This document shows, piece by piece, positions 1-64,000 of a stretch of 64,000 nucleotides of DNA. Source of the stretch: Candidatus Latescibacterota bacterium. Lineage in GTDB: Bacteria; Latescibacterota; UBA2968; GCA-2709665. The translations under genes and the position numbers were made by a program. The stretch spans positions 4,992,001 through 5,056,000 of the forward strand of contig OZ252100.1 of NCBI GenBank assembly GCA_965248435.1. The letters are read 5' to 3'. Under the pieces are notes generated by a model. The model ran no database searches and was not told the DNA's origin. It was given only the letters and a program-made list of their open reading frames with translations. Numbering within the stretch: the first letter of the stretch is position 1; each line of letters opens with the position of its first letter.

Positions 1-443
1 GTGTCGAAGGTGGCTTCCTCGCCCCCGACCATGATGGAGAGCGCGGCGTTCTTCGCGCCGACGTCGCCGCCGCTCACGGGGGCGTCCAGGCAGTTGACGC
101 CCTTTTCGGCCATTGCCTCGCCGATGCCGGTCGTGACGCTCGGCGCGATCGTGCTCATGTCGATGTAGATGTCGCCGTCGCTGACGCCTTCGATGATGCC
201 GTCCGCGCCGAGGGCGACGGTCTCTACGTCGGGAGAATCAGGGAGCATGGTGATGATGACGGTGCTCTTTCCGGCGACTTCCTTAGGGGAGAACGCTTCG
301 GTCGCGCCCTGGCCGACGAGTTCGGCGACGGATTCGCGGCTGCGGTTGTGGACGACGACGTCGTAGCCGGCGGATAACAGGTGTCCGGACATCGGCTTTC
401 CCATGATGCCGAGTCCAATGAAGCCTACATTTGGTTTCGCCAT
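1..443 (-). CDS. NAD(P)-dependent 3-hydroxyisobutyrate dehydrogenase / tartronate semialdehyde reductase family protein (runs off the window)
   Basis: Manual translation from CAT at 441-443: MAKPNVGFIGLGIMGKPMSGHL...HNRS...ITMLPDSPDV...DMSTI...DAPVSGG; Rossmann GxGxMG and DAPVSGG motifs. Confidence 0.85.
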   Translation of the reverse strand, partial: MAKPNVGFIGLGIMGKPMSGHLLSAGYDVVVHNRSRESVAELVGQGATEAFSPKEVAGKSTVIITMLPDSPDVETVALGADGIIEGVSDGDIYIDMSTIAPSVTTGIGEAMAEKGVNCLDAPVSGGDVGAKNAALSIMVGGEEATFD

Positions 444-639
444 TTAAGTCTCCTTTTGAATTGACATGGAATCGAATCCCCACTGCCCCCTTTTTCAAAG
501 GGGAAGGTGGTTCACGGAACGAACTCTTCCCCCTTTGGAAAAGGGGGATTGAGGGGGATTTGCCGATGACGACCTCTATGCATTCGTGTCCTCCGCCTTT
601 CTTCCGTTTTTTTCCGTGATCCAGCCTTTCGCGAAATGC

Positions 640-876
640 ATGCCTCCGGCGGCCTACTTTTCTTGTCACGCCACAAGAAAAGTAGGCAAAAGAAGGGCGC
701 CCCTCAAACGCCGGGGAGGCTCGGCCGCGGCACCTCACCTTCAGCGGAAAGGACGGTGGCGGCAATCAGGGCGGGACTCCTGCCCCGCCTGACGCCCACT
801 ATGGGACTGGCCCAGAGGGCCTAACCGCGTGGGAGGTGAAAGAACGAGGTTGCATCGGAGTCGCACACCGCGGCCC
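640..876 (+). repeat. Structured dispersed repeat, copy 1 (internal module A)
   Basis: atgcctccggcggc...acttttcttg-loop-caagaaaagt hairpin...ggccgcggcacctcac...gcatcggagtcgcacaccgcggccc; recurs 11 times in the window. Confidence 0.9.
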
Positions 877-916
877 TGATGACCTTTAGCGATCCATTTT
901 GCGAGTTTGGACGGCG

Positions 917-1032
917 GGCCCTGACCCTGCCTCGCTTCGCTCGGCATCCCTCTCCCGTAAATGGGAGAGGGAAAAGGCATCGCTCTGACCTCCCCTCTCC
1001 CACGTGTGGGAGAGGGGCCGGGGGTGAGGGCC
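917..1032. repeat. Double-hairpin ccctctccc/gggagaggg repeat (MITE/REP-like); further copies at ~3692-3856, ~7271-7394 and inverted at ~48280-48395
   Basis: gccctcaccc...gggtgagggc inverted ends enclosing two ccctctccc-N-gggagaggg hairpins. Confidence 0.85.
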
Positions 1033-1058
1033 TGAAGCGATATTCAATATCCAGTCAA

Positions 1059-1892
1059 TTACCCATCAATAAACAGTGGAGATGATGATCCAGGCAGGAT
1101 ATCCGCCTTCTGAGCCCGGGACATCAGATCCGCGATCGCGGCTTCGCCGTCAGGGCCATAGTCCTCCGTGTAGGCGTTGACGTAGAGTTCGATATACTCT
1201 CGCACGACCTGCTCGTCCATTTCCTGCGCGTGCTGCAGAATGTAATCCAGGACCGCGTCCGGGTTCGCCTTCGCGTAGGCGATGCTGTCTTTCAGGGCCT
1301 GGTCGGCTCGCTCGATCGCTTCCGGCCCCAGGCTTCTGCGCGCGAGGATGCCGCCCAGGGGGATCGGATGGCCCGTCGTCTGTTCCCACCACGCGCCCAG
1401 GTCGATGACCTGACGGAGTCCGTATTTCGGATAGGTGAAGCGGCCCTCGTGGATGATGACGCCGGCGTCGACGTCACCGCTGGAGACGGCCGACATGATT
1501 TTGTCGAACGGGAGGATCGTCAGGTCGCTCGACCCGGGCTGGAAGAGGCGGAGCAGGAGCGCGGCGGTGGTGAGCTTGCCGGGGATGGCGATGCGCTTCC
1601 CGTCCAGGTCGTCCGATCTCTGCCCTTCAGGCGCGACAACGAGCGGTCCGCAGCCCCGCCCGAGTGCCCCGCCCGCGTGGAGCAGGCAGTAGGTCTCCCT
1701 GAGATGGCCGAAGGCGTGGAAGGAGATTTTCGTCAGGTCCAGACGTCCTTCCATCGCCATGCCGTTCAGGGTCTCGATGTCCTCCAGGACCTCCTTGACC
1801 TGAGGCGCGCCGTCCAGTTTGCCGTGGACGAGCCCGTAGAAGATGAAGGTGTCGTTCGGGCAGGGGGAGTATCCGAGAGATAAGGATGACAT
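1059..1892 (-). CDS. mqnD: 1,4-dihydroxy-6-naphthoate synthase (futalosine menaquinone pathway)
   Basis: N-terminal LGYSPCPNDTFIFY, GALGRGCGPL, IIHEGRFTY and PIPLGGI motifs; adjacent to mqnB. Confidence 0.93.
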   Translation of the reverse strand: MSSLSLGYSPCPNDTFIFYGLVHGKLDGAPQVKEVLEDIETLNGMAMEGRLDLTKISFHAFGHLRETYCLLHAGGALGRGCGPLVVAPEGQRSDDLDGKRIAIPGKLTTAALLLRLFQPGSSDLTILPFDKIMSAVSSGDVDAGVIIHEGRFTYPKYGLRQVIDLGAWWEQTTGHPIPLGGILARRSLGPEAIERADQALKDSIAYAKANPDAVLDYILQHAQEMDEQVVREYIELYVNAYTEDYGPDGEAAIADLMSRAQKADILPGSSSPLFIDG

Positions 1893-1898
1893 GGCGAG

Positions 1899-2639
1899 CT
1901 AGAGATCGATCTGCTTGATGAGCGTAAGCGCGGCCTCCTGCGCTCGCTTCGCCGCGAGCGGCAGGTCCCAGGCCTCGCGATCCCGGTCTTCGACCGGGTT
2001 GCTGATGCCGCGAACCTCGAGGAAGGGCGTCTCGTAGCGCGCGCAGACGTGCGCGGCGGCGGCGCCCTCCATGTTTTCGCAGATGGCGCCGAAGCGTTCG
2101 GCGAGCTCGCGTCCCCTCAGCTCCGTACCCGTACACTGCTGGACCGTGACGAACGGCCCCTTGCAGAAAAATGGCGGGATGCCACGCCACGACCGGCCTC
2201 GAATCAGGGCTTCGGCACGCGCGACTCGAGCTGAGTCGAGCGGAAAGGTGTTGAAGTGGTCGCGATCATCCTCGAGCAGGGGGATGCCGATCGCCTCCGC
2301 CGACTCCCAGCCGTCCGCAGTTTCTATGCCGAGTTCCCCGTAGTTCTCCTCCGTCGCCACCGCGATATCCCCGATCAACAGGTTGGACCCCGGGTAGGCG
2401 CCCCCGACGCCGACCTGGAGGACGAGCACGTGCGGCGTGGTCTCCAGGGCCCCGGTCAAGACCTGCGCGGTGTTGACGAGACCGATGCCGGTCTCGACGA
2501 GCTTGACGTCCCGCCCGCCGATCCGTCCCGAGAGACAATCGCGACGCGCAACGGTCGAGGTTTCCTTCTTCTTGAGGGCATCCTTCAGGAGGTCGATTTC
2601 GAGCGGTGTGGCTGACAGGACGAGGATCGGTTCTGACAT
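1899..2639 (-). CDS. mqnB: Futalosine hydrolase (PNP/MTAN family)
   Basis: TGIGLVN, GVGGAY, ENMEGAAAAHVC, EVRGISN motifs; directly upstream of mqnD. Confidence 0.88.
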   Translation of the reverse strand: MSEPILVLSATPLEIDLLKDALKKKETSTVARRDCLSGRIGGRDVKLVETGIGLVNTAQVLTGALETTPHVLVLQVGVGGAYPGSNLLIGDIAVATEENYGELGIETADGWESAEAIGIPLLEDDRDHFNTFPLDSARVARAEALIRGRSWRGIPPFFCKGPFVTVQQCTGTELRGRELAERFGAICENMEGAAAAHVCARYETPFLEVRGISNPVEDRDREAWDLPLAAKRAQEAALTLIKQIDL

Positions 2640-2642
2640 GGG

Positions 2643-3671
2643 CTACCAGGTCGGCGCGATCGCGATGTCGGATTCGCTGCCCAGTTTCTCGAGGCTGCGA
2701 AGGATCCCATCGGGCATCGGGATACCGTCGCGAATGTGCGTATCACGCTTGATCCACTCAGGCTCTCCGGGGAGATAGATCCGGTCCACGCCCTTCGCTC
2801 GCCTGGTGTTTCGGAGCACCTGGATCTTTTCGTCGACCTCGGCCTTGAATGTGTCCAGGTCAACGAAGGTGGCGATGTCCAGGGCGAGGAAGAAGAGGCC
2901 GCCGCGCTCCGGGTCCTGCTGGCCGGCGCTCGTGAGGATGGAGGCGATGCAGGTGGTGACGACGGCGAGGCCGGAGCCCTTCGCGCCCCCGAACGGGAGG
3001 ACAAAGGCGGCCTCGTTCGGGTCGTCGGTCTGCTCGCCGTCCTTCGTGAGGCCCCAGTCGCACGGGATCTTTTCGCCCTTCATCCGGGCGACGACGATCT
3101 TCTGGAAGGCGACGGCGCCGCAGGCCATGTCCAGGACGATCGGACGTTCCTTTCCGGCCGGGATAGCGTAGGCGAGGGGATTGTTTCCGAGCGTCGCCTC
3201 GGAGGCGCCGAAGACCGCCAGGTTGCCCTGCACGCGCCTGCTGCTGGTCGAGAATCCGATCATGTCGGCCTCTGCGGCCATCATGGCATAGTAGCCGGCC
3301 GCGCCGAAATGGTTGGCGTTCCGAATCAGCGCGATCCCCACGCCGGTCTGCCGGGCCTTTTCGATCGCCTGCTCCATCGCGAAGTGGGAGACGGCGTGGC
3401 CCAGTCCGTTGCCGGCGTCGAGGTGCAGGTAGGCGGGGCCTTCTTTGATCACGGTCCGGTTCGGCTTCGGATTGAGCTGCCCTTCCTTCATGCGTTCCCG
3501 GTAGCGCTCTAGCATGCGGATGCCGTGGGTCTGGACGCCGCGGAGGTCGGCCTCCACGAGGATCTGGGCGGTGAGGTCGGCGTCTTGGTCCGTGAATCCC
3601 CAGGCGCGGAGGAGGGCGGATCCAAAGGCGCGTAAATTGTCGGCTGATACATTGTTTGTATTGCTTGACAT
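2643..3671 (-). CDS. Ldh_2 family oxidoreductase (malate/L-sulfolactate/ureidoglycolate dehydrogenase-like)
   Basis: ADLRGVQTHG, NANHFGAAGYY, LGNNPLA, LDMA, GGAKGSGL, IYLPGE motifs. Confidence 0.9.
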   Translation of the reverse strand: MSSNTNNVSADNLRAFGSALLRAWGFTDQDADLTAQILVEADLRGVQTHGIRMLERYRERMKEGQLNPKPNRTVIKEGPAYLHLDAGNGLGHAVSHFAMEQAIEKARQTGVGIALIRNANHFGAAGYYAMMAAEADMIGFSTSSRRVQGNLAVFGASEATLGNNPLAYAIPAGKERPIVLDMACGAVAFQKIVVARMKGEKIPCDWGLTKDGEQTDDPNEAAFVLPFGGAKGSGLAVVTTCIASILTSAGQQDPERGGLFFLALDIATFVDLDTFKAEVDEKIQVLRNTRRAKGVDRIYLPGEPEWIKRDTHIRDGIPMPDGILRSLEKLGSESDIAIAPTW

Positions 3672-3993
3672 CTTGCTGTCCTAATCGCTAGGGGCCCTCA
3701 CCCTGCCTCGCTTCGCTCGGCATCCCTCTCCCATAAATGGGAGAGGGAAAAAACATCGTTTTGACCTCCCCTCTCCTGCTTGCGGGTGAGAGTAGATGCT
3801 GAGAGCAACGTCACCCAAGTCGTGAAACGGGGGAGCGGGGCCGGGGGTGAGGGCCCGAACGACGAACCTGTCGTGTCCTAAAGGACACGACGCACGATCC
3901 ACGAACGACGGCCTTAGCCTCCGGCGGGGGAGACGCCCCACCGGGGCGTCTCTACGCTCAGGCGCCTCCGTGATCCAGCTTTTCGCGAACTGC

Positions 3994-4217
3994 ATGCCTC
4001 CGGCGGCCTACTTTTCTTGTCTCGCCACAAGAAAAGTAGGCAAAAGAAGGGCGCCGCTCAGTCGCCGCGGGGGCTTTGGCCGCGGCACCTCACCCTCAGT
4101 GGGACAAACGCACACGGCAGGAAGGCCAAATCCTCACCACGCGCTCACGATCTCTGAGGAACCAACCCGCCGGGAGGAGAAATGGGCTGGTTGCATCGGA
4201 GTCGCACACCGCGGCCC
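3994..4217 (+). repeat. Structured dispersed repeat, copy 2 (module B)
   Basis: Same termini and hairpins as copy 1, different internal segment. Confidence 0.9.
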
Positions 4218-4357
4218 TGATGGGTTTGCGCGATCTCATTCGCGGGTTTTAATGAAGTAAGAGTCGACCTGGTCCCCTCCTAGGAGGGGTGCCCCGAAGG
4301 CCCCCTGCATGTTTTAAGCAGGGCGGGGTGGGTTATATCACGAACGCCAGGGTTTTG

Positions 4358-4420
4358 CGGTACCCGGTACCCGTGTTTTGGTTTCCCGGTACCCGTGTTT
4401 CGATTCCCCGGTACCCGGTT
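4358..4420. repeat. GGTACCC heptamer short tandem repeat (cggtacccggtacccgtgttttggtttcccggtaccc); also ~10651-10746, ~33993-34030, ~34712-34736, ~37441-37494, ~45672-45705, ~54994-55032
   Basis: Visible tandem GGTACCC units with shared flanking sequence in intergenic spaces. Confidence 0.85.
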
Positions 4421-5374
4421 TCACACCTGCAGCGCCGCGATGGCGGCGACACCTACGATGTCATCCACCGAGGCGCCGCGAGAGAGGTCGTTGATCGGCT
4501 TGTTGAAGCCCTGCATGATCGGGCCGATGGCCTCTGCTCCAGCAAGGTACTGCGTCAGCTTGTAGGCGATGTTGCCCGAGTCGAGGTCGGGGAAGATGAG
4601 GACGTTCGCCTCTCCGCCGAGCGGAGAGTCCGGACACTTCGCTTCTGCGACGGCGGGGGAGAGGGCGGCGTCGACCTGCAGTTCGCCATCGACGATACAG
4701 TCGGGCAGTCTTTCGCTCGCAAGGCGGGCGGCTTCGCGGACCTTGTCGACCCGCTCGTGCACGGCGCTGCCGTGCGTGGAGAAGGAGAGCAGCGCGACTT
4801 TCGGTTGGATCTCGAGCAGGGTGCGAGCGTTTCGAGCTGTTGCCACGGCGATCTGGGACAGCTGTTCCGCGGAGGGATCGATCGCGACGGCTGCGTCGGC
4901 GTAAACGATGACGCGCTCCGGCGGGCCGGGAAGGACCATGATGAAGAAGCTGGAGGGCTGCGTGACGCCCGGTTCAAGCCCGATCGCGAGGACGCCCGCG
5001 GAGATGACCCCGGCGGTCGGTTTCGTGGCGCCGGCGATCACGGCGTCGGCGTCGCCCTCGGCGACCATCATCGCGCCGAAGAACAGCGGGCGGCGCACGA
5101 GCCGCTCCGCGACTCTTACCGTGACGTCTCTGCGCGCCGCGTAGGCCTCGCAGTAGCCCGCGAACGATGCGGCGTCAGCCGGATCGACGACCCCGATCCC
5201 CCCTGTTAAATTCTCGCGGGGGCAAGCTTCCGAGCCGATCAGGATCGGGTGGGCGATCCCCTCCGCTACGAGCCGGACGGCCGCCTTGACGACCCGTTCA
5301 TCCTCCGCTTCTGGGAACACGACGCGCTTCGAAGCCTGCTTCGCCCGCTCGACGAATCGATCGATCAATCCCAT
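4421..5374 (-). CDS. pta: Phosphate acetyltransferase
   Basis: [51 protein letters not shown] motifs. Confidence 0.92.
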
Positions 5375-5438
5375 TCCCGTACGGCAGAGAGCCGCACCGA
5401 TTCGGCGCGGCTCGTTCTACCTTTCCTCCCTCGCAGGC

Positions 5439-6830
5439 TCAGGTTGAGACGCGCCCTTCCTTACAGCGGGCGAACTGTTCGGGCAGATGGATCTTGACCT
5501 GTGCTTCCAGCTCCTCGTCGGTGATCGCGCTGAGACGACCGTCGACCTCGTACTGATCCATAACCCACCGCGCCACCTTGTGCACCTTGATCTTGCTGAG
5601 CCGCTCTTTTCCCTTGAGGCCCAGGAATTCGTTGACCCAGTGGGCGATGCCGTCCGTGCCCGATTTGTCGGTGATGGCGACGCGCGGTGGGCGGCCGAAC
5701 AGGGCGGTCGTGTCGAAGATGTTGTAGATCCGTTCGTCGGAGCGGAGTCCGCCGGCGTGTATCCCGGCCCGCGTGGTGTTGAAGTCGCGTCCGACGAAGG
5801 GGTAGTTGGTCGGGATGTCGACACCGATCGATCGCATGTAGTCGGCCATCTCCTGGATCATCTGCGTGTCGATCCCGCAGAGGTCGCCCTTCAGGCCGAT
5901 GTACTCGATCAGCGCGCCCTCGAGCGGCGGGTTGCCGGTCCGCTCGCCGAACCCGAACAGCGTCGTGTTGACGGCGTTGCAACCGTAGAGCCAGGCTGTG
6001 GATCCGTTGGCGTGGACCTTGTGGAAGTCGTTGTGACCGTGCCACTCCAGGCAGTCGTAAGGCACGCCCGCGTCGTGCGTCATGCGGTAGATGAGCTTGG
6101 GAATCGACCGCGGCAGGCAGGCGCCGGGGGTGGCGAGCGCGAAGCCCATGGTGTCGCAGAGACGGATTTTGGCGTGGAGCTCGGGTGGGACCTGTTCGGA
6201 CCGGCGCATGAGCTCGGTGACGAACGGGAGGACGAAACCCGGGATGTCGGCGCGGGTGACGTCCTCGAGGTGACATCGCGGCCGGATCCCGGCTTCCCAC
6301 GCAGCGTCGACGACTTCGAGGTAGTCGTCGAAGGCCTGCTTCCGGTCCTTCTTGAGCTTCATGAAGATGTGGTAGTCGGAGCTGGAAGTGAGCATCCCGG
6401 TCTCTTTGACGCCGGCTTCTTTGACGAGGCGGAAGTCGCCCTTGTCGGCGCGGATCCAGGAGGTGATCTGGGGGTAGGGATGGCCCAGGTCCTGACACTG
6501 TTCCAAAGCCCTTCGGTCGTTCTTGGTGTAGAGGAAGAACTCGACCTGGCGGAGGACGCCGTTGGGTCCGCCCAGCTTCGCCATCATGTCGAAGAGGGTG
6601 ACCTGCTGTTCGACGGTGTAGGGCGGGCGGGCCTGCTGGCCGTCGCGGAAGGTGGTGTCCGTGATGACGAGGTCACGAGCGACGGCTTCGCGGGGATCGA
6701 ATTTGACGAGCTCTCCGTCGATCTCTTCGTAGAGCGGTGCCTCGAACTCGATCTTTGGCGGCAGACTGTAGTCGAACTGGTCCTCGAGCAGGTTGGGCTG
6801 ATCGACTTCGACTAGTTTCCAATCCTTCAT
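5439..6830 (-). CDS. Re-citrate synthase (DRE-TIM / HMGL-like acyltransferase)
   Basis: ITDTTFRDGQQ, EFFLY, SDYHIF, RCHLEDVTRAD, EWHGHNDF, GERTGN, TRAGIHA match the clostridial Re-citrate synthase pattern as recalled. Confidence 0.8.
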   Translation of the reverse strand: MKDWKLVEVDQPNLLEDQFDYSLPPKIEFEAPLYEEIDGELVKFDPREAVARDLVITDTTFRDGQQARPPYTVEQQVTLFDMMAKLGGPNGVLRQVEFFLYTKNDRRALEQCQDLGHPYPQITSWIRADKGDFRLVKEAGVKETGMLTSSSDYHIFMKLKKDRKQAFDDYLEVVDAAWEAGIRPRCHLEDVTRADIPGFVLPFVTELMRRSEQVPPELHAKIRLCDTMGFALATPGACLPRSIPKLIYRMTHDAGVPYDCLEWHGHNDFHKVHANGSTAWLYGCNAVNTTLFGFGERTGNPPLEGALIEYIGLKGDLCGIDTQMIQEMADYMRSIGVDIPTNYPFVGRDFNTTRAGIHAGGLRSDERIYNIFDTTALFGRPPRVAITDKSGTDGIAHWVNEFLGLKGKERLSKIKVHKVARWVMDQYEVDGRLSAITDEELEAQVKIHLPEQFARCKEGRVST

Positions 6831-6871
6831 GGTGCTACTCCGCTATACGAGAAATGAAGTGAGACACTTTG

Positions 6872-6912
6872 CACACCTCGATACGCCCGCTTCGCGGGCT
6901 ACTCGGTGCAGG
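6872..6912. repeat. Small palindromic repeat (cacctcgatacgcccgcttcgcgggctactcggtg); inverted relative at ~11784-11821
   Basis: Hairpin gcccgc-ttc-gcgggc; reverse-complement similarity to 11784-11821. Confidence 0.6.
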
Positions 6913-6938
6913 CGGGCTGATGGTGACGCACATAGGAT

Positions 6939-7181
6939 TCAGTTGACGAATTTGGCGATGTAGTCGATGGCGCCGCTGACGGTCTGAACGGCCATGGCGT
7001 CGTCCTCATCCATTTCGATGTCGAAGGCGTCTTCGAACCCGGCCATGAGTTCGATGGATTGGACCGATTCGGCGCCGAGATCGGTGGTGAAGACGTGGCT
7101 GTCCTGGATCTGGCCCGGGTCGATTTTGAGGACCTGGGAAATTACCTCATAGACCTTGTTTTTGATTTCGTTTTGTTCCAT
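6939..7181 (-). CDS. Acyl carrier protein
   Basis: 80 aa acidic protein; DLGAES..EL...ED.FDIE and TV..AIDYI pattern. Confidence 0.88.
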   Translation of the reverse strand: MEQNEIKNKVYEVISQVLKIDPGQIQDSHVFTTDLGAESVQSIELMAGFEDAFDIEMDEDDAMAVQTVSGAIDYIAKFVN

Positions 7182-7417
7182 GGGTGGCCCCTTTTATCGC
7201 GATCTGCGGTTTGGCGAGGGATCAATATAATGAAAAAGGGGGTGATGGAGGAAGTGATTTTCGAGCGCGAGGGCCCTCACCCTGCCTCGCCCCCGAAGGG
7301 GACTCGGCATCCCTCTCCCATAAATGGGAGAGGGAAATTTCTTGCTCTGTCCTCCCCTCTCCCACAGGTGGGAGAGGGGCCGGGGGTGAGGGCCGATCAC
7401 GATCGCCAGAAAACCTC

Positions 7418-7769
7418 GCCTCCGGCGGCCTACTTTTCTTGTCTCGCCACAAGAAAAGTAGGCAAAAGAAAGGCGCCGCTCAAACGCCGCGGGGGCTCCG
7501 GCCGCGGCACCTCACCCTCAGTGGCATAAACAGTCCACGGCAGGAAGGCCAAATCCTCACCACGCGCTCGCGATCACTGAGGAACCAACCCGCTGGGAGG
7601 AGAAATGGGCTGGTTGCATCGGAGTCGCACACCGCGGCCCCGACGGTTTTGAGCGATGACATTGCTTTCGTTCAAACACACGCATTAATGAAACTCTTCC
7701 CCCTTTGGAAAAGGGGGACTGAGGGGGATTTCAAGATGCATCACGCATCGGAGTCGCACACCGCGGCCC
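7418..7769 (+). repeat. Structured dispersed repeat, copy 3 (module B, 7418-7640) plus ~130 bp 3' extension ending in a second terminal motif
   Basis: Extension is near-identical to 34493-34621 and 45447-45576. Confidence 0.9.
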
Positions 7770-7808
7770 TAATGGTTTCAAGCGATCTTCAATCGGAAAA
7801 TATATGTG

Positions 7809-7852
7809 GTAGGAGCCAACTCCAGTTGGCGAACAAGAGAATCGCGATCCAC
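7809..7852 (+). repeat. GTAG-type REP (gtaggagccaactccagttggcga); also ~9745-9790 and ~45133-45156
   Basis: GTAG tetranucleotide followed by hairpin gccaac-N-gttggc (gccagc/gctggc variant at 45133). Confidence 0.75.
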
Positions 7853-7857
7853 CCTCG

Positions 7858-9405
7858 CTAACCCGATCGCCGTAGTACCTTGCCCGGGGTTCGGCCAGTC
7901 GGTTCACCATTTTCGATCACGAGCTCGCCGTTGACGAACACATAATCGATCCCAACGGGCGGGAGCATGGGCTCTTCAAATGTCGCGGGGCCGTCGATCG
8001 TATCGGGATCGAAGATGACGAGGTCCGCGGCCTTGCCTTTCGCGATTTCGCCGCGGTCGCCGAGGCGGAACCGCTTCGCGGTGAACCCGCTCATTCTGTG
8101 GATTGCCTCTTTGAGCGAGAGGAGCTTCTTTTCGCGAACGAACCGGGCCGGTACGCGGGCGAAGCAGCCGAACCCGCGCGGGTGTGGGTGGGGGATGTCG
8201 TAGACGCCGTCGCTGGCGATCATCATCCTGGGGTCGGTCGCGGTGCGCGTGATTCGCTTTTCTATGTCTTCTTCGGGGAACTGCCACGGGAAGATGTAGC
8301 ACTGCCGGCCCTCTTCCTCGACGACGAGGTCGTAGGCGAACGCCTCGGGTGTCTTGCCGGTCTGTTTCGCCGCCTCGGCCAGTCTGAGGCCGGTGTAGCG
8401 GCCCGATCGGGTGTGGCCGATGATCTGATTCGCCGCGCCGAGCTTTTCCCGCAGGACGGGGAGGGAGGTGTCGCGGACCGCGGGGTCCTTCAGCCGTTCG
8501 AGGACGGTCTCCGGGCTGCCGAGCTGAAACTCCATCGGGATCATCATCGTCATGTGGGTCATGCCTGCCGGGTAGAGGTAGGACTCGAAGGTGAGGTCGA
8601 TGTTATCGCGCTCGGCATGGTCGAGGACCTCGACGATCTCGTCGCTGACGGTGGCGTGAGAGACGTGGACCGGAATCCCCGATTGTCGCGAGAGCTCGAG
8701 CGTCTCCTCCCAGGCGCCCGTGACGCCCAGGATCTGGTAGCGGATGTGCGCGGTGTAGATGCCGCCGTAAGACTCCGTGATCTTACAGAGGGCGACGAGC
8801 TCGCGGAGGTCGGCGTTCGAGCTGGGCTGATAGTCCAGGCCGAGGCAGAGCGCGCCGGCGCCGGCCTCCATCCATTCCCTTGTGATTCTGGACATCGTTT
8901 CGAGCTCGGCGTCGGTTGCGGGGCGAGGGTCCCAGCCCATCGCGGCGAGGCGTACCGCGCAGTGGGGGACCTGGGGGTAGACGTTCGACGGTGTATTTCC
9001 GGGGAAGAGGGCGAGGTAATCCTCCGGGGTCGGCCAATTCAGGGCGAGGTCAATGTCGGGATAGATGAAGGCGGTGTAGTCCCACATCTCGCGGGCTCTT
9101 TCCTTCGTGAGACCGGCCCACCCGAAGCCGTCGGGCGCGAGGAGCTGGGTGGTGACGCCCTGCATGGGCCCGGCGAATCGGTCCCGCCCGCCGAGGAGGG
9201 AGATCTCCGAGTGGACGTGCACATCGATAAATCCAGGACAGACGGAGCGACCCGAAGCGTCGATTTCGCGGGCGGCTTCGGCCGCGCTCAAATCGTCGAC
9301 CGCGGCGATGCGGTCCCCGGTAATGCCCACGTCGGCGGAGAAGGGCTCCACGGCGCCGGTGCCGTCCACGACGAGGGCGTTGCGGATGAGGGTGTCGAAG
9401 GTCAC
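7858..9405 (-). CDS. N-acyl-D-amino-acid deacylase (amidohydrolase 3 family)
   Basis: PGFIDVHVHS, HPHPRGFGCF, GKAADLVIFDP, GIDYVFVNG motifs. Confidence 0.88.
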   Translation of the reverse strand: MTFDTLIRNALVVDGTGAVEPFSADVGITGDRIAAVDDLSAAEAAREIDASGRSVCPGFIDVHVHSEISLLGGRDRFAGPMQGVTTQLLAPDGFGWAGLTKERAREMWDYTAFIYPDIDLALNWPTPEDYLALFPGNTPSNVYPQVPHCAVRLAAMGWDPRPATDAELETMSRITREWMEAGAGALCLGLDYQPSSNADLRELVALCKITESYGGIYTAHIRYQILGVTGAWEETLELSRQSGIPVHVSHATVSDEIVEVLDHAERDNIDLTFESYLYPAGMTHMTMMIPMEFQLGSPETVLERLKDPAVRDTSLPVLREKLGAANQIIGHTRSGRYTGLRLAEAAKQTGKTPEAFAYDLVVEEEGRQCYIFPWQFPEEDIEKRITRTATDPRMMIASDGVYDIPHPHPRGFGCFARVPARFVREKKLLSLKEAIHRMSGFTAKRFRLGDRGEIAKGKAADLVIFDPDTIDGPATFEEPMLPPVGIDYVFVNGELVIENGEPTGRTPGKVLRRSG

Positions 9406-9973
9406 GGGAGCCTACTTTCTCAGTTCGCGCGAAATGGGTAGTGAGTTTACCCGTTTGGTGGATTAGGCGAAAGTGAATGGGGTTTCTGCCGGTTACTCCC
9501 CGCACGGAGCGTCAATATTTGCTTTAAGTATTGTAAACTTAATGAGTTAATTTTTCTTCAGTCAATGTAATTCTTTTGCGCCTTTGAGGAGGTTTACACG
9601 TAATTTTGGGTAATATGATTCCAAATTGACGCGCAAAATGGAATCAACACTTCCATTTTGCGGGGGAGTGCTGGGGAACAGATGTGCGACTTCACCCACA
9701 CCGACCTCTGGAGCTCTGGTCCTCGAATGCGCGAATTGTATCCGGTAGGAGCCAACTCCTGTTGGCGAACAAGAGAATCGCGATCCACCTTGCTGAGCCC
9801 CACGCCAAACGCGGTGCCAAGTCCCCTCCTGGTCGGGGTGGGTCACAATCGAGTTTCTGCTCATCAGACCCACCGCTAGATTGCCTCCACAGAGGGCGCT
9901 TAGTATTCGCACCAGAAGCTCTCCGGGGTGCCCCAAAGGGGCGGGGTGGGTCGAATCACGATTTGAGAAAAAC

Positions 9974-10526
9974 ATGCCTCCGGCGGCCCACTTTTCTTGC
10001 TCGCCCAAGAAAAGTGGGTCAAAAGAAAGGCGCCCCTCAGGCGCCGGGGAGGCTCCGGCCGCGGCACCTCACCCTCAGTGGCATAAACAGTCCACGGCAG
10101 GAAGGCCAAATCCTCACCACGCGCTCGCGATCACTGAGGAACCAACCCGCTGGGAGGAGAAATTCTCTCGTTGCATCGGAGTCGCACACCGCGGCCCTGA
10201 TGGTTTCGAGCGATCTTCTTTGTGAGATAGAAAGACGCCAGTCCCCTCCTTGGAGGGGTGCCCCGAAGGGGCGGGGTGGGTCGAATCACGATTTGAGAAA
10301 AACATGCCTCCGGCGGCCCACTTTTCTTGCTCGCCCAAGAAAAGTGGGTCAAAAGAAGGGCTCCCCTCAGTCGCCGCGGGGGCTTTGGCCGCGGCACCTC
10401 GCCCTCAGTGGCATAAACAGTCCACGGCAGGAGGGCCAAATCCTCACCACGCGCTCGCGATCACTGAGAAACCAACCGCTGGGAGGAGAAATGGTCTGGT
10501 TGCATCGGAGTCGCACACCGCGGCCC
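9974..10526 (+). repeat. Structured dispersed repeat, copies 4 (9974-10197) and 5 (10304-10526), part of a 330-bp tandem duplication
   Basis: Direct repeat with period 330 bp including flanking sequence. Confidence 0.9.
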
Positions 10527-10757
10527 TGATGAATTGCAGCGATCTCTTTCGTGAGTTTGAGAGACGCCAGTCCCCTCCCAGGAGGGGTGCTCCGAAGGGG
10601 CGGGGTGGGTTTTACGAACGACGATCGACGGCCTTCCGACTTTCCCGATCCCCGGTACCCGTGTTCTGCTTTCCCGGTACCCGGTCTTTGCGAGCGACGA
10701 ACGACGGTTTTACGGTACCCGGTACCCGTGTTTTGGTTTCCCGGTCATGATACACAA

Positions 10758-10856
10758 AGAGTCAATGTGCTCGTAGGAAAATGTGTTAAGGTGACAAGCG
10801 AAAGCGTTTGACAGGGCCACCGATTCATTGGTAAGTTGCAAAACGGCGGCGTCAGG
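10758..10856 (+). promoter_or_regulatory. Sigma70-like promoter of the transaldolase-like gene (TTGACA 10808-10813, TG-n-TAAGTT 10829-10837); 99-bp block duplicated at 11983-12081
   Basis: Consensus -35, extended -10, 18-bp spacer; boxes conserved in both copies while the spacer diverges. Confidence 0.65.
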
Positions 10857-10911
10857 AGGTTCGGTTGCCGTATTCGTATGTACGCAACCTGTTGACCAGG
10901 AGGAACTCGAA

Positions 10912-11664
10912 ATGGCAACGAAAAGCGCCTCGGCAGCCAGTTTGGGACGTGTGCCAGCCGCACGTAACGAGGGAAGGGGTCCCACGATCTGGCTCGCCGG
11001 CGATCCGGATGACTTGCGAGAATGGATGCCGATGGGCATCACGGGTATCGTGCTGAACACGGTGGTGCACAACGAGTACGCGCAGAATCACGGCTCAGCC
11101 ATGAAGGTTGTCGAAAAATACTTAGAGATGACGGATAAGCCGGTCGTTGTCGAGATCGATGGACATACTGTCGATGAGTTGAGGGCGGTGGGGAAGGTCT
11201 TTACCGATCTATCGGATCAGATCATCCTGAAGATTCCGTGCTCGGCCAATGGACTGAGGGCCTTCGCCATCCTGAAGGATGAAGGTGTCGAGACGTTCTG
11301 TACGACGGTCTTTTCGTTGACTCAGGCGGCGGCTGTCGCGCAGGCAGGGGTCGATCACATCCTGCCATTCTGTGACCCGGTCAAACAGGTCGGCGGTGAT
11401 CCAACGCAGCTCATTCGAGAATGCTCAGAGATGTTCAAGGGATGGGCGCATCGACCTTTCGTGATGGCGGCTCTGGTTCGGTCCGTGGAGACCGCTCACG
11501 CGGCGTTCCGAGATGGAGCGGACGAGCTCGTGACGATGTGGACGGTCTATCGAGATATGCTCGAGCATCCGCTGACGGATCAGTGGATGAAGATTTTCCT
11601 GGATTCGTGGAACGACATGCACGAGAAGGGGCTGCTCGAGGGGGTACCCGTCGAGCAGCATTAA
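10912..11664 (+). CDS. Transaldolase / fructose-6-phosphate aldolase family protein (divergent)
   Basis: AGGAGG RBS before ATG 10912; IILKIP Schiff-base Lys, TVFSLTQA, HPLTDQ...F..SW C-terminal helix. Confidence 0.8.
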   Translation: MATKSASAASLGRVPAARNEGRGPTIWLAGDPDDLREWMPMGITGIVLNTVVHNEYAQNHGSAMKVVEKYLEMTDKPVVVEIDGHTVDELRAVGKVFTDLSDQIILKIPCSANGLRAFAILKDEGVETFCTTVFSLTQAAAVAQAGVDHILPFCDPVKQVGGDPTQLIRECSEMFKGWAHRPFVMAALVRSVETAHAAFRDGADELVTMWTVYRDMLEHPLTDQWMKIFLDSWNDMHEKGLLEGVPVEQH

Positions 11665-11683
11665 TATCACACCGGTAGTAAAT

Positions 11684-11722
11684 GAAAAACACTCCCGCGG
11701 GAATCCTGTGGGGGTGTTTTTC
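11684..11722. terminator. Bidirectional intrinsic terminator
   Basis: gaaaaacactcccgcggg-aat-cctgtgggggtgtttttc hairpin with A/T tracts, 20 bp after the stop codon. Confidence 0.8.
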
Positions 11723-11878
11723 GTTGTGTGTTGACGGTGGGTTTTGCGAACGACGAACGCCTGTCCCCAGCGAAGCCTGCACTGCCTGTACCGAGTAGGC
11801 CCGCAGGGCCGTATCGAGGCAAGCGAGCGGAGCGAGTCGAATGTGTCGAGGGGACGATCGACGAACGACGGCTTCTAA

Positions 11879-11962
11879 GATGCCGACGTCGGTGGAAAAG
11901 GGATCGGTAGATCCGGAGCCGTGTACGTCAAGTGTGTTTCTAATGATGGTGTCGAATATCAT
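11879..11962 (-). pseudogene. 5' remnant of a D-aminoacylase paralogue
   Basis: MIFDTIIRNTLDVHGSGSTDPFSTDVGI aligns with MTFDTLIRNALVVDGTGAVEPFSADVGI of 7858-9405, then similarity stops. Confidence 0.8.
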
Positions 11963-11982
11963 AAAGGATGATTATACGCTAT

Positions 11983-12081
11983 AGAGTTAATGTGCTAGAA
12001 GGAAAATGTGTGAAGGAGACAAGCGAAAGCGTTTGACAGGACAGTCGATGTAGTGGTAGGTTGTTGAACGGCGGCGTCAGG
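11983..12081 (+). promoter_or_regulatory. Duplicated copy of the 10758-10856 promoter block, pointing into the cassette array
   Basis: Shared gacaagcgaaagcgtttgacagg; TTGACA 12033-12038, TG-n-TAGGTT 12054-12062. Confidence 0.65.
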
Positions 12082-12370
12082 GATCCTCGCTTAGATGGGG
12101 ATTCCGGAACGGTGGAGACCTTTAGGTATTCGGGGGGAGACCGCCGCATATGTGAAACTTCCCAATAAACCCAGATGTGTCCTGGACAACAGGATTACGT
12201 TCTGGGTTTTTGCTTTGGAAAAGACCGTTGATATTCGCTGGGAAAATAAATCTACCAAAGAAAGGATTATGGACCAGGTTTCGTTAAGTTTCATTTCGGA
12301 GAGGATTCTGCGAAGTTCGCAGACATGTTCGGCCAGGCCAATATCGCGAACTGGTTCGTGAATGCCGTAG

Positions 12371-14631
12371 TTAAGTGCAATGCCGGTGCCACAAGGGCGG
12401 CCCATCCCTGGACCGCCCCCCGGCTCAAGCGAACCGAAAGAATGGACGGCGTTCTATCGCAGGCTAGCAATGAGCTGGAAGAGAGGTACCCAGTCGATGG
12501 TAAAGGGAGGTAGGTTCGGTGGCCACCTGTAAGCATACCTATGAGGATGGCAAAACGTGCGGAAGGGCAGCCTCCAAAGTAGACCCGGATGGCTTCTGCC
12601 TCTTTCACTCCTCTGTAGCCGACAGGGACTGGACTCAGATCCTGGATGGCTTTCAGAAAGAAGTGAATGATAGGATGGGGCTACTGGACTTCCGCGGGTG
12701 GAAGTTGCCGAAGATCGTTTGCGATCACCTAGAGTCTACGCAGTTTACTCAGCCCGCAGACTTCTCAAATGCTGAGCTGGAGGGACCAGTCCTTTCCAAT
12801 CTAGAGTTCCGGGAAGGTGCGAAATTCGCGGGCACGAAGTTCCTTGGAGGTGTCACCTTTCACGGGGGAGGAGCAAGCAAGAATCCTGTGGAATTCGATG
12901 GTGCGGTAGCTGATGGCGAATTCGAGCTTTTGGACTTCAATGTCAACTCGCAATTAGTCTTCAAAGACTGCACATTCCAGAAGTTCAAACTGGTGTATGG
13001 CGAGGGGAAGGGAATAGGGCACAATGCTGTCTTTTCTGGTTGCAGGTTTGGGGATGAGGCTTTCATCCAACTCGTCAATAGACCTGAGATCTTGATTGGG
13101 CCTGGCTGCACCTTTGAAAAGGCTCCGTCCTTTCGCGGTTCTAGATTGGATGACCTGAAGGTGAAGAAGACTACTATCAGAGGAAGCCTTGATCTCTCTA
13201 CAGCGGGGAACATTCAGTGCGTGTCACTCATTGGGTGTACGATTTCCGGTGGCGTCAAAGCTCTGAGAAGGGTGCAAGGCCTGACAATTGAGAAGAGCAC
13301 AATAGGCGGTGGTCTTGAGTGTTCTCGCTCGCCATTCAACTCCCCCCTTCAGCTGAAGAACAGCGTCTTCAAGGATGAGGTGGATTTCTCCGACGCAGTC
13401 TCCTCCAATTCGACGCGAATTGAGGCCTGTGAATTTCAGGAAGTCGAGTTTTCTAGGTTCACCAGCATGAATAGTGCAGCCTTTACGATTTCCGGGTCCA
13501 CTTTTGAAGGAGCCCTGACGCTCTCACGCGGATCCCTTACCGGTGGGATTGAAGTGTCCGGAAGTCACTTCAATGATGGACTCAAGCTTGAACGAGTGCA
13601 ACTAGCGAACGAGGTCCGATTTGACAGCCTCGAATACACTGGGCCCTTCTGGATTCAAGACTGTGATCTATCAGGGGCAATCTTCCGGAATATGAATCTC
13701 TCTCACCCCTCCTTTCTCAACTCCAGGGGGATAGAAAAGGCGCTCTTCGATGGTGTGACCTGGCATCAAAGCGGAAACCGAACATCGAGATGGGAACGGC
13801 TTCTGAGCTGGTTCCGTGGTGATGGAGAATTACTGGAGGAAGCTGAGATACGGCGGAATCCCAAAATGAGCGCCAGAAATCGCGAGCAGATGTGTCTTCA
13901 GGCCGGGAGGATCTACAGTCAGCTGAAGAAGAACTACGAGGATTGTCGGGAGTTCAGAAGTGCTGGCTATTTCCACTACGGAGAGCTGGAGACTGCCCGT
14001 CTAGGGAAACGATGGCGCTTGGGCAGATTCTTCCTCTCCTGGGACGCCCTCTATTGGCTCCTGTCAGGCTACGGTGAAAGGATCTATCGTTCCGTCTTCC
14101 TCCTGTGCGCTCTATTGCTTGGTTTCGGGACCGCCTACTGGGCGATTGGTATCTGTACGCCAATGCTTGGGACTCGTCCGAGCTTAGGATTCTGGAGAGC
14201 TGTTGACGCTGTGCTCTTTGCCCTCACGGTTCCGCCTCTGAAACCCTTCAAAGACTACGAGGTTATTTCCGCAACGGGACACTACATCCGGTTGCTGAAC
14301 ACTCTCTTGGTTCCGATCGTCATCGCCTTTGCGGTGTTGGCAGTTAGGCGCCGATTCAAGAGATAGACTCCGACGTGGAGATAGAAGACTTTGGGGCCTT
14401 TCCCCCCAAGTTGGAGATAGTTCCTTCCGACAAGAAAGCAGGGACGAGATCAAGAGGGTTCCCTGTGCAGCGGCCTCTCCTTGCCCTGGTCACATCCATA
14501 GAGAGAAGTGCGTTTGCCTTCCCTGGCAAACGCACTTGCACCGGCACAACACTTAACAGCAGCACTTGCGGCTCAGGCCTACCGGCCCTCGTCCTAACTT
14601 GCCTTCGGCAAGTTCGCAAGTGCGCGGACCG
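12371..14631 (+). mobile_element. Integron gene cassette 1 (array has no integrase in the window)
   Basis: Starts at G/TTAAGTG caa TGCCGGTGC (12370-12389), the inverted complement of GCACCGGCA caa CACTTAAC (14538-14557) that opens its attC. Confidence 0.75.
12519..14366 (+). CDS. Pentapeptide-repeat-like protein with N-terminal Cys/His cluster and C-terminal membrane (ion-channel-like) domain
   Basis: C..C..CxxH at N-terminus; repeated F..a.F beta-solenoid pattern; YSQLKKNY..AGYFHYGE and SGYGER followed by TM segments. Confidence 0.7.
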   Translation: MATCKHTYEDGKTCGRAASKVDPDGFCLFHSSVADRDWTQILDGFQKEVNDRMGLLDFRGWKLPKIVCDHLESTQFTQPADFSNAELEGPVLSNLEFREGAKFAGTKFLGGVTFHGGGASKNPVEFDGAVADGEFELLDFNVNSQLVFKDCTFQKFKLVYGEGKGIGHNAVFSGCRFGDEAFIQLVNRPEILIGPGCTFEKAPSFRGSRLDDLKVKKTTIRGSLDLSTAGNIQCVSLIGCTISGGVKALRRVQGLTIEKSTIGGGLECSRSPFNSPLQLKNSVFKDEVDFSDAVSSNSTRIEACEFQEVEFSRFTSMNSAAFTISGSTFEGALTLSRGSLTGGIEVSGSHFNDGLKLERVQLANEVRFDSLEYTGPFWIQDCDLSGAIFRNMNLSHPSFLNSRGIEKALFDGVTWHQSGNRTSRWERLLSWFRGDGELLEEAEIRRNPKMSARNREQMCLQAGRIYSQLKKNYEDCREFRSAGYFHYGELETARLGKRWRLGRFFLSWDALYWLLSGYGERIYRSVFLLCALLLGFGTAYWAIGICTPMLGTRPSLGFWRAVDAVLFALTVPPLKPFKDYEVISATGHYIRLLNTLLVPIVIAFAVLAVRRRFKR

Positions 14632-14637
14632 TTACAC
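14551..14637 (+). other. attC recombination site
   Basis: Inverse core ACTTAAC 14551-14557, inverted arms GCACTTGCG 14562-14570 / CGCAAGTGC 14615-14623, inner hairpin aacttgcc-ttc-ggcaagtt, core GTTACAC 14631-14637. Confidence 0.78.
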
Positions 14638-14873
14638 GCAAGCGGCGCAAGAACTCAACCGCCCCACCCCGGCAAATCGTGCACAAAGGCAAAAACCACC
14701 TCGTCAAAGGTGAATACCGGTATATCGAGCTTCTTCGATTCTTGCTGGAGTGATGCTGGATTTACTTCACCCCGACTGAGATATCCCGCATCTTCCCGCA
14801 GAATCACAAGTTGTAGGCAGCGGTGGCTCAACAGACGTAGAGCTACAGTTGCCAAACTTAATAGGAGGCAGCC

Positions 14874-15245
14874 ATGGCAGACAAAAAGGTAATCTTCGTT
14901 GCATTCGCTATTGAGGACGAGCGACAGAGGGACTTTCTAAAAGGTCAGTCCTTGAATACGAATTCCCCATTCGAATACATCGATATGTCCGTGAAGGAAC
15001 CGTACGATTCTGATTGGAAGGAGCGTGTCCGCACTCGGATTCGTCGCTCGGACGGTGTGATCGCGCTAGTAAGCAAGAATTCTCTCGCTTCGAGCGGTCA
15101 AAAGTGGGAACTCACATGTGCCAGAGAAGAAAAGAAAAAGATCCTCGGCATCTGGGCCTACAAAGACGACCGGACAAACCTCCCCGGCGTAAGAACTGTG
15201 GTCTGGACGTGGAAAGCTATCGAGAACTTCATCGATAGTCTTTAG
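14874..15245 (+). CDS. TIR-domain protein (MTH538/DUF1863, Thoeris ThsB-like)
   Basis: [33 protein letters not shown] with catalytic Glu; GGAGG RBS. Confidence 0.88.
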
Positions 15246-15267
15246 CCCACTCGTATGGAGGTGCTCC

Positions 15268-16242
15268 ATGAGAATCGCACTGATTGTTGGCATCAATTAC
15301 TACGATCATGGTAATGTACTATTCGGTTGCGTTGATGATGCACATGCTGTCAAAGCGACGTTGGAGCGACACGATGGTGGCGCTGTGAATTTCGATTGTC
15401 ACCTACTTACTGGCACTAGTCAAAGTGATCGAGTAGATCGTAACGAGCTAAAGGATCGGATTGAGGAGCTTTTCAGAGCCGATGCAGAAATTGCCTTGTT
15501 GTACTTTGCAGGGCACGGCCATATTGAAGCGTCTGGCGGCTACCTCCTTACAACAGACTCTAGCCGTGGTGATGAGGGCGTCTCTCTTTCGGAAATTCTG
15601 ACTCTTGCGAATGCTTCACCAGCAAGAAATAAAGTCGTCGTATTGGACAGTTGTCACTCAGGGATAGCGGGTACGCCGCCAACCGGCGATCAATTGGCCA
15701 CTTTGTCAGAGGGCCTCACTGTTTTAACCGCATCTACAAAGGATCAGTATGCAACGGAAGAAAACGGACGTGGCGTATTTACCTCTCTGTTCGTGGATGC
15801 ATTAAGTGGAGGCGCAGCCAACCTTACCGGCGACATTACTCCAGGAAGCGTATACGCGCATATAGATCAATCATTGGGCGCGTGGGAGCAGCGACCGGTA
15901 TTTAAGACCAATGTCAAACAGTTCGTTTCGTTGCGAAAGTCATCCCCTCCGATAGAAGTTTCAGATTTGCGCCGATTGGCAGAGTTGTTTCCTACCCCTG
16001 GTTTTGACTATGGTCTTGATCCCACCTATGAACCCGAAATGAAAGGACGAGACTCAGGAATGCCGCCACCAGACCCTGATAACACGCGCATCTTTGCAGT
16101 ATTGCAGCGCTACAACCGTTTAAGCCTTCTTGTCCCAGTCGACGCTCCACACATGTGGAACGCTGCCATGGAGAGCAAGTCTTGCAGACTTACGGCACTC
16201 GGAGAGCACTATAGAAGATTGGTAGAGAAGAACCGAATATAG
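15268..16242 (+). CDS. Caspase-like protease (peptidase C14), putative type IV Thoeris effector
   Basis: [15 protein letters not shown] (His) and LDSCHSG (Cys) dyad; 22 bp downstream of the TIR gene. Confidence 0.9.
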
Positions 16243-16265
16243 GAGAAGCTGCCTCCCAACGATCC

Positions 16266-16541
16266 TTGGCCTTCCAAGAGGAGAAGGAGTGGCGTCTTGT
16301 TGCACTTCCGAGACAATCACGAAAACAAACAATTCAATTCAGGGATACCGAGAAGGGCCTCGTGCCGTATGTCTGTATACCTTTATGCAAGGAAAATGAT
16401 CTGATCCCTATAAACCGTGTTTATGTTGGTCCGACTCACTCCCCTGAGATGAGGGTAACGGCAGCCATGTCTTTTCTAGACTCCCAGGGATACGACGGAG
16501 ATAGAGTAGTCTGTGATTCAGACATCCCATTTATGGGATAA
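16266..16541 (+). pseudogene. C-terminal fragment of a DUF2971-like protein
   Basis: FQEEKEWRL and PYV...VYVGP...SDIPF tail; no N-terminal part; begins just after a truncated attC-like motif. Confidence 0.6.
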
Positions 16542-16673
16542 AGCCTTCAACGATCGCATTGGCCACGCTGCTGGAAAGATACCAAAGCGAGCGCAATGCC
16601 TGCGGACTAACTCCGGCTCGAATTACTCTCAAGATCAAACAGGAGATGTCAACATGCTGAAAGAGGTGGCTGT

Positions 16674-17588
16674 GTGAGCGACATCAAGCTATTCAACATA
16701 GCGGGTGGTGAGGCCGTCGAGCTAAGTGGCAGTTCCGTTCTATTGGAGCGTTCGCTTCAGTCTCTGATCGAGCAGAATCTGGAATCGCTTATCGGCGTCC
16801 GCTTGCTGGAATCCGAGTACTCAACAGGGAAGACCCACGGCGGACGCATCGATACGCTTGGTATCGACGAAAACAGCTATCCAGTTATCATTGAGTACAA
16901 GCGGTCGCAGAGCGAAAACGTAATCAATCAGGGTCTGTTTTATCTGGACTGGCTGCTGGATCATCAGGCAGAGTTTCAACTCCTTGTGAGGAAACGTATC
17001 GGGCAGAAGGAATCCGAGCAGATCGAGTGGGCAAGTCCCCGATTGCTCTGTATCGCCTCGAACTTCACAAAGTACGACGAGCACGCTGTACAACAGATCA
17101 CCCGTAACATCGAACTCATCCGGTACCGGCAGTTCGTCGATGACCTGTTGCTACTTGAGCTTGTGAATGCGACAACCGCTGGCGAACAAACCGTAGAAAA
17201 GTCCACCAAGGGGACAATATCGAAACAGAACTATAAGACTGTAACCGAGTCCGTCGAGGATCTTGTCCCTGAGCTGCGTGCGATCTACGAGGATGCAAGA
17301 ACTTTCATACTCTCCCTCGGAGACGACGTACAAGAGAAGACTCTGAAGTATTATGTCGCCTTCCGACGGTTAAAGAATTTCGTCTGTGTCGAAGCACACC
17401 CCATAGCCGGCTATCTGAAACTATATCTAAAACTGGATCCGTCAGAAGTGGATTTGGTCGAGGGGTTCACGAGGGATGTTCGAGAAATCGGCCACCTAGG
17501 TACTGGTGACCTAGAGGTAGTTATCCGTACAAGGTCTGAACTTCAGCGCACTAAGGCTATGCTGCAGCAGAGCTATGAGGCGAATTGA
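16674..17588 (+). CDS. NucS/DUF91-like PD-(D/E)XK endonuclease with C-terminal DUF5655-like domain
   Basis: GRIDTLGIDEN..PVIIEYKR..NVINQGLFY; C-terminal KYYVAF..LKNF, RDVREIGHLGTGDLE. Confidence 0.82.
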   Translation: MSDIKLFNIAGGEAVELSGSSVLLERSLQSLIEQNLESLIGVRLLESEYSTGKTHGGRIDTLGIDENSYPVIIEYKRSQSENVINQGLFYLDWLLDHQAEFQLLVRKRIGQKESEQIEWASPRLLCIASNFTKYDEHAVQQITRNIELIRYRQFVDDLLLLELVNATTAGEQTVEKSTKGTISKQNYKTVTESVEDLVPELRAIYEDARTFILSLGDDVQEKTLKYYVAFRRLKNFVCVEAHPIAGYLKLYLKLDPSEVDLVEGFTRDVREIGHLGTGDLEVVIRTRSELQRTKAMLQQSYEAN

Positions 17589-17710
17589 GGCACTACGCGG
17601 ATCTCCGATAATAGTTTCGGGTCTCCAAAAGGCTGGAATCCCAGTCAACGTTCGGGGTGAGCGAACTGGTTTGGGACCTCGCTGTACGCCTGGCAAGTAG
17701 GGGGATAGAG

Positions 17711-18196
17711 ATGAAGATAAAGCTGAAATTTTGGATTTTCCGGAATTGCTGGTGGTTGCTAACACTTGTGTTCTCCAGCATCCTTACGGCAATGCTCCTC
17801 CTCGGGACGGGCGTCGACTTTAGGCTAGTGGCAACTCTCCTCGGCACGCTGCTTTCCCTGCTTTACTTCTTGCAGAAGCAGGGCTTGGAGGAGGTGAGGC
17901 TATTTCGTGAGATATTCGCAGAATGCAATTGCAGGTACAACACGATGAACGAACGACTGAATGCCATTGTTGATGCTCCCGACAACCAGCCACTGCAATC
18001 GGAAGAGATCGCGATTCTCTATGACTACTTCAATCTCTGCGGCGAGGAGTACCTATACTACCGTCAGGGACACATCTTGCCGTCGGTCTGGAAAGCCTGG
18101 CACAACGGTATGAAATATCTTATTGGGAATCCAAAGGTCGCCGCCGTCTGGGCAGAGGAGAGGACGTCTGATTCTTACTATGGCCTGCCCCTGTAG
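17711..18196 (+). CDS. Hypothetical two-TM membrane protein (cassette-type)
   Basis: Two hydrophobic N-terminal segments followed by YFNLCGEEY..Y..G.I...VW. Confidence 0.65.
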   Translation: MKIKLKFWIFRNCWWLLTLVFSSILTAMLLLGTGVDFRLVATLLGTLLSLLYFLQKQGLEEVRLFREIFAECNCRYNTMNERLNAIVDAPDNQPLQSEEIAILYDYFNLCGEEYLYYRQGHILPSVWKAWHNGMKYLIGNPKVAAVWAEERTSDSYYGLPL

Positions 18197-18329
18197 TTCG
18201 AGCTAGCCGTCTGTATATCACGGAGGAGGAGCTCACAAAAGAAGCACCATCGATCACCCAACAGGTCATTCATGACCTCAAGCTTACTAGGCCAGTCCAC
18301 TTCGATCCAGTGGGGCGAATGCGAATCCA

Positions 18330-21035
18330 CTACCAAGGCTCGGATAACTTCTCAACAACATCCCTGCGTGCGAGTACTCGCGAGCAGAGCTCCCAACGGT
18401 CTTTGTCCGGATCGATCGTGCCTTGATATCGCATCTCGAAGACGTCTCGCGCTTGTTGGCGAAGGTGGATGTACTCATCCATCATCTCCTCGAGCATCTC
18501 GACGTTCTCGATCCACTCGTCCTCAATGGTATCGGGGAGGCCGCCGAAGATGTCGTATCGGTCTTTCATGCGTCGCGAAAGCACCTGATAGACCTTCTCG
18601 TCTTGGGTGTCGTGATAGACCAAGTTAAGCATGTCTACAGTGCGGCGCGCCTGGCCGATGCGTTTGATCCGGCCCAGCCGCTGCTCGAGGCGGGACGGGT
18701 TCCAGGGTAGGTCGACGTTGATCAACGTTCCCAGTGTCTGCAAGTTCAAACCCTCACAAGCCGCATCGGTCGCAACGACGAGGCGTATCTCCCGTTTCTT
18801 GACCGCCTCCTTGATTTCCTCGCGCTTGACAGCAGCGAAATCCTCGCCCCGAAACAGCCCACTCTTGCCAGTGCCCGCATAGACGCCTATGACCTCTCCG
18901 GGAAGGAGCTTCGCGAGCTCAGCACCGATGAAGTGCGCCGTGTCGTAGTACTGGCTGAAGATGATGCACCCGTGCTCGAGCCACGTCTTCCCATCGGTAC
19001 GATGTTCGGTGAGGAAGTACTGGACTGCCGCCAACTTAGGATCCCGCGCCTCCGGTCGCGACAATTCTTCCACGATCGTTCGCAGATGAGTCGCTTCGTC
19101 CGGACTCATCTCGTCCATCGCCTGCTCCACCAATCTCGTCTGCTCTTCCTCTTCGAGTTCCTCACGCTGCAACATCTTTTCCGCGGTCGACCGCCCCGAC
19201 GCAAAACTCGAGCAGATCCGCTGAAGCAGGAGTGTCTTCATGAATCCCGCCGCCTTGCTCCGCTGCCTCAAGGCCTCCGTAAACGCCTCCGCGGCCTGGT
19301 ACGCAAGGTCGAAGGGGTGATTCGTCAGCAGGCCCAAGCCGCTAAACTGGACACCGGCGTACGCTGTAGCGGGTGAATCCGGGTTTGGATGTACGTCGGC
19401 TCCGACCTTCTCAAGGAGGCCAGCCTCTTCGAGTGTTTGGCGACGCCGTAGGACGGTATGCCGGACCACCGGGTTGTGCTCGCGGAAGAATTCTGGAGCG
19501 AGTGCCTGCCCGATGGCTTGCTGTTCCAGGAAGCCGAGCGACCCGAAACCCCGATCGGTGAAGAAGGCTTGCTCGCCGACCCCTAAATGGAGGCGTAGGT
19601 TCGCAAACAAGGCGTCTTCGTCGCCGTGCGGCAAGGGGTTCCGCAGCCATTCCCACGCCTCGCGTTCTTCAACTAGCGCCTCATCTCCTTTGACGAGCGG
19701 CAGCGCCCTCTCCCAATTTCCCCACCGATCGAAGAACTCTCGGCCGAGGACAAAATCTGCGCCTCCGTTGAGGATTCGGAGAAGGTCCCAAAGTTCGTGG
19801 ACCTCGGTCTGGATCGGGGTGGCCGTCCCCAGCAGGAGGTTCCTTGTACGCGCTGCAATTCGGAGCATGAAGTCCAGAAGGTTGTTCGCTTCCCGCTTCT
19901 TCTCTCCAAGCCCTCCGCGGCGTCTCGCCCTGTGCGCCTCGTCGAGGACAACCGTCCCGAACTTGCGCTCAAGCAGGTGCTCCCGTTCATCAGAGTCGTG
20001 AAAGATCAGCCCGGTCGAGACAATGGCGATGCGAAACGGGCAGCGCGTGACGTCCTCGGGACCCCGCGTCCTGATGATGTGCCCCTTCGTATCAATCCAC
20101 ACCTTCTTGGTGGAAGACCAGACAGCACTCGGGATACCGAGTCTGTCAGTCAGCTCCACCTGCCACTGGAGCGTCAGGGTCGACGGGCACAGGATGAGCA
20201 CCGGCCCGTCACCCATGATTGCAGAAATCATCGCACTGGCTGCGAGCGAGAGCGTCTTGCCGACTCCGACCTCGTCGGCAAGCAGCAGCCGAGCGCTTCC
20301 GTATGTCTCTCGGTGCTGAAGGAACATGGTCACAAAAGAGCGCTGCCAGGGCTGGAGCTGCTCACCAGCGCGGTAGATCGGACTCTCGGCGAGAGCCGCC
20401 CCAGGGAGCTCCTCGGGACTCGCATCTTGGAACCGGATCTCGACCCGGTCGGCGACGCGCTTGATTTCCTTGAGGATGGCTTCGGGGAGCGGGTAGGAAT
20501 CCTTCCAGAGCGCCTCGAACTCCTCCTCGACCCAGGTCACGCCCTCCATCGAGGGATCTTCCCACAGGATCTCATAGTTGTGTGCGAATGCGCTCTTCGT
20601 CTCGTTAATCGAACCCAGAAAGCACGTTTTGCTGCCGTCCGGACCTTCGATGACACCGGCCTTGCCGTGAATGAAGATCCGGTCTTTGGGAACAACCCGA
20701 ATCTCAACTCGCCCGCTGGTCAGGAGCTCATGCAGGCGGCGATAGCGGTCCCGGTGCAGCAGCGCTTCCACCTCTGAAGGCGCTTCGTACCAGCGTTCCT
20801 TCAGGGCGGTCTCTCGAACGTGCTTCGAGATGACGACATCGGCAGCGTCGAGCTCGCTGTTGCAAACGATCTGAACCTTCGGGACTGCAGCGATCTCTTC
20901 ACCCACCAACTCGAAGATGGAGCTACGGAAATAGCCCGCGATGCGTTTGTAGGAGCTCGCCTGTTTCAGCCTTGCACTGAGAAAGGCATGGTCGAGCCGT
21001 TGGCGGCGGGAGGAAAAACGATTGATTTCGCTCAC
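18330..21035 (-). CDS. PLD-domain SNF2 helicase of the DUF499/DUF3780/DUF1156 restriction-like anti-phage system
   Basis: IHGKAG..GSINET (PLD HKD-like), LADEVGVGKT, DEAH, TATP, EGLNLQ, WNPSRLEQRLGRIKR. Confidence 0.88.
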   Translation of the reverse strand: MSEINRFSSRRQRLDHAFLSARLKQASSYKRIAGYFRSSIFELVGEEIAAVPKVQIVCNSELDAADVVISKHVRETALKERWYEAPSEVEALLHRDRYRRLHELLTSGRVEIRVVPKDRIFIHGKAGVIEGPDGSKTCFLGSINETKSAFAHNYEILWEDPSMEGVTWVEEEFEALWKDSYPLPEAILKEIKRVADRVEIRFQDASPEELPGAALAESPIYRAGEQLQPWQRSFVTMFLQHRETYGSARLLLADEVGVGKTLSLAASAMISAIMGDGPVLILCPSTLTLQWQVELTDRLGIPSAVWSSTKKVWIDTKGHIIRTRGPEDVTRCPFRIAIVSTGLIFHDSDEREHLLERKFGTVVLDEAHRARRRGGLGEKKREANNLLDFMLRIAARTRNLLLGTATPIQTEVHELWDLLRILNGGADFVLGREFFDRWGNWERALPLVKGDEALVEEREAWEWLRNPLPHGDEDALFANLRLHLGVGEQAFFTDRGFGSLGFLEQQAIGQALAPEFFREHNPVVRHTVLRRRQTLEEAGLLEKVGADVHPNPDSPATAYAGVQFSGLGLLTNHPFDLAYQAAEAFTEALRQRSKAAGFMKTLLLQRICSSFASGRSTAEKMLQREELEEEEQTRLVEQAMDEMSPDEATHLRTIVEELSRPEARDPKLAAVQYFLTEHRTDGKTWLEHGCIIFSQYYDTAHFIGAELAKLLPGEVIGVYAGTGKSGLFRGEDFAAVKREEIKEAVKKREIRLVVATDAACEGLNLQTLGTLINVDLPWNPSRLEQRLGRIKRIGQARRTVDMLNLVYHDTQDEKVYQVLSRRMKDRYDIFGGLPDTIEDEWIENVEMLEEMMDEYIHLRQQARDVFEMRYQGTIDPDKDRWELCSRVLARRDVVEKLSEPW

Positions 21036-21340
21036 ACGTCCTCCAGCGTGTGCCAGTCTTCAGGGGCTAGACCTCGGAGGAATGAACCCACGATGTCCAA
21101 CACACGTTGCTCAGCTGCGTACTGGATATGCTCTCGAAGGCGCAGCTGCTTCTCTGGTGCGCTAGTATGCCACCAAGCGCCAAGAATAAGCGGGAGTGCG
21201 GGATTCCAATCCCCGCCTTCCCTCCGTTTGCCTGGCAGCATCTCCCAAAGCGCTTTCCAATGCTGCGGCTGCGGGCAGACCCGCCGCTCAGCCTGAACAT
21301 AGGAAAGAAGACTCGTGAGGTTTTCAGAGTTGTTTGCCAT
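21032..21340 (-). CDS. Small hypothetical protein
   Basis: ATG 21340 sits 4 bp after the DUF1156 stop and the stop overlaps the helicase start; RVCPQPQHW..LW..LP and PLILGAWW. Confidence 0.65.
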   Translation of the reverse strand: MANNSENLTSLLSYVQAERRVCPQPQHWKALWEMLPGKRREGGDWNPALPLILGAWWHTSAPEKQLRLREHIQYAAEQRVLDIVGSFLRGLAPEDWHTLEDV

Positions 21341-21344
21341 CGTT

Positions 21345-24300
21345 TCACCCGAGCCGCTGGTTCTTGACCAGCTCGCGGAGTACGCGCGCGGCGCTCGCTT
21401 CTTCGGGGCGCAAGCTCTCAAGTCGGTTGGCGAGGTAATCGGCGAGCTCCACGGCGAGCTCACGCTGGGTCAGGTCGCCGTAGTAATTGGGCACGTTGAG
21501 CATGAGGTGGGCCAGTACCTCGCTCCCGTCCACGTTCTTGACCAGCTCCATCAGCGCGAACAACGCGGCCCGCAGTACCGATTGGTGAAGCTCGGAGCCG
21601 TCGCCCATTTCGGCGCGGGCAAGCTCAACCGCACTCTTGAGCCGCGCGTTGTTGGCCTTGTGGCTGCCCATCAACGGTTTGAAGTCGCGTACCTTGAACG
21701 ATTTCGCGAAGTTCTGGTAGTTGTCGAGCGTCTTCTGGCCTCTGGCTTCAAGGTCGAGCATCTTCAAATAGAAACGCTCAGCGGGAAGCAACTTGTCCCA
21801 TTGCGACTTGGGAAGGCCCCGGGGTACAAGGCACTGGTTGGCCGTATCCACGGCGAAAGCGATCAGGCCGTCGACGAAGGTTGTCTCGCCCCTGACACGC
21901 GGCCGGACCGCTTCCGCGGTCATATTGCGACCGTCTATGATAGCGTAGCGGGTAAGCACACGCAGAGCCGCCGCGTAGCCCGCCATTTGGATGTCGGCGT
22001 CTTCAAAGACGTTCTCGTCGCGGTAGAGGCCCTTGGCCTCTTGGTTCAGGCCGGAAAGTGCCTGTACCTGTGATTCGACTTCCTCCTGGATCTCCCAAGC
22101 GAGGTCATCGCGAGTCGTCTTGTGCATCCCCTCGCGCTTGCGCAGGACGAGGAGGACCGTTCCTTTTACGTAGCTTCCTTCGCGGAGGACGCTGTCCGTC
22201 TCGGTGACCACGTACCAGGCCGCAGTGACGCGTAGCCCGGCCGCCCACACGATGTTCGCCATGTCAGCCCAGATCGAGCCGGATTGATGAGTGAACATAA
22301 TGATCAGGATCCCATTGTCCGGCATGCATTCCGTCATACGCCGATATGCGGTCACCATCCCGCGCCGGAAGTCCTCGTCTTCGCCCTTGATAGCGAGCGA
22401 GCGGCGACTGTCCCAAACCCACTCAGCGAATTCGGGGTGCGGATTCTTGCGCAGCCAAGCAATGAAGAATTCTAGTATCTCGTCATAGTTCACTGCGTCG
22501 CCGTACGGTGGATCAGTTATGCACACGTCGAAATTAGCCGACACGTCCGCTGCCGGCTGGCAGGCTATTTCCCAATCACCATGTGAGACGCTGTGAGGAA
22601 AGGCCCCGCCAAAAAGTTCGAGAAGCGGAAAACTCGCTCGGCACCCATAGTTATAGAATGTGTTGAGTGCTTGGTTGTAGTAGACGTGGGCAGGATTATC
22701 GCTTGCACCTCCCGTCCGGCCGCCTTCGCCAGACTTGCTCGAGCCAGCTTTCGAAGTAGTCCACTGGCACAGTTTGCTTGTATAATCTAGGATTCGGGCG
22801 AGTAGCAGGGTGTGCTCACCGCCGGTTGCTTCTCGCCTCAGCATGCCGAGCAACATCAGGTGCCGGGGCGGGAATAGGTGATGCCAGTACGTCCAGCCTC
22901 GCTCGCGCAATAGGCGCGTTGTCTCCGCGCCAGGTTCGATGCGCATGTCCGGCAGCCATCCCTTGCTCTGCCATTCCGTAAGATGTCGGGCGACGAATTC
23001 CTCGACAACTCGCTCTCGGTCAAGATCGTTTTCCGATACGGACCGGAACTCGTAGTCAAATTGTTTGCCCGTTTTCTTGCTTCTCATCCAATGAACAGCA
23101 TAGAGACGCTCCTGAAAGAGGTCGTCTAACCGCGGTTTGAAATCCGAATTTTCCCAAAGCCGCAGCCTGTTGTCAATTGTTCCGTCAGAAGTCCGGTGGT
23201 CTCCACGCAATGTAGAAATCTTCGTTCGATACTCTAGGCCATCAACCGTGTGTATGAGATAAGGCTCCCGACCTCGGCCGTCGTTTTTCACCGTTCCCTT
23301 CGATGCGGCTGCCATTTCCGCTTCTGACGCACCGGACCGCACAAGAATGTCGTAGCATTTCTCTGGAGCGCGCGGTTCGAGTTCTGCAATGGCCCTGTTT
23401 TTGAAGCTGAGTATTCTGGAAGGAATCAATGGTACTTTCCATCCAGTTTGCGGACAGCGCACCTCAAGACAGTAGAGGTAGGCCTTCGCGCGCCAACCAT
23501 CACCGTCAGTCTCGATGCCCAGCTTGTCAATCTCTGCATTCACTCTACGTACAAGCTCCTGCTGGGACTTAGCGAGTATCTTTCTGCTTTTTTCCGTGCC
23601 ACCCACGATATTCAGGGCTCCCCAGGTGAGCATGCACGCGACAGGGTTCAATTCCGAAGCGTATACGTCACAGCCAAGCCTTGCCGCCTCGAATGGAATC
23701 TGTCCAGATCCGCAGAAAGTGTCGGCGACTCGCGTGCGGTGGCCAAAGCGCATTATGCCGAGCTGTTCAATCAACTCCGGAAATGATTGGGCGCTTGTCC
23801 CGAGGTGGGAGTTTACCGCATCCCAGATGTGGACGTGCACTGTGTCCATCACCTCTTCGGGCCGCTTCGCCGCGCCCACTCGCTCCCGATACGGCCTCCT
23901 GGGAAGTGCTTGCGCCACGAGCCTGCGTCGCTTAAGCTCAGGCAAGTCCTTGCGCCAGGAAACCTTGATCCCGTCGTACTTGGGATTGGACCAGTCTACT
24001 GGCGCGGATTCAGGCAGCACTCCCTGCGGATCGACCGTGAAGTAATCGGTGATTCGAGCAATAGAGATGGCTTCGAGAATCACCTTCGGCTTTAGGCGGC
24101 TCTTCCACCGAGCGACAAAGGACTCGTCGTCCATTGCCATCAGCTTTTCAAAGATCTCGAGGTCCCGGGGAGAGTCATCAGTCGCCGGCAGCAGGCAACC
24201 GAGGATGCACGCCTTGCTTAGGAGAAGCGGCTTCCGCCCCTTCCAATAGGCACCGAGTTTCACAAGAGTTTGACCAGTGCCCGCCTTTCTTTCCTTGAAC

Positions 24301-24389
24301 ACCTCGGCGGAGAGCTTCTGCACAGGCAGCAGGTGCTCGATAAGGGCAGGTGTGTCCTTTAGAGAGAACGGAGTAAGCATGTCATTCAT
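21345..24389 (-). CDS. DUF1156-domain adenine DNA methyltransferase (anti-phage associated)
   Basis: YWKGRKPL, DTFCGSGQIPFEA (SAM motif I), ITDPPYGD (motif IV); start placed at MNDML just after the upstream stop. Confidence 0.87.
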   Translation of the reverse strand: MNDMLTPFSLKDTPALIEHLLPVQKLSAEVFKERKAGTGQTLVKLGAYWKGRKPLLLSKACILGCLLPATDDSPRDLEIFEKLMAMDDESFVARWKSRLKPKVILEAISIARITDYFTVDPQGVLPESAPVDWSNPKYDGIKVSWRKDLPELKRRRLVAQALPRRPYRERVGAAKRPEEVMDTVHVHIWDAVNSHLGTSAQSFPELIEQLGIMRFGHRTRVADTFCGSGQIPFEAARLGCDVYASELNPVACMLTWGALNIVGGTEKSRKILAKSQQELVRRVNAEIDKLGIETDGDGWRAKAYLYCLEVRCPQTGWKVPLIPSRILSFKNRAIAELEPRAPEKCYDILVRSGASEAEMAAASKGTVKNDGRGREPYLIHTVDGLEYRTKISTLRGDHRTSDGTIDNRLRLWENSDFKPRLDDLFQERLYAVHWMRSKKTGKQFDYEFRSVSENDLDRERVVEEFVARHLTEWQSKGWLPDMRIEPGAETTRLLRERGWTYWHHLFPPRHLMLLGMLRREATGGEHTLLLARILDYTSKLCQWTTSKAGSSKSGEGGRTGGASDNPAHVYYNQALNTFYNYGCRASFPLLELFGGAFPHSVSHGDWEIACQPAADVSANFDVCITDPPYGDAVNYDEILEFFIAWLRKNPHPEFAEWVWDSRRSLAIKGEDEDFRRGMVTAYRRMTECMPDNGILIIMFTHQSGSIWADMANIVWAAGLRVTAAWYVVTETDSVLREGSYVKGTVLLVLRKREGMHKTTRDDLAWEIQEEVESQVQALSGLNQEAKGLYRDENVFEDADIQMAGYAAALRVLTRYAIIDGRNMTAEAVRPRVRGETTFVDGLIAFAVDTANQCLVPRGLPKSQWDKLLPAERFYLKMLDLEARGQKTLDNYQNFAKSFKVRDFKPLMGSHKANNARLKSAVELARAEMGDGSELHQSVLRAALFALMELVKNVDGSEVLAHLMLNVPNYYGDLTQRELAVELADYLANRLESLRPEEASAARVLRELVKNQRLG

Positions 24390-24393
24390 CCCA

Positions 24394-25660
24394 TTACCCG
24401 ATCCGCTGGTTGCTAATGAGTTCGCGAAGCACCCGCCCACCGCTCGCCTCTTCGGGGCGCAAACTGTCAAGCCGGTTGGCGAGGTAATCGGCGAGCTCCA
24501 CAGCGAGCTCACGCTGTGTCATGTCACCGTAGTAATTGGGCACGTTGAGCATGAGGTGGGCCAGTACCTCGCTCCCGTCCACATTCTTGACCAGCTCCAT
24601 CAGCGCGTACAGCACGGCCCGCAGTACTGATTGGTGAAGCTCCGAGGCGTCGCCCATCTCCGCGCGGCCGAGCTCCGTCGCACTCTTGAGCCGCGCGTCG
24701 TTCGCCTTGCGGCTCCCCATCAGAACCTGGAAGTCGCGTACCTTGAACGCCTTAGCGAAGTTCTGGTAGTTGTCGAGCGTCTTCGCGCCCCGGGCCTCCA
24801 GGTCGAGCATCTTCAAATAGAAGCGCTCAGCCGGAAGCAGCTTGTCCCAGTTCGACTTGGGGAGGCCCTCCGGTACGAGGCACTGGTTGGCCGTATCCAC
24901 GGCGAATGCAATCAGCCCGTCCACGAAGGTCGTCTCGCCTTTGACACGCGGCCGGATCGCCTCGGCGGTCATGTCGCGGCCGTCGATCACGGCATAGCGA
25001 GTGAGCACACGCAGGGCCGCCGCGTAGCCCGCCATCTGGATGTCGGCGTCCTCGAAGACATTCTCGTCGCGGTAGAGGCCCTTGGCCTCCTGGTTAAGGC
25101 CGGAAAGTGCCTCCACCTGCGCTTCGACTTCCTCCTGGATTTCCCAAGCGAGATCGTCGCGGGTGGTCTTGTACTCCCCTTCGCGCTTACGAAGGACCAG
25201 GAGCACGGTGCCCTTGACGTAGCTTCCTTCGCGGAGTGGGCTGTCGGTCTCGGTGACGACGTACCAAGCCGCGGTGACATGAAGTCCGGACGCCCAGACG
25301 ATGTTCGCCATGTCGGCCCAGATCGAGCCAGACTGATGAGTAAACATGATGACCTGGATGCCATTGTCGGGCATACAATCGGTCATCCGTCGATACGCGG
25401 CAACCATCCCTCGGCGAAAGTCCTCGTCTTCACCCTTGATCGCGAGTGACCGGCGGCAGTCCCACACCCACTCGGCAAACTCGGGCGGCGGCCTCCTGCG
25501 AAACCAAGCGACGAAGAAATCCAGGATCTCCTCGTACTTCACTGCATCGCCGTATGGCGGATCAGTGATATATACGTCGTTAACATCATCAAGTTGCTCG
25601 GCAGAAGCCGCCTTCACTGCGTACTTGATGTTGCCTGGGACCGGGAACCACTTGTAGTTC
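24394..25660 (-). pseudogene. N-terminally truncated second DUF1156 methyltransferase (C-terminal ~40%)
   Basis: From ITDPPYGDAV to NQRIG nearly collinear with the C-terminus of 21345-24389; lacks motif I and the DUF1156 domain. Confidence 0.82.
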
Positions 25661-25714
25661 TGCAGCCCTCTTTTGTCAGTATATCTGCCCGGATAAGGAA
25701 GTCGTTAAAGCGTA

Positions 25715-27296
25715 TTGCCGGTTCGAAAATGGTTGTCCTTTCTTCCTTCAATAACTCACTCGTCTGTTTCGAAGAGGGAATACGAAAAGGCAAAACAGGA
25801 ACTTGTGCGGCGCGGTCTGGTTGCGCTTGGAGCGGGAAAGGGTGGTAGCATTCGTCGTAAGCACAACGTGGAGAATAGCGATGATCAGTACTATGCTAAG
25901 ACGCCTATAGCACAAATGCAAGGAAATCAACCGGCACATGCTGAAGTTGGCGCTCCAACTACAACGGAAACTGACGAACTCAATATATCTGAGGACGAAG
26001 ATGATGAGAGCAACGAGGAAGTTGAAGCCCCCGCAGCTGCGGGTCGTCACATCTTTTCGGATAAATCTGATCCAAGCGTCTCAGAGCCTCTACATACGCT
26101 ACAAGGAAGGGGATCTTATCCTTCAGTCGGATTTTCAGCGTCAGTTCGTTTGGGACGTTAGTAAGTGCAGTCGTTTGATCGAATCAGCCATTCTCGAAGT
26201 CCCTCTCCCGATGATATATCTAGCCGAAGAAGAAGATGGACGCGAAGCTGTAATCGATGGGCAGCAGCGTCTCACGGCCTTCTTCAACTTTCTGGATGCG
26301 GTCTACGCTCTGCGGAGCATGACAGTTTTGCAGGAGCTAAATGGAAGCTATTTCAAGGATCTTGACCGCGCCATCCAGAACAAGATCAAGCGTTGCTCCC
26401 TTCGAACAACGACTATCAAAAAGGAATCAAGTGAGAACCTGAGATTTGAGATTTTTGAAAGACTAAATACTGGAGCAGTTTCACTTAATGACCAGGAGCT
26501 TCGCAACTGCATCTTTAGGGGCCGGTACAACGAGCTCTTGAAGGAGCTTTCGCATGATTCCGAATTCCGAGCTGCTGTGGGTATCAAGCGCGTTGAGCGA
26601 CGAATGCGCGATGTCGAACTGGTGCTGAGATTCGCCGCATTCTTTCACGCTTCCTATTTGAACTACAGACCGCCCATGCGTCGATTTTTGAACGACGATA
26701 TGAAGCGATTCCGTGAGATCTCGAGATCAGATGAACAGGAACTTCGGACCGCTTTCAAGAATTCTGTAGCCATCATCAGGACCTTGTTCGGAAAGCACGT
26801 GTTCAGGAGACTGTATAGGGGAACATCCGAGGAGCACACAGGGGGGTGGGAACAGAAAACCTTTAGCGCATCGCTCTATGATGTTTTGATGTTCAGTTTC
26901 GCCCGTAGTGACAAGAACACCGTCTATCGCAATCTCGATGAGATCCGAGAGACGTTTCTTGATCTTTTGACGCAGAATGACGAATTCATTGAGACGATTG
27001 AAAGAGGTACAAGCAACAAGGTGATGATCACCCGGCGCTTTGATCTATGGAGGACGGCGTTAGAGAAATTACTAGACCACGAAACTACGCCCGAGACGCG
27101 GTGCTTTTCGTACAAGCTAAAGGAAGAGCTGTATGAGAATGATCCTACGTGTACACTGTGTGGACAGCGGATCCAAATGATTGATGATGCGTCCGTTGAT
27201 CACATCGAGCAATATGCCCATGGTGGCCGGACTATACCGGAAAACGCGCGACTAACGCATCGATACTGTAACTGGGCACGTGCGAGGAGTGATTGA
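25715..27296 (+). pseudogene. DUF262 (GmrSD/ParB-like) plus HNH nuclease with a +1 frameshift near 26081
   Basis: First frame ...IFSDKSDPSV joins second frame QSLYIRYK..DFQRQFVW, VIDGQQRLT, FERLNTG; C-terminal CTLC..DHI..GG...N..HRYCN. Confidence 0.78.
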
Positions 27297-27408
27297 TCCG
27301 CCAAGATGCCTTTTGAAATCCCTATCATTGCAGGGGCTGAGCGAGAGATGGCAGATCTAGTCGATTGCTGAATAGAAACGCTTGAAGAGATACGATTCTA
27401 AACACGCG

Positions 27409-27450
27409 CCTGGTGATCAGTACTTCACCAGGTGTTTATTTTTCTCTTTT
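27409..27450 (+). terminator. Intrinsic terminator at the right end of the defence island
   Basis: cctggtga-tcagtact-tcaccagg followed by tgtttatttttctctttt. Confidence 0.7.
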
Positions 27451-27484
27451 GGCCGTCTGCGGTCTGTGGTCTGCCGTCTGCTCT

Positions 27485-27524
27485 TCACCACGTATTAATC
27501 TCATGCCCATTCCCCGGAAACCAT
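27485..27524 (-). pseudogene. 3'-terminal remnant of a DUF6785-like gene
   Basis: Reverse strand reads WFPGNGHEINTW-stop, identical to the end of 29901-31841. Confidence 0.7.
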
Positions 27525-27627
27525 GAAGGCCCGTATTTCGTATCTCGGGGCGATTGACCTACCCTTCAACGGACACAGCCCGACCGCCTATTTTCTCTTG
27601 ATTTGTTGTTTATTACCGACTTAGAGC

Positions 27628-27715
27628 AATTTTCCAGACGTCTGGAATATTGGGTTATAGATCGAATCGTTGTTTTTTAGTGATTTAGAACAATTTTCCA
27701 CGCGCGTGGAATATT
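27628..27715. promoter_or_regulatory. Pair of 24-bp palindromes, 64-bp period (putative protein-binding sites)
   Basis: aattttcca-gacgtc-tggaatatt (27628-27651) and aattttcca-cgcgcg-tggaatatt (27692-27715). Confidence 0.55.
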
Positions 27716-29293
27716 CGTTGATCGTGAATCGTGGATTCTAACTCCCCGCACTAAAAGGAAGTGGCCCAACGCCTGAGTAATGGAGTTTAAAAGCCGAATG
27801 CTAGAATAGGATATGAGCTTCAGTGTCTCAAGACGGCTTTTAAAACTCCGGAGATCGTGGATCGTAAAAACGCGTATCTCGTATCGCCGGGGAATGCATC
27901 GTTTCCGTGGCCCTCCGCCTCTTTCCGCTTTTCTCCGTGATCCAGCCTGTTTGCCATCGCCCTCGCTTGCAATTTCCTGAAGACATGAAATCTTCCGAGC
28001 GGATTCCCGCGCATCCCCTTCGATGAGGCAATAAAGCTCCAGTTCCTCCGGACATCCGCAGGGTCGCCGCCACAGGCCTGCTTTTGTGAGCGCTGCTTCC
28101 AGAGCCTTTCTCTGTGAAGCGTCCCGCACCAGGAAGTAGAGTCCGGCGGGGAGGTCATCCACGCGGTGAACAAAGATGGCCAGATGAATATGAGGCTTCC
28201 AGGGAAGCGTGCTGAACGGAATGTTTCCTGGGACGGCCAGGGTCTTTTGAAGGATTCGATAGAACGTGTCTCGAGAGATTCGAGTCTCTCCGTCCATCGC
28301 CACGGCACTCCGGCGTTGGCGAATCATCTTGCGAAGAGAAACAGGACGAATGTCCAAAGACCACGGCTTCGGTGGACTTTTAAACGGTTCATACGGGCTC
28401 GAACCACGCCGCTTCCGAGCCGCCTCTGCAATTTCATCCATACCCCATTCAACGTGAGACGGACTCAGTTGATTGGGACGGCCACGCCAGTCAAGAGACT
28501 CGAAAGTCAGAACATGGTCCTGGGGCAAACCTGCTTCATTCGCCTCTTTTCCAACCGGACCTATGGCCAGCAGCACATCCGGCTCTTCCGGCTCGGCGTC
28601 GTGATCACGAAATGTGCCCGTGAGCATCGCCAACTCATCCGTGCTCAAATCGTCCAGCATCCACGCGTGCCAGCCAAGCCCGGCTGCGGCGATACTGACA
28701 GCCCCGATGGCGTGACCGGCATCGTGCTGGCAGTAGCGATAGGCGCGCTGACCGTACTTCCAGGCCTCTCGCCAGTGAATGGAAGTGAGTCCTATGAAGA
28801 GTGTGTCCTTCGGGAATTTCACGCAGAGGTTTTCCCATAACTCCAACCCGAACTCTGCCCGCACCTCCAACCCGTGTTCCCTGGGTGCATAATGGCAGAC
28901 CATGGGCTTGTCGCATAGTGCTTCTACAGGACCGCAGATCAGGTAGGCCTCGGTCGGATGCAGATTCCCACTGGAAGGATTGACGCGTAGTGCCCAACGG
29001 GTCTCGCCCGTGCTTTTCCAGGCAGATATCGCGAGGCTATCGTAGAAGAGTTGAGAAATGCTTCGCAAGTTCATCGGAACGGGGGGGATTCGGCCCTGAA
29101 TAAAGGCATCGTCGTATCGCGGTTCATCCGTGGGTCCGATTTTCTCCAGAGGTACCAACCGCGCGCCCTCATACCGACGAAAAGGGTTCGGCTGAGTGGC
29201 CCAATCCAAATATCCCGGGCTCCTGGCAAAGCCCTGGAAGTGATGCTTTGTGGCCTGGTGATAATCGAAGACGTTTTCGAGCGGGTCGGTCAT
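27677..29293 (-). pseudogene. SagB/ThcOx family nitroreductase-like dehydrogenase, C-terminally truncated near 27957
   Basis: YHQATKH, LDWATQPNPFRRY, LRVNPSSGNLHPTEAY, REAWKYG.RAYRYC.HD; after CLQEIASEG the frame runs into repeat-derived sequence. Confidence 0.75.
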
Positions 29294-29428
29294 AGCCGTG
29301 TGCGAGGGGGTTTAAAGTCCGCTACAATACGTGAGATGATCGTTTCTCGTAAAATACAGTTTTTCTTCGTTGCAGGACGCTATCGATATACAGTGAGGGG
29401 TGGGTTGTATCGCGAACTTCACAACAGC

Positions 29429-29743
29429 ATGCCTCCGGCGTTCCGCCCGTCGGCTCGCTGTCTTCGATCACGAACTCGCCGTTGACCATCACGAAGTCGA
29501 TGCCGACGGGCCTCTGAACGTTGCTACCAGTACCAACTTTTCTTGTCTCGCCACAAGAAAAGTAGACAAAAGAAGGGCGCCGCTCAGTCGCCGCGGGGCT
29601 CGGGCCGCGGCACCTCACCCTCAGTGGCATAAACAGTCCACGGCAGGAAGGCCAAATCCTCACCAAGCGCTCGCGATCACTGAGGAACCAACCCGCTGGG
29701 AGGAGAAATGGTCTGGTTGCATCGGAGTCGCACACCGCGGCCC
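29429..29743 (+). repeat. Structured dispersed repeat, copy 6 (module B) with a captured D-aminoacylase 3' fragment at 29441-29532
   Basis: Insert translates on the minus strand as PVGIDFVMVNGEFVIEDSEPTGGTP. Confidence 0.88.
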
Positions 29744-29900
29744 TGATGGGTTTGTGCAATTTTTTTAGCGAGCTTGACAGACAGTGGCAACTTGAAAATC
29801 GACCCTTCACATTTAGCACAGCTCAAAAGAACCGCTCAATTTGGGATCGAAAGATCAAGGGGAGCAGCTTGGCTTGAAGCGCAGCTCCCGGCAGAACGCT

Positions 29901-31841
29901 TCACCACGTATTTATTTCGTGCCCATTCCCCGGAAACCATATAAAATCCACGACGAATCCCAGCGCAACTGCCGCCAGATAGCCGATGATGATGCCGAGG
30001 AAGAGAGGCGCGGTTCGCCGGTAGCTTTCCAATCCACCGATTCTCAGGATCAGCACTTTGGTCAACCAGACGATGAAGATCGGTGAAATGCTGTTCCGCA
30101 GGACGGCCGACGCGGAAATCGTGAACCCGATCGGGGAGATCGGGAAGGTCGGAAACCAGGTCCGCAGGCCGAACAGTACAGCCACCAACGCTCCGCCGAT
30201 CCCCAGAAACGCGATCCGGTCCCAGCCGACCCCGAGATCGCCCTGCTGCATCCGACCCGCCGCGAACGTCCACATCCCGCCTCCCGGCGCCCCCCGCCGG
30301 TAGAACAGCGCGCTCCCGAAGTTGGAGCTGCCCACGCCGTGATACCCCTGATCGATCGTGAACCAGATGACCGTGGCGGCGCCGACGAACGCCCCGAGGA
30401 GGACGGCCGGCACCAGGCCGCGTCGAAACCGGACCGACATCGCGTCCGCGATGCGCGGGACGTGGGCGAGCATCGTCAGCCCGAAGGTCTTGGCGTCGCA
30501 GAAGAAGGTGTAGCTCAGGCCGCCGAGCACGACCGCGCTGGCGGGCGACATGCCGGTCATGCCGAACAGGTGCCACGTGAAGGCCTGCGCCGTGATCGGA
30601 CCCCGGAGGTAGACGAGTCCGGACTCGGCGATGATGCGCGCGAGGGCCAGGTAGAGGACGAAGGTGCTGAACCCGAACGCGATCAGCGGGCCCCACTCGA
30701 ACCCGGCGCGCCGGAGCCAGACCGCCATGAAGAGGAGGCTGGCGATCAGGAGCCGGGCCGCCCAGCCGTAGGACATCAGCTCCTGCGTGTCCCGTTCGGA
30801 TCGATCGGATCGACGCTGCGTCAGCGCCGATTTGAAGACCTGGAAAAGATGGTCCCGGGCGATCCAGAGGCCATACGCGACGAACACGATCATCCCGCCG
30901 AAGGACTGCCAGCCGATCGCGGGGTGGAAGGAGCACCAGGGGTCCGAGCTGCCCATGTCGAACCCGACCCGGTTGAAGATGCCGGCCTGGAGCATGGCCA
31001 GGATGTGGAACAGCCAGATACTCAACAGGACTTCGGACCGGGTGAAGTAGCCGAACCCGATCGTCATCGGGAGCAGTTTGAAGCGAAACGCGGGAAACCC
31101 ACGCGCGATCGGGATCGTGTGCCGGATCAACATCGGAATGAACGGCAGGGTCGGCACGAACCAGCCGCCGATGTTCCACGCGAGCGCGCTGAACACAGCC
31201 CAGAACCCGATCCGGAACAGCGGGTTCCGGACGAGGGTCTGAAGCGTCCCCGTCGAACCGGAGGCGCCCGTGAGCTCCAGGAGCACGGTGGCGATCGGGA
31301 AGGGGAGGCGTTCGTGCTCGGTCCACTGCCTGCGCAGGAGGATCGACAGGCAGAAGGAGGCGAGCAGGAGCGCGCCGAGAAACGTGCCCCACCAGAAGAG
31401 GGGGGTGAGCCACGGCCCCCAGGGGATCGGCTGGTCCAGCGGCAGGCCCTCGTAGAAGCCGACGGTCGCGGGCTTGTCGGTGACGATGGTCCAGTCCGCG
31501 ATGTGGGGCCGCATGAAATCGTTCCACTGGTTTTCCGAGTTGGCCCAGTAGGTGACCTGGGAGATGACGAGAAGGAGGTAGTCGGAGAGCCATTCGCCCT
31601 GCATCACGGCGGCGACCATGCCGACGCAGGCGATGACGAGGAGTTCGGAGGCGGAGAGGCCGCCGCCCCAGCGGTCGAGGAGGCGGTTGAACAGGAGGAG
31701 GATGAGGAAGGGGATGAGGAAGGCGGCGGAGAGGTGGGAGAAGGCGTACTGGGAGGAGCGCATTACGTTCGTGGAGTAGGCCGCGAAGAGGTTGACCAGT
31801 GCGGCCATGAATAGGGCGAGGAGAAGGGATCTGCGCGTCAT
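29901..31841 (-). CDS. Polytopic membrane protein, DUF6785/DUF6784-like (putative transporter)
   Basis: Many TM segments; LRRQWTEHERLPFPI, LARIIAESG, PISPIGF motifs; start MTRRSLL. Confidence 0.7.
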   Translation of the reverse strand: MTRRSLLLALFMAALVNLFAAYSTNVMRSSQYAFSHLSAAFLIPFLILLLFNRLLDRWGGGLSASELLVIACVGMVAAVMQGEWLSDYLLLVISQVTYWANSENQWNDFMRPHIADWTIVTDKPATVGFYEGLPLDQPIPWGPWLTPLFWWGTFLGALLLASFCLSILLRRQWTEHERLPFPIATVLLELTGASGSTGTLQTLVRNPLFRIGFWAVFSALAWNIGGWFVPTLPFIPMLIRHTIPIARGFPAFRFKLLPMTIGFGYFTRSEVLLSIWLFHILAMLQAGIFNRVGFDMGSSDPWCSFHPAIGWQSFGGMIVFVAYGLWIARDHLFQVFKSALTQRRSDRSERDTQELMSYGWAARLLIASLLFMAVWLRRAGFEWGPLIAFGFSTFVLYLALARIIAESGLVYLRGPITAQAFTWHLFGMTGMSPASAVVLGGLSYTFFCDAKTFGLTMLAHVPRIADAMSVRFRRGLVPAVLLGAFVGAATVIWFTIDQGYHGVGSSNFGSALFYRRGAPGGGMWTFAAGRMQQGDLGVGWDRIAFLGIGGALVAVLFGLRTWFPTFPISPIGFTISASAVLRNSISPIFIVWLTKVLILRIGGLESYRRTAPLFLGIIIGYLAAVALGFVVDFIWFPGNGHEINTW

Positions 31842-31957
31842 GAGCGTGTCTCGTATCTCGTATTTCGTATCTCGTGGTGAATGACGACGCTCCTCAGAAT
31901 CCGCAAGCCACAATCCGAAATCCACAATTGTAGATAGCGTCTCGCTTCTCGAACTGC

Positions 31958-32194
31958 ATGCCTCCGGCGGCCTACTTTTCTTGTCTCGCCACAAGAAAAG
32001 TAGGCAAAAGAAAGGCGCCGCTCAAACGCCGCGGGGGCTCGGCCGCGGCACCTCACCCTCAGTGGAAAGGACGGTGGCGGCAATCAGGGCGGGACTCCTG
32101 CCCCGCCTGACGCCCACTATGGGACCGGACCAGAGGGCCTAACCGTGTGGGAGGTGAAAGAACGAGGTTGCATCGGAGTCGCACACCGCGGCCC
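31958..32194 (+). repeat. Structured dispersed repeat, copy 7 (module A)
   Basis: Near-identical to copy 1. Confidence 0.9.
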
Positions 32195-32628
32195 TGATGA
32201 TTTCGAACGATCTTTTTCGCGAGTTTGAGAGATGCTAGTCCCCTCCTGGGTCGGGGTGGGTCACAATAGGGTTTCTGCCCATCAGACCCACCCCTAAATC
32301 CCCCCCAAGGAGGGCACTCTAACAATCGCACCAGACGCTTTCCGGGGTGCCCCGGAGGGGCGGGGTGGGTATCTCTTGGATCGTTTGTGGCCTCCATAAA
32401 CTATGGTGCTTGACGGATAAGCGCGGAAAAGTCCCACCCCAAGTCATGGTTCATGGGAGTGGCGGAGTTTCGTGTCTTTCGTGGACTTTCGTGTTCTTTC
32501 GTGATGGTCCAATATCGAATATCTAAGGTTCAATAATCAAGTGGCTTGTTTGTGAGGCTACATTCATTAAGTGCTGAAGAATGCAAAATTGTCATTCCCG
32601 CGAAGGCATGTCCCGGGCTAGTTGGAAG

Positions 32629-32662
32629 TTGACTTTTTCTCATTAGTTGATATATTCAACTA
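32629..32662 (+). promoter_or_regulatory. Promoter (TTGACT-N16-TATATT) overlapped by palindromic operator TAGTTGA-tatat-TCAACTA; probably leaderless
   Basis: Palindrome 32644-32662 brackets the -10 box; ATG starts at 32662, 5 nt after the -10. Confidence 0.6.
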
Positions 32663-33021
32663 TGGATTGGTTGAATGCGATCAGGCGCCTGCTTGGACAC
32701 AGAGTTTTGGTTGAGCACGAGCCTGAAACTGATAGATACGCTCGAGCCCGCCAGAAACTGCGATACCTTATTGAACGTGGGCAATTGATCGGCAGAAAGA
32801 GTAGAAGCGAGACCTTAACGGAGCTTGTCGTGTGGGCCCCGTCAAGCTCGGGAGGGCGATCTGGATACTACGCCTGTTTCAGAGTCTCTCACAAAGAGGA
32901 CGATGTGCTGCACGCTGTCCTTTACTGCTTCTACGATGGCACTGACGGTTCACCGTCTGTGACTTCGGCGGATGCTGCACGTCGTATTGCTATTTCGGAA
33001 GGCTTCCTTGAAGGAGAATGA
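32662..33021 (+). CDS. Hypothetical protein, putative type II toxin
   Basis: 119 aa; ATGA overlap with the downstream HTH gene. Confidence 0.55.
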   Translation: MDWLNAIRRLLGHRVLVEHEPETDRYARARQKLRYLIERGQLIGRKSRSETLTELVVWAPSSSGGRSGYYACFRVSHKEDDVLHAVLYCFYDGTDGSPSVTSADAARRIAISEGFLEGE

Positions 33022-33497
33022 AGATGCGTCGCCAAACAGAGAAAGACTACAAGTACCGCGCAGCCGGTCGAACCTGGCTTGTCCCTGAACTGCACCTCGA
33101 GAAGATGCCAGACGGGACATTGACGATCTCACAGGATGAGATTGACAGAATACACAGGGCCATTGCAAACCAAATCTGTGGTTCCCCGGAAGCGCTCACC
33201 TTTGAAGAACTGGAGTTCCTTTCCGATGTCAGCGCGACTCCATTCTACGAGGTCGCAAAACAGATTGGGATGCACAAGAGCACCTTATCCAAGTGGCGAA
33301 AGTCAGGGGCTGTTCCAAACAGCATTACAAGCATTTTTCTGAAACGGTGGTTTTGGTTCAGGCTCTTCGGACAAGGTCTTGGCAATAAGACAGTCAAGCT
33401 GAAGGATCTTGGTGACGAAGCAGCCTTCCTTACTCTGGCCAAGTCGCACGCTATTGGGCAGAAACTTACAGAATCCGTTACAGAACTCACTGCCTGA
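33018..33497 (+). CDS. XRE-HTH protein, MqsA-like putative antitoxin
   Basis: LHRAIA-like IHRAIA..I....LT.EELEFL linker followed by HTH EVAKQIGMHKSTLSKW. Confidence 0.65.
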   Translation: MKMRRQTEKDYKYRAAGRTWLVPELHLEKMPDGTLTISQDEIDRIHRAIANQICGSPEALTFEELEFLSDVSATPFYEVAKQIGMHKSTLSKWRKSGAVPNSITSIFLKRWFWFRLFGQGLGNKTVKLKDLGDEAAFLTLAKSHAIGQKLTESVTELTA

Positions 33498-33559
33498 GGC
33501 CGTGGATCGTAAAGATTAGCTTATGTGCTAATCTACATGAAGTTTGAAGAAGGCATTAA

Positions 33560-33655
33560 ATGAGGAGCTTTAGAAAACACCTGAATGAAAAGCTGAAGCG
33601 CGAGCGATTCAAGAAGCTATATAGTGAGGAGAGGCAGCTGGCCGAAATTGGCTGT
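33560..33655 (+). pseudogene. N-terminal fragment of a HigA-like antitoxin
   Basis: MRSFRKHLNEKLKRERFKKLYSEERQLAEI, then the reading frame loses similarity. Confidence 0.5.
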
Positions 33656-33681
33656 CAAAATCCACCGCAAGGAGATGGAGG

Positions 33682-33955
33682 ATGAGTAAGTCAAAGAGGG
33701 ACATCGACCATGAGATTCTTGAAGGACTTCAGGAGATTAAGCGTGGCAAACACGGCCGGGTGATCAATGTGCCGGATATTGCCGAGATCCGGAAGAAGTC
33801 AGGCCTTTCTCAGGCTCAGTTTGCCCAACTGTTGGGTGTATCGGTTCGAACACTGCAGGGGATTGGGAGCAGGGCCGTCGCAGTCCATCAGGCGCTGCAC
33901 GAACTTTACTTATGATCGCGGCCAAGAATCCACAGGCGGTATTGGACGTGGCCTA
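33682..33955 (+). pseudogene. Frameshifted HigA2-like HTH antitoxin
   Basis: GLSQAQFAQLLGVSVRTLQ continues in another frame as WEQGRRSPSGAARTLLMIAAKNPQAVLDVA; shift at G run ~33858-33861. Confidence 0.72.
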
Positions 33956-34143
33956 AGAACAATCTGCAATCCCCAACCCGCAATTGTCCTACGGACCCCG
34001 GTACCCGTGTTTTGGTTTTCCGGTACCCGGTCTTCCGTGGCCCTCCGCCTTTCTTCCGCCTTTCTCCGTGATCCCCAGCCTTTCGCCTCCGCAATCCCCG
34101 ATCCGCAATCCGCAATTGATCGCGTTTCTGTTTCCCGAAAGGC

Positions 34144-34621
34144 ATGCCTTCGGCGACCTACCCTTCGGCAAGCTCAGGGCATGCTTTTCTTGTCTCGCCA
34201 CAAGAAAAGGGCTACCGCAACCGCCACCCTTGGGCACAGCGCGGCTGTGCCCCTACACTCCAAGATTTCGCCGTAGGGGCGCGGTCGTGCCGCGCCCGAA
34301 GGCAAAAGAAAGGCGCCCCTCAAACGCCGGGGAGGCTCGGCCGCGGCACCTCACCCTCAGTGGAATAGACGGTCACGGCAATCAGGGCAGGACTCCTGCA
34401 CCGCCTGACGCCCACTATGGGACCGGCCCAGAGGGCCTAACCGCGTGGGAGGTGAAAGAACGAGGTTGCATCGGAGTCGCACACCGCGGCCCTGACGGTT
34501 TTGAGCGATGACATTGCTTTCGTTCAAACGCACGCATTAATGAAACTCTTCCCCCTTTGGAAAAGGGGGACTGAGGGGGATTTCAAGATGCATCACGCAT
34601 CGGAGTCGCACACCGCGGCCC
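34144..34621 (+). repeat. Structured dispersed repeat, copy 8 (module A, 34144-34492) with nested insertions and the 3' extension
   Basis: Both arms of the first hairpin are interrupted; extension matches 7641-7769. Confidence 0.85.
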
Positions 34622-34747
34622 TGATGGTTTCGATGGTTTGTGGTGTGGTGGAGTTTCGTGCCTTTCGTGGATTTTCGTGTCCTTGATCCAGCCGTTCCCG
34701 TGTTTTGTCTTCCCGGTACCCGGACCCCGGTACCCTGTCACAACGAT

Positions 34748-35890
34748 TCACGCGTAAACGGCCCTTTCAAACCGATCATACACCGCCATAAACCTCGGCT
34801 CAGAAAACGGCAATGTCTGGGTCATGATAACCCCGGCGACGTCGCTGGCCGGGTCGAGCCAGAAATGGGTGTTGAGCGCGCCGGCCCAGGACTGCGAACC
34901 CGTAGCGCGTCTCCCCGGCACATCCTCTTCCATTCGCAGAAACCCGAGGCTGTGGCTCTTTTGGATGCCGGGGAAGAAATCCACATCTGCGACGAGCGAC
35001 GGATTTTGCGAGGTCATCTTGCCGACGCGGAGTTCGCCGATCTGGTTCGCGAGCATCGTCTCTACACCCGCCTCGCTCAATACCCGGCTGCCGTCCAGCT
35101 GTCCCCTGTTCAGGAACATCCTCAGAAACCGCATATAGTCGGGCACGGTGGAGTAGAGGGCGTTGCCCATCCCGTAAAACTCGGGATGAGACGGCGGTGC
35201 CAGGTCGGAATCGACGAAACGGCCGTCCTCGCGGCGCAGCTTCGCGTCGGCCAGACGATCGGCCAATCGGTCGGGGACTTCGAAGCAGGTGTCGGGCATG
35301 CCGAGCGGATCGAAGATCTCTTCCTGACAGAAGACGTCTATGCGGCGGCCGTCGATCTCTTCCACGATCTGACCGAGCCAGTCCACACCGACGCTGTAGG
35401 CCCATCGCTCGCCCGGTTCGGCAACGAGCGGGTAAAAAAGCGAGGTCTTGAGGCCGGAGCCGATCCAAAGGAATCCCGTGACTTCCATGTATCTGAGTAT
35501 GTCGCGGTTGAAGATCTCGTATGCGAAGCCGGCTGTATGTGTCGCCAGGTGACGCACGGTCGCCCTGACCTTCGGCGCGCGAAGGCGGGGTCTGTCACCG
35601 TCGAATCCCTCCAGGAGCCGGATCTCCGCGAACTGGGGCAGGATCTCTTCGGCGGGCGTGTCGAGCTTCAGTCGGCCGCGATCGATCAGGATCATCGCCG
35701 CGGTGGCGCCGACCGCTTTGCTCATCGAGAAGATCTTGAAGAGGGTCTCTTCACCCGCCGCCACACCGGGCGATCGGTCGCCCGCCGCGCCGGACCACAC
35801 GACGCCGCGTGAATTGCCTGACATCGCGACGACGAAGGGGACGTCGTTGGCGGCGACTGCGTCGCTCAGGATTGTATCAAGATCGCTCAT
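34748..35890 (-). CDS. Serine hydrolase, beta-lactamase-related family
   Basis: SMSK (SxxK), LATHTAG, PGERWAYS, WAGALNT.FWLDP. Confidence 0.88.
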   Translation of the reverse strand: MSDLDTILSDAVAANDVPFVVAMSGNSRGVVWSGAAGDRSPGVAAGEETLFKIFSMSKAVGATAAMILIDRGRLKLDTPAEEILPQFAEIRLLEGFDGDRPRLRAPKVRATVRHLATHTAGFAYEIFNRDILRYMEVTGFLWIGSGLKTSLFYPLVAEPGERWAYSVGVDWLGQIVEEIDGRRIDVFCQEEIFDPLGMPDTCFEVPDRLADRLADAKLRREDGRFVDSDLAPPSHPEFYGMGNALYSTVPDYMRFLRMFLNRGQLDGSRVLSEAGVETMLANQIGELRVGKMTSQNPSLVADVDFFPGIQKSHSLGFLRMEEDVPGRRATGSQSWAGALNTHFWLDPASDVAGVIMTQTLPFSEPRFMAVYDRFERAVYA

Positions 35891-35972
35891 AAACGTATCT
35901 CGTATCTCGGGGTAATGTGTCTCAGTCTGTTATTCCGCGAAAATCAAATCCCCCCTGCCCCCCTTTTACAAA

Positions 35973-37294
35973 GGTTCATCACCGATTTCCGGGGAAGGCG
36001 TGGCGGATTCTAAGAAAGAAATAATTATCATCCCTGAAGCCATATGCCATCCGCTTGATGACCTTGATTTTGTTGTTAATTCCCTCAATCAGGCTTGTCC
36101 CGATGGGATAGTCACAGTGAGCTAGGATTCCTGGCATATACGTCTTCAGATTGCGTGCGAATTTCTTGAGTGGCTCGATCTTGCTGTAGATGGCGCGTCG
36201 ATACCACTGATTCCAGAATCTGTTGGCCGCAGCTCTGGATCGATAAGACCAGAGATGATTGAGATCCTCTTTGAGGAGGTATACCGTGTAGAGGCGTTTG
36301 TTTGCAGAAAGCAATTCTCTTAGCGACACTCTGTCTTCTTTGCTCGTGACATTTGCTTTGCTGCGCAGGAGCAACCACCGTTGGTTCTGAGTCACTTTGC
36401 GATCGGGTCGGCCACCGCGCACCCGACCCAGTTCGTCGATGCGTACTCGCTCGACGACGTCGCGGTTGTACTTGGCTTTAACGTGATACAGGTCATAGAT
36501 GATGTCCACATCCGGACAATGGGATCGCACCTCCTCTTCGTAGGCACCGTTCATGTCCATCGCCACGGCCTCAAGTTGCTTGCAGCCTTCTTCTCCAAGG
36601 AGGTGGAAAAACGGGCGGATGTCCTCTCGACTTCGGCCGCGACCCACCCATAGGACACGCTTGGTCTCCATGTCAACAATCACTGTGGCGTAGCGATGGC
36701 CCTTTTGGATCGCAAATTCGTCCATGCCGATCACCGTGACCCTGGCAAAATCCGGCGGTTCCAGCTCTTGCTGGAGATGGGTCTTGTGAATGCGCTTCAC
36801 GGTATTCCAGCTCATCCCATAGTGCTGTGCCACGTGCTGGATGGGCAGGACTTCGCACAATCGAACAACACTTTCAGCCAGGCGTTGAGTGACCCGTGAA
36901 TACCGATCCAGCCAGTCAATCTGCTCCGTCCGGCAGCCACATCGGGGACATAGGACGCGCCGGGAGTGCACGATCAGCCTGGTTCGAGACCCCCAGATCG
37001 GCAAATCCTGAGCAAATCGCACTGCCCAATCATGAACCCGGTACGCCTTCTTCCCGCAACCACCACACCGAGGAAGGCGGCCTGTCTTGGGACGTAACTC
37101 GACTCCAACAACGTCTGCTTCCTGACGTTGAATGCCAACTACCACAAACCCTTGCCACCTACCCAGTAAGGATATACTTTGCACCTGAGACAACGCGCTC
37201 TCCTTTCTACCTTCAGGTTTATAGAGGATACTCTGAAGATAGGTCGGATGCCGTTGTCTCGTCTATTTTCTACCCCAACATTTGACGAAGAACC
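35973..37294 (-). mobile_element. ISL3 family insertion sequence, copy 1 (1322 bp) with 8-bp target duplication TTTACAAA
   Basis: Ends ggttcatcaccga / tttgacgaagaacc; TTTACAAA at 35965-35972 and 37295-37302. Confidence 0.93.
35979..37193 (-). CDS. ISL3 family transposase
   Basis: Zn finger CGGC/CPRC, GMDEFA, AMDM, DLYH, EGINNKIKVIKRMAYGFR. Confidence 0.95.
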   Translation of the reverse strand: MSQVQSISLLGRWQGFVVVGIQRQEADVVGVELRPKTGRLPRCGGCGKKAYRVHDWAVRFAQDLPIWGSRTRLIVHSRRVLCPRCGCRTEQIDWLDRYSRVTQRLAESVVRLCEVLPIQHVAQHYGMSWNTVKRIHKTHLQQELEPPDFARVTVIGMDEFAIQKGHRYATVIVDMETKRVLWVGRGRSREDIRPFFHLLGEEGCKQLEAVAMDMNGAYEEEVRSHCPDVDIIYDLYHVKAKYNRDVVERVRIDELGRVRGGRPDRKVTQNQRWLLLRSKANVTSKEDRVSLRELLSANKRLYTVYLLKEDLNHLWSYRSRAAANRFWNQWYRRAIYSKIEPLKKFARNLKTYMPGILAHCDYPIGTSLIEGINNKIKVIKRMAYGFRDDNYFFLRIRHAFPGNR

Positions 37295-37496
37295 TTTACA
37301 AAGGGGGGCAGGTTGCTCACGCAGGCGGAGACGCCCCATCGGGGCGTCTCTACGGTGATAGATCGTCTCCGTGCCCTCCTGTTCTTTCTGCTTTTCTCCG
37401 CCTTTTTCCGTGATCCAGCTTTTTTGGATCCAGGGTTTTGCGGTACCCGGTACCCGTGTTTTGGTTTCCCGGTACCCGGTACCCGGTACCCGGTTC

Positions 37497-39413
37497 TCAC
37501 CACGTATTTATCCGATGCCCGTTCCCGTGAAACCAGATCGTGTCGACAACGACGCCGAGGCCGACGCCGGCCAGGAACCCGATGAACATGCCGAGGAAGA
37601 ACGGCGTGGCCTTCCGGTAGTACTCCGGGCCGCCGAGCTTGATCAGGACGGTCCGGATCAGCCAGACGAGGAAGAACGGACAGATGCTGCTCCGCATGGC
37701 CCCCGAGGCGGCGATCGTGAACCCGATCGGATGGATCGGGAAGGTGGGGAGCCGGGTGCGCAGGAAGAAGAGCAGCGCGGTGAACGCGCCGCCCAGCCCC
37801 AGAAACGTCACGCGGTCCCAGTCGGTCCCGAAGTTCTGCTGTAGGCGGCGGCCCGTGAGCGGCCAGATTCCGCCGATGCCGTCGTAGGCGCCCCCGCCGA
37901 AGTTGTAGCTCCCGATCGTGGTGTAACCCTGGTGCAGCGTGAACGTGATCACGACCGCCGCGCCGATCGACGCCCCCGCGAGGATGGCGGGGACGAGGGC
38001 GCGCCGGTAGCGGACCGCCATGGCGGTGCCCAGCCGGGGGATGTGGGCGAGCGCGGTGATGCCGAACGTCTTCGCGTCGCAGAAGAAGGCGTAGGTCAGC
38101 CCGCCCAGGGCGACCGCGCTCGCCGTGCCCAACCCGGTGGTCCCGAACAGGTGCCAGGTGAACGACTGCGCGGTGATCGGTCCGCGGAGATAGATCAGCC
38201 CGCTCTCGACGATGATGCGCGCCAGACCGAGGTAGAGGACGAGGGTGCCGAACCCGAAGGCGAGGAGCGGCCCGAGCGCCATCCCGGCCCGGTTCAGCCA
38301 GAGGCCGGCGTAGAGCACGCAGCCGAGGAACAGCCAGACCGCGGTCCGGTAGGAGAGGAGTTCGCCGGAATCGTCGATCTCGCCCCGCCTCGTGAACGCC
38401 TTCCGAAAGACCGCCCCGAGGTGCGCCCGCGCGACCCAGAGGCCCCAGCCAACGAAAACGATCATCCCGCCGAAGGACTGCCATCCGATCGCGGCGTCGA
38501 ACGAACACCACGGGTCCGGCCCACCGATGTCGAACCCGGTCCGGTTCTGGAAGCCCGCCTGCAGCATGGCCAGGAAGTGAAACAACCAGATGCTGACCAG
38601 GACCTCCGAATTGCAGAAGTAGGCGAAGGCCATGGTCATCGGGTGGATCTTGAGCACGAACCCGGGAAACCCCTTGAACGTCGGAATGCCCTCGCCTCGC
38701 AGGAAGAATCGGGGCAGGTCGGGGACGGAGACGAAGAACCAGGAGAGGATGATCCAGACGATCGCGCCCAGGACGGACCAGAAACCGGCCTGGAAGAGCC
38801 GGGATCGAAGCAGCGTCCGGAGCGTGCCCTGCGAGCCGGAGACGCCGGTGAGCGCCAGCAGGCCGGTCGCGATCGGAAAGGCGAGCCGCTCGTGATCCAT
38901 CCACTGCTTGCGGAGGATGATGGCGATGCAGACGTTCGCGAGCAAGATCGCGGCCAGGAAGCCGCTCCACCAGAAGAACGGGACGATCCAGGGCCGCCAC
39001 GGGAGGTCGGCCCCCTCGGGCAGACTCTCGTAGAACCCCACGATGGCCGGTTTGTCGGAGACGATCGTCCAGTCCGGGATGTGGGGGAGCAGGAACTCCT
39101 CCCACTGGCTCTCCGCGGTCGCGAAGTAGAGCGGGTGCGTGATGACGGGGAGGAAGTAATCGGAGAGCCACTCGCCCTGTATGTTGCCGGCGACCATCCC
39201 GATGCAGCAGACGGTGAGGAGCTCGGAGGGTGAAAGGCCGCGGCGACCGAGCAGCAGGTTGAGACCGAGCAGGCAGATGAACGGGACGAGAAAGGCGACG
39301 GAGATGTGCGCGAAGTCGGCGCGTGACGAACGGACGACCAGGTTGGCGTAGGGGATCCAGAGGTTGGCCAGGGCGGCGATGGCGAGGCCGAGGAGGAGGG
39401 AACGCTTCGTCAT
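37497..39413 (-). CDS. Polytopic membrane protein, DUF6785/DUF6784-like, paralogue of 29901-31841
   Basis: Collinear with the other copy (QGEWLSDY, DPWCSF..AIGWQSFGG, FFCDAKTFG, GNGH.INTW). Confidence 0.72.
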   Translation of the reverse strand: MTKRSLLLGLAIAALANLWIPYANLVVRSSRADFAHISVAFLVPFICLLGLNLLLGRRGLSPSELLTVCCIGMVAGNIQGEWLSDYFLPVITHPLYFATAESQWEEFLLPHIPDWTIVSDKPAIVGFYESLPEGADLPWRPWIVPFFWWSGFLAAILLANVCIAIILRKQWMDHERLAFPIATGLLALTGVSGSQGTLRTLLRSRLFQAGFWSVLGAIVWIILSWFFVSVPDLPRFFLRGEGIPTFKGFPGFVLKIHPMTMAFAYFCNSEVLVSIWLFHFLAMLQAGFQNRTGFDIGGPDPWCSFDAAIGWQSFGGMIVFVGWGLWVARAHLGAVFRKAFTRRGEIDDSGELLSYRTAVWLFLGCVLYAGLWLNRAGMALGPLLAFGFGTLVLYLGLARIIVESGLIYLRGPITAQSFTWHLFGTTGLGTASAVALGGLTYAFFCDAKTFGITALAHIPRLGTAMAVRYRRALVPAILAGASIGAAVVITFTLHQGYTTIGSYNFGGGAYDGIGGIWPLTGRRLQQNFGTDWDRVTFLGLGGAFTALLFFLRTRLPTFPIHPIGFTIAASGAMRSSICPFFLVWLIRTVLIKLGGPEYYRKATPFFLGMFIGFLAGVGLGVVVDTIWFHGNGHRINTW

Positions 39414-39418
39414 GAACC

Positions 39419-39565
39419 CGTATCTCGTATTTCGTATCTCGTATCTCGTGGGCCCGTCATCTCGCGTGTTTCTTGATCTCGCAGAATTCGTGTCCTATTT
39501 GCCATTCGACGAGATACGTTTCACGAGATACGCTCTTTCCGAGATACGCTTCACGAGATACGAGA
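39419..39565. repeat. TCGTATC/T heptamer short tandem repeats in both orientations; also ~27533-27548, ~31848-31874, ~45642-45668
   Basis: cgtatctcgtatttcgtatctcgtatctcgt and cgagatacg units. Confidence 0.8.
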
Positions 39566-39636
39566 TGCCGTAACAAAGTCCCCTCCTGGTTGCCCCGAAG
39601 GGGCGGGGTGGGTTAAATCACGAGCTTCACAAAAGC

Positions 39637-39872
39637 ATGCCTCCGGCAGCCAACTTTTCTTGCTCGCCCAAGAAAAGTTGGACAAAAGAAGGGCTCCCCT
39701 CAAGCGCCGGGGATGCTCGGGCCGCGGCACCTCACCCTCAGTGGAAAGGACGGTGGCGGCAATCAGGGCGGGACTCCTGCACCGTCTGACGCCCACTATG
39801 GGACCGGCCCAGAGGGCCCAACCCGCGGGAGGTGAAAGAACGAGGTTGCATTGGAGTCGCACACCGCGGCCC
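39637..39872 (+). repeat. Structured dispersed repeat, copy 9 (module A)
   Basis: Same termini; hairpin variant ccaac/gttgg. Confidence 0.9.
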
Positions 39873-39958
39873 TGATGGTTTCGAGCGATCTTTTTCGCGA
39901 GTTTAAGAGACGCCAGTTCCCGCAGGGGGGCGGGGTGGGTAATCTACAGAACGGCACC

Positions 39959-40942
39959 TCAACGCGACTGCGAGAAAAGCTTCAGATCGGCCTCGACCAT
40001 TTCGACGACGAGGTCCTTGAACGAGACGTCGTAGGACCAGCCCAGCTTTTCTTTGGCCTTGCTGGCGTCCCCGATCAGGAGCTCGACTTCAGCCGGCCGG
40101 AGGAATCGGGGATCCAGCTGGATGTGCTCCTCGTAGTCCAGCCCGACGTGCGAAAAGGCGATTTCGGCGAACTCCCTCACCGAATGAGTCTCACCGGTCG
40201 CGATCACGTAGTCATCCGGCTTGTCCTGCTGGAGCATGAGCCACATGGCCCTGACGTATTCCCTCGCGTGTCCCCAGTCTCGCTTGGAATCCAGGTTTCC
40301 CATGGTGACGTGGCCTGTCTGCTTGAGTTTGATCCTGGCCACGTGCGAGGTAATCTTTCGCGTGGAGAATTCGAAGCCCCGGCGAGGGGATTCGTGGTTG
40401 AAGAGGATGCCGCTCGAGGCGTGGAGGTCGTAGGCCTCGCGATAGTTTCGAGTGAGGTCGTAGCCGGCGACCTTGGAGATGCCGTAGGGCGAGCGGGGAT
40501 GGAACCGGGTGGTCTCCTTCTGGGGGACCTCCGCGACCTTGCCGAACATCTCGCTCGATCCCGCGAAGTAGAACCGGGTGTCCGGCTTGAGGTCGTGCAG
40601 CGCCGCGAGGACGTAGTGCGTCCCGTTGATGTTCGTATTCAAGGTCGAAAAGGCGTCCTGGAATGAGATTTCGACGAAGCTCTGCGCAGCGAGGTGGTAT
40701 AACTCATCGGGCTGGACGGTCTTGATGAGGTTGTAGATGCTCGGGTAGCTCTCCATCGAGGCGGGATGCAGCTGGAGCCGGTCCAGGATGTGCCGGATTC
40801 TGCCCATCCGGTGTTCCTGGTCTTCAAGGGCGATGCGACGCACGGTGCCGTGGACCTCGTAGCCCTTATCGAGCAGGAACTCTGCGAGATATGAGCCGTC
40901 CTGGCCCGTGATGCCGGTGATCAATGCGATGGGGTTTGCCAT
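39959..40942 (-). CDS. gmd: GDP-mannose 4,6-dehydratase
   Basis: ALITGITGQDGSYLAE, LAAQS, PRSPYG.SK, GILFNHESPRRG, RDWGHA, RPAEV. Confidence 0.95.
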   Translation of the reverse strand: MANPIALITGITGQDGSYLAEFLLDKGYEVHGTVRRIALEDQEHRMGRIRHILDRLQLHPASMESYPSIYNLIKTVQPDELYHLAAQSFVEISFQDAFSTLNTNINGTHYVLAALHDLKPDTRFYFAGSSEMFGKVAEVPQKETTRFHPRSPYGISKVAGYDLTRNYREAYDLHASSGILFNHESPRRGFEFSTRKITSHVARIKLKQTGHVTMGNLDSKRDWGHAREYVRAMWLMLQQDKPDDYVIATGETHSVREFAEIAFSHVGLDYEEHIQLDPRFLRPAEVELLIGDASKAKEKLGWSYDVSFKDLVVEMVEADLKLFSQSR

Positions 40943-41062
40943 GCCTATTTTCTGTTGTGATTCATTTTGAAAATCCCCCTCAATCCCCCTTTTCCAAAGG
41001 GGGAAGAATCTATTCCCGTATCAGTACACCTTCAGAAAGAACAACCTCCCCCCTTTCGTAAA

Positions 41063-42384
41063 GGTTCTTCGTCAAATGTTGGGGTAGAAAATAGACGAGA
41101 CAACGGCATCCGACCTATCTTCAGAGTATCCTCTATAAACCTGAAGGTAGAAAGGAGAGCGCGTTGTCTCAGGTGCAAAGTATATCCTTACTGGGTAGGT
41201 GGCAAGGGTTTGTGGTAGTTGGCATTCAACGTCAGGAAGCAGACGTTGTTGGAGTCGAGTTACGTCCCAAGACAGGCCGCCTTCCTCGGTGTGGTGGTTG
41301 CGGGAAGAAGGCGTACCGGGTTCATGATTGGGCAGTGCGATTTGCTCAGGATTTGCCGATCTGGGGGTCTCGAACCAGGCTGATCGTGCACTCCCGGCGC
41401 GTCCTATGTCCCCGATGTGGCTGCCGGACGGAGCAGATTGACTGGCTGGATCGGTATTCACGGGTCACTCAACGCCTGGCTGAAAGTGTTGTTCGATTGT
41501 GCGAAGTCCTGCCCATCCAGCACGTGGCACAGCACTATGGGATGAGCTGGAATACCGTGAAGCGCATTCACAAGACCCATCTCCAGCAAGAGCTGGAACC
41601 GCCGGATTTTGCCAGGGTCACGGTGATCGGCATGGACGAATTTGCGATCCAAAAGGGCCATCGCTACGCCACAGTGATTGTTGACATGGAGACCAAGCGT
41701 GTCCTATGGGTGGGTCGCGGCCGAAGTCGAGAGGACATCCGCCCGTTTTTCCACCTCCTTGGAGAAGAAGGCTGCAAGCAACTTGAGGCCGTGGCGATGG
41801 ACATGAACGGTGCCTACGAAGAGGAGGTGCGATCCCATTGTCCGGATGTGGACATCATCTATGACCTGTATCACGTTAAAGCCAAGTACAACCGCGACGT
41901 CGTCGAGCGAGTACGCATCGACGAACTGGGTCGGGTGCGCGGTGGCCGACCCGATCGCAAAGTGACTCAGAACCAACGGTGGTTGCTCCTGCGCAGCAAA
42001 GCAAATGTCACGAGCAAAGAAGACAGAGTGTCGCTAAGAGAATTGCTTTCTGCAAACAAACGCCTCTACACGGTATACCTCCTCAAAGAGGATCTCAATC
42101 ATCTCTGGTCTTATCGATCCAGAGCTGCGGCCAACAGATTCTGGAATCAGTGGTATCGACGCGCCATCTACAGCAAGATCGAGCCACTCAAGAAATTCGC
42201 ACGCAATCTGAAGACGTATATGCCAGGAATCCTAGCTCACTGTGACTATCCCATCGGGACAAGCCTGATTGAGGGAATTAACAACAAAATCAAGGTCATC
42301 AAGCGGATGGCATATGGCTTCAGGGATGATAATTATTTCTTTCTTAGAATCCGCCACGCCTTCCCCGGAAATCGGTGATGAACC
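41063..42384 (+). mobile_element. ISL3 family insertion sequence, copy 2 (1322 bp), inverted relative to copy 1; flanks do not form a matching duplication
   Basis: Same ends and same 404-aa protein; flanks TTCGTAAA (41055-41062) and TTGCTAAA (42385-42392). Confidence 0.93.
41164..42378 (+). CDS. ISL3 family transposase
   Basis: Translation identical to 35979-37193. Confidence 0.95.
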   Translation: MSQVQSISLLGRWQGFVVVGIQRQEADVVGVELRPKTGRLPRCGGCGKKAYRVHDWAVRFAQDLPIWGSRTRLIVHSRRVLCPRCGCRTEQIDWLDRYSRVTQRLAESVVRLCEVLPIQHVAQHYGMSWNTVKRIHKTHLQQELEPPDFARVTVIGMDEFAIQKGHRYATVIVDMETKRVLWVGRGRSREDIRPFFHLLGEEGCKQLEAVAMDMNGAYEEEVRSHCPDVDIIYDLYHVKAKYNRDVVERVRIDELGRVRGGRPDRKVTQNQRWLLLRSKANVTSKEDRVSLRELLSANKRLYTVYLLKEDLNHLWSYRSRAAANRFWNQWYRRAIYSKIEPLKKFARNLKTYMPGILAHCDYPIGTSLIEGINNKIKVIKRMAYGFRDDNYFFLRIRHAFPGNR

Positions 42385-42413
42385 TTGCTAAAGGGGGGCA
42401 GGGGGGATTTCCG

Positions 42414-43304
42414 CTAGCGAATCGCCTCGGGCCTGATTTCACCGAGCGGGACGTCGAGCAGGTCCTCCGCGAAGATGATGTTCCCGTCGAAGACCTCGCC
42501 CGCCTCGAACAGGACGCGCTCGCGAATCCCGGGCTGCTCGAGCTGCTCGGTCAAGTGGACCAGGATGAGGGTCTTGACCTTCGCGTCGCGGGCCGTGGCA
42601 GCGCAGTCCAGATGCCCCGAGCAGGCGGCCGTGATCCTCGGATCGGTCACGACGCCGTTCAGCAGGTGGCACATGTGGATCAGGACGTCGGCCCCCTCGG
42701 CGAGGTTCGTGAGTTTTTCGGTCGGCGCGGTGTCCCCTCCGAACACGATCGACTTGTCTGGCGTGTCCAGCCGGTAGGCCATGCAGATCAGGTGGGGCTG
42801 GGCGTGGGCGACTTCAGCGACCTTGACGGTCCAGTTCGGTTTTTCGATCTGGTCTCCGTGCGCAACCTCGGTCACCGACGGATCGGGACGTTTTCTGGGC
42901 AGCTTCCCGCCCCGCTGCTGGCAGACGAACTGGCCGCCCCGGCCGAGAGTTCTGGCCGCGAGATCGGGAGCGTAAACCCCCGATTCGCTGAACAGCTGCT
43001 CGGTCATGCGGGCCGTCGGCTCAGGGCCGTAGACTTCCAGATCGGGGATCGTGCCGGCGCCCTGGTCCCAGCGCACGAGCGTGAAGTAGCCGTAGTCGAC
43101 GCAGTGGTCGTAGTGCAGATGGGTGAGGAGCAGCGTGTTGATCGTCGTCGGAGAAACGCCCTTCTTGAGGAGGCGCCGGACCGCGCCCGGACCGCAGTCG
43201 ACCAGGATGCTTTCATCGTCGAGTTTAACCAGATAGCTCGATCCGGCGCGGTGGACGAGCGGGGTGGGGGTGCCGGTTCCGAGCAGGGTTAACTCAGTGG
43301 CCAT
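42414..43304 (-). CDS. MBL-fold metallohydrolase (RNase Z / arylsulfatase-like)
   Basis: LLGTGTP, VDCG, THLHYDH, GGDT, ADVLIH, LILVH. Confidence 0.85.
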   Translation of the reverse strand: MATELTLLGTGTPTPLVHRAGSSYLVKLDDESILVDCGPGAVRRLLKKGVSPTTINTLLLTHLHYDHCVDYGYFTLVRWDQGAGTIPDLEVYGPEPTARMTEQLFSESGVYAPDLAARTLGRGGQFVCQQRGGKLPRKRPDPSVTEVAHGDQIEKPNWTVKVAEVAHAQPHLICMAYRLDTPDKSIVFGGDTAPTEKLTNLAEGADVLIHMCHLLNGVVTDPRITAACSGHLDCAATARDAKVKTLILVHLTEQLEQPGIRERVLFEAGEVFDGNIIFAEDLLDVPLGEIRPEAIR

Positions 43305-43610
43305 TGAAGCTCCTTACAAAAGATGAATGTCGAACCGCAGAATATCGAATGATGAAGGAAAGGCTCGTAAACAGGCGAATCTGTCATCCCGAGGAGCCTT
43401 CAAGTCATTGCATTGATCCGAAAGACTTAGAGCAACCGGCGACGAGGGATCTCAAGAGCTTGTTACTCAGTGAATCTTCTCGTGATGTCACAGCTGCTGC
43501 ATTGCCTGCTGAGATTCCTCGCTGACGCTCGGAATGACAAAATGGAGCGCTGGGTGATCTGCATTTCATTCCCCAATCCCAAATCCGCAATCCGCAATTA
43601 GATGACTTTC

Positions 43611-44582
43611 TTATCTGTCGACGCCTTTTTCCCAGTGCCTGATCAATGGCTTCAGCTGCTCCCAGAACGCCTCCGGGATTTCGACTTCGCCTGCACGGAC
43701 ATTCTCGATCGCCTCTTCCGGCGTCCTGGCGCCGGGGATCGTGGTGGCGACCTGCGGATGCCGTGTGCACCACTGAAGGGCGGCGGCCACCATCGGAATG
43801 CCGTGGTCCTGGCAGAGGCGCTGGATCTGCGTCACCTGCTCCAGGCAGGGCGGGCTGAAGTTTCGGTCCAAGTATTCGGTGCCCGAGGAGGGACCGGTGG
43901 CGAGGAGGCCGCGTTCCAGGGGCGTGGCCGTGACGATGCCGATGTCGTGTTTCTCCGCGGCGGGCAGGACACGGCGGGCGGCGAACTGATCCAGCATGCT
44001 CCACGAGTCGGCCGATACGGCGGCGTCGAACTCGCCGGTTTCGAGGTAATCGGCATTGGTCTCGGGGTCGTTCGAGGCGGAACCGATGAACCGGACGACC
44101 CCTTCGTCCTGAAGCTTCCTGAGCGCAGCGAAGGCGCAGAATTTGCCCAGCATCATGTCCATCGAGAAGCCCATCGCGTCGTGGATGTAAAGGATCTCGA
44201 ATTTCTCGATCCCGAGCCGCTCCTGGCTCTGTTCCACGTCACGTAAAATTGCGTCGTAGGTAAAATCGCGCGCCATGTTGTGGCTCTGCCCGACTTTGGT
44301 CGTCACGGTCACGCCCGCGGCCAGGTCGGGACGCGCCTTGAGCGCCCGGCCGACGATCTCTTCGCTGCGGCCGGCGCCGTAGAACCGCGCGGTGTCGATG
44401 AAGCTGCAGCCCGCCTCGATGGCGGCGTGCACCGCCTTCACCCCGAGCTCGATATCCACCTGACCGGGCTGACCCCCGTACTCGAGCGCGACCAGATTGT
44501 GGTCCGGAATGCCGACATGCGCGGCGCCCATGCCCACGATCGGGACTTCCAGTCCGGTACGGCCCAGGATCTTGGTTTTCAT
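43611..44582 (-). CDS. Aldo/keto reductase
   Basis: Start MKTKILGRTGLEV; IDTARFYG..SEE, TTKVG, IHD, AALQW, IPGART. Confidence 0.88.
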   Translation of the reverse strand: MKTKILGRTGLEVPIVGMGAAHVGIPDHNLVALEYGGQPGQVDIELGVKAVHAAIEAGCSFIDTARFYGAGRSEEIVGRALKARPDLAAGVTVTTKVGQSHNMARDFTYDAILRDVEQSQERLGIEKFEILYIHDAMGFSMDMMLGKFCAFAALRKLQDEGVVRFIGSASNDPETNADYLETGEFDAAVSADSWSMLDQFAARRVLPAAEKHDIGIVTATPLERGLLATGPSSGTEYLDRNFSPPCLEQVTQIQRLCQDHGIPMVAAALQWCTRHPQVATTIPGARTPEEAIENVRAGEVEIPEAFWEQLKPLIRHWEKGVDR

Positions 44583-44703
44583 CTCGATCCCCTTGCTCCT
44601 TGCGCGGTTTTGACGGGGTAAGATAGCACCAGCATTGGGGTGACGCAAGGCCTCAACCGCGGGCGATTGTCCCCACGGGGATGTCTCTGCGGGATACCTC
44701 ACC

Positions 44704-44730
44704 GTAGGGGCAGGCCCCTGTGCCTGCCCG
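44704..44730 (+). repeat. GTAG-type REP (gtaggggcaggcccctgtgcctgcccg)
   Basis: GTAG plus hairpin gggcaggc/gcctgccc. Confidence 0.7.
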
Positions 44731-44817
44731 CATTTCAACGTATTCATTACGCGGACGGGCAACCACGTGTCCCACAGGACACGACCTGAGACGATCCACG
44801 AACGACTGCCTTAACCC

Positions 44818-44988
44818 ATGCCTCCGGCGGCCCGCCCGTCGGCTCGGCGTCTTCGATCACGAACTCGCCATTGATCATCACGAAGTCGATGCCGACGGCT
44901 TCTGAACGTTGCTACCGGTATCCTACTCTCTTGCTCGCCCAAGAAAAGTTGGACAAGAGAAGGGCGCCCTTCAGGCGCCGGGGAGGCT
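44818..44988 (+). repeat. Structured dispersed repeat, copy 10 (5' part only) with the same captured D-aminoacylase fragment (~44832-44921)
   Basis: Insert matches 29441-29532 at the same position in the element. Confidence 0.85.
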
Positions 44989-45221
44989 GACTTTTCCGCG
45001 AACCGTCCCAGTGGCCCTAGAGATGTTTGTGTCCTTGGATCTTTTGTGTTGTCCATAAACGGGAGTGCTTGACGGATAAGCGCGGAAAAGTCCCACCCCA
45101 CCCCACGGGCATCGTGAATGAAATTATATGCGGTAGGAGCCAGCTCCTGCTGGCGAACCTCTGAATGGAGCTTTCATATTCAAGAGGCATATCAAACGAG
45201 GATCACAAGGTTCACAAAACA

Positions 45222-45576
45222 ATGCCTCCGGCTGCCCACTTTTCTTGCTCGCCCAAGAAAAGTGGGTCAAAAGAAAGGCGCCGCTCAGGCGCCGCGGGGG
45301 CTCCGGCCGCGGCGCCTCACCCGCAGTGGCATAAACAGTCCACGGCAGGAAGGCCAAATCCTCACCACGTGCTCGCGATCACTGAGGAACCAACCCGCCG
45401 GGGAGGAGAAATGGGCTGGTTGCATCGGAGTCGCACACCGCGGCCCCCAACGGTTTTGAGCAATGACATTGCTTTCGTTCAAACACACGCATTAATGAAA
45501 CTCTTCCCCCTTTGGAAAAGGGGGACTGAGGGGGATTTCAAGATGCATCACGAAAGGGAGTCGCACACCGCGGCCC
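45222..45576 (+). repeat. Structured dispersed repeat, copy 11 (module B, 45222-45446) plus 3' extension
   Basis: Matches copy 3 including the extension. Confidence 0.9.
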
Positions 45577-45869
45577 CGATGGGTTTCAGTGAGCCTTTTC
45601 GCGGTGAACACGTCGCATAGTGAATTGGGAAGGTGCCTCTGACGAGATACGAGATACGAGATACGATACCAAGGTACCCGGTACCCGAACCCCGGTACCC
45701 GGTTTTTCCCGAACGACGATCCTGTCGTGTCCCACAGGACACAACCTGAGACGATCGACGAACGACGGCTTTTTGGGGGTTGACAATTTCGCCGGTTTCT
45801 GCTTAAGTTTGTGAATAATTAAGACCTACGTGCACGCAGCTGGGGGTATTGGTGCTGAAGAATCTAATC

Positions 45870-48044
45870 ATGGAAAAGGGAGCATTCCGTCTGGGGCGGC
45901 CGTTCTGGACCGCGGTCTGTGGGGCCACTGTCCTGATCCTGGCCCTGCTGCTCGGCAGCCCGGAGCGGCTGGCGATGAGCGAGCGGCTCGATCCGACCCG
46001 GCACGCAGAGCTGTTGATCTCCCAGGGGGATTATGGCGAGGCCCTCCGGCTGCTCTCCAGCCTTGGGACCGAGGGACTGGATCCCTGGTCCGTGAACCGC
46101 ATTCTGCTCCAGCGGGCGATCTGCCAGAAGTTTCTGGGGCGCTCCGGAGAGGCGCTCGCCGGATTCCAGGCACTCGATGGGAAGATCGAGCATATCCAGG
46201 ACTATCTGACCTTCTGGCAGGCCGAATGTCTCGAGGGCCTGGGCCGGTCGGGCAGCGCCGCGAAACTCTACCGACGCGTGGCGGCGCTTCAGCCGGCCAG
46301 CCGGCTGAAGGAGTGGGCCGTTTTGAGGGCCGCCGACTTACACCTTGCGAGGAAGCGCGCTTCGGATGCCATTCCGCTCTATCGCCAGCTTCTCGGAATC
46401 AGCCACGAGGAGGTGAGGGCGCTCGTCGGGCTGGCGTCCGGGCTGGAAACGACGGGCGATTCCACGGAGGCGCGCAAGACTCGGCTCCGCCTGGTGAGAG
46501 ACTACCCGGAAACGCCCGAGGCGTTGGAGGCCCTCCGCCAGATGGAACCGCTGAAACAGACCCGCGAGCGATTCTACGGTGGGATTGCCTACAGGGAGCA
46601 CAAAATGCTGCGGCAGGCAGCGACCCTGTTCAGCGAGATCGCCAATGCGTCATCCGAGCATCACTGGAGGGGCAGGGCCCACTACGAACTGGGGCTCGTG
46701 CAGTTCGATCGACGTCAATACCGGTCGGCGGAACGGAGCTTCGAGAAGGCCTTCCGGGTCTACGCCGTTCCGAAGGCACTGTTCGAACTCGGGCGCTGCG
46801 CCGTGAAGACCGGACGGGACACGAGGGGGGTAGAGCAGTTCGAGGCCTATGCCCGGCTCTATCCCAACCTGGGAGGGGCGGCGGAGGCCCTGTGGAATTC
46901 CGCGATGGCCTATGAGCGCAGGCGGAAGCATCGGGAGGCACGGAAGCTCTTCTTGAAGCTGGCCGCCCGGTATCCCCGCAGCTCGTTTGCCGACAAGGGC
47001 CGTTGGCGGGCTGGGTTTGCGCTTTTCCAGGTGAAGGAGTATGAGGAGGCCGCACGCGCCTTCCTGGGCCTGGCCAAGAATACGGAGGAAAGCTACCTGA
47101 GGGACCAGGGTTTTTATTGGGCGGCGAAGTGTTACCACCGGATCGGAAAGAAGGAGGAGGCCGCGCTGCGGATGGAGCAGGCGGCCGAAGGGTTCCCGAC
47201 CTCCTACTACTCGGCGCGGGCCCGGAAGGCGTTGGGACTCGATTCGGAGGTCTATCCGACCGTCCCGGAGTGGTCCCCCGCGGTCGAACAGGAAGGCGAT
47301 CCGTCATCCCCATACCTGACGAAGGGCGACATTCTGGCCGCGCTCGGACTCTACCGGCTCGCGCAGAGGGAGTACGCGCGCGCCGAGCGCGCGCACTCGG
47401 GCGACCGGTTCGCGCTCAACCACCTCCTGCAGCGCTACGAGCGAGTCGGCGCCATGAATCTGGCCCTCGGCATCTCGAGCCGGATCCTGAATCTCGAGCA
47501 GGAAGAAGGCGTACCGATGACGCTCGCTTCCTTCCGCAGGCTGTATCCGACCTATTACTGGGGCGAGATCAGCCACGCCGCACAGCAGCTGGATGTGGAT
47601 CCGAACCTGATTCTGGCGATCATCAGGCAGGAAAGCGCCTTCAACGAAAAGGCGCTTTCCCGGGCCGGCGCCAGAGGGCTGATGCAGGTCATGCCGCTGA
47701 CCGGCCGCATGCTCGCGCGACAGGCGCACGTCAGAAACTTTTCGGTCGACGATCTCTGGAACCCGAGGACCTCGATCCATTTCGGGGCGCAGCACCTGTC
47801 GGACCATCTCAGGTATTTTGACAAGACCGAAGACCGCCGGCTGGGTCTGGCGCTGTCCGCCTACAACGCGGGCCTGAACGCCGCGCGGCGCTGGTCGAAG
47901 CGGCTGCCGGATGACGATGTCGATACGTTCGTGGAGAGCATTCCTTACCGCGAGACCCGGAACTACGTGAAGCTTGTCTACAGAAACTACCAGGTCTACT
48001 CTTACCTTGAGGGAGTGGGACCCGATCAGGAAGCGGTGCAGTAG
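45870..48044 (+). CDS. TPR-containing soluble lytic murein transglycosylase (Slt-like)
   Basis: N-terminal TM, TPR repeats, IRQESAF, GARGLMQVMP, AYNAG, IPYRETRNYV. Confidence 0.9.
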   Translation: MEKGAFRLGRPFWTAVCGATVLILALLLGSPERLAMSERLDPTRHAELLISQGDYGEALRLLSSLGTEGLDPWSVNRILLQRAICQKFLGRSGEALAGFQALDGKIEHIQDYLTFWQAECLEGLGRSGSAAKLYRRVAALQPASRLKEWAVLRAADLHLARKRASDAIPLYRQLLGISHEEVRALVGLASGLETTGDSTEARKTRLRLVRDYPETPEALEALRQMEPLKQTRERFYGGIAYREHKMLRQAATLFSEIANASSEHHWRGRAHYELGLVQFDRRQYRSAERSFEKAFRVYAVPKALFELGRCAVKTGRDTRGVEQFEAYARLYPNLGGAAEALWNSAMAYERRRKHREARKLFLKLAARYPRSSFADKGRWRAGFALFQVKEYEEAARAFLGLAKNTEESYLRDQGFYWAAKCYHRIGKKEEAALRMEQAAEGFPTSYYSARARKALGLDSEVYPTVPEWSPAVEQEGDPSSPYLTKGDILAALGLYRLAQREYARAERAHSGDRFALNHLLQRYERVGAMNLALGISSRILNLEQEEGVPMTLASFRRLYPTYYWGEISHAAQQLDVDPNLILAIIRQESAFNEKALSRAGARGLMQVMPLTGRMLARQAHVRNFSVDDLWNPRTSIHFGAQHLSDHLRYFDKTEDRRLGLALSAYNAGLNAARRWSKRLPDDDVDTFVESIPYRETRNYVKLVYRNYQVYSYLEGVGPDQEAVQ

Positions 48045-48067
48045 GAGGTCACCAGGGGAGTCCGGCC

Positions 48068-48280
48068 GTGGCGGAGCAGGGTGGAAATCGATTCTGGATG
48101 GGGGTCGAAGATCTGTTCATTCTGCTTTCGATCCTCGCCATCTGGCCAACGATTCTGGGTTGGGAAGGGATCGTCTGGGAGGCGCTGAAATACCTGGCCC
48201 TGGTTGGATTGGTCTGGATCTTCCTGCGTCGGGTGAATCGGTATCGGGAACGGCGGGAGGGTGATGGAGGTGAGGAATAG
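48068..48280 (+). CDS. Small two-TM membrane protein
   Basis: Two hydrophobic segments; GGGGAG RBS; follows the slt-like gene. Confidence 0.55.
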   Translation: MAEQGGNRFWMGVEDLFILLSILAIWPTILGWEGIVWEALKYLALVGLVWIFLRRVNRYRERREGDGGEE

Positions 48281-48394
48281 GCCCTCACCCCCGGCCCCTC
48301 TCCCACACGTGGGAGAGGGGAGGACAGAGCAAGAATTTTCCCTCTCCCATTTATGGGAGAGGGATGCCGAGCGAAGCGAGGCAGGGTGAGGGCC

Positions 48395-48994
48395 CTACGC
48401 GGATTGAAGCGCTTCTTCCACCAATGGACGGGCTGCCCGCACCGCACGACTCCTGTGACTGATCTGATTCTTCTTTTCGAGCGGGACCTCGGCGAGGGTC
48501 TTTCCTAAGTCAGGCATCCAAAAGAGGGGATCGTAGCCAAACCCGCCCTTCCCCTTCGGGGCTTCGAGGATGCGCCCCTCGCATTCACCCGCGGCAGTTC
48601 GGACCGTTCCTTCCGGTGTCGAAACAGCGACGACACATCGGAAGCGGGCGGTCCGTTTTTCTTTCGGCAGACCCTCCATCAGCGTGAGGAGCTTTGCGTT
48701 GTTCTCGGCGTCTGATGCGTGATCGCCCGCAAAACGTGCGGAGTGGACGCCGGGCTCACCCGAGAGGGCGTCTACCTGCAGACCTGAATCGTCTGCGAGG
48801 GCAACGCAGCCGGTCGCCCGGGAGGCGGTGAGGGCCTTTTTGGAGGCGTTGGCTTCGAACGTGTCTCCATCCTCGTCCACATCCGGAACGTCCTCGAAGT
48901 CAAAGAGCGATTTCAGATCCAGCTCGGACCCGAGGATGGCGCGGATCTCTTTCAGCTTGCCCGCGTTCCTCGTCGCGACGACGACCGGTTTCAC
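48395..48994 (-). CDS. rdgB: XTP/dITP diphosphatase (Ham1 family)
   Basis: [32 protein letters not shown]. Confidence 0.95.
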
Positions 48995-49722
48995 GAGGGT
49001 TCCAGCGGGGTCGAAAGGACGCGGCCCTGGATCGCCGTGATCTGTTGGATGGCCGCACGAGCGAGGGCCATCATCGCGTCCATTTCATCGAGGCTGAACG
49101 GATTACCTTCCGCCGTGCCCTGGACCTCGACCAGCCCCTCCTTTCCCGTCATCACGATGTTCATGTCGACTTCTGCCGAGGCGTCTTCCTTATAGCATAG
49201 ATCGACGACGGGGCCTTTGTCGATGATGCCGACACTGACGGCGGCGACGGAGTCCAGGATCGGGTTCGCCACGATTCGCCCCTCCCGCATCAGGGAGGCG
49301 ATCGCGTCGGCGACGGCGATGTAGGCCCCGGTGATCGATGCGGTTCGCGTGCCGCCGTCGGCCCGCAGCACGTCGCAGTCCACCCAGAGGGTGCGTTCAC
49401 CCAGCTTCTTCAGGTCGACGGCCGCGCGCAGGGCCCGGCCGATGAGCCTCTGGATTTCCTGGCTCCTCCCTTTCACGCCCCTGGTCTCTCTCTGGGTGCG
49501 CGTCTGCGTGGAGCGCGGGAGCATAGCGTATTCTGCGGTCAGCCATCCGGAGTTCCTTCCAGACAGGAAGTGGGGAACTCGATCTTCGACGCTGGCGGTA
49601 CAGATGATCTTGGTATCGCCCATCTCCATCAGGGCGGACCCTTCCGCGTACTTCATGAAGCCTCTGGTGATCTTGACGGGCCGGAGCTCATTCGGGTCCC
49701 GTCCGTCTACGCGAAGACCCAT
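48991..49722 (-). CDS. rph: Ribonuclease PH
   Basis: [37 protein letters not shown]. Confidence 0.96.
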
Positions 49723-49737
49723 CGAACCTCCTTTGGA

Positions 49738-50600
49738 TCAAAACTTCTGGGCGTGCTGCCTGTAATCTGGGCTTTGGACATTAATAATGTAACACATCTC
49801 GAGGAATCGCGAGTAGATGCGCCCGCCGGCGAGCCCTTTGAGATCCTCGACGTTCTTGTTCGTGGTGATGAAGGTCAGGAGGTTCTCGGTATACCGTGCG
49901 TCCACGAGGTTGTAAAGCATCTCCACTTCCCAGTCCGTGTCCCGCTGAACGCCCAGGTCGTCGATCACGAGAAAAGGGACCGTGCTCATCGTCTCCAGGA
50001 TCGGAATCGCCTGGCCGCGTGTGGGGCTCGATTCGTCGAACGTGTGTCTCAAGGTCTGAAAGAACTTCCGGGAGAGACCGATGAACTTCCCTGGCAGGGC
50101 GCAGTTGAACATCAGTTCGTTGAGCGCGATGCAGGCGAGCAGGGTCTTCCCGCTGCCGGGTGTGCCCCAGAGAAAGAGGCCTCGGGCTGGAGCGGGTGGA
50201 CCGTCCTGCTTCAGGCGTCGTTCCACGAATCGATCGACCAGCGTCGACACCCTTCCCTTCAAGAGGTTCACGCCGGCGATGGGACGCCCGCCCGGATCGA
50301 CTTCCAGAAAGTCGTTCAGGTATTTGTACTGAAACCTGGCCGGGATGCCCGATTCCCGGATCAGTCGGTTGATGTGACGGATCTTCGAACGGTAGGGTCT
50401 GCAGACACACCAGGTCGGCTCCGCCTCCGGGCCGTCGAAGGCCAGGTAGGGGGGACGGCCGCCGCATGTGCACCTGGCCTCGATGTCGGGCGTCAGTTTG
50501 ATCTCGCCGTGCTGACCCGCGACCACCTGCGGGTCATAGACGTAGCCCAGGTCGCCGCTCAGGCCAGGGTGCTCAATCTGATTCCGCGAGTTGTCCTTCA
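49738..50600 (-). CDS. DnaC/IstB-like AAA+ ATPase with N-terminal Cys cluster (start uncertain)
   Basis: CTC..CVC, SGIPARF, GTPGSGKT Walker A, LVIDDLG Walker B, ITTN, RIYSRF.EM. Confidence 0.78.
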
Positions 50601-51742
50601 TACCGGCGCTTGAAGTTTGCGATTCCACGGCCTATGGCCTCCGCCATCTTTTTCTGAAAGGGACCATTCCTGAGACGCTTCTCCTCGGATGGGTTTGAAA
50701 TGAAGCCGATTTCGATAAGCACGGAAGGCATGGCACCCATCGTGCCGCGCATGACGTAAAAGTCGGCCTGCTTGACGCCGCGGTCTTCGAGGTTCTTGAC
50801 CGAGCTTGTGATTGCGGATCCGATCTCTGCCGCGACATCCTGACTCTCTTTCAGGAACTCGCTCGAGAGGAGGCCGAACTGGATCCCGATCAGCTCATCG
50901 CTCCCGTCGTCTTCGACAGAATCCGTGCCGCTTTTCTCGAAACGCACGACGGCGTTCTCGCGTCTGGCCACTTCGGCCGCCTGCTCGGTCCTGGCGTCGG
51001 ACAGAAAGTAGACCTCCGAACCGTTCGACTTGCGTTTTTTGCTCGCGTTGCAGTGAAGGCTGATGAACAGCTTCCCCTGGTTCTGGATGGCCAGTTTCGA
51101 TCGCCGCCGGAGAGAGACGAAGGTGTCCTTCTCTCGAGTGAGAATGGCGGTCATCCCGAGCCGTTTCTCCAGGACCTTCTTCAGCCGTTTGGCGACCTGG
51201 AGGGTGATCTTCTTTTCCTTCGTCCTGCCGGGACCGATCGCCCCAGGGTCCTTGCCTCCGTGCCCGGGATCTATGATGACCCTGTCAAGGCTCCAGCGTT
51301 CGCGAGAGATTTCCGGTTGGGGGATGTCCCTCAAAAGCGATTGCGGAACGATTTCTTTTTGTGGATCACTTTCCGGCGCCCTCAGCCAGGGGTGTCCGGG
51401 CAGGGTCTGAGCAAGTAAGGCAAGAAAAGACTGAGCGGGGATGTGCAGGACCCCATCCCGCAGCTTCGTCTCCTGCGGCATCCTGTGGTCACCATCATTT
51501 ATGACCGCGACGGAAGAGAGCCACGTGAAGACGAACTTTTTTCCTCCCAGTCTCAGCTCGACCTTCCTTTTCAGCGGATGATCCAGGAGGCGTCCGCCCA
51601 GGCTGGCGGCAAGCTCTTCGAGTGAAAAATAGGCGGTGCCGTCGATCTGCACTTCGGGCGGCGGCGCCTTCGTTCCGGCGACCGTGGTGGGAGAGAGCAG
51701 GAGTGCGAGCAGGAAAAAAGAGAGAAGGCTACGAGGGTTCAT
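50573..51742 (-). CDS. N-acetylmuramoyl-L-alanine amidase (Amidase_3)
   Basis: Signal peptide; [31 protein letters not shown]. Confidence 0.92.
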
Positions 51743-52221
51743 CGTTGTCCACGGCCTGAATGTCTTTCTTTGAACGCGGCTTCCATCTCACGCTGGGCCT
51801 CCCGGCGCGCGATGTCGTGCCGCCGATCGTATTCGCGTTTGCCCTTGGCCAGACCGAGTTCGACCTTGGCCATGCCCCGCTTGAAATAGAGTTTGAGTGG
51901 AATCAGGGTGAGCCCCTTTTCATTCACTTGTCCCCTCATCCGATCTATTTCCCGTCTGTGGAGCAGGAGGCGGCGCTTGCGAAGCGGATCGTGATTGAAC
52001 TGATTGCCCTGCGAGTACTCGCTGATATGCAGGTTGTGCAGGAAGGCCTGACGGTTTTCGACCCTTGCGTAGCTGTCTCCCATGTTGGCCTTGCCCTCCC
52101 GAAGGGATTTGACCTCGGTCCCCCGCAGCTCGAGTCCTGCCTCGATCGTGTCCAGGATCTTATAGTTGTACCTGGCTTTGCGATTCTGGGCGATGATCTT
52201 TATGCCGGCCGGAGTAGACAT
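51739..52221 (-). CDS. smpB: SsrA-binding protein
   Basis: [37 protein letters not shown]. Confidence 0.96.
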
Positions 52222-52250
52222 CAGGTGTGAGACAGCATTCGGTAAGGTCT

Positions 52251-53102
52251 TCAGTGCGCGCTCAGCATGCGAACGAGCCTGGCAAGGGTCTGGACCGTTT
52301 GTCCCCTGCCCAGGGCCTTGTAGGTATGAGCCAGGTTGACCATCATCCGCGTCAGGATTTCCCGGTCCGAGACCTCCCTGAGGGAATTCTCCTTGAACGG
52401 GATTCCCGAACGCGTCAGCATGTCCGCGCACTCGTTTCGCGTCAGGATCTGACCTTTGTTGAAGGGATCCAGGAAGATATCCCTGTCTTCATCGGTCTTG
52501 TATTTCACGATGAAATGAAAGGGCATTCCTACGCCGGCGAAGGGGAGATCGAGCCGCCGCGCGAGGAGGAGGGTGATTGTCGACAGCGCGATGGGCAGCC
52601 CTCGCTTCCGATCCATCACTCGATTCAAGAAGCTGTTGTCCGGGTCCGGACAGGAGCTGTAGTTCTCCTGCCCCCGGAACCCGTGGGTTTTGAACAGGAA
52701 GTGGTTCATACATCGGATGACCCGGATCGGGTGATCTCTGGAGGAGATTTGAGGCCTCAGGACGGCGGCCATCCGGTCGAGCCGGTCGGCGTAGCGATCG
52801 AGGGCGGCGTCCGGATATCCGAGTTTCGCGAGCGTAAAGGCACCCGCTTCAAGGTCCACGTCGCCTTCTTGTGTCACGGCAAGCCGGCTGAATTGCTGCT
52901 CGAGGGACGGTTCCCTGAGGCGGCGGAGCACGTCTTCGACCTCCTGCCTTGCCCGGGTGCCGACCTCTGCCGCGTCCAGGATCTGGTTGACGCGCGCCTT
53001 CCCCATCTCGAAGAGCTGTTTACGAACGCTGTTCAGGATCTCCTCATCCCTGTCGGAAAGGAGGGAGAGGATCGCTTCGATCTGAGTCGGTTCCAGTCTC
53101 AC
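52251..53102 (-). CDS. SirB1 / transglutaminase-like domain protein
   Basis: [30 protein letters not shown]. Confidence 0.8.
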
Positions 53103-54973
53103 GCCTTCTGCCTCTGTTTCAAGGATACCATCAGCACCGATATGTCGGCGGGCGAAACACCCGGGATCCGGGATGCCTGGCCGAGCGACCTCGGCCGCAC
53201 CCTGGAAAACTTCTCGGCGGCTTCACGCGAAAGGGCGGACAACGTTCCGTAGTCCAACCCATCGGGGATCCTCCGGTCTTCCAGACCCTTGAAACGCGCG
53301 ACCTGTTCCTCCTGGCGTTTGATGTAGCCTTCGTACTTGATCTCTATTTCGACGGATTCCTTCTCGTCTTCGGTGAGCACGAAAGGAGAGGAACAGTGCG
53401 TCTCGACGATCCCGTAGTCGAGTTCCGGCCGGCGAAGCAGGTCGGCCAGAGAGGCGGATTGCGTCAGGGCTGAAGAGCCTGCAGCCCTGAGATCGTGCTG
53501 CACCGTGTCTGAAGGTGAAAGCCTCTGCTGCTCGAGACGTTGCCGCTCTCGCGCGATCGAATCTCTTCGCCGCGCGAAACGATCGAACTGGTCACCTCCC
53601 ACGAGTCCGACGCGGTATCCGAGCTCCGTCAGCCGCAGATCGGCGTTGTCCTGTCGGAGCAGGAGGCGGTACTCGGCCAGGGAGGTAAACATCCGATAGG
53701 GTTCGTCGGCGCCTTTCGTGACGAGGTCATCGATCAACACGCCGATGTAGGCCAGTGACCGGTCGAGGACGAGTGGCGTTTCTTCCTTGACGCAAAGCGC
53801 AGCGTTGATTCCGGCCACGATGCCCTGGGCGGCGGCCTCCTCGTAGCCCGTCGTACCGTTGATCTGTCCCGCGAAATAGAGCCCATCGACCGGCTTGGTC
53901 TCCAGGGTGGGTCGGATCTGAGTGGGGGGGACATAGTCGTATTCGATCGCATAGGCAGGCCGCATGATCTGGGCGTTTCGGAGGCCGGGGATGCTTCTCA
54001 CGACTTCCAGTTGAACCTCCTCCGGAAGGCTCATGGACAGCCCGTTCAAGTAGACTTCAAGGGTGTTGTATCCCTCGGGCTCGAGAAAGACCTGGTGGCG
54101 CTCCTTGTCTGGGAACTTGACGACCTTGTCTTCGACAGAAGGGCAGTAGCGTGGACCCGCGGAAACGATACGGCCGCTGTAGAGCGCTGACCGGTCGAGG
54201 CTTCGCCGAATGATGTCGTGCGTCTCCGGCGTCGTCGCCGTGAGATGGCAGGGGAGCTGCTCCTGGGTGATCTTTTCGGTCCGGTAAGAAAACGGTCTGG
54301 GATGCTCGTCTCCGGGCTGTTCTTCGGTGTCGGCAAAGTCGATGCTGCGGGCGTTCACTCTGGGCGGCGTGCCGGTCTTGAGTCGGCCGAGTTTGAACCC
54401 GAGGCGGCGAAGGCCATCCGACGCGCGTTCTGCAGGGGGCTCGCCTGCACGGCCCGCCCCGTAGCTTCGGTCACCGACGTGGATCAATCCCTTCAGGAAG
54501 GTTCCGGTCGTCATAATGACGGTCCTGCCGTGGATGACCTGATCCGAATCGGTCACGATCCCTTTCACGCGCGAACGATCGACGAGCAGTTCTTCGAGCG
54601 TGCCCTGTTTCAGGTCGAGGTGCGGCTGACCTTCGATCACACGCTTCATCCTGAACTGGTAGGCCTTCTTGTCGGCCTGTGCGCGCGGTGCCTGGACCGC
54701 CGGGCCCTTTCGGAGGTTGAGCATCCGGAACTGAAGGCCCGTCGCGTCGATGTTGAGCGCCATCTCTCCACCGAGCGCGTCGATTTCGCGGACCATGTGA
54801 CCCTTGGCGATGCCCCCGACGGCAGGGTTGCACGACATCTGTGCCACCGTGTCTAGGTTCATCGTGAGCAGCAGGGTCTCGCAACCCATTCGGGCTGCCG
54901 CAAGGGCCGCCTCGGTTCCGGCGTGTCCTGCGCCGACCACAATCACGTCATACTGTTTGTCTGAAGTCCACAT
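53099..54973 (-). CDS. mnmG: tRNA uridine 5-carboxymethylaminomethyl modification enzyme
   Basis: GAGHAGTEAA, MSCNPAVGG, RLKTGTPPR, GPRYCPS, AGQINGTTGYEEAA. Confidence 0.97.
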   Translation of the reverse strand: MWTSDKQYDVIVVGAGHAGTEAALAAARMGCETLLLTMNLDTVAQMSCNPAVGGIAKGHMVREIDALGGEMALNIDATGLQFRMLNLRKGPAVQAPRAQADKKAYQFRMKRVIEGQPHLDLKQGTLEELLVDRSRVKGIVTDSDQVIHGRTVIMTTGTFLKGLIHVGDRSYGAGRAGEPPAERASDGLRRLGFKLGRLKTGTPPRVNARSIDFADTEEQPGDEHPRPFSYRTEKITQEQLPCHLTATTPETHDIIRRSLDRSALYSGRIVSAGPRYCPSVEDKVVKFPDKERHQVFLEPEGYNTLEVYLNGLSMSLPEEVQLEVVRSIPGLRNAQIMRPAYAIEYDYVPPTQIRPTLETKPVDGLYFAGQINGTTGYEEAAAQGIVAGINAALCVKEETPLVLDRSLAYIGVLIDDLVTKGADEPYRMFTSLAEYRLLLRQDNADLRLTELGYRVGLVGGDQFDRFARRRDSIARERQRLEQQRLSPSDTVQHDLRAAGSSALTQSASLADLLRRPELDYGIVETHCSSPFVLTEDEKESVEIEIKYEGYIKRQEEQVARFKGLEDRRIPDGLDYGTLSALSREAAEKFSRVRPRSLGQASRIPGVSPADISVLMVSLKQRQKA

Positions 54974-55064
54974 TTTCGTCGCTCTAAAAAGAACGGGTAC
55001 CGGGAAACCAAAACACGGGTACCGGGTACCGGAAAACTGTCGTTCGCATACCCTATCTAATCGC

Positions 55065-55166
55065 GTGTGGCACGGGCGGCTTGTCCGCCCGTGGAAAACG
55101 ACTCACTTTTTGAATCACAAAACACGTTCATCACTACCCACCGGCAGCAAGCTGCCGGTGCCACAC
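55065..55166. repeat. Inverted pair of GTGG-type REPs (REPIN-like)
   Basis: gtgtggcacgggcggcttgtccgcccgtg ... caccggcagcaagctgccggtgccacac. Confidence 0.7.
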
Positions 55167-55302
55167 CACCTACTTTGCTTGATCAACTTCAAGCTGATTC
55201 CGGAGCTCAATCAATTGCCCGCGATCGACGAACGACGATCAACGATCCACGGTATTTAGCTGCCAGTGAAGAACGATATTTCCTTCCCGTTCCCCTCCAG
55301 GT

Positions 55303-56328
55303 CTACGATGCTCGATCCTCGAACGTCTCTACCTCAAAGCCCAAGTCTTCGATCATCTGGTGGGCTTCGTAGATCCCCTGACCGCCGGTCGTCAGATAGC
55401 CGTCCACGAACATGGAGTTGGCCGGGTAGAGCGAAAGGGCCTGAAGGGATCGCAGATTGTGTTCTCTGCCCCCAGCCACACGAATCTCTTTGCTCGGGTT
55501 CAGGAATCGGAAGAGGCAGAGGACCTTCAGGCAGAATTGCGGCGTCAGGTCGTTTTTTCCCTCGAGCGGTGTCGCATCGATCGGATGGAGGAAGTTGACC
55601 GGGATGGAATCGACGTCGAGTTCCCTCAGGGCGAGCGCGAGGTCGACGATGTCTTCCTCCGCCTCTCCCATTCCGATAATCCCCCCGCAGCAGATCGAGA
55701 GGCCGACCTTCTTCAGGATCCTGAGCGTCTCCAGCCGATCCTCGTAGGTGTGCGTGCTGCAGATCTCCGGATGGTGGCTGCGACTGGTGTTGAGATTGTG
55801 GTTCACCCGATCCACGCCGGCCGCTTTGAGGGCGCTGGCCTTGTCCTCATCCAGAAGGCCCATACAGCAGCAGATCTCGATGTCGACGGAGCGTTTGATC
55901 TCTCTCACGACGTCGGCCATCTCGTCCACCTCGCCGCGCGTCGGTCCTCGCCCGCTCGTGACGATACAGAACCGCAATGCCTTCGCTTCCTTTGCCTTGT
56001 GGGCATCCTGGAGGATCTGGTCCTTCGAGCGCAAGGTATATTTTTCGATCGGTGCCGAAGAAACGGAGGACTGCGAACAGTAGGCACAGTCTTCCGGACA
56101 GAGGCCGCTCTTCGCGTTCATCAGGAGGTGGAGGTGGACGCGACGTCCAAAGTAATGTTCTCTGACCTGGAACGCTGCTCCGAGGAGGGAGAAGAGTTCA
56201 TCGTCCGGACACTGGAGGACGGACCGGGTTTCGGGCCCTGACAGGATTTCATCACCGAGTGCCTTGTCGGCCAAGCGAGTAAAGAGCGAGGGCTGAGAGA
56301 CCGCTTCGAATGTGCTGGAAATGTTCAT
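55303..56328 (-). CDS. bioB: Biotin synthase
   Basis: CPEDCAYCSQS radical SAM motif, NHNLNTS, CCGGIIGMGE, SIPVNFL, RVAGGRE; start MNISS. Confidence 0.95.
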   Translation of the reverse strand: MNISSTFEAVSQPSLFTRLADKALGDEILSGPETRSVLQCPDDELFSLLGAAFQVREHYFGRRVHLHLLMNAKSGLCPEDCAYCSQSSVSSAPIEKYTLRSKDQILQDAHKAKEAKALRFCIVTSGRGPTRGEVDEMADVVREIKRSVDIEICCCMGLLDEDKASALKAAGVDRVNHNLNTSRSHHPEICSTHTYEDRLETLRILKKVGLSICCGGIIGMGEAEEDIVDLALALRELDVDSIPVNFLHPIDATPLEGKNDLTPQFCLKVLCLFRFLNPSKEIRVAGGREHNLRSLQALSLYPANSMFVDGYLTTGGQGIYEAHQMIEDLGFEVETFEDRAS

Positions 56329-57302
56329 CAGTACGTGCCCGCAACCCTTCCTCTCTGCTGGATGAGCGGGAGAACAACGTCTATCGTCGGCGTTTCTACC
56401 CCGACGAGACGTCCCACCTCCTGAACAACGGTCAAAAGCGCGTCGACTTCCATAGGCCTTCCCCGTTCGAGGTCCTGAAGCATCGAAGTCTTGTGGGCGC
56501 CCACGGCTGCCGCGCCGGCGATGCGCTTGTCGACGTCCACACCGAACCGAACACCCAGTTTCTCCCCGATCGCCTGCGCCTCCAGCATCATGGACCGCGC
56601 GACGGATTGCGTTCCAGGATCCGTGGCGATCACGTCGAGCGTCTCGTGGGTCAGCGCGCTGATCGGGTTGAAGCAGAGGTTGCCCCACAACTTGGTCCAG
56701 ATCTCGTTTCGGATCTGGGACCGTATGGGCGCTTTGAGCCCGGCCTTCTTGAGAGATTGGCTGAGTTTTGCGATTCGCTCGGTCTTTTCTCCGCTCGGCT
56801 CGCCAAGGGTGAATCGATCCCCCTTGATGTGCTGGATGACGCCCGGCTCGGTGACCTCGGCTGCCGGATAGATCACGCAGCCGATGGCGCGCCCCGGGCC
56901 GATTCGGTCCCAAATTCTGCCCCCGGGGTCAACGCTATCGAGACGATGATCCCGCCAGGGGCCTTCCACGCGATAGAAGTACCACCAGGGTATCCCGTTG
57001 ACGCCGTGGACGACCGCGGTCTCCGGACCCAGGAGCGGCTGGATGGTATCGACGATGCCGGGCAGGGCGTGGGCCTTGAGCGTGATAAAAACGACGTCCT
57101 GGGGGCCCACTTCGGCGGGGCTGTCGGTGCAACCGGGATGGGCGAAGCGTTCCACGCCGCCGGTGAGCAGCTTGACGCCGTTTGACCGCATCGCTTCCAG
57201 ATGCGGGCCCCTTGCGATCAGCGTGACGTCTTCCCCCGCCAGCGAAAGCTCGACGCCGAGATAGCCGCCGATCGCGCCGGCGCCGTAGATGCAGATTCGC
57301 AT
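56328..57302 (-). CDS. Ketopantoate reductase family protein (PanE-like, possibly oxalyl-CoA reductase)
   Basis: GAGAIGG, LKAH, NGIPWWYF, KLWGN..FNP, TSMLQD..RPME. Confidence 0.85.
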   Translation of the reverse strand: MRICIYGAGAIGGYLGVELSLAGEDVTLIARGPHLEAMRSNGVKLLTGGVERFAHPGCTDSPAEVGPQDVVFITLKAHALPGIVDTIQPLLGPETAVVHGVNGIPWWYFYRVEGPWRDHRLDSVDPGGRIWDRIGPGRAIGCVIYPAAEVTEPGVIQHIKGDRFTLGEPSGEKTERIAKLSQSLKKAGLKAPIRSQIRNEIWTKLWGNLCFNPISALTHETLDVIATDPGTQSVARSMMLEAQAIGEKLGVRFGVDVDKRIAGAAAVGAHKTSMLQDLERGRPMEVDALLTVVQEVGRLVGVETPTIDVVLPLIQQRGRVAGTY

Positions 57303-58831
57303 CAGCCGAGGCCCAGCTTCTCGGCCAGACCGATACGTTGGAGCTTTCCCGTCGCCCCTTTGGGGATCTCGTCGATGAAGAGGACCTTCCGCGGCACTTT
57401 GAATGCTGCCAACCGATCCGAGGCGAACGTCTGGATCTCACGTTCGGTCGCCTCCCCATCTTCTCGAAGGACAATCGCCGCGGCGACATCTTCACCCAGA
57501 CTCTTGTGCGGCATGGCGAATGTGACGACCTGCTGCACGGCTGGATGATCCATGAGTACGTCGTCCACCTCTCGGGGTGAAATCTTTTCGCCACCACGGT
57601 TAATGATCTCTTTGAGTCGACCGGTGATAGACAAGTAGCCGTCCTCATCGAAGACACCCTGATCGCCCGTTCGGAACCATCCCTCCACGAAACTTTCCTG
57701 ATTGGCTTTGGGATTGTTCTCATAGCCCGGTGTGACGTTCGACCCTCTGATCACAATCTCTCCGACCTCTCCTTGCGCGAGAAGCGAAGGCCCTGATTCG
57801 TCCATAACCGCCACTTCCGGCCCCGCCGCCGGCCCAACCGTCCCCGCTTTGCGTTGACCCGGGGGGAGCTGGTTACACGTCATCTGATGCGCCGCTTCCG
57901 TCATTGCGTAGGCTTCCACAACCGGGGCGCCGAAGGTCTTTTCGAGTTCGGCCATGACCTGGGGCGGTAAGGAGGATGAGGAGGAGCGGATGAATCGCAG
58001 ATTCGCAGCGGCGACGATTTCCGGATTTCGTTTTGCGCGCGAAAGGACGGTCTGATGCATCGTAGGCACAGCCGTATACCAGCTTGGCTTTGCTCGATCC
58101 AGCCAGGAGAAGAATCGGAGCGCGTCAAAGCCTGGTGTACAGAAGACGCTGGCACCGGTGGCAAGGGTTGACAGGATGGCGGCCATCAGGCCGTGGATGT
58201 GGAACAGGGGCATGACGTTCATACAGCGATCAACGGCAGTCAGATTCAACGTGGTTCGGATGTTTCGTGCTGAAGCGCACACGTTGGCGTGGGTAAGCGG
58301 TACGATCTTGGGCCTGGACGTCGTCCCTGAAGTATGAAGAATGAGCGCGACGTCACCCGGACCTGCAAAACCCGGAGATTCCGCCTCCCCGTCCTCCACT
58401 TCAGCGGAAGGCCGGATATCGAAGACCCCGGCAGGTCGATTCGGTTCGGTTGAAAGCTCGAGTATCTGGATGTTTGTGGCCGCTGCAGCTTCTATCGCGG
58501 GGGAATCGCTCCCCTTTTCAACCAGGAGCGCCTTAGCCCCGAGATCTGACAGGTAAAAGTTGAATTCTTCCTGTCGATAGGCGGGGTTGAGCGGCGCGGT
58601 GGTCGCACCGGAGGCGATTGAGACGAAAGAAACTGCCATTTCCGGGCCATTCGGAAGGACGATGGCGATCCGGTCGTTTCGGCCGATGCCCAAGCGGTTA
58701 AGAGTTTTTACCGTTTTCTCAACGTGTAGGCGAAGATCCTCATACGTGAGCGAAGGCCGTTCCAGACCGTTGATGGCAACGGCGTCGCTGCCCGCGCCAA
58801 TCAAGTCGCGTATGGTTGAGGCTGCGGACAT
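57302..58831 (-). CDS. Acyl-CoA synthetase, oxalate--CoA ligase-like
   Basis: LHTSGTTSRPK.VPLTH, PLFHIHGL, WYTAVPTMH, EAYAMTEAAHQM, INRGGEKISP. Confidence 0.85.
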   Translation of the reverse strand: MSAASTIRDLIGAGSDAVAINGLERPSLTYEDLRLHVEKTVKTLNRLGIGRNDRIAIVLPNGPEMAVSFVSIASGATTAPLNPAYRQEEFNFYLSDLGAKALLVEKGSDSPAIEAAAATNIQILELSTEPNRPAGVFDIRPSAEVEDGEAESPGFAGPGDVALILHTSGTTSRPKIVPLTHANVCASARNIRTTLNLTAVDRCMNVMPLFHIHGLMAAILSTLATGASVFCTPGFDALRFFSWLDRAKPSWYTAVPTMHQTVLSRAKRNPEIVAAANLRFIRSSSSSLPPQVMAELEKTFGAPVVEAYAMTEAAHQMTCNQLPPGQRKAGTVGPAAGPEVAVMDESGPSLLAQGEVGEIVIRGSNVTPGYENNPKANQESFVEGWFRTGDQGVFDEDGYLSITGRLKEIINRGGEKISPREVDDVLMDHPAVQQVVTFAMPHKSLGEDVAAAIVLREDGEATEREIQTFASDRLAAFKVPRKVLFIDEIPKGATGKLQRIGLAEKLGLG

Positions 58832-59213
58832 GGATCACTCCAGCGTGCGGGGAAGAAAGCCGGGACGACAAATCACGGCCGCGATCGGTGAGCGTATCGG
58901 ACGACTACTGCCATTTCCGCGGACCAGGGAAGGGCCGCCGCCGCAGGCGAAGATACCTGCCTCTGAAAATGAGATAAACAGTCGAAACAGGTCCTGGCGT
59001 TCCTAAGAATGGGGCTCAAAAAGCCTTTTATAAAGCGATAAATCAAAATATAGCATCGCCTACAGGTTCAGACAAGGTAATTCCCTGAATCGAATCTCTG
59101 GAGTGCCATCACACTTTATTTTGAAGTAGATTTTTCGTTTCGATTGGTTACATTAAGACCGACCTGTTTCCGAATCATCGAATCCGTCGGGCAAATTTCT
59201 AGGGGATACAGCT

Positions 59214-59528
59214 ATGGAAGACGAGAACTCCGAGGACAATAAGCGGCGAAATGAGCGGGTAAGGCTGGATCTCCCTATCGAGGCGAGAGTGGGTGATGGG
59301 GATCATATGGACCTGCAGATCGTGGACATCAGCTCCACCGGGATGCAGATCAGGACGGACAATTTCGACGTCTTGAAGGACGGGTTCGATGCCCAGCACA
59401 ATACGGCCAAGTTTGAAATTCGAATGGTCGCTCGTCTTGCGTGGGCACGGCCAGACCCGAATGGAACCTTCGTGACGGGATGGGAATTCGATCGGGAGGA
59501 TGACGAGGGCGAGGCGCGGATTGGATAG
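59214..59528 (+). CDS. PilZ-domain protein
   Basis: RRNER (RxxxR) and DISSTG (DxSxxG) motifs. Confidence 0.75.
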   Translation: MEDENSEDNKRRNERVRLDLPIEARVGDGDHMDLQIVDISSTGMQIRTDNFDVLKDGFDAQHNTAKFEIRMVARLAWARPDPNGTFVTGWEFDREDDEGEARIG

Positions 59529-59602
59529 AGGTCAAACGCCCCTGGCGATCGATGGTCTTTGCCCTATAGGCCCCGGGAATCGGGTTCAGTCAAGAAAGAT
59601 GC

Positions 59603-60301
59603 GTGATGTCGGCACTGCTGAACAAACTTGAAGTGATTTGTTCCAAGAATCCGACATCACTCCTGTTTGCTCGTCTGGCCGAAGGAGTTCTCCGCCAGAA
59701 TGATCTGAAGAGGGCGCAGGATATCTGTCGTCGAGGCCTGCGTTATCGGCCCTCTTATGCGGCCGGGCACCTCGTTATGGGAAAATGTTACCTGGCCTCC
59801 GAGCGGTTCGAAGACGCGCGGCAGGAGTTTCACAAGGTACTTCAGCTCGATTCGGATAATCTGGCGGCGTTGTGGTACCTGGGTCAGGTCGAGCTTGAAC
59901 TGGGGTTTGAAGACAGAGCGCTTGGCCTTCTCGAGCGGGCCTACGTCCTCGATTCGTTCAACAGCGAGTTGGCCGAGCGGATCGAGATGCTGAAAAAGGG
60001 GAGCCGCGACGAGGGACTGGGTGAATCGGGTCTGTCGCTTGGACCCGGTTTGCAGGTCGAGATCGAGGCCGCGGCCGCCGACCAGGACTTGACTGCACTG
60101 GTCGAAGAGATCGGGGGAGACGGCGCGGCATCCGAGAATTTAGAGCCGATTGCAACATCCACTCTGGCAGAACTTTATGCCGAACAAGGTCTCATGCGTA
60201 AGGCGCTGGACATCCTGGAGCGGGTTCACCTGCGAGATCCGGAAGATCTGGGCGTGAAACAGCGCCTGGAAGAACTCAGGTCATCCTTCGGGGTCTCATA
60301 A
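59603..60301 (+). CDS. Tetratricopeptide repeat protein
   Basis: FARLAE, TPR pattern, C-terminal T.TLAELY..QG. Confidence 0.8.
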   Translation: MMSALLNKLEVICSKNPTSLLFARLAEGVLRQNDLKRAQDICRRGLRYRPSYAAGHLVMGKCYLASERFEDARQEFHKVLQLDSDNLAALWYLGQVELELGFEDRALGLLERAYVLDSFNSELAERIEMLKKGSRDEGLGESGLSLGPGLQVEIEAAAADQDLTALVEEIGGDGAASENLEPIATSTLAELYAEQGLMRKALDILERVHLRDPEDLGVKQRLEELRSSFGVS

Positions 60302-60328
60302 CAAGCTGGACAAGGATCGCGTTCGCCC

Positions 60329-60886
60329 TTGGTTCCGACATCTGAATTTCGAAACGGAATGGTGCTGCGTTTGGAGGGACAGCTCTACTTTATGGTGGAG
60401 TTCGATCCCTTCAAACCGGGAAAAGGGGCCGCTGTCGTCCGAACGCGTCTCAAGAGCGTCAAAACGGGTGCCGTTATCGATCGCACGTTTCGTTCTGGAG
60501 AACGCGTTGAGGATGTGCGGCTCGAGCGGCGCAAGATGCAGTATCTCTACAAGTCGAACGACGTATATGTTTTTATGGACAGCGAGACGTATGATCAGTT
60601 CGAACTGAACGACGAAACCCTCGGCGATGCCGTCAAGTACCTCAAGGAAAATCAAGGCGTGGAAGTGCTCGTGGCAGAGAACAGACCCCTCGGTGTAGAG
60701 CTTCCTATCTTCGTCGAATTGGAGGTGACGCAGACCGATCCCGGCGTCCGGGGCGACACCGCGAGTGGGGGTACGAAGCCCGCTGTTTTGGAAACGGGCG
60801 CTTCCGTTCAGGTGCCTCTGTTCGTCGAGACAGGGAATGTTCTCAAGATCGACACCCGCAGCGATGCCTACGTCGAGCGCGTTTGA
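60329..60886 (+). CDS. efp: Elongation factor P
   Basis: KPGKG loop, FMD.ETY.Q, PGVRGDT, VPLFV..G. Confidence 0.96.
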   Translation: MVPTSEFRNGMVLRLEGQLYFMVEFDPFKPGKGAAVVRTRLKSVKTGAVIDRTFRSGERVEDVRLERRKMQYLYKSNDVYVFMDSETYDQFELNDETLGDAVKYLKENQGVEVLVAENRPLGVELPIFVELEVTQTDPGVRGDTASGGTKPAVLETGASVQVPLFVETGNVLKIDTRSDAYVERV

Positions 60887-60898
60887 AAAGGAGCCGGA

Positions 60899-61351
60899 GT
60901 GCGATTTGCGAAAAGATTGATCAAGGTCATTCACGAGCTGCTGGACCAGTTCGGGGAAGACAACATCAAAGAGATCGAAGTTGAACGCGGCCTTTTCGGG
61001 ACCGGCCGGATCCGCGTGGTCAAGGCGTTCGATGAGATCCCGACCCGCGCGGCGCATCGGGTCGTACCCGAGAGGGCCACGCCCCCTCCAACAGACGACG
61101 CTTCAGACGGCTTTCATACGATCCACTCGCCGATGGTGGGGATGTTCTACCGTGCCCCAGGGCCCGACGCCCCATCTCACGTAGAGGAGGGAGACACGGT
61201 GGCACCCGGCCAAACCCTCGCCATCATAGAGGCGATGAAGATCATGAATGAGATCGAGTCGGATATCAGAGGCAGGGTCGTCCGCATCCTGGTAGAAAAT
61301 GGCAAGCCTGTAGAGTACAACACGCCGCTTTTCCTCCTTGAACCCCTCTAA
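60899..61351 (+). CDS. accB: Biotin carboxyl carrier protein
   Basis: [15 protein letters not shown] biotinylation motif. Confidence 0.92.
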
Positions 61352-61397
61352 GCTTCTCTCCCACAACTTCCTTCCATTGACACCTACCGAATCAGGT

Positions 61398-62747
61398 TTG
61401 TTTCCTTTCGATAAAATCCTCGTGGCCGACCGGGGCGAAATCGCCCTCCGGGTGATTCGGGCCTGTAAAGAGCTCGGCATCAGGACCGTTGCCGTTTATT
61501 CCGAGGCGGACACGAATTCGCTTCACGTCGGCCTGGCCGATGAGGACGTCTGCATCGGGCCGCCACCGGGAGACCAGAGTTATCAGAATGTCACCCGCAT
61601 CCTGAGTGCTGCGGAGGTGACGAACGCCGATGCCATTCATCCTGGTTACGGACCCCTGGCCGAGAACGCGGAGTTCGCGGAAATCTGCAGGGCGTGTGGG
61701 ATCACCTTTATCGGGCCCTCGACCGAGTCCATTCGATTGATGGGGGACAAGGCCACGGCCAGACGGACGATGATGGAGGCCGGGCTCCCCCTCTCTTCGG
61801 GTACGGGTCTCATTTCGGATCTGGATGAGGCCAGAGCGGCCGCTCCGGGAATCGGATATCCACTTCGACTGAAAGCGGTCGCGGGCGGGGGCGGGCGGGG
61901 AATGCGCACGGTTCGGTCTGCGGATGAGCTGGAGAAGGCGTGGCAGATCGCGAAGGCCGAAGCCGGGGCGGCGTTCGTGACGGACGGACTGTATCTGGAG
62001 AAGGAGATCGAAGGCGCCAGGCACGTCGAGTTTCAGATTATGGGTGACCAGGAAGGAAACGTGGCACATCTGGGCGAGCGGGAATGTTCCGTCCAGCGTC
62101 GCGCACAGAAGCTCATAGAAGAATCACCTTCGCCTGCGGTAAACGAAGACCTCAGGCAGAGGATGGGAGAAGACGCGGTCCGGGCCGCTCGCAGCGTCGG
62201 TTATTCGAGTGTAGGAACGGTGGAGTTCCTGTTGGACCAGGAAAAGAATTATTTCTTCATGGAGATGAACACGCGAATTCAGGTGGAACATCCAATTACC
62301 GAGATCAGAACAGGATTCGATCTCGTAAAGGCCCAAATCCAGATTGCGGCGGGACAGTCGATGGGAAAAGTCTACTCCGCGTTTGCGCCAGTCGGACACG
62401 CGATCGAGTGCAGGATCAACGCCGAAGACCCGGAGCGCAATTTCCAACCGACGCCTGGAAAGATAACGGCCTTTCATATCCCCGGAGGGCCGGGCATACG
62501 CGTTGACACGCACGTCTACGCCGGGTACGAGGTGCCCTCGGAGTACGATTCACTGCTCGCGAAGCTGATCGCGGCCGGAAGGACACGCGAAGAGACGATC
62601 GCCCGAGTCCTCCGCGCGCTGGAGGAGTTCGTCATCGAAGGGGTTAGCACGACGATTCCGTTCCACCTCAAGGCGCTCTGCCACCCCGATTTTCAGGCTG
62701 GACGCATTACGACCGATTTTGTGGAGCGACTCGATCTACCCATGTGA
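61398..62747 (+). CDS. accC: Biotin carboxylase
   Basis: [43 protein letters not shown]; probable TTG start. Confidence 0.94.
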
Positions 62748-62792
62748 TCGTCGCGGTGTTGTCTCCATCTTCTGATTCACCCGGTGCACCCG

Positions 62793-62922
62793 TGTAGTCG
62801 CACCCTTCAGGGTGCGGCAGGCGCGCACGCATCCGTAGGACCTGCCCCAAACGGATTCCTAGACTGACGAAGGGTTCGATCATTTCGCCAGGATACCCCG
62901 CAGGCTGAAGCCTGCGACTACA
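62793..62922. repeat. Inverted pair of GTAG-type REPs (REPIN-like)
   Basis: tgtagtcgcacccttcagggtgcgg ... ccgcaggctgaagcctgcgactaca; stems differ but stay paired. Confidence 0.8.
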
Positions 62923-63019
62923 GCCAAGATCTGATTGATCTGAAACGCGAGAATATTTCCCTGTAGGGGCGTCTCTACCACATTCGAACCGTCAATATAT
63001 CGCTGAAAGGAGAACCCAA

Positions 63020-63403
63020 ATGTCGGAGGTCCCCAAGGATCTTCTCTACAGCTCGGAACACGACTGGCTGCGTGTGGAAGAAGGTCTGGGCGTGACCGGA
63101 ATCACCGAATATGCTCAATCGGAACTCGGAGATATCGTCTTTCTGGAACTCCCCATAGTGGGTCATCGAATCCAGCAGGGAGAGGCCTACGGAACGGTCG
63201 AGGCGGTCAAGACGGTGGCGGACCTCTACGCACCCGTGTCCGGCAAGGTCACCGATGTGAATTCGGCGTTGGAAGAGGACGCTGCGAGGGTGAACACCGA
63301 CCCTTACGGGGAGGGCTGGATCCTGAAGATCGCGATCGAGGATCAGGCGGAACTGAAGACGCTCTTGACCCCGGATGCCTATTCGGAACTCATCCAGGGG
63401 TAG
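63020..63403 (+). CDS. gcvH: Glycine cleavage system H protein
   Basis: GITEYAQ.ELGDIV, VEAVK lipoyl-Lys, VNTDPYGEGW. Confidence 0.95.
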   Translation: MSEVPKDLLYSSEHDWLRVEEGLGVTGITEYAQSELGDIVFLELPIVGHRIQQGEAYGTVEAVKTVADLYAPVSGKVTDVNSALEEDAARVNTDPYGEGWILKIAIEDQAELKTLLTPDAYSELIQG

Positions 63404-63526
63404 TCGCGTCAGAATATCGACGACCCCCGCTTCCGTCGTTGCGCAAAAAACTTGACTTTTTTGTAATAAAGTCCTTACTTTTATAAACTTAAACCAAAAT
63501 GACCGGTTCCACATCTTCCCTTGAAA

Positions 63527-64000
63527 ATGTTCAACCCCTCAGTCCTCAATAAGTCCGTTCTGGTCCTCAACCAGAGTTATGAGCCCATCCAGGTGTGCAG
63601 TGTAAGGCGGGCCATCATTCTGGTCTTCCGGGGACGCGCGGAGGTCGTCGAGGAGCTCGACGTCTTTATCCGGTCTATCACCAATCGGTTCCCGGTCCCG
63701 AGCGTCGTGCGCCTCTGCCTCTATATACGAGTCCCGCAGAAGAAGCTCACGCTCTCCAAGCGGAATGTGCTTAAACGGGACGGTCATCAGTGCCACTATT
63801 GTGGGACGCGACGAGGGCGGATGACGGTCGATCACGTGATTCCGAGGACGCAGGGAGGGATGGACTCCTGGGACAACCTGGTCTGCGCTTGCCTCGAGTG
63901 CAACAATCTGAAGGGCGATCGATCCCCGGAGCAGGCGGGTCTTGCGCTGCTGCGAAAACCCCGCTTGCCAACGAACATTACGTTCATTCGCCATTTTATC
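63527..64000 (+). CDS. HNH endonuclease (McrA-like; runs off the window)
   Basis: Manual translation: VLVLNQSYEP, PSVVRL, RDGHQCHYCG, TVDHVIP...GG..SWDNLVCAC..CN..KGD. Confidence 0.85.
   Translation, partial: MFNPSVLNKSVLVLNQSYEPIQVCSVRRAIILVFRGRAEVVEELDVFIRSITNRFPVPSVVRLCLYIRVPQKKLTLSKRNVLKRDGHQCHYCGTRRGRMTVDHVIPRTQGGMDSWDNLVCACLECNNLKGDRSPEQAGLALLRKPRLPTNITFIRHFI

Follow-up and report, generated by a model that had tools for sequence, protein, structure and literature searches.

A folded, repeated non-coding module as the probable passenger of transposase-dependent MITEs in a Latescibacterota genome

The window, a 64,000-nt stretch of a Candidatus Latescibacterota genome (G000), carries a non-coding repeat whose core measures ~230 nt. 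Searches with its 5' 14-mer and with a profile built from 8 copies each recovered the 11 copies listed by the first-pass annotation; the profile matches comprise 8 full copies (starting at 640, 3994, 7418, 9974, 10304, 31958, 39637 and 45222), 2 disrupted copies and 1 partial copy. The 14-mer matched 12 times at no more than 2 mismatches (0.99 expected), always on the forward strand, and 11 of these matches coincide with the originally reported starts or fall no more than 2 nt from them, with the 7418 copy matching from 7416; the remaining match, at 54810, falls outside the repeat family. The 25-mer matched 13 times at no more than 3 mismatches (0.00 expected), and its surplus arises because three 3' ends stand alone, at 7745, 34597 and 45552. 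Since two central-module variants of the core exist, of 237 nt and 224 nt, the element is modular and not one fixed unit.

640..876, + strand: core copy, full, 237-nt variant
3994..4217, + strand: core copy, full, 224-nt variant; serves as the reference copy
7416..7640, + strand: core copy, full
7745..7769, + strand: lone 3' 25-mer, downstream of a palindrome-bearing repeat
9974..10197, + strand: core copy, full; unit 1 of a 330-bp tandem pair
10304..10526, + strand: core copy, full; unit 2 of the 330-bp tandem pair
29429..29743, + strand: disrupted copy; the 14-mer, then ~90 nt of unrelated, gene-fragment-like sequence, the core resuming at profile position 14 (29533-29743, +)
31958..32194, + strand: core copy, full
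34144..34492, + strand: disrupted copy; hairpin H1 is split by further small repeats nested within it, and the profile match begins at position 45 (34300-34492, +)
34597..34621, + strand: lone 3' 25-mer
39637..39872, + strand: core copy, full
44818..44988, + strand: partial copy; limited to the 14-mer, an insert resembling a gene fragment, and the 5' module (44910-44988)
45222..45446, + strand: core copy, full
45552..45576, + strand: lone 3' end, degenerate, 3 mismatches

All 11 window copies sit in intergenic DNA dense in other small repeats. The repeat had been described as having fixed ends, yet in most of 50 copies compared the similarity continues for 35 to ~105 nt beyond ...CCGCGGCCC, and one subfamily is also similar for ~95 nt ahead of ATGCC. 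Across the genome, 85 profile matches represent 71 loci after merging, and 32 of these are full length. Their flanks form a mosaic, and many copies are truncated.

Two of the genome's ten full ISL3 insertion sequences also lie within the window:

35973..37294, - strand: ISL3-family insertion sequence with a 404-aa transposase at 35979-37193, ends GGTTCATCACCGATT... and ...ATTTGACGAAGAACC, and an 8-bp duplication TTTACAAA within a CCCCCC/GGGGGG palindrome
41063..42384, + strand: second ISL3 copy, identical 404-aa transposase

The transposase of the window ISL3 element matches DDE_Tnp_ISL3 (E 6.9e-66). A genome-wide search with a loose ISL3 end pattern returned 84 candidate pairs of ends. Twelve of them enclose the core, in a subfamily ~420-630 bp long, with duplications matching at 8/8 positions in 5 pairs and 7/8 in 2; ten others are ISL3 copies of 1322-1323 bp, whose duplications likewise match at 8/8 in 5 and 7/8 in 2. 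The core-bearing MITEs and the ISL3 copies share the palindromic target CCCCCC-TTTNNAAA-GGGGGG, and a repeat search displayed both inverted ends and direct repeats (CCTTTACAAAGG, CCTTTGGAAA, TTTCCAAAGG and CCTTTGATAG) for four copies bearing terminal inverted repeats (TIRs). In 10/10 copies compared from the 12, the core runs from the transposase-stop-like end to the transposase-start-like end. We identify the ISL3 insertion sequence as the autonomous partner of these TIR-bearing copies. The earlier statement that inverted repeats and target duplications are missing thus holds for the window, where none of the 11 copies has ISL3 ends, and fails for the family, with its 12 TIR-bearing copies and 5 perfect 8-bp duplications. 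Mobilisation in trans, also suggested at that stage, is borne out for this one genomic subfamily and not for the window's own copies, and the suggested RNA or ssDNA intermediate gives way to a double-stranded MITE, which the inverted ends, the 8-bp duplication and the ISL3 DDE partner fit. Two observations speak against the MITE reading: the window's own 11 copies carry no ISL3 ends, and 27/27 copies in a 110-kb stretch share one orientation, for which transposition into a palindromic target gives no reason.

Related genomes contain both empty sites and a second kind of carrier. In the same-genus genome G001, which is empty at three window positions, the gaps of a syntenic gene cluster measure 60, 163 and 103 nt, compared with 637, 777 and 622 nt in G000; the longer gaps are the sites of copies 640, 3994 and 7418, although the filled sites differ from the empty ones by several nested repeats and no clean core insertion boundary can be read from them. 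In G022, a genome of the same order, the core lies between TA-flanked inverted repeats, with TA flanking 6/6 copies that have both type-1 ends. The type-1 end sequence also bounds a ~1196-bp element that has a DDE_3 (IS630-family) gene and no core; the core is absent from both parent insertion sequences, ISL3 in G000 and IS630-type in G022. Conservation within G022 copies is uneven: among 24 of them, pairwise divergence rises from 1.6% in the 5' module to 13% in the 3' domain and 16-27% in the arms, the low value of the 57-nt module being due in part to sampling of the best model matches. The strands of the long-range helix described below, which lie beyond the search model, are also nearly invariant in these 24 copies.

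The forward-strand folds of the reference copy contain the following elements:

3996..4005, + strand: 5' strand GCCUCCGGCG of the closing helix P1; partner 4063-4074
4007..4040, + strand: hairpin H1, a 14-bp stem with loop CUCGCC at 4021-4026
4041..4053, + strand: A-rich linker CAAAAGAA, a mirror of the H1 purine strand, then GGCG, which pairs with the H1 loop as a pseudoknot
4078..4085, + strand: 5' strand GGCCGCGG of the long-range helix; partner CCGCGGCC at 4209-4216

The helices co-vary, as had been proposed. We found all three hairpin-1 variants (CCTA/TAGG, CCCA/TGGG and CCAA/TTGG), the stem variants cccc/gggg and ccgc/gcgg, and the 8-bp helix GGCCGCGG/CCGCGGCC. For the pseudoknot, the longest helix between loop and downstream sequence averaged 3.84, against 3.11 ± 0.08 with shuffled partners (68 distinct combinations). 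Over 132 distinct rows, 95.2% of cells pair, against 86.7 ± 0.4, and the covariation score is 0.154 against 0.053 ± 0.004 (0/500 shuffles); each of the 4 pseudoknot pairs varies in both of its positions, and pairing in slid controls amounts to 40-56%. The linker matches its own mirrored purine strand over 7.33 nt, against 5.59 ± 0.28 (0/2000; 12 distinct purine strands), a possible triple-helix (base-triple) signature. These values are to be read with the knowledge that related copies are not independent, that the alignment was fitted to the hairpin, and that pattern-derived loci were preselected on hairpin and linker, so that the free tests are the pseudoknot partner and ~12 second copies. 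The long-range helix recurs with different sequences, namely GGCCGCGG in genus g1, GCACAGCGC in g6 and GCUUUUCCGCG or GAUUUUCCGCG in g2, g3 and g7, and the unpaired motifs CUCARAC, ACGGA/GGAGUC and UGAUGG are kept across genera. The element matches no Rfam family.

The element matches 33/41 related genomes. A hairpin-linker pattern matched at least 123 loci in public records, labelled, among the matches listed, as Beta- and Gammaproteobacteria, Desulfuromonadales, Nitrospira, Latescibacterota, Bacteroidota and Oscillospiraceae; the non-Proteobacteria matches are all from metagenome bins and might be mis-binned. The same module rides different transposon backbones in many other bacteria.

Taken as a whole, the ~230-nt unit is probably the inner core of a longer composite non-autonomous transposon (MITE) and a passenger with a single-stranded fold. 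The DNA would move as ordinary double-stranded MITEs with DDE transposases supplied in trans, one G000 subfamily using ISL3-type ends and the G022 core using IS630-type ends; the window copies would have lost their ISL3 ends or never had any. The core itself would be dispensable for transposition, a passenger and not movement machinery. Its predicted fold would consist of the P1 closing helix, a hairpin of 10-14 bp whose loop pairs just past the A-rich linker (an H-type pseudoknot), the linker mirroring the stem's purine strand, and a second domain closed by the long-range helix.

We infer that this fold works in RNA. Tentatively, it may be a strand-symmetric RNA fold, formed by transcripts of either direction, that stops read-through or exonucleases; such an RNA fold, if true, would make these MITEs tolerable or useful between genes. 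The first-pass annotation was right that sequence cannot settle the functional strand, as G-U pairs are rare both ways (6 forward and 4 reverse in 372 pseudoknot cells; 0 forward and 3 reverse in 999 hairpin cells) and the strand signals conflict. P1 U-G pairs, in three lineages, and UNCG loops in G000 (22 forward vs 1 reverse) point to the forward strand, a terminator-like hairpin with G-U pairs and a U-tract points to the reverse strand, and the minimum free energy is lower on the reverse strand in 5/8 examples.

The scarcity of wobble would also suit a fold that acts in DNA, a somewhat unlikely reading in which supercoiled or transiently single-stranded DNA would extrude a cruciform with an intramolecular triplex, and this structure would be a structure-specific protein site, a topological sink or a replication-linked signal. 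Pairs are nearly all Watson-Crick, with wobble equally rare on both strands, and the layout of purine strand and linker is a mirror repeat of H-DNA type. No orientation rule relative to neighbouring genes was found, and the forward strand lies on the leading strand at 60/71 G000 loci (61% for roughly called genes) and in 20/24 of the G002 matches listed, with replichores set from dnaA. Yet this bias is weak in G022 (~49/87 matches listed) and not clear in G001 or G020, a long-range helix around a ~130-nt domain that holds conserved unpaired motifs is a typical RNA feature, unusual for DNA, and the P1 U-G pairs and UNCG loops suit RNA better. We consider it unlikely that the core copies form a family of small-RNA genes, each its own forward-strand transcription unit with an RNA that acts in trans, for example in protein binding. 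The multi-domain fold with its conserved unpaired motifs, the forward-only P1 U-G pairs, the sequence conserved upstream of the core in genus g6, and an orientation that tracks replication in G000 and G002, as that of strongly transcribed genes would, speak for such genes; however, 60 to at least 150 seemingly constrained copies per genome are hard to reconcile with trans action, the upstream flanks in G000 form several unrelated classes, and a sigma-70-type scan of positions 1-11000 and of one G022 copy found no promoter-like site.

It is distinctly improbable that the core has no function and is old junk DNA caught between transposon ends, its apparent conservation stemming from recent bursts, gene conversion and sampling bias. 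Copies within one genome are indeed young and alike, the flanks are mosaic with many truncated copies, and the G022 divergence was measured on best matches; but at least 5 genera keep the architecture with different helix sequences, several phyla share the 5' module, the copies show both compensatory and triple-wise changes, the core sits on two unrelated transposon backbones, and G022 parts beyond the search model are conserved too. Least credible, and very improbable, is a REP/BIME- or PATE-like ssDNA element moved by HUH (Y1), or a relic omega or bridge RNA of TnpB or IS110, as hinted at by window copies that lack inverted ends, by the hairpins and replication-linked strand bias, and by the five Y1 and four IS110 genes of the genome. 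TnpB gave 0 matches in this genome (97.5% complete), which also has no reverse transcriptase; the repeats that belong to the RAYT-like Y1 gene are of GTAG type and unrelated to the element, and among the 41 related genomes Y1 is undetected in five with 8-15 element matches and present in three with none, so that Y1 does not track the element. The IS110 copies share no sequence with it, and core-adjacent flanks are conserved between copies where a guide would be variable.

ISL3-family elements have 8-bp duplications and GGCTCTT-type ends (ISfinder). The TIR-bearing copies resemble them in their GGYTCWTC... ends, 8-bp duplication and a DDE_Tnp_ISL3 transposase in the same genome, and differ in that the element carries no transposase and the window copies are without ISL3 ends. 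One published ISL3 transposon is reported to have an 8-bp repeat (PMC9782665). Like REP/BIME/REPIN sequences with RAYT, the element is mosaic, intergenic and hairpin-rich, often adjoins other repeats and has a possible role at RNA ends; unlike them, its unit is far longer, multi-domain and pseudoknotted, without a GTAG-palindrome unit or a Y1 link.

Triple-helix H-type pseudoknots occur in telomerase RNA, in the SAM-II and preQ1-II riboswitches and in ENE/MALAT1-type 3' ends. The core shares their loop-to-downstream pairing, and its putative third strand would track the stem base pair by base pair; it differs in being carried on mobile DNA, with tens to hundreds of copies in each genome, and in lacking a ligand, a gene association and a defined RNA end, and its triplex is a putative one. 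MITEs derived from insertion sequences include Correia/NEMIS in Neisseria, RUP in Streptococcus and MITEAba12, and mobile insertion cassettes with passenger DNA are also known. The present element resembles such MITEs in being short and non-coding, with inverted ends that match a resident insertion sequence, a target duplication of the family's length, many intergenic copies and empty sites in a relative. In contrast to them, its interior is a conserved folded module and not a deleted insertion sequence, and this module occurs on both ISL3-type ends (G000) and IS630-type ends (G022).

The two end motifs quoted in the first-pass annotation proved to be genuinely repeated: the 14-mer at the 5' end gave 12 matches against 0.99 expected and the 25-mer at the 3' end gave 13 against 0.00, on the + strand only. 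A profile built from eight copies of the core, the folded non-coding unit of ~230 nt, recovered 11 matches in the window, of which eight are full, two are disrupted at the 5' side and one is partial. Over the 5.66-Mb chromosome of the same genome (G000), 85 profile matches merged into 71 loci (32 full-length), and the central part of the core occurs in two variants of 237 and 224 nt. The ends had been described as fixed, which does not hold: similarity between copies extends 35 to ~105 nt past ...CCGCGGCCC, and about 20 of 50 compared copies reach as far as ...CCCCAACATTCGGCGAAGAACC. One subfamily also has ~95 nt of upstream sequence in common, starting GGCTCTTCACCGAAT, and this start and the end ...CCCCAACATTCGGCGAAGAACC of the extended copies form an inverted-repeat pair.

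A loose pattern search of the genome for ISL3-like ends returned 84 candidate pairs, among which 12 contain a core and 10 are insertion sequences of 1322-1323 bp; the remaining pairs look like chance pairs. The core-bearing pairs are bounded by GGCTCTTCACCGAAT.../...ATTCGGCGAAGAACC (12 copies), and the ISL3 insertion sequences end in GGTTCATCACCGATT.../...ATTTGACGAAGAACC. The 12 core-bearing copies show an 8-bp duplication that matches at 8/8 positions in five and at 7/8 in two, and exactly the same counts were obtained for the 10 insertion sequences. Both groups sit in the target CCCCCC-TTTNNAAA-GGGGGG. A repeat search confirmed ends and direct repeats in four copies, as well as the split palindrome around the two insertion sequences of the window, which are as follows.

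35973-37294, ISL3 insertion sequence 1, with a 404-aa DDE_Tnp_ISL3 transposase (E 6.9e-66)
41063-42384, ISL3 insertion sequence 2, with a 404-aa transposase identical to that of copy 1

Since ends, 8-bp duplication and target are common to both groups, the subfamily with terminal inverted repeats is an ISL3-type MITE whose partner lies in the same window. Nine of the 12 core-bearing copies measure 386-627 bp; of the three longer ones, two (1486 bp) include extra DNA and the third (1082 bp) has a pair of cores. Most of the subfamily is small, as is expected of a MITE, and probably without a transposase of its own. The profile search found no core match inside the window's ISL3 insertion sequences. 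The earlier statement that terminal inverted repeats are lacking is correct for all 11 window copies and fails for the 12 core-bearing pairs with ISL3-type ends. Both the ISL3 element and its MITEs insert into short palindromes CCCCC(C)TTTNNAAAGGGGG(G), a dispersed repeat in its own right seen at 35954-35972 with 37295-37312, at 7700-7730 and at many genomic sites. A 186-bp stretch with ISL3-type ends and no core (G000:C1:807708-807893, on the chromosome) is a possible core-less mini-MITE of this ISL3 element.

Another genome from the same order, G022, has no fewer than 150 matches and carries the core on a different backbone. In 25 copies the core lies within an element of ~480 nt with ends TACTCTGTAAATTAA..., and some copies carry an additional outer pair GCCATCTGTACCAACTAATTAC. 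TA flanks were present in all six copies having both type-1 ends. The same end sequence flanks an IS630-family transposase gene (DDE_3, sought with PF13358) in a core-less element of ~1196 bp. Its presence on both ISL3-type and IS630-type ends identifies the core as a passenger of MITEs from two unrelated transposase families. These data show mobility by DDE transposases for the subfamilies with terminal inverted repeats only, and the window's end-less copies lie outside that claim.

Filled and shorter sites were compared using G001, from the same genus, in which the window gene cluster at 6-9413 is syntenic (77-84% identity). The intergenic gaps holding copies 640, 3994 and 7418 measure 637, 777 and 622 nt in G000 and 60, 163 and 103 nt in G001, the extra DNA including other repeat families, so that exact insertion boundaries are not readable. 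A search for RNA reads turned up five sequencing runs of DNA or unspecified type and no RNA run. Metagenome assemblies (contigs of two runs) break at the repeats, and those contigs gave neither a clean empty site nor strand information. The window's core copies sit amid other small repeats, and two of them form a 330-bp tandem pair; a contig of run X1 links 10270 to 10611 via 37 other letters, which is a variant minus one 330-bp tandem unit. A second small repeat (916-1032, 3692-3850, 7265-7395) has its own inverted ends, GGGCCCTCACCC ... GGGTGAGGGCC, contains CCTCTCCC/GGGAGAGG hairpins and interrupts the right arm of core copy 640. Runs of GGTACCC-type heptamers (GGTACCCGGTACCCG...) lie between genes and beside repeats at 4345-4420, 10660-10745 and 37440-37500. 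At 29428-29509 and 44817-44898, the ~80 nt after the 14-mer of two copies are 72% like the 3' end of an amidohydrolase gene (7877-7958) and look like gene fragments moved along with the repeat. Two paralogous large genes (DUF6785 + DUF6784; 29901-31994 and 37497-39413), show ~70-76% DNA identity and are 7.6 kb apart; a core copy lies immediately upstream of each, on the strand opposite to the gene. The window also contains a defence-island-like stretch at 12519-27296 with lower third-position GC.

Within 12519-27296, pentapeptide-repeat protein, caspase/CHAT protein and DUF5655/NucS-like protein
18330-21035, SNF2 helicase with PLD nuclease domain
21345-24512, DUF1156 methyltransferase-like protein
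25938-27296, GmrSD + HNH protein

Related genera have one predicted fold plan in common. A closing helix P1, e.g. GCCUCCGGCG with CGCC..GGRGGC, is followed by a hairpin H1 of 10-14 bp, an A-rich linker, 4-5 nt complementary to the H1 loop and a CUCARAC motif. A long-range helix then encloses a variable domain, with an ACGGA/GGAGUC-type motif directly before its 3' strand and UGAUGG after it. The sequence of this helix changes between genera (g1 GGCCGCGG; g6 GCACAGCGC; g2, g3 and g7 GCUUUUCCGCG or GAUUUUCCGCG). For the pairing between the H1 loop and the downstream stretch, we used 126 pattern matches listed in public contigs, which yield 68 distinct loop/downstream combinations; helices with the own partner averaged 3.84 nt, compared with 3.11 ± 0.08 nt after shuffling. 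When 132 distinct rows were aligned to a model, pairs formed in 95.2% of cells against 86.7 ± 0.4, with a covariation score of 0.154 compared with 0.053 ± 0.004 (0 of 500 shuffles). All four pseudoknot pairs show two-sided changes, and slid controls pair at 40-56%. These figures, and those for the linker below, are to be read with the facts that the public loci were chosen by their hairpin and linker pattern, that copies are related and that the hairpin guided the fit of the alignment.

The linker, moreover, reads as a mirror image of the H1 purine strand (AAGAAAAG/AAAAGAA; AAAGAAA/AAAGAAA; AAGAGAAA/AAAGAGAA; AAAAAAGAG/AGAAAAA; and others). Over 12 distinct strands the mirror match amounts to 7.33 nt versus 5.59 ± 0.28 (0 of 2000). 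We infer that this relation is a signature of base triples, which would be U.A-U and C+.G-C on the reverse strand, or purine/A-minor contacts on the forward strand. At the sequence level the core thus has the features that define an H-type pseudoknot with a predicted triple helix, namely pairing of the loop with the downstream stretch and a third strand co-varying with the stem.

Divergence is distributed unevenly along the element. Over 24 G022 copies it is 1.6% in the 5' module, a value biased low by the use of best matches, 13% in the 3' domain and 16-27% in the arms, and the long-range helix strands are near-invariant in the same copies though they lie outside the search model. The 5' module is present in 33 of 41 related genomes, and among the related genomes searched the full element is confined to the genus. 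The hairpin-linker pattern occurs at no fewer than 123 loci in public records. Among the matches listed, the carriers are Burkholderiales isolates and metagenome bins labelled as Gammaproteobacteria, Desulfuromonadales, Nitrospira, Thermodesulfovibrionales, Latescibacterota, Bacteroidota and Oscillospiraceae/Clostridiales. Family members were found in several culturable isolates (Herbaspirillum, Undibacterium, Variovorax and other Burkholderiales); in Herbaspirillum the conserved unit is ~330-350 nt and the 3' domain is different. The window gave 0 Rfam matches at the gathering score (Rfam 15), and a permissive scan (E up to 1) of four loci, including beta-proteobacterial and Oscillospiraceae copies, returned nothing overlapping the element. 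The tRNA search of the window found none, and an exact search of public genome contigs with the 25-mer gave 0 matches. Among the papers listed, literature searches with hairpin strings gave unrelated work only, and those on ISL3 and MITE gave no account of such an element.

In line with the first-pass annotation, the sequence signals for the functional strand conflict. Wobble pairs are rare and balanced between strands. Folding energy favours the reverse strand in five of eight examples. In three lineages P1 has U-G pairs that would form on the forward strand alone. UNCG/GNRA loops number 22 forward versus 1 reverse in G000 copies and are balanced in the cross-phylum set (34 versus 30). On the reverse strand, three of five full copies in 1-11000 carry a terminator-like hairpin and U-tract (GGCG..CGCC + UUUCUUUUG); terminator-like sites in this region total 20 versus 9.6 ± 3.3 expected. 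Flanking genes take every orientation, both in G000 (<E< 26, <E> 18, >E> 17, >E< 10) and at 44 loci of relatives (>E> 13, <E> 12, <E< 9, >E< 6, undetermined 4), counts that are rough because gene calling was crude (54% coding). With the G000 origin near 2.95-3.08 Mb, the core forward strand is the leading strand at 60 of 71 loci (27/27 in a 110-kb cluster, 33/44 elsewhere). For relatives, replichores were taken from dnaA positions; the bias is clear in G002 (20/24 among the matches listed), not in G001 or G020, and weak in G022 (~49/87 among the matches listed). The cluster itself spans G000:C1:4927183-5037446, with window 1-45446 as its right part, and all 27 core loci are on + while intervening genes lie on both strands.

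The core is predicted to be a selected single-strand fold. We consider it a real possibility, somewhat short of an even chance, that it represents an uncatalogued cross-phylum structured-RNA class of ~200 nt, comprising a triple-helix pseudoknot domain and a domain closed by the long-range helix, carried as MITE cargo on ISL3 and IS630 ends, with each copy kept by selection. If so, it would be a mobile strand-symmetric RNA device and not a by-product of transposition. Within a single bacterial order, two unrelated transposon backbones carry the fold, which shows compensatory and triple-wise changes, and the 5' module, absent from Rfam, recurs in records labelled as several phyla. Our preferred reading of its role, at odds we place clearly below even, is a strand-symmetric RNA fold that would act on transcripts from either side. 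Rival readings are a structure at the DNA level, an RNA acting in trans and a core without function. A fold that works in RNA would make the core a widespread mobile module and one of a small number of bacterial candidates for a naturally occurring long RNA triple helix; it may then be an orientation-independent block to read-through or nucleases, and could shape operon expression at the landing site.

Other mobility systems were rejected. Neither TnpB (PF07282) nor reverse transcriptase (PF00078) had a match in G000 (completeness 97.5%). An IS200/IS605 PATE or TnpB omega-RNA is contradicted by the lack of TnpB in G000 and by flanks that are conserved between copies, where a variable guide would be expected; a retroelement, SINE-like or related to group II introns, is contradicted by the lack of a reverse transcriptase in G000. 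An integron cassette array (attC) was dropped because neighbour genes at C1:4.93-4.99 Mb lie on both strands, the repeats being all +. The IS110 copies of G000 are unrelated to the element. Coding readings fared no better: an SD and ATG read at the end of the reverse strand lie too close together, and the frames open beyond them are either short or out of register, and a small ORF in the right arm is not conserved in genus g6.

REP/BIME mobilised by a RAYT was likewise rejected, since the RAYT-like gene adjoins a different, 58-nt repeat. This Y1 gene (168 aa, HVH motif) lies at 1333-1839 of L151 (G000:C1:3751447-3754677), with three tandem 58-nt units at 1840-1990. Each unit places a GCAGCC-GGGA-GGCTGC hairpin beside CTAC (GTAG on the other strand), which makes it a separate REP system in G000. 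Across 41 genomes, the presence of a Y1 gene does not track the element. The GTAG-palindrome units belong to the RAYT-like gene's own repeats. The usual view takes MITEs for decayed insertion sequences with an irrelevant interior; in the core-bearing MITEs, by contrast, the interior is the conserved part.
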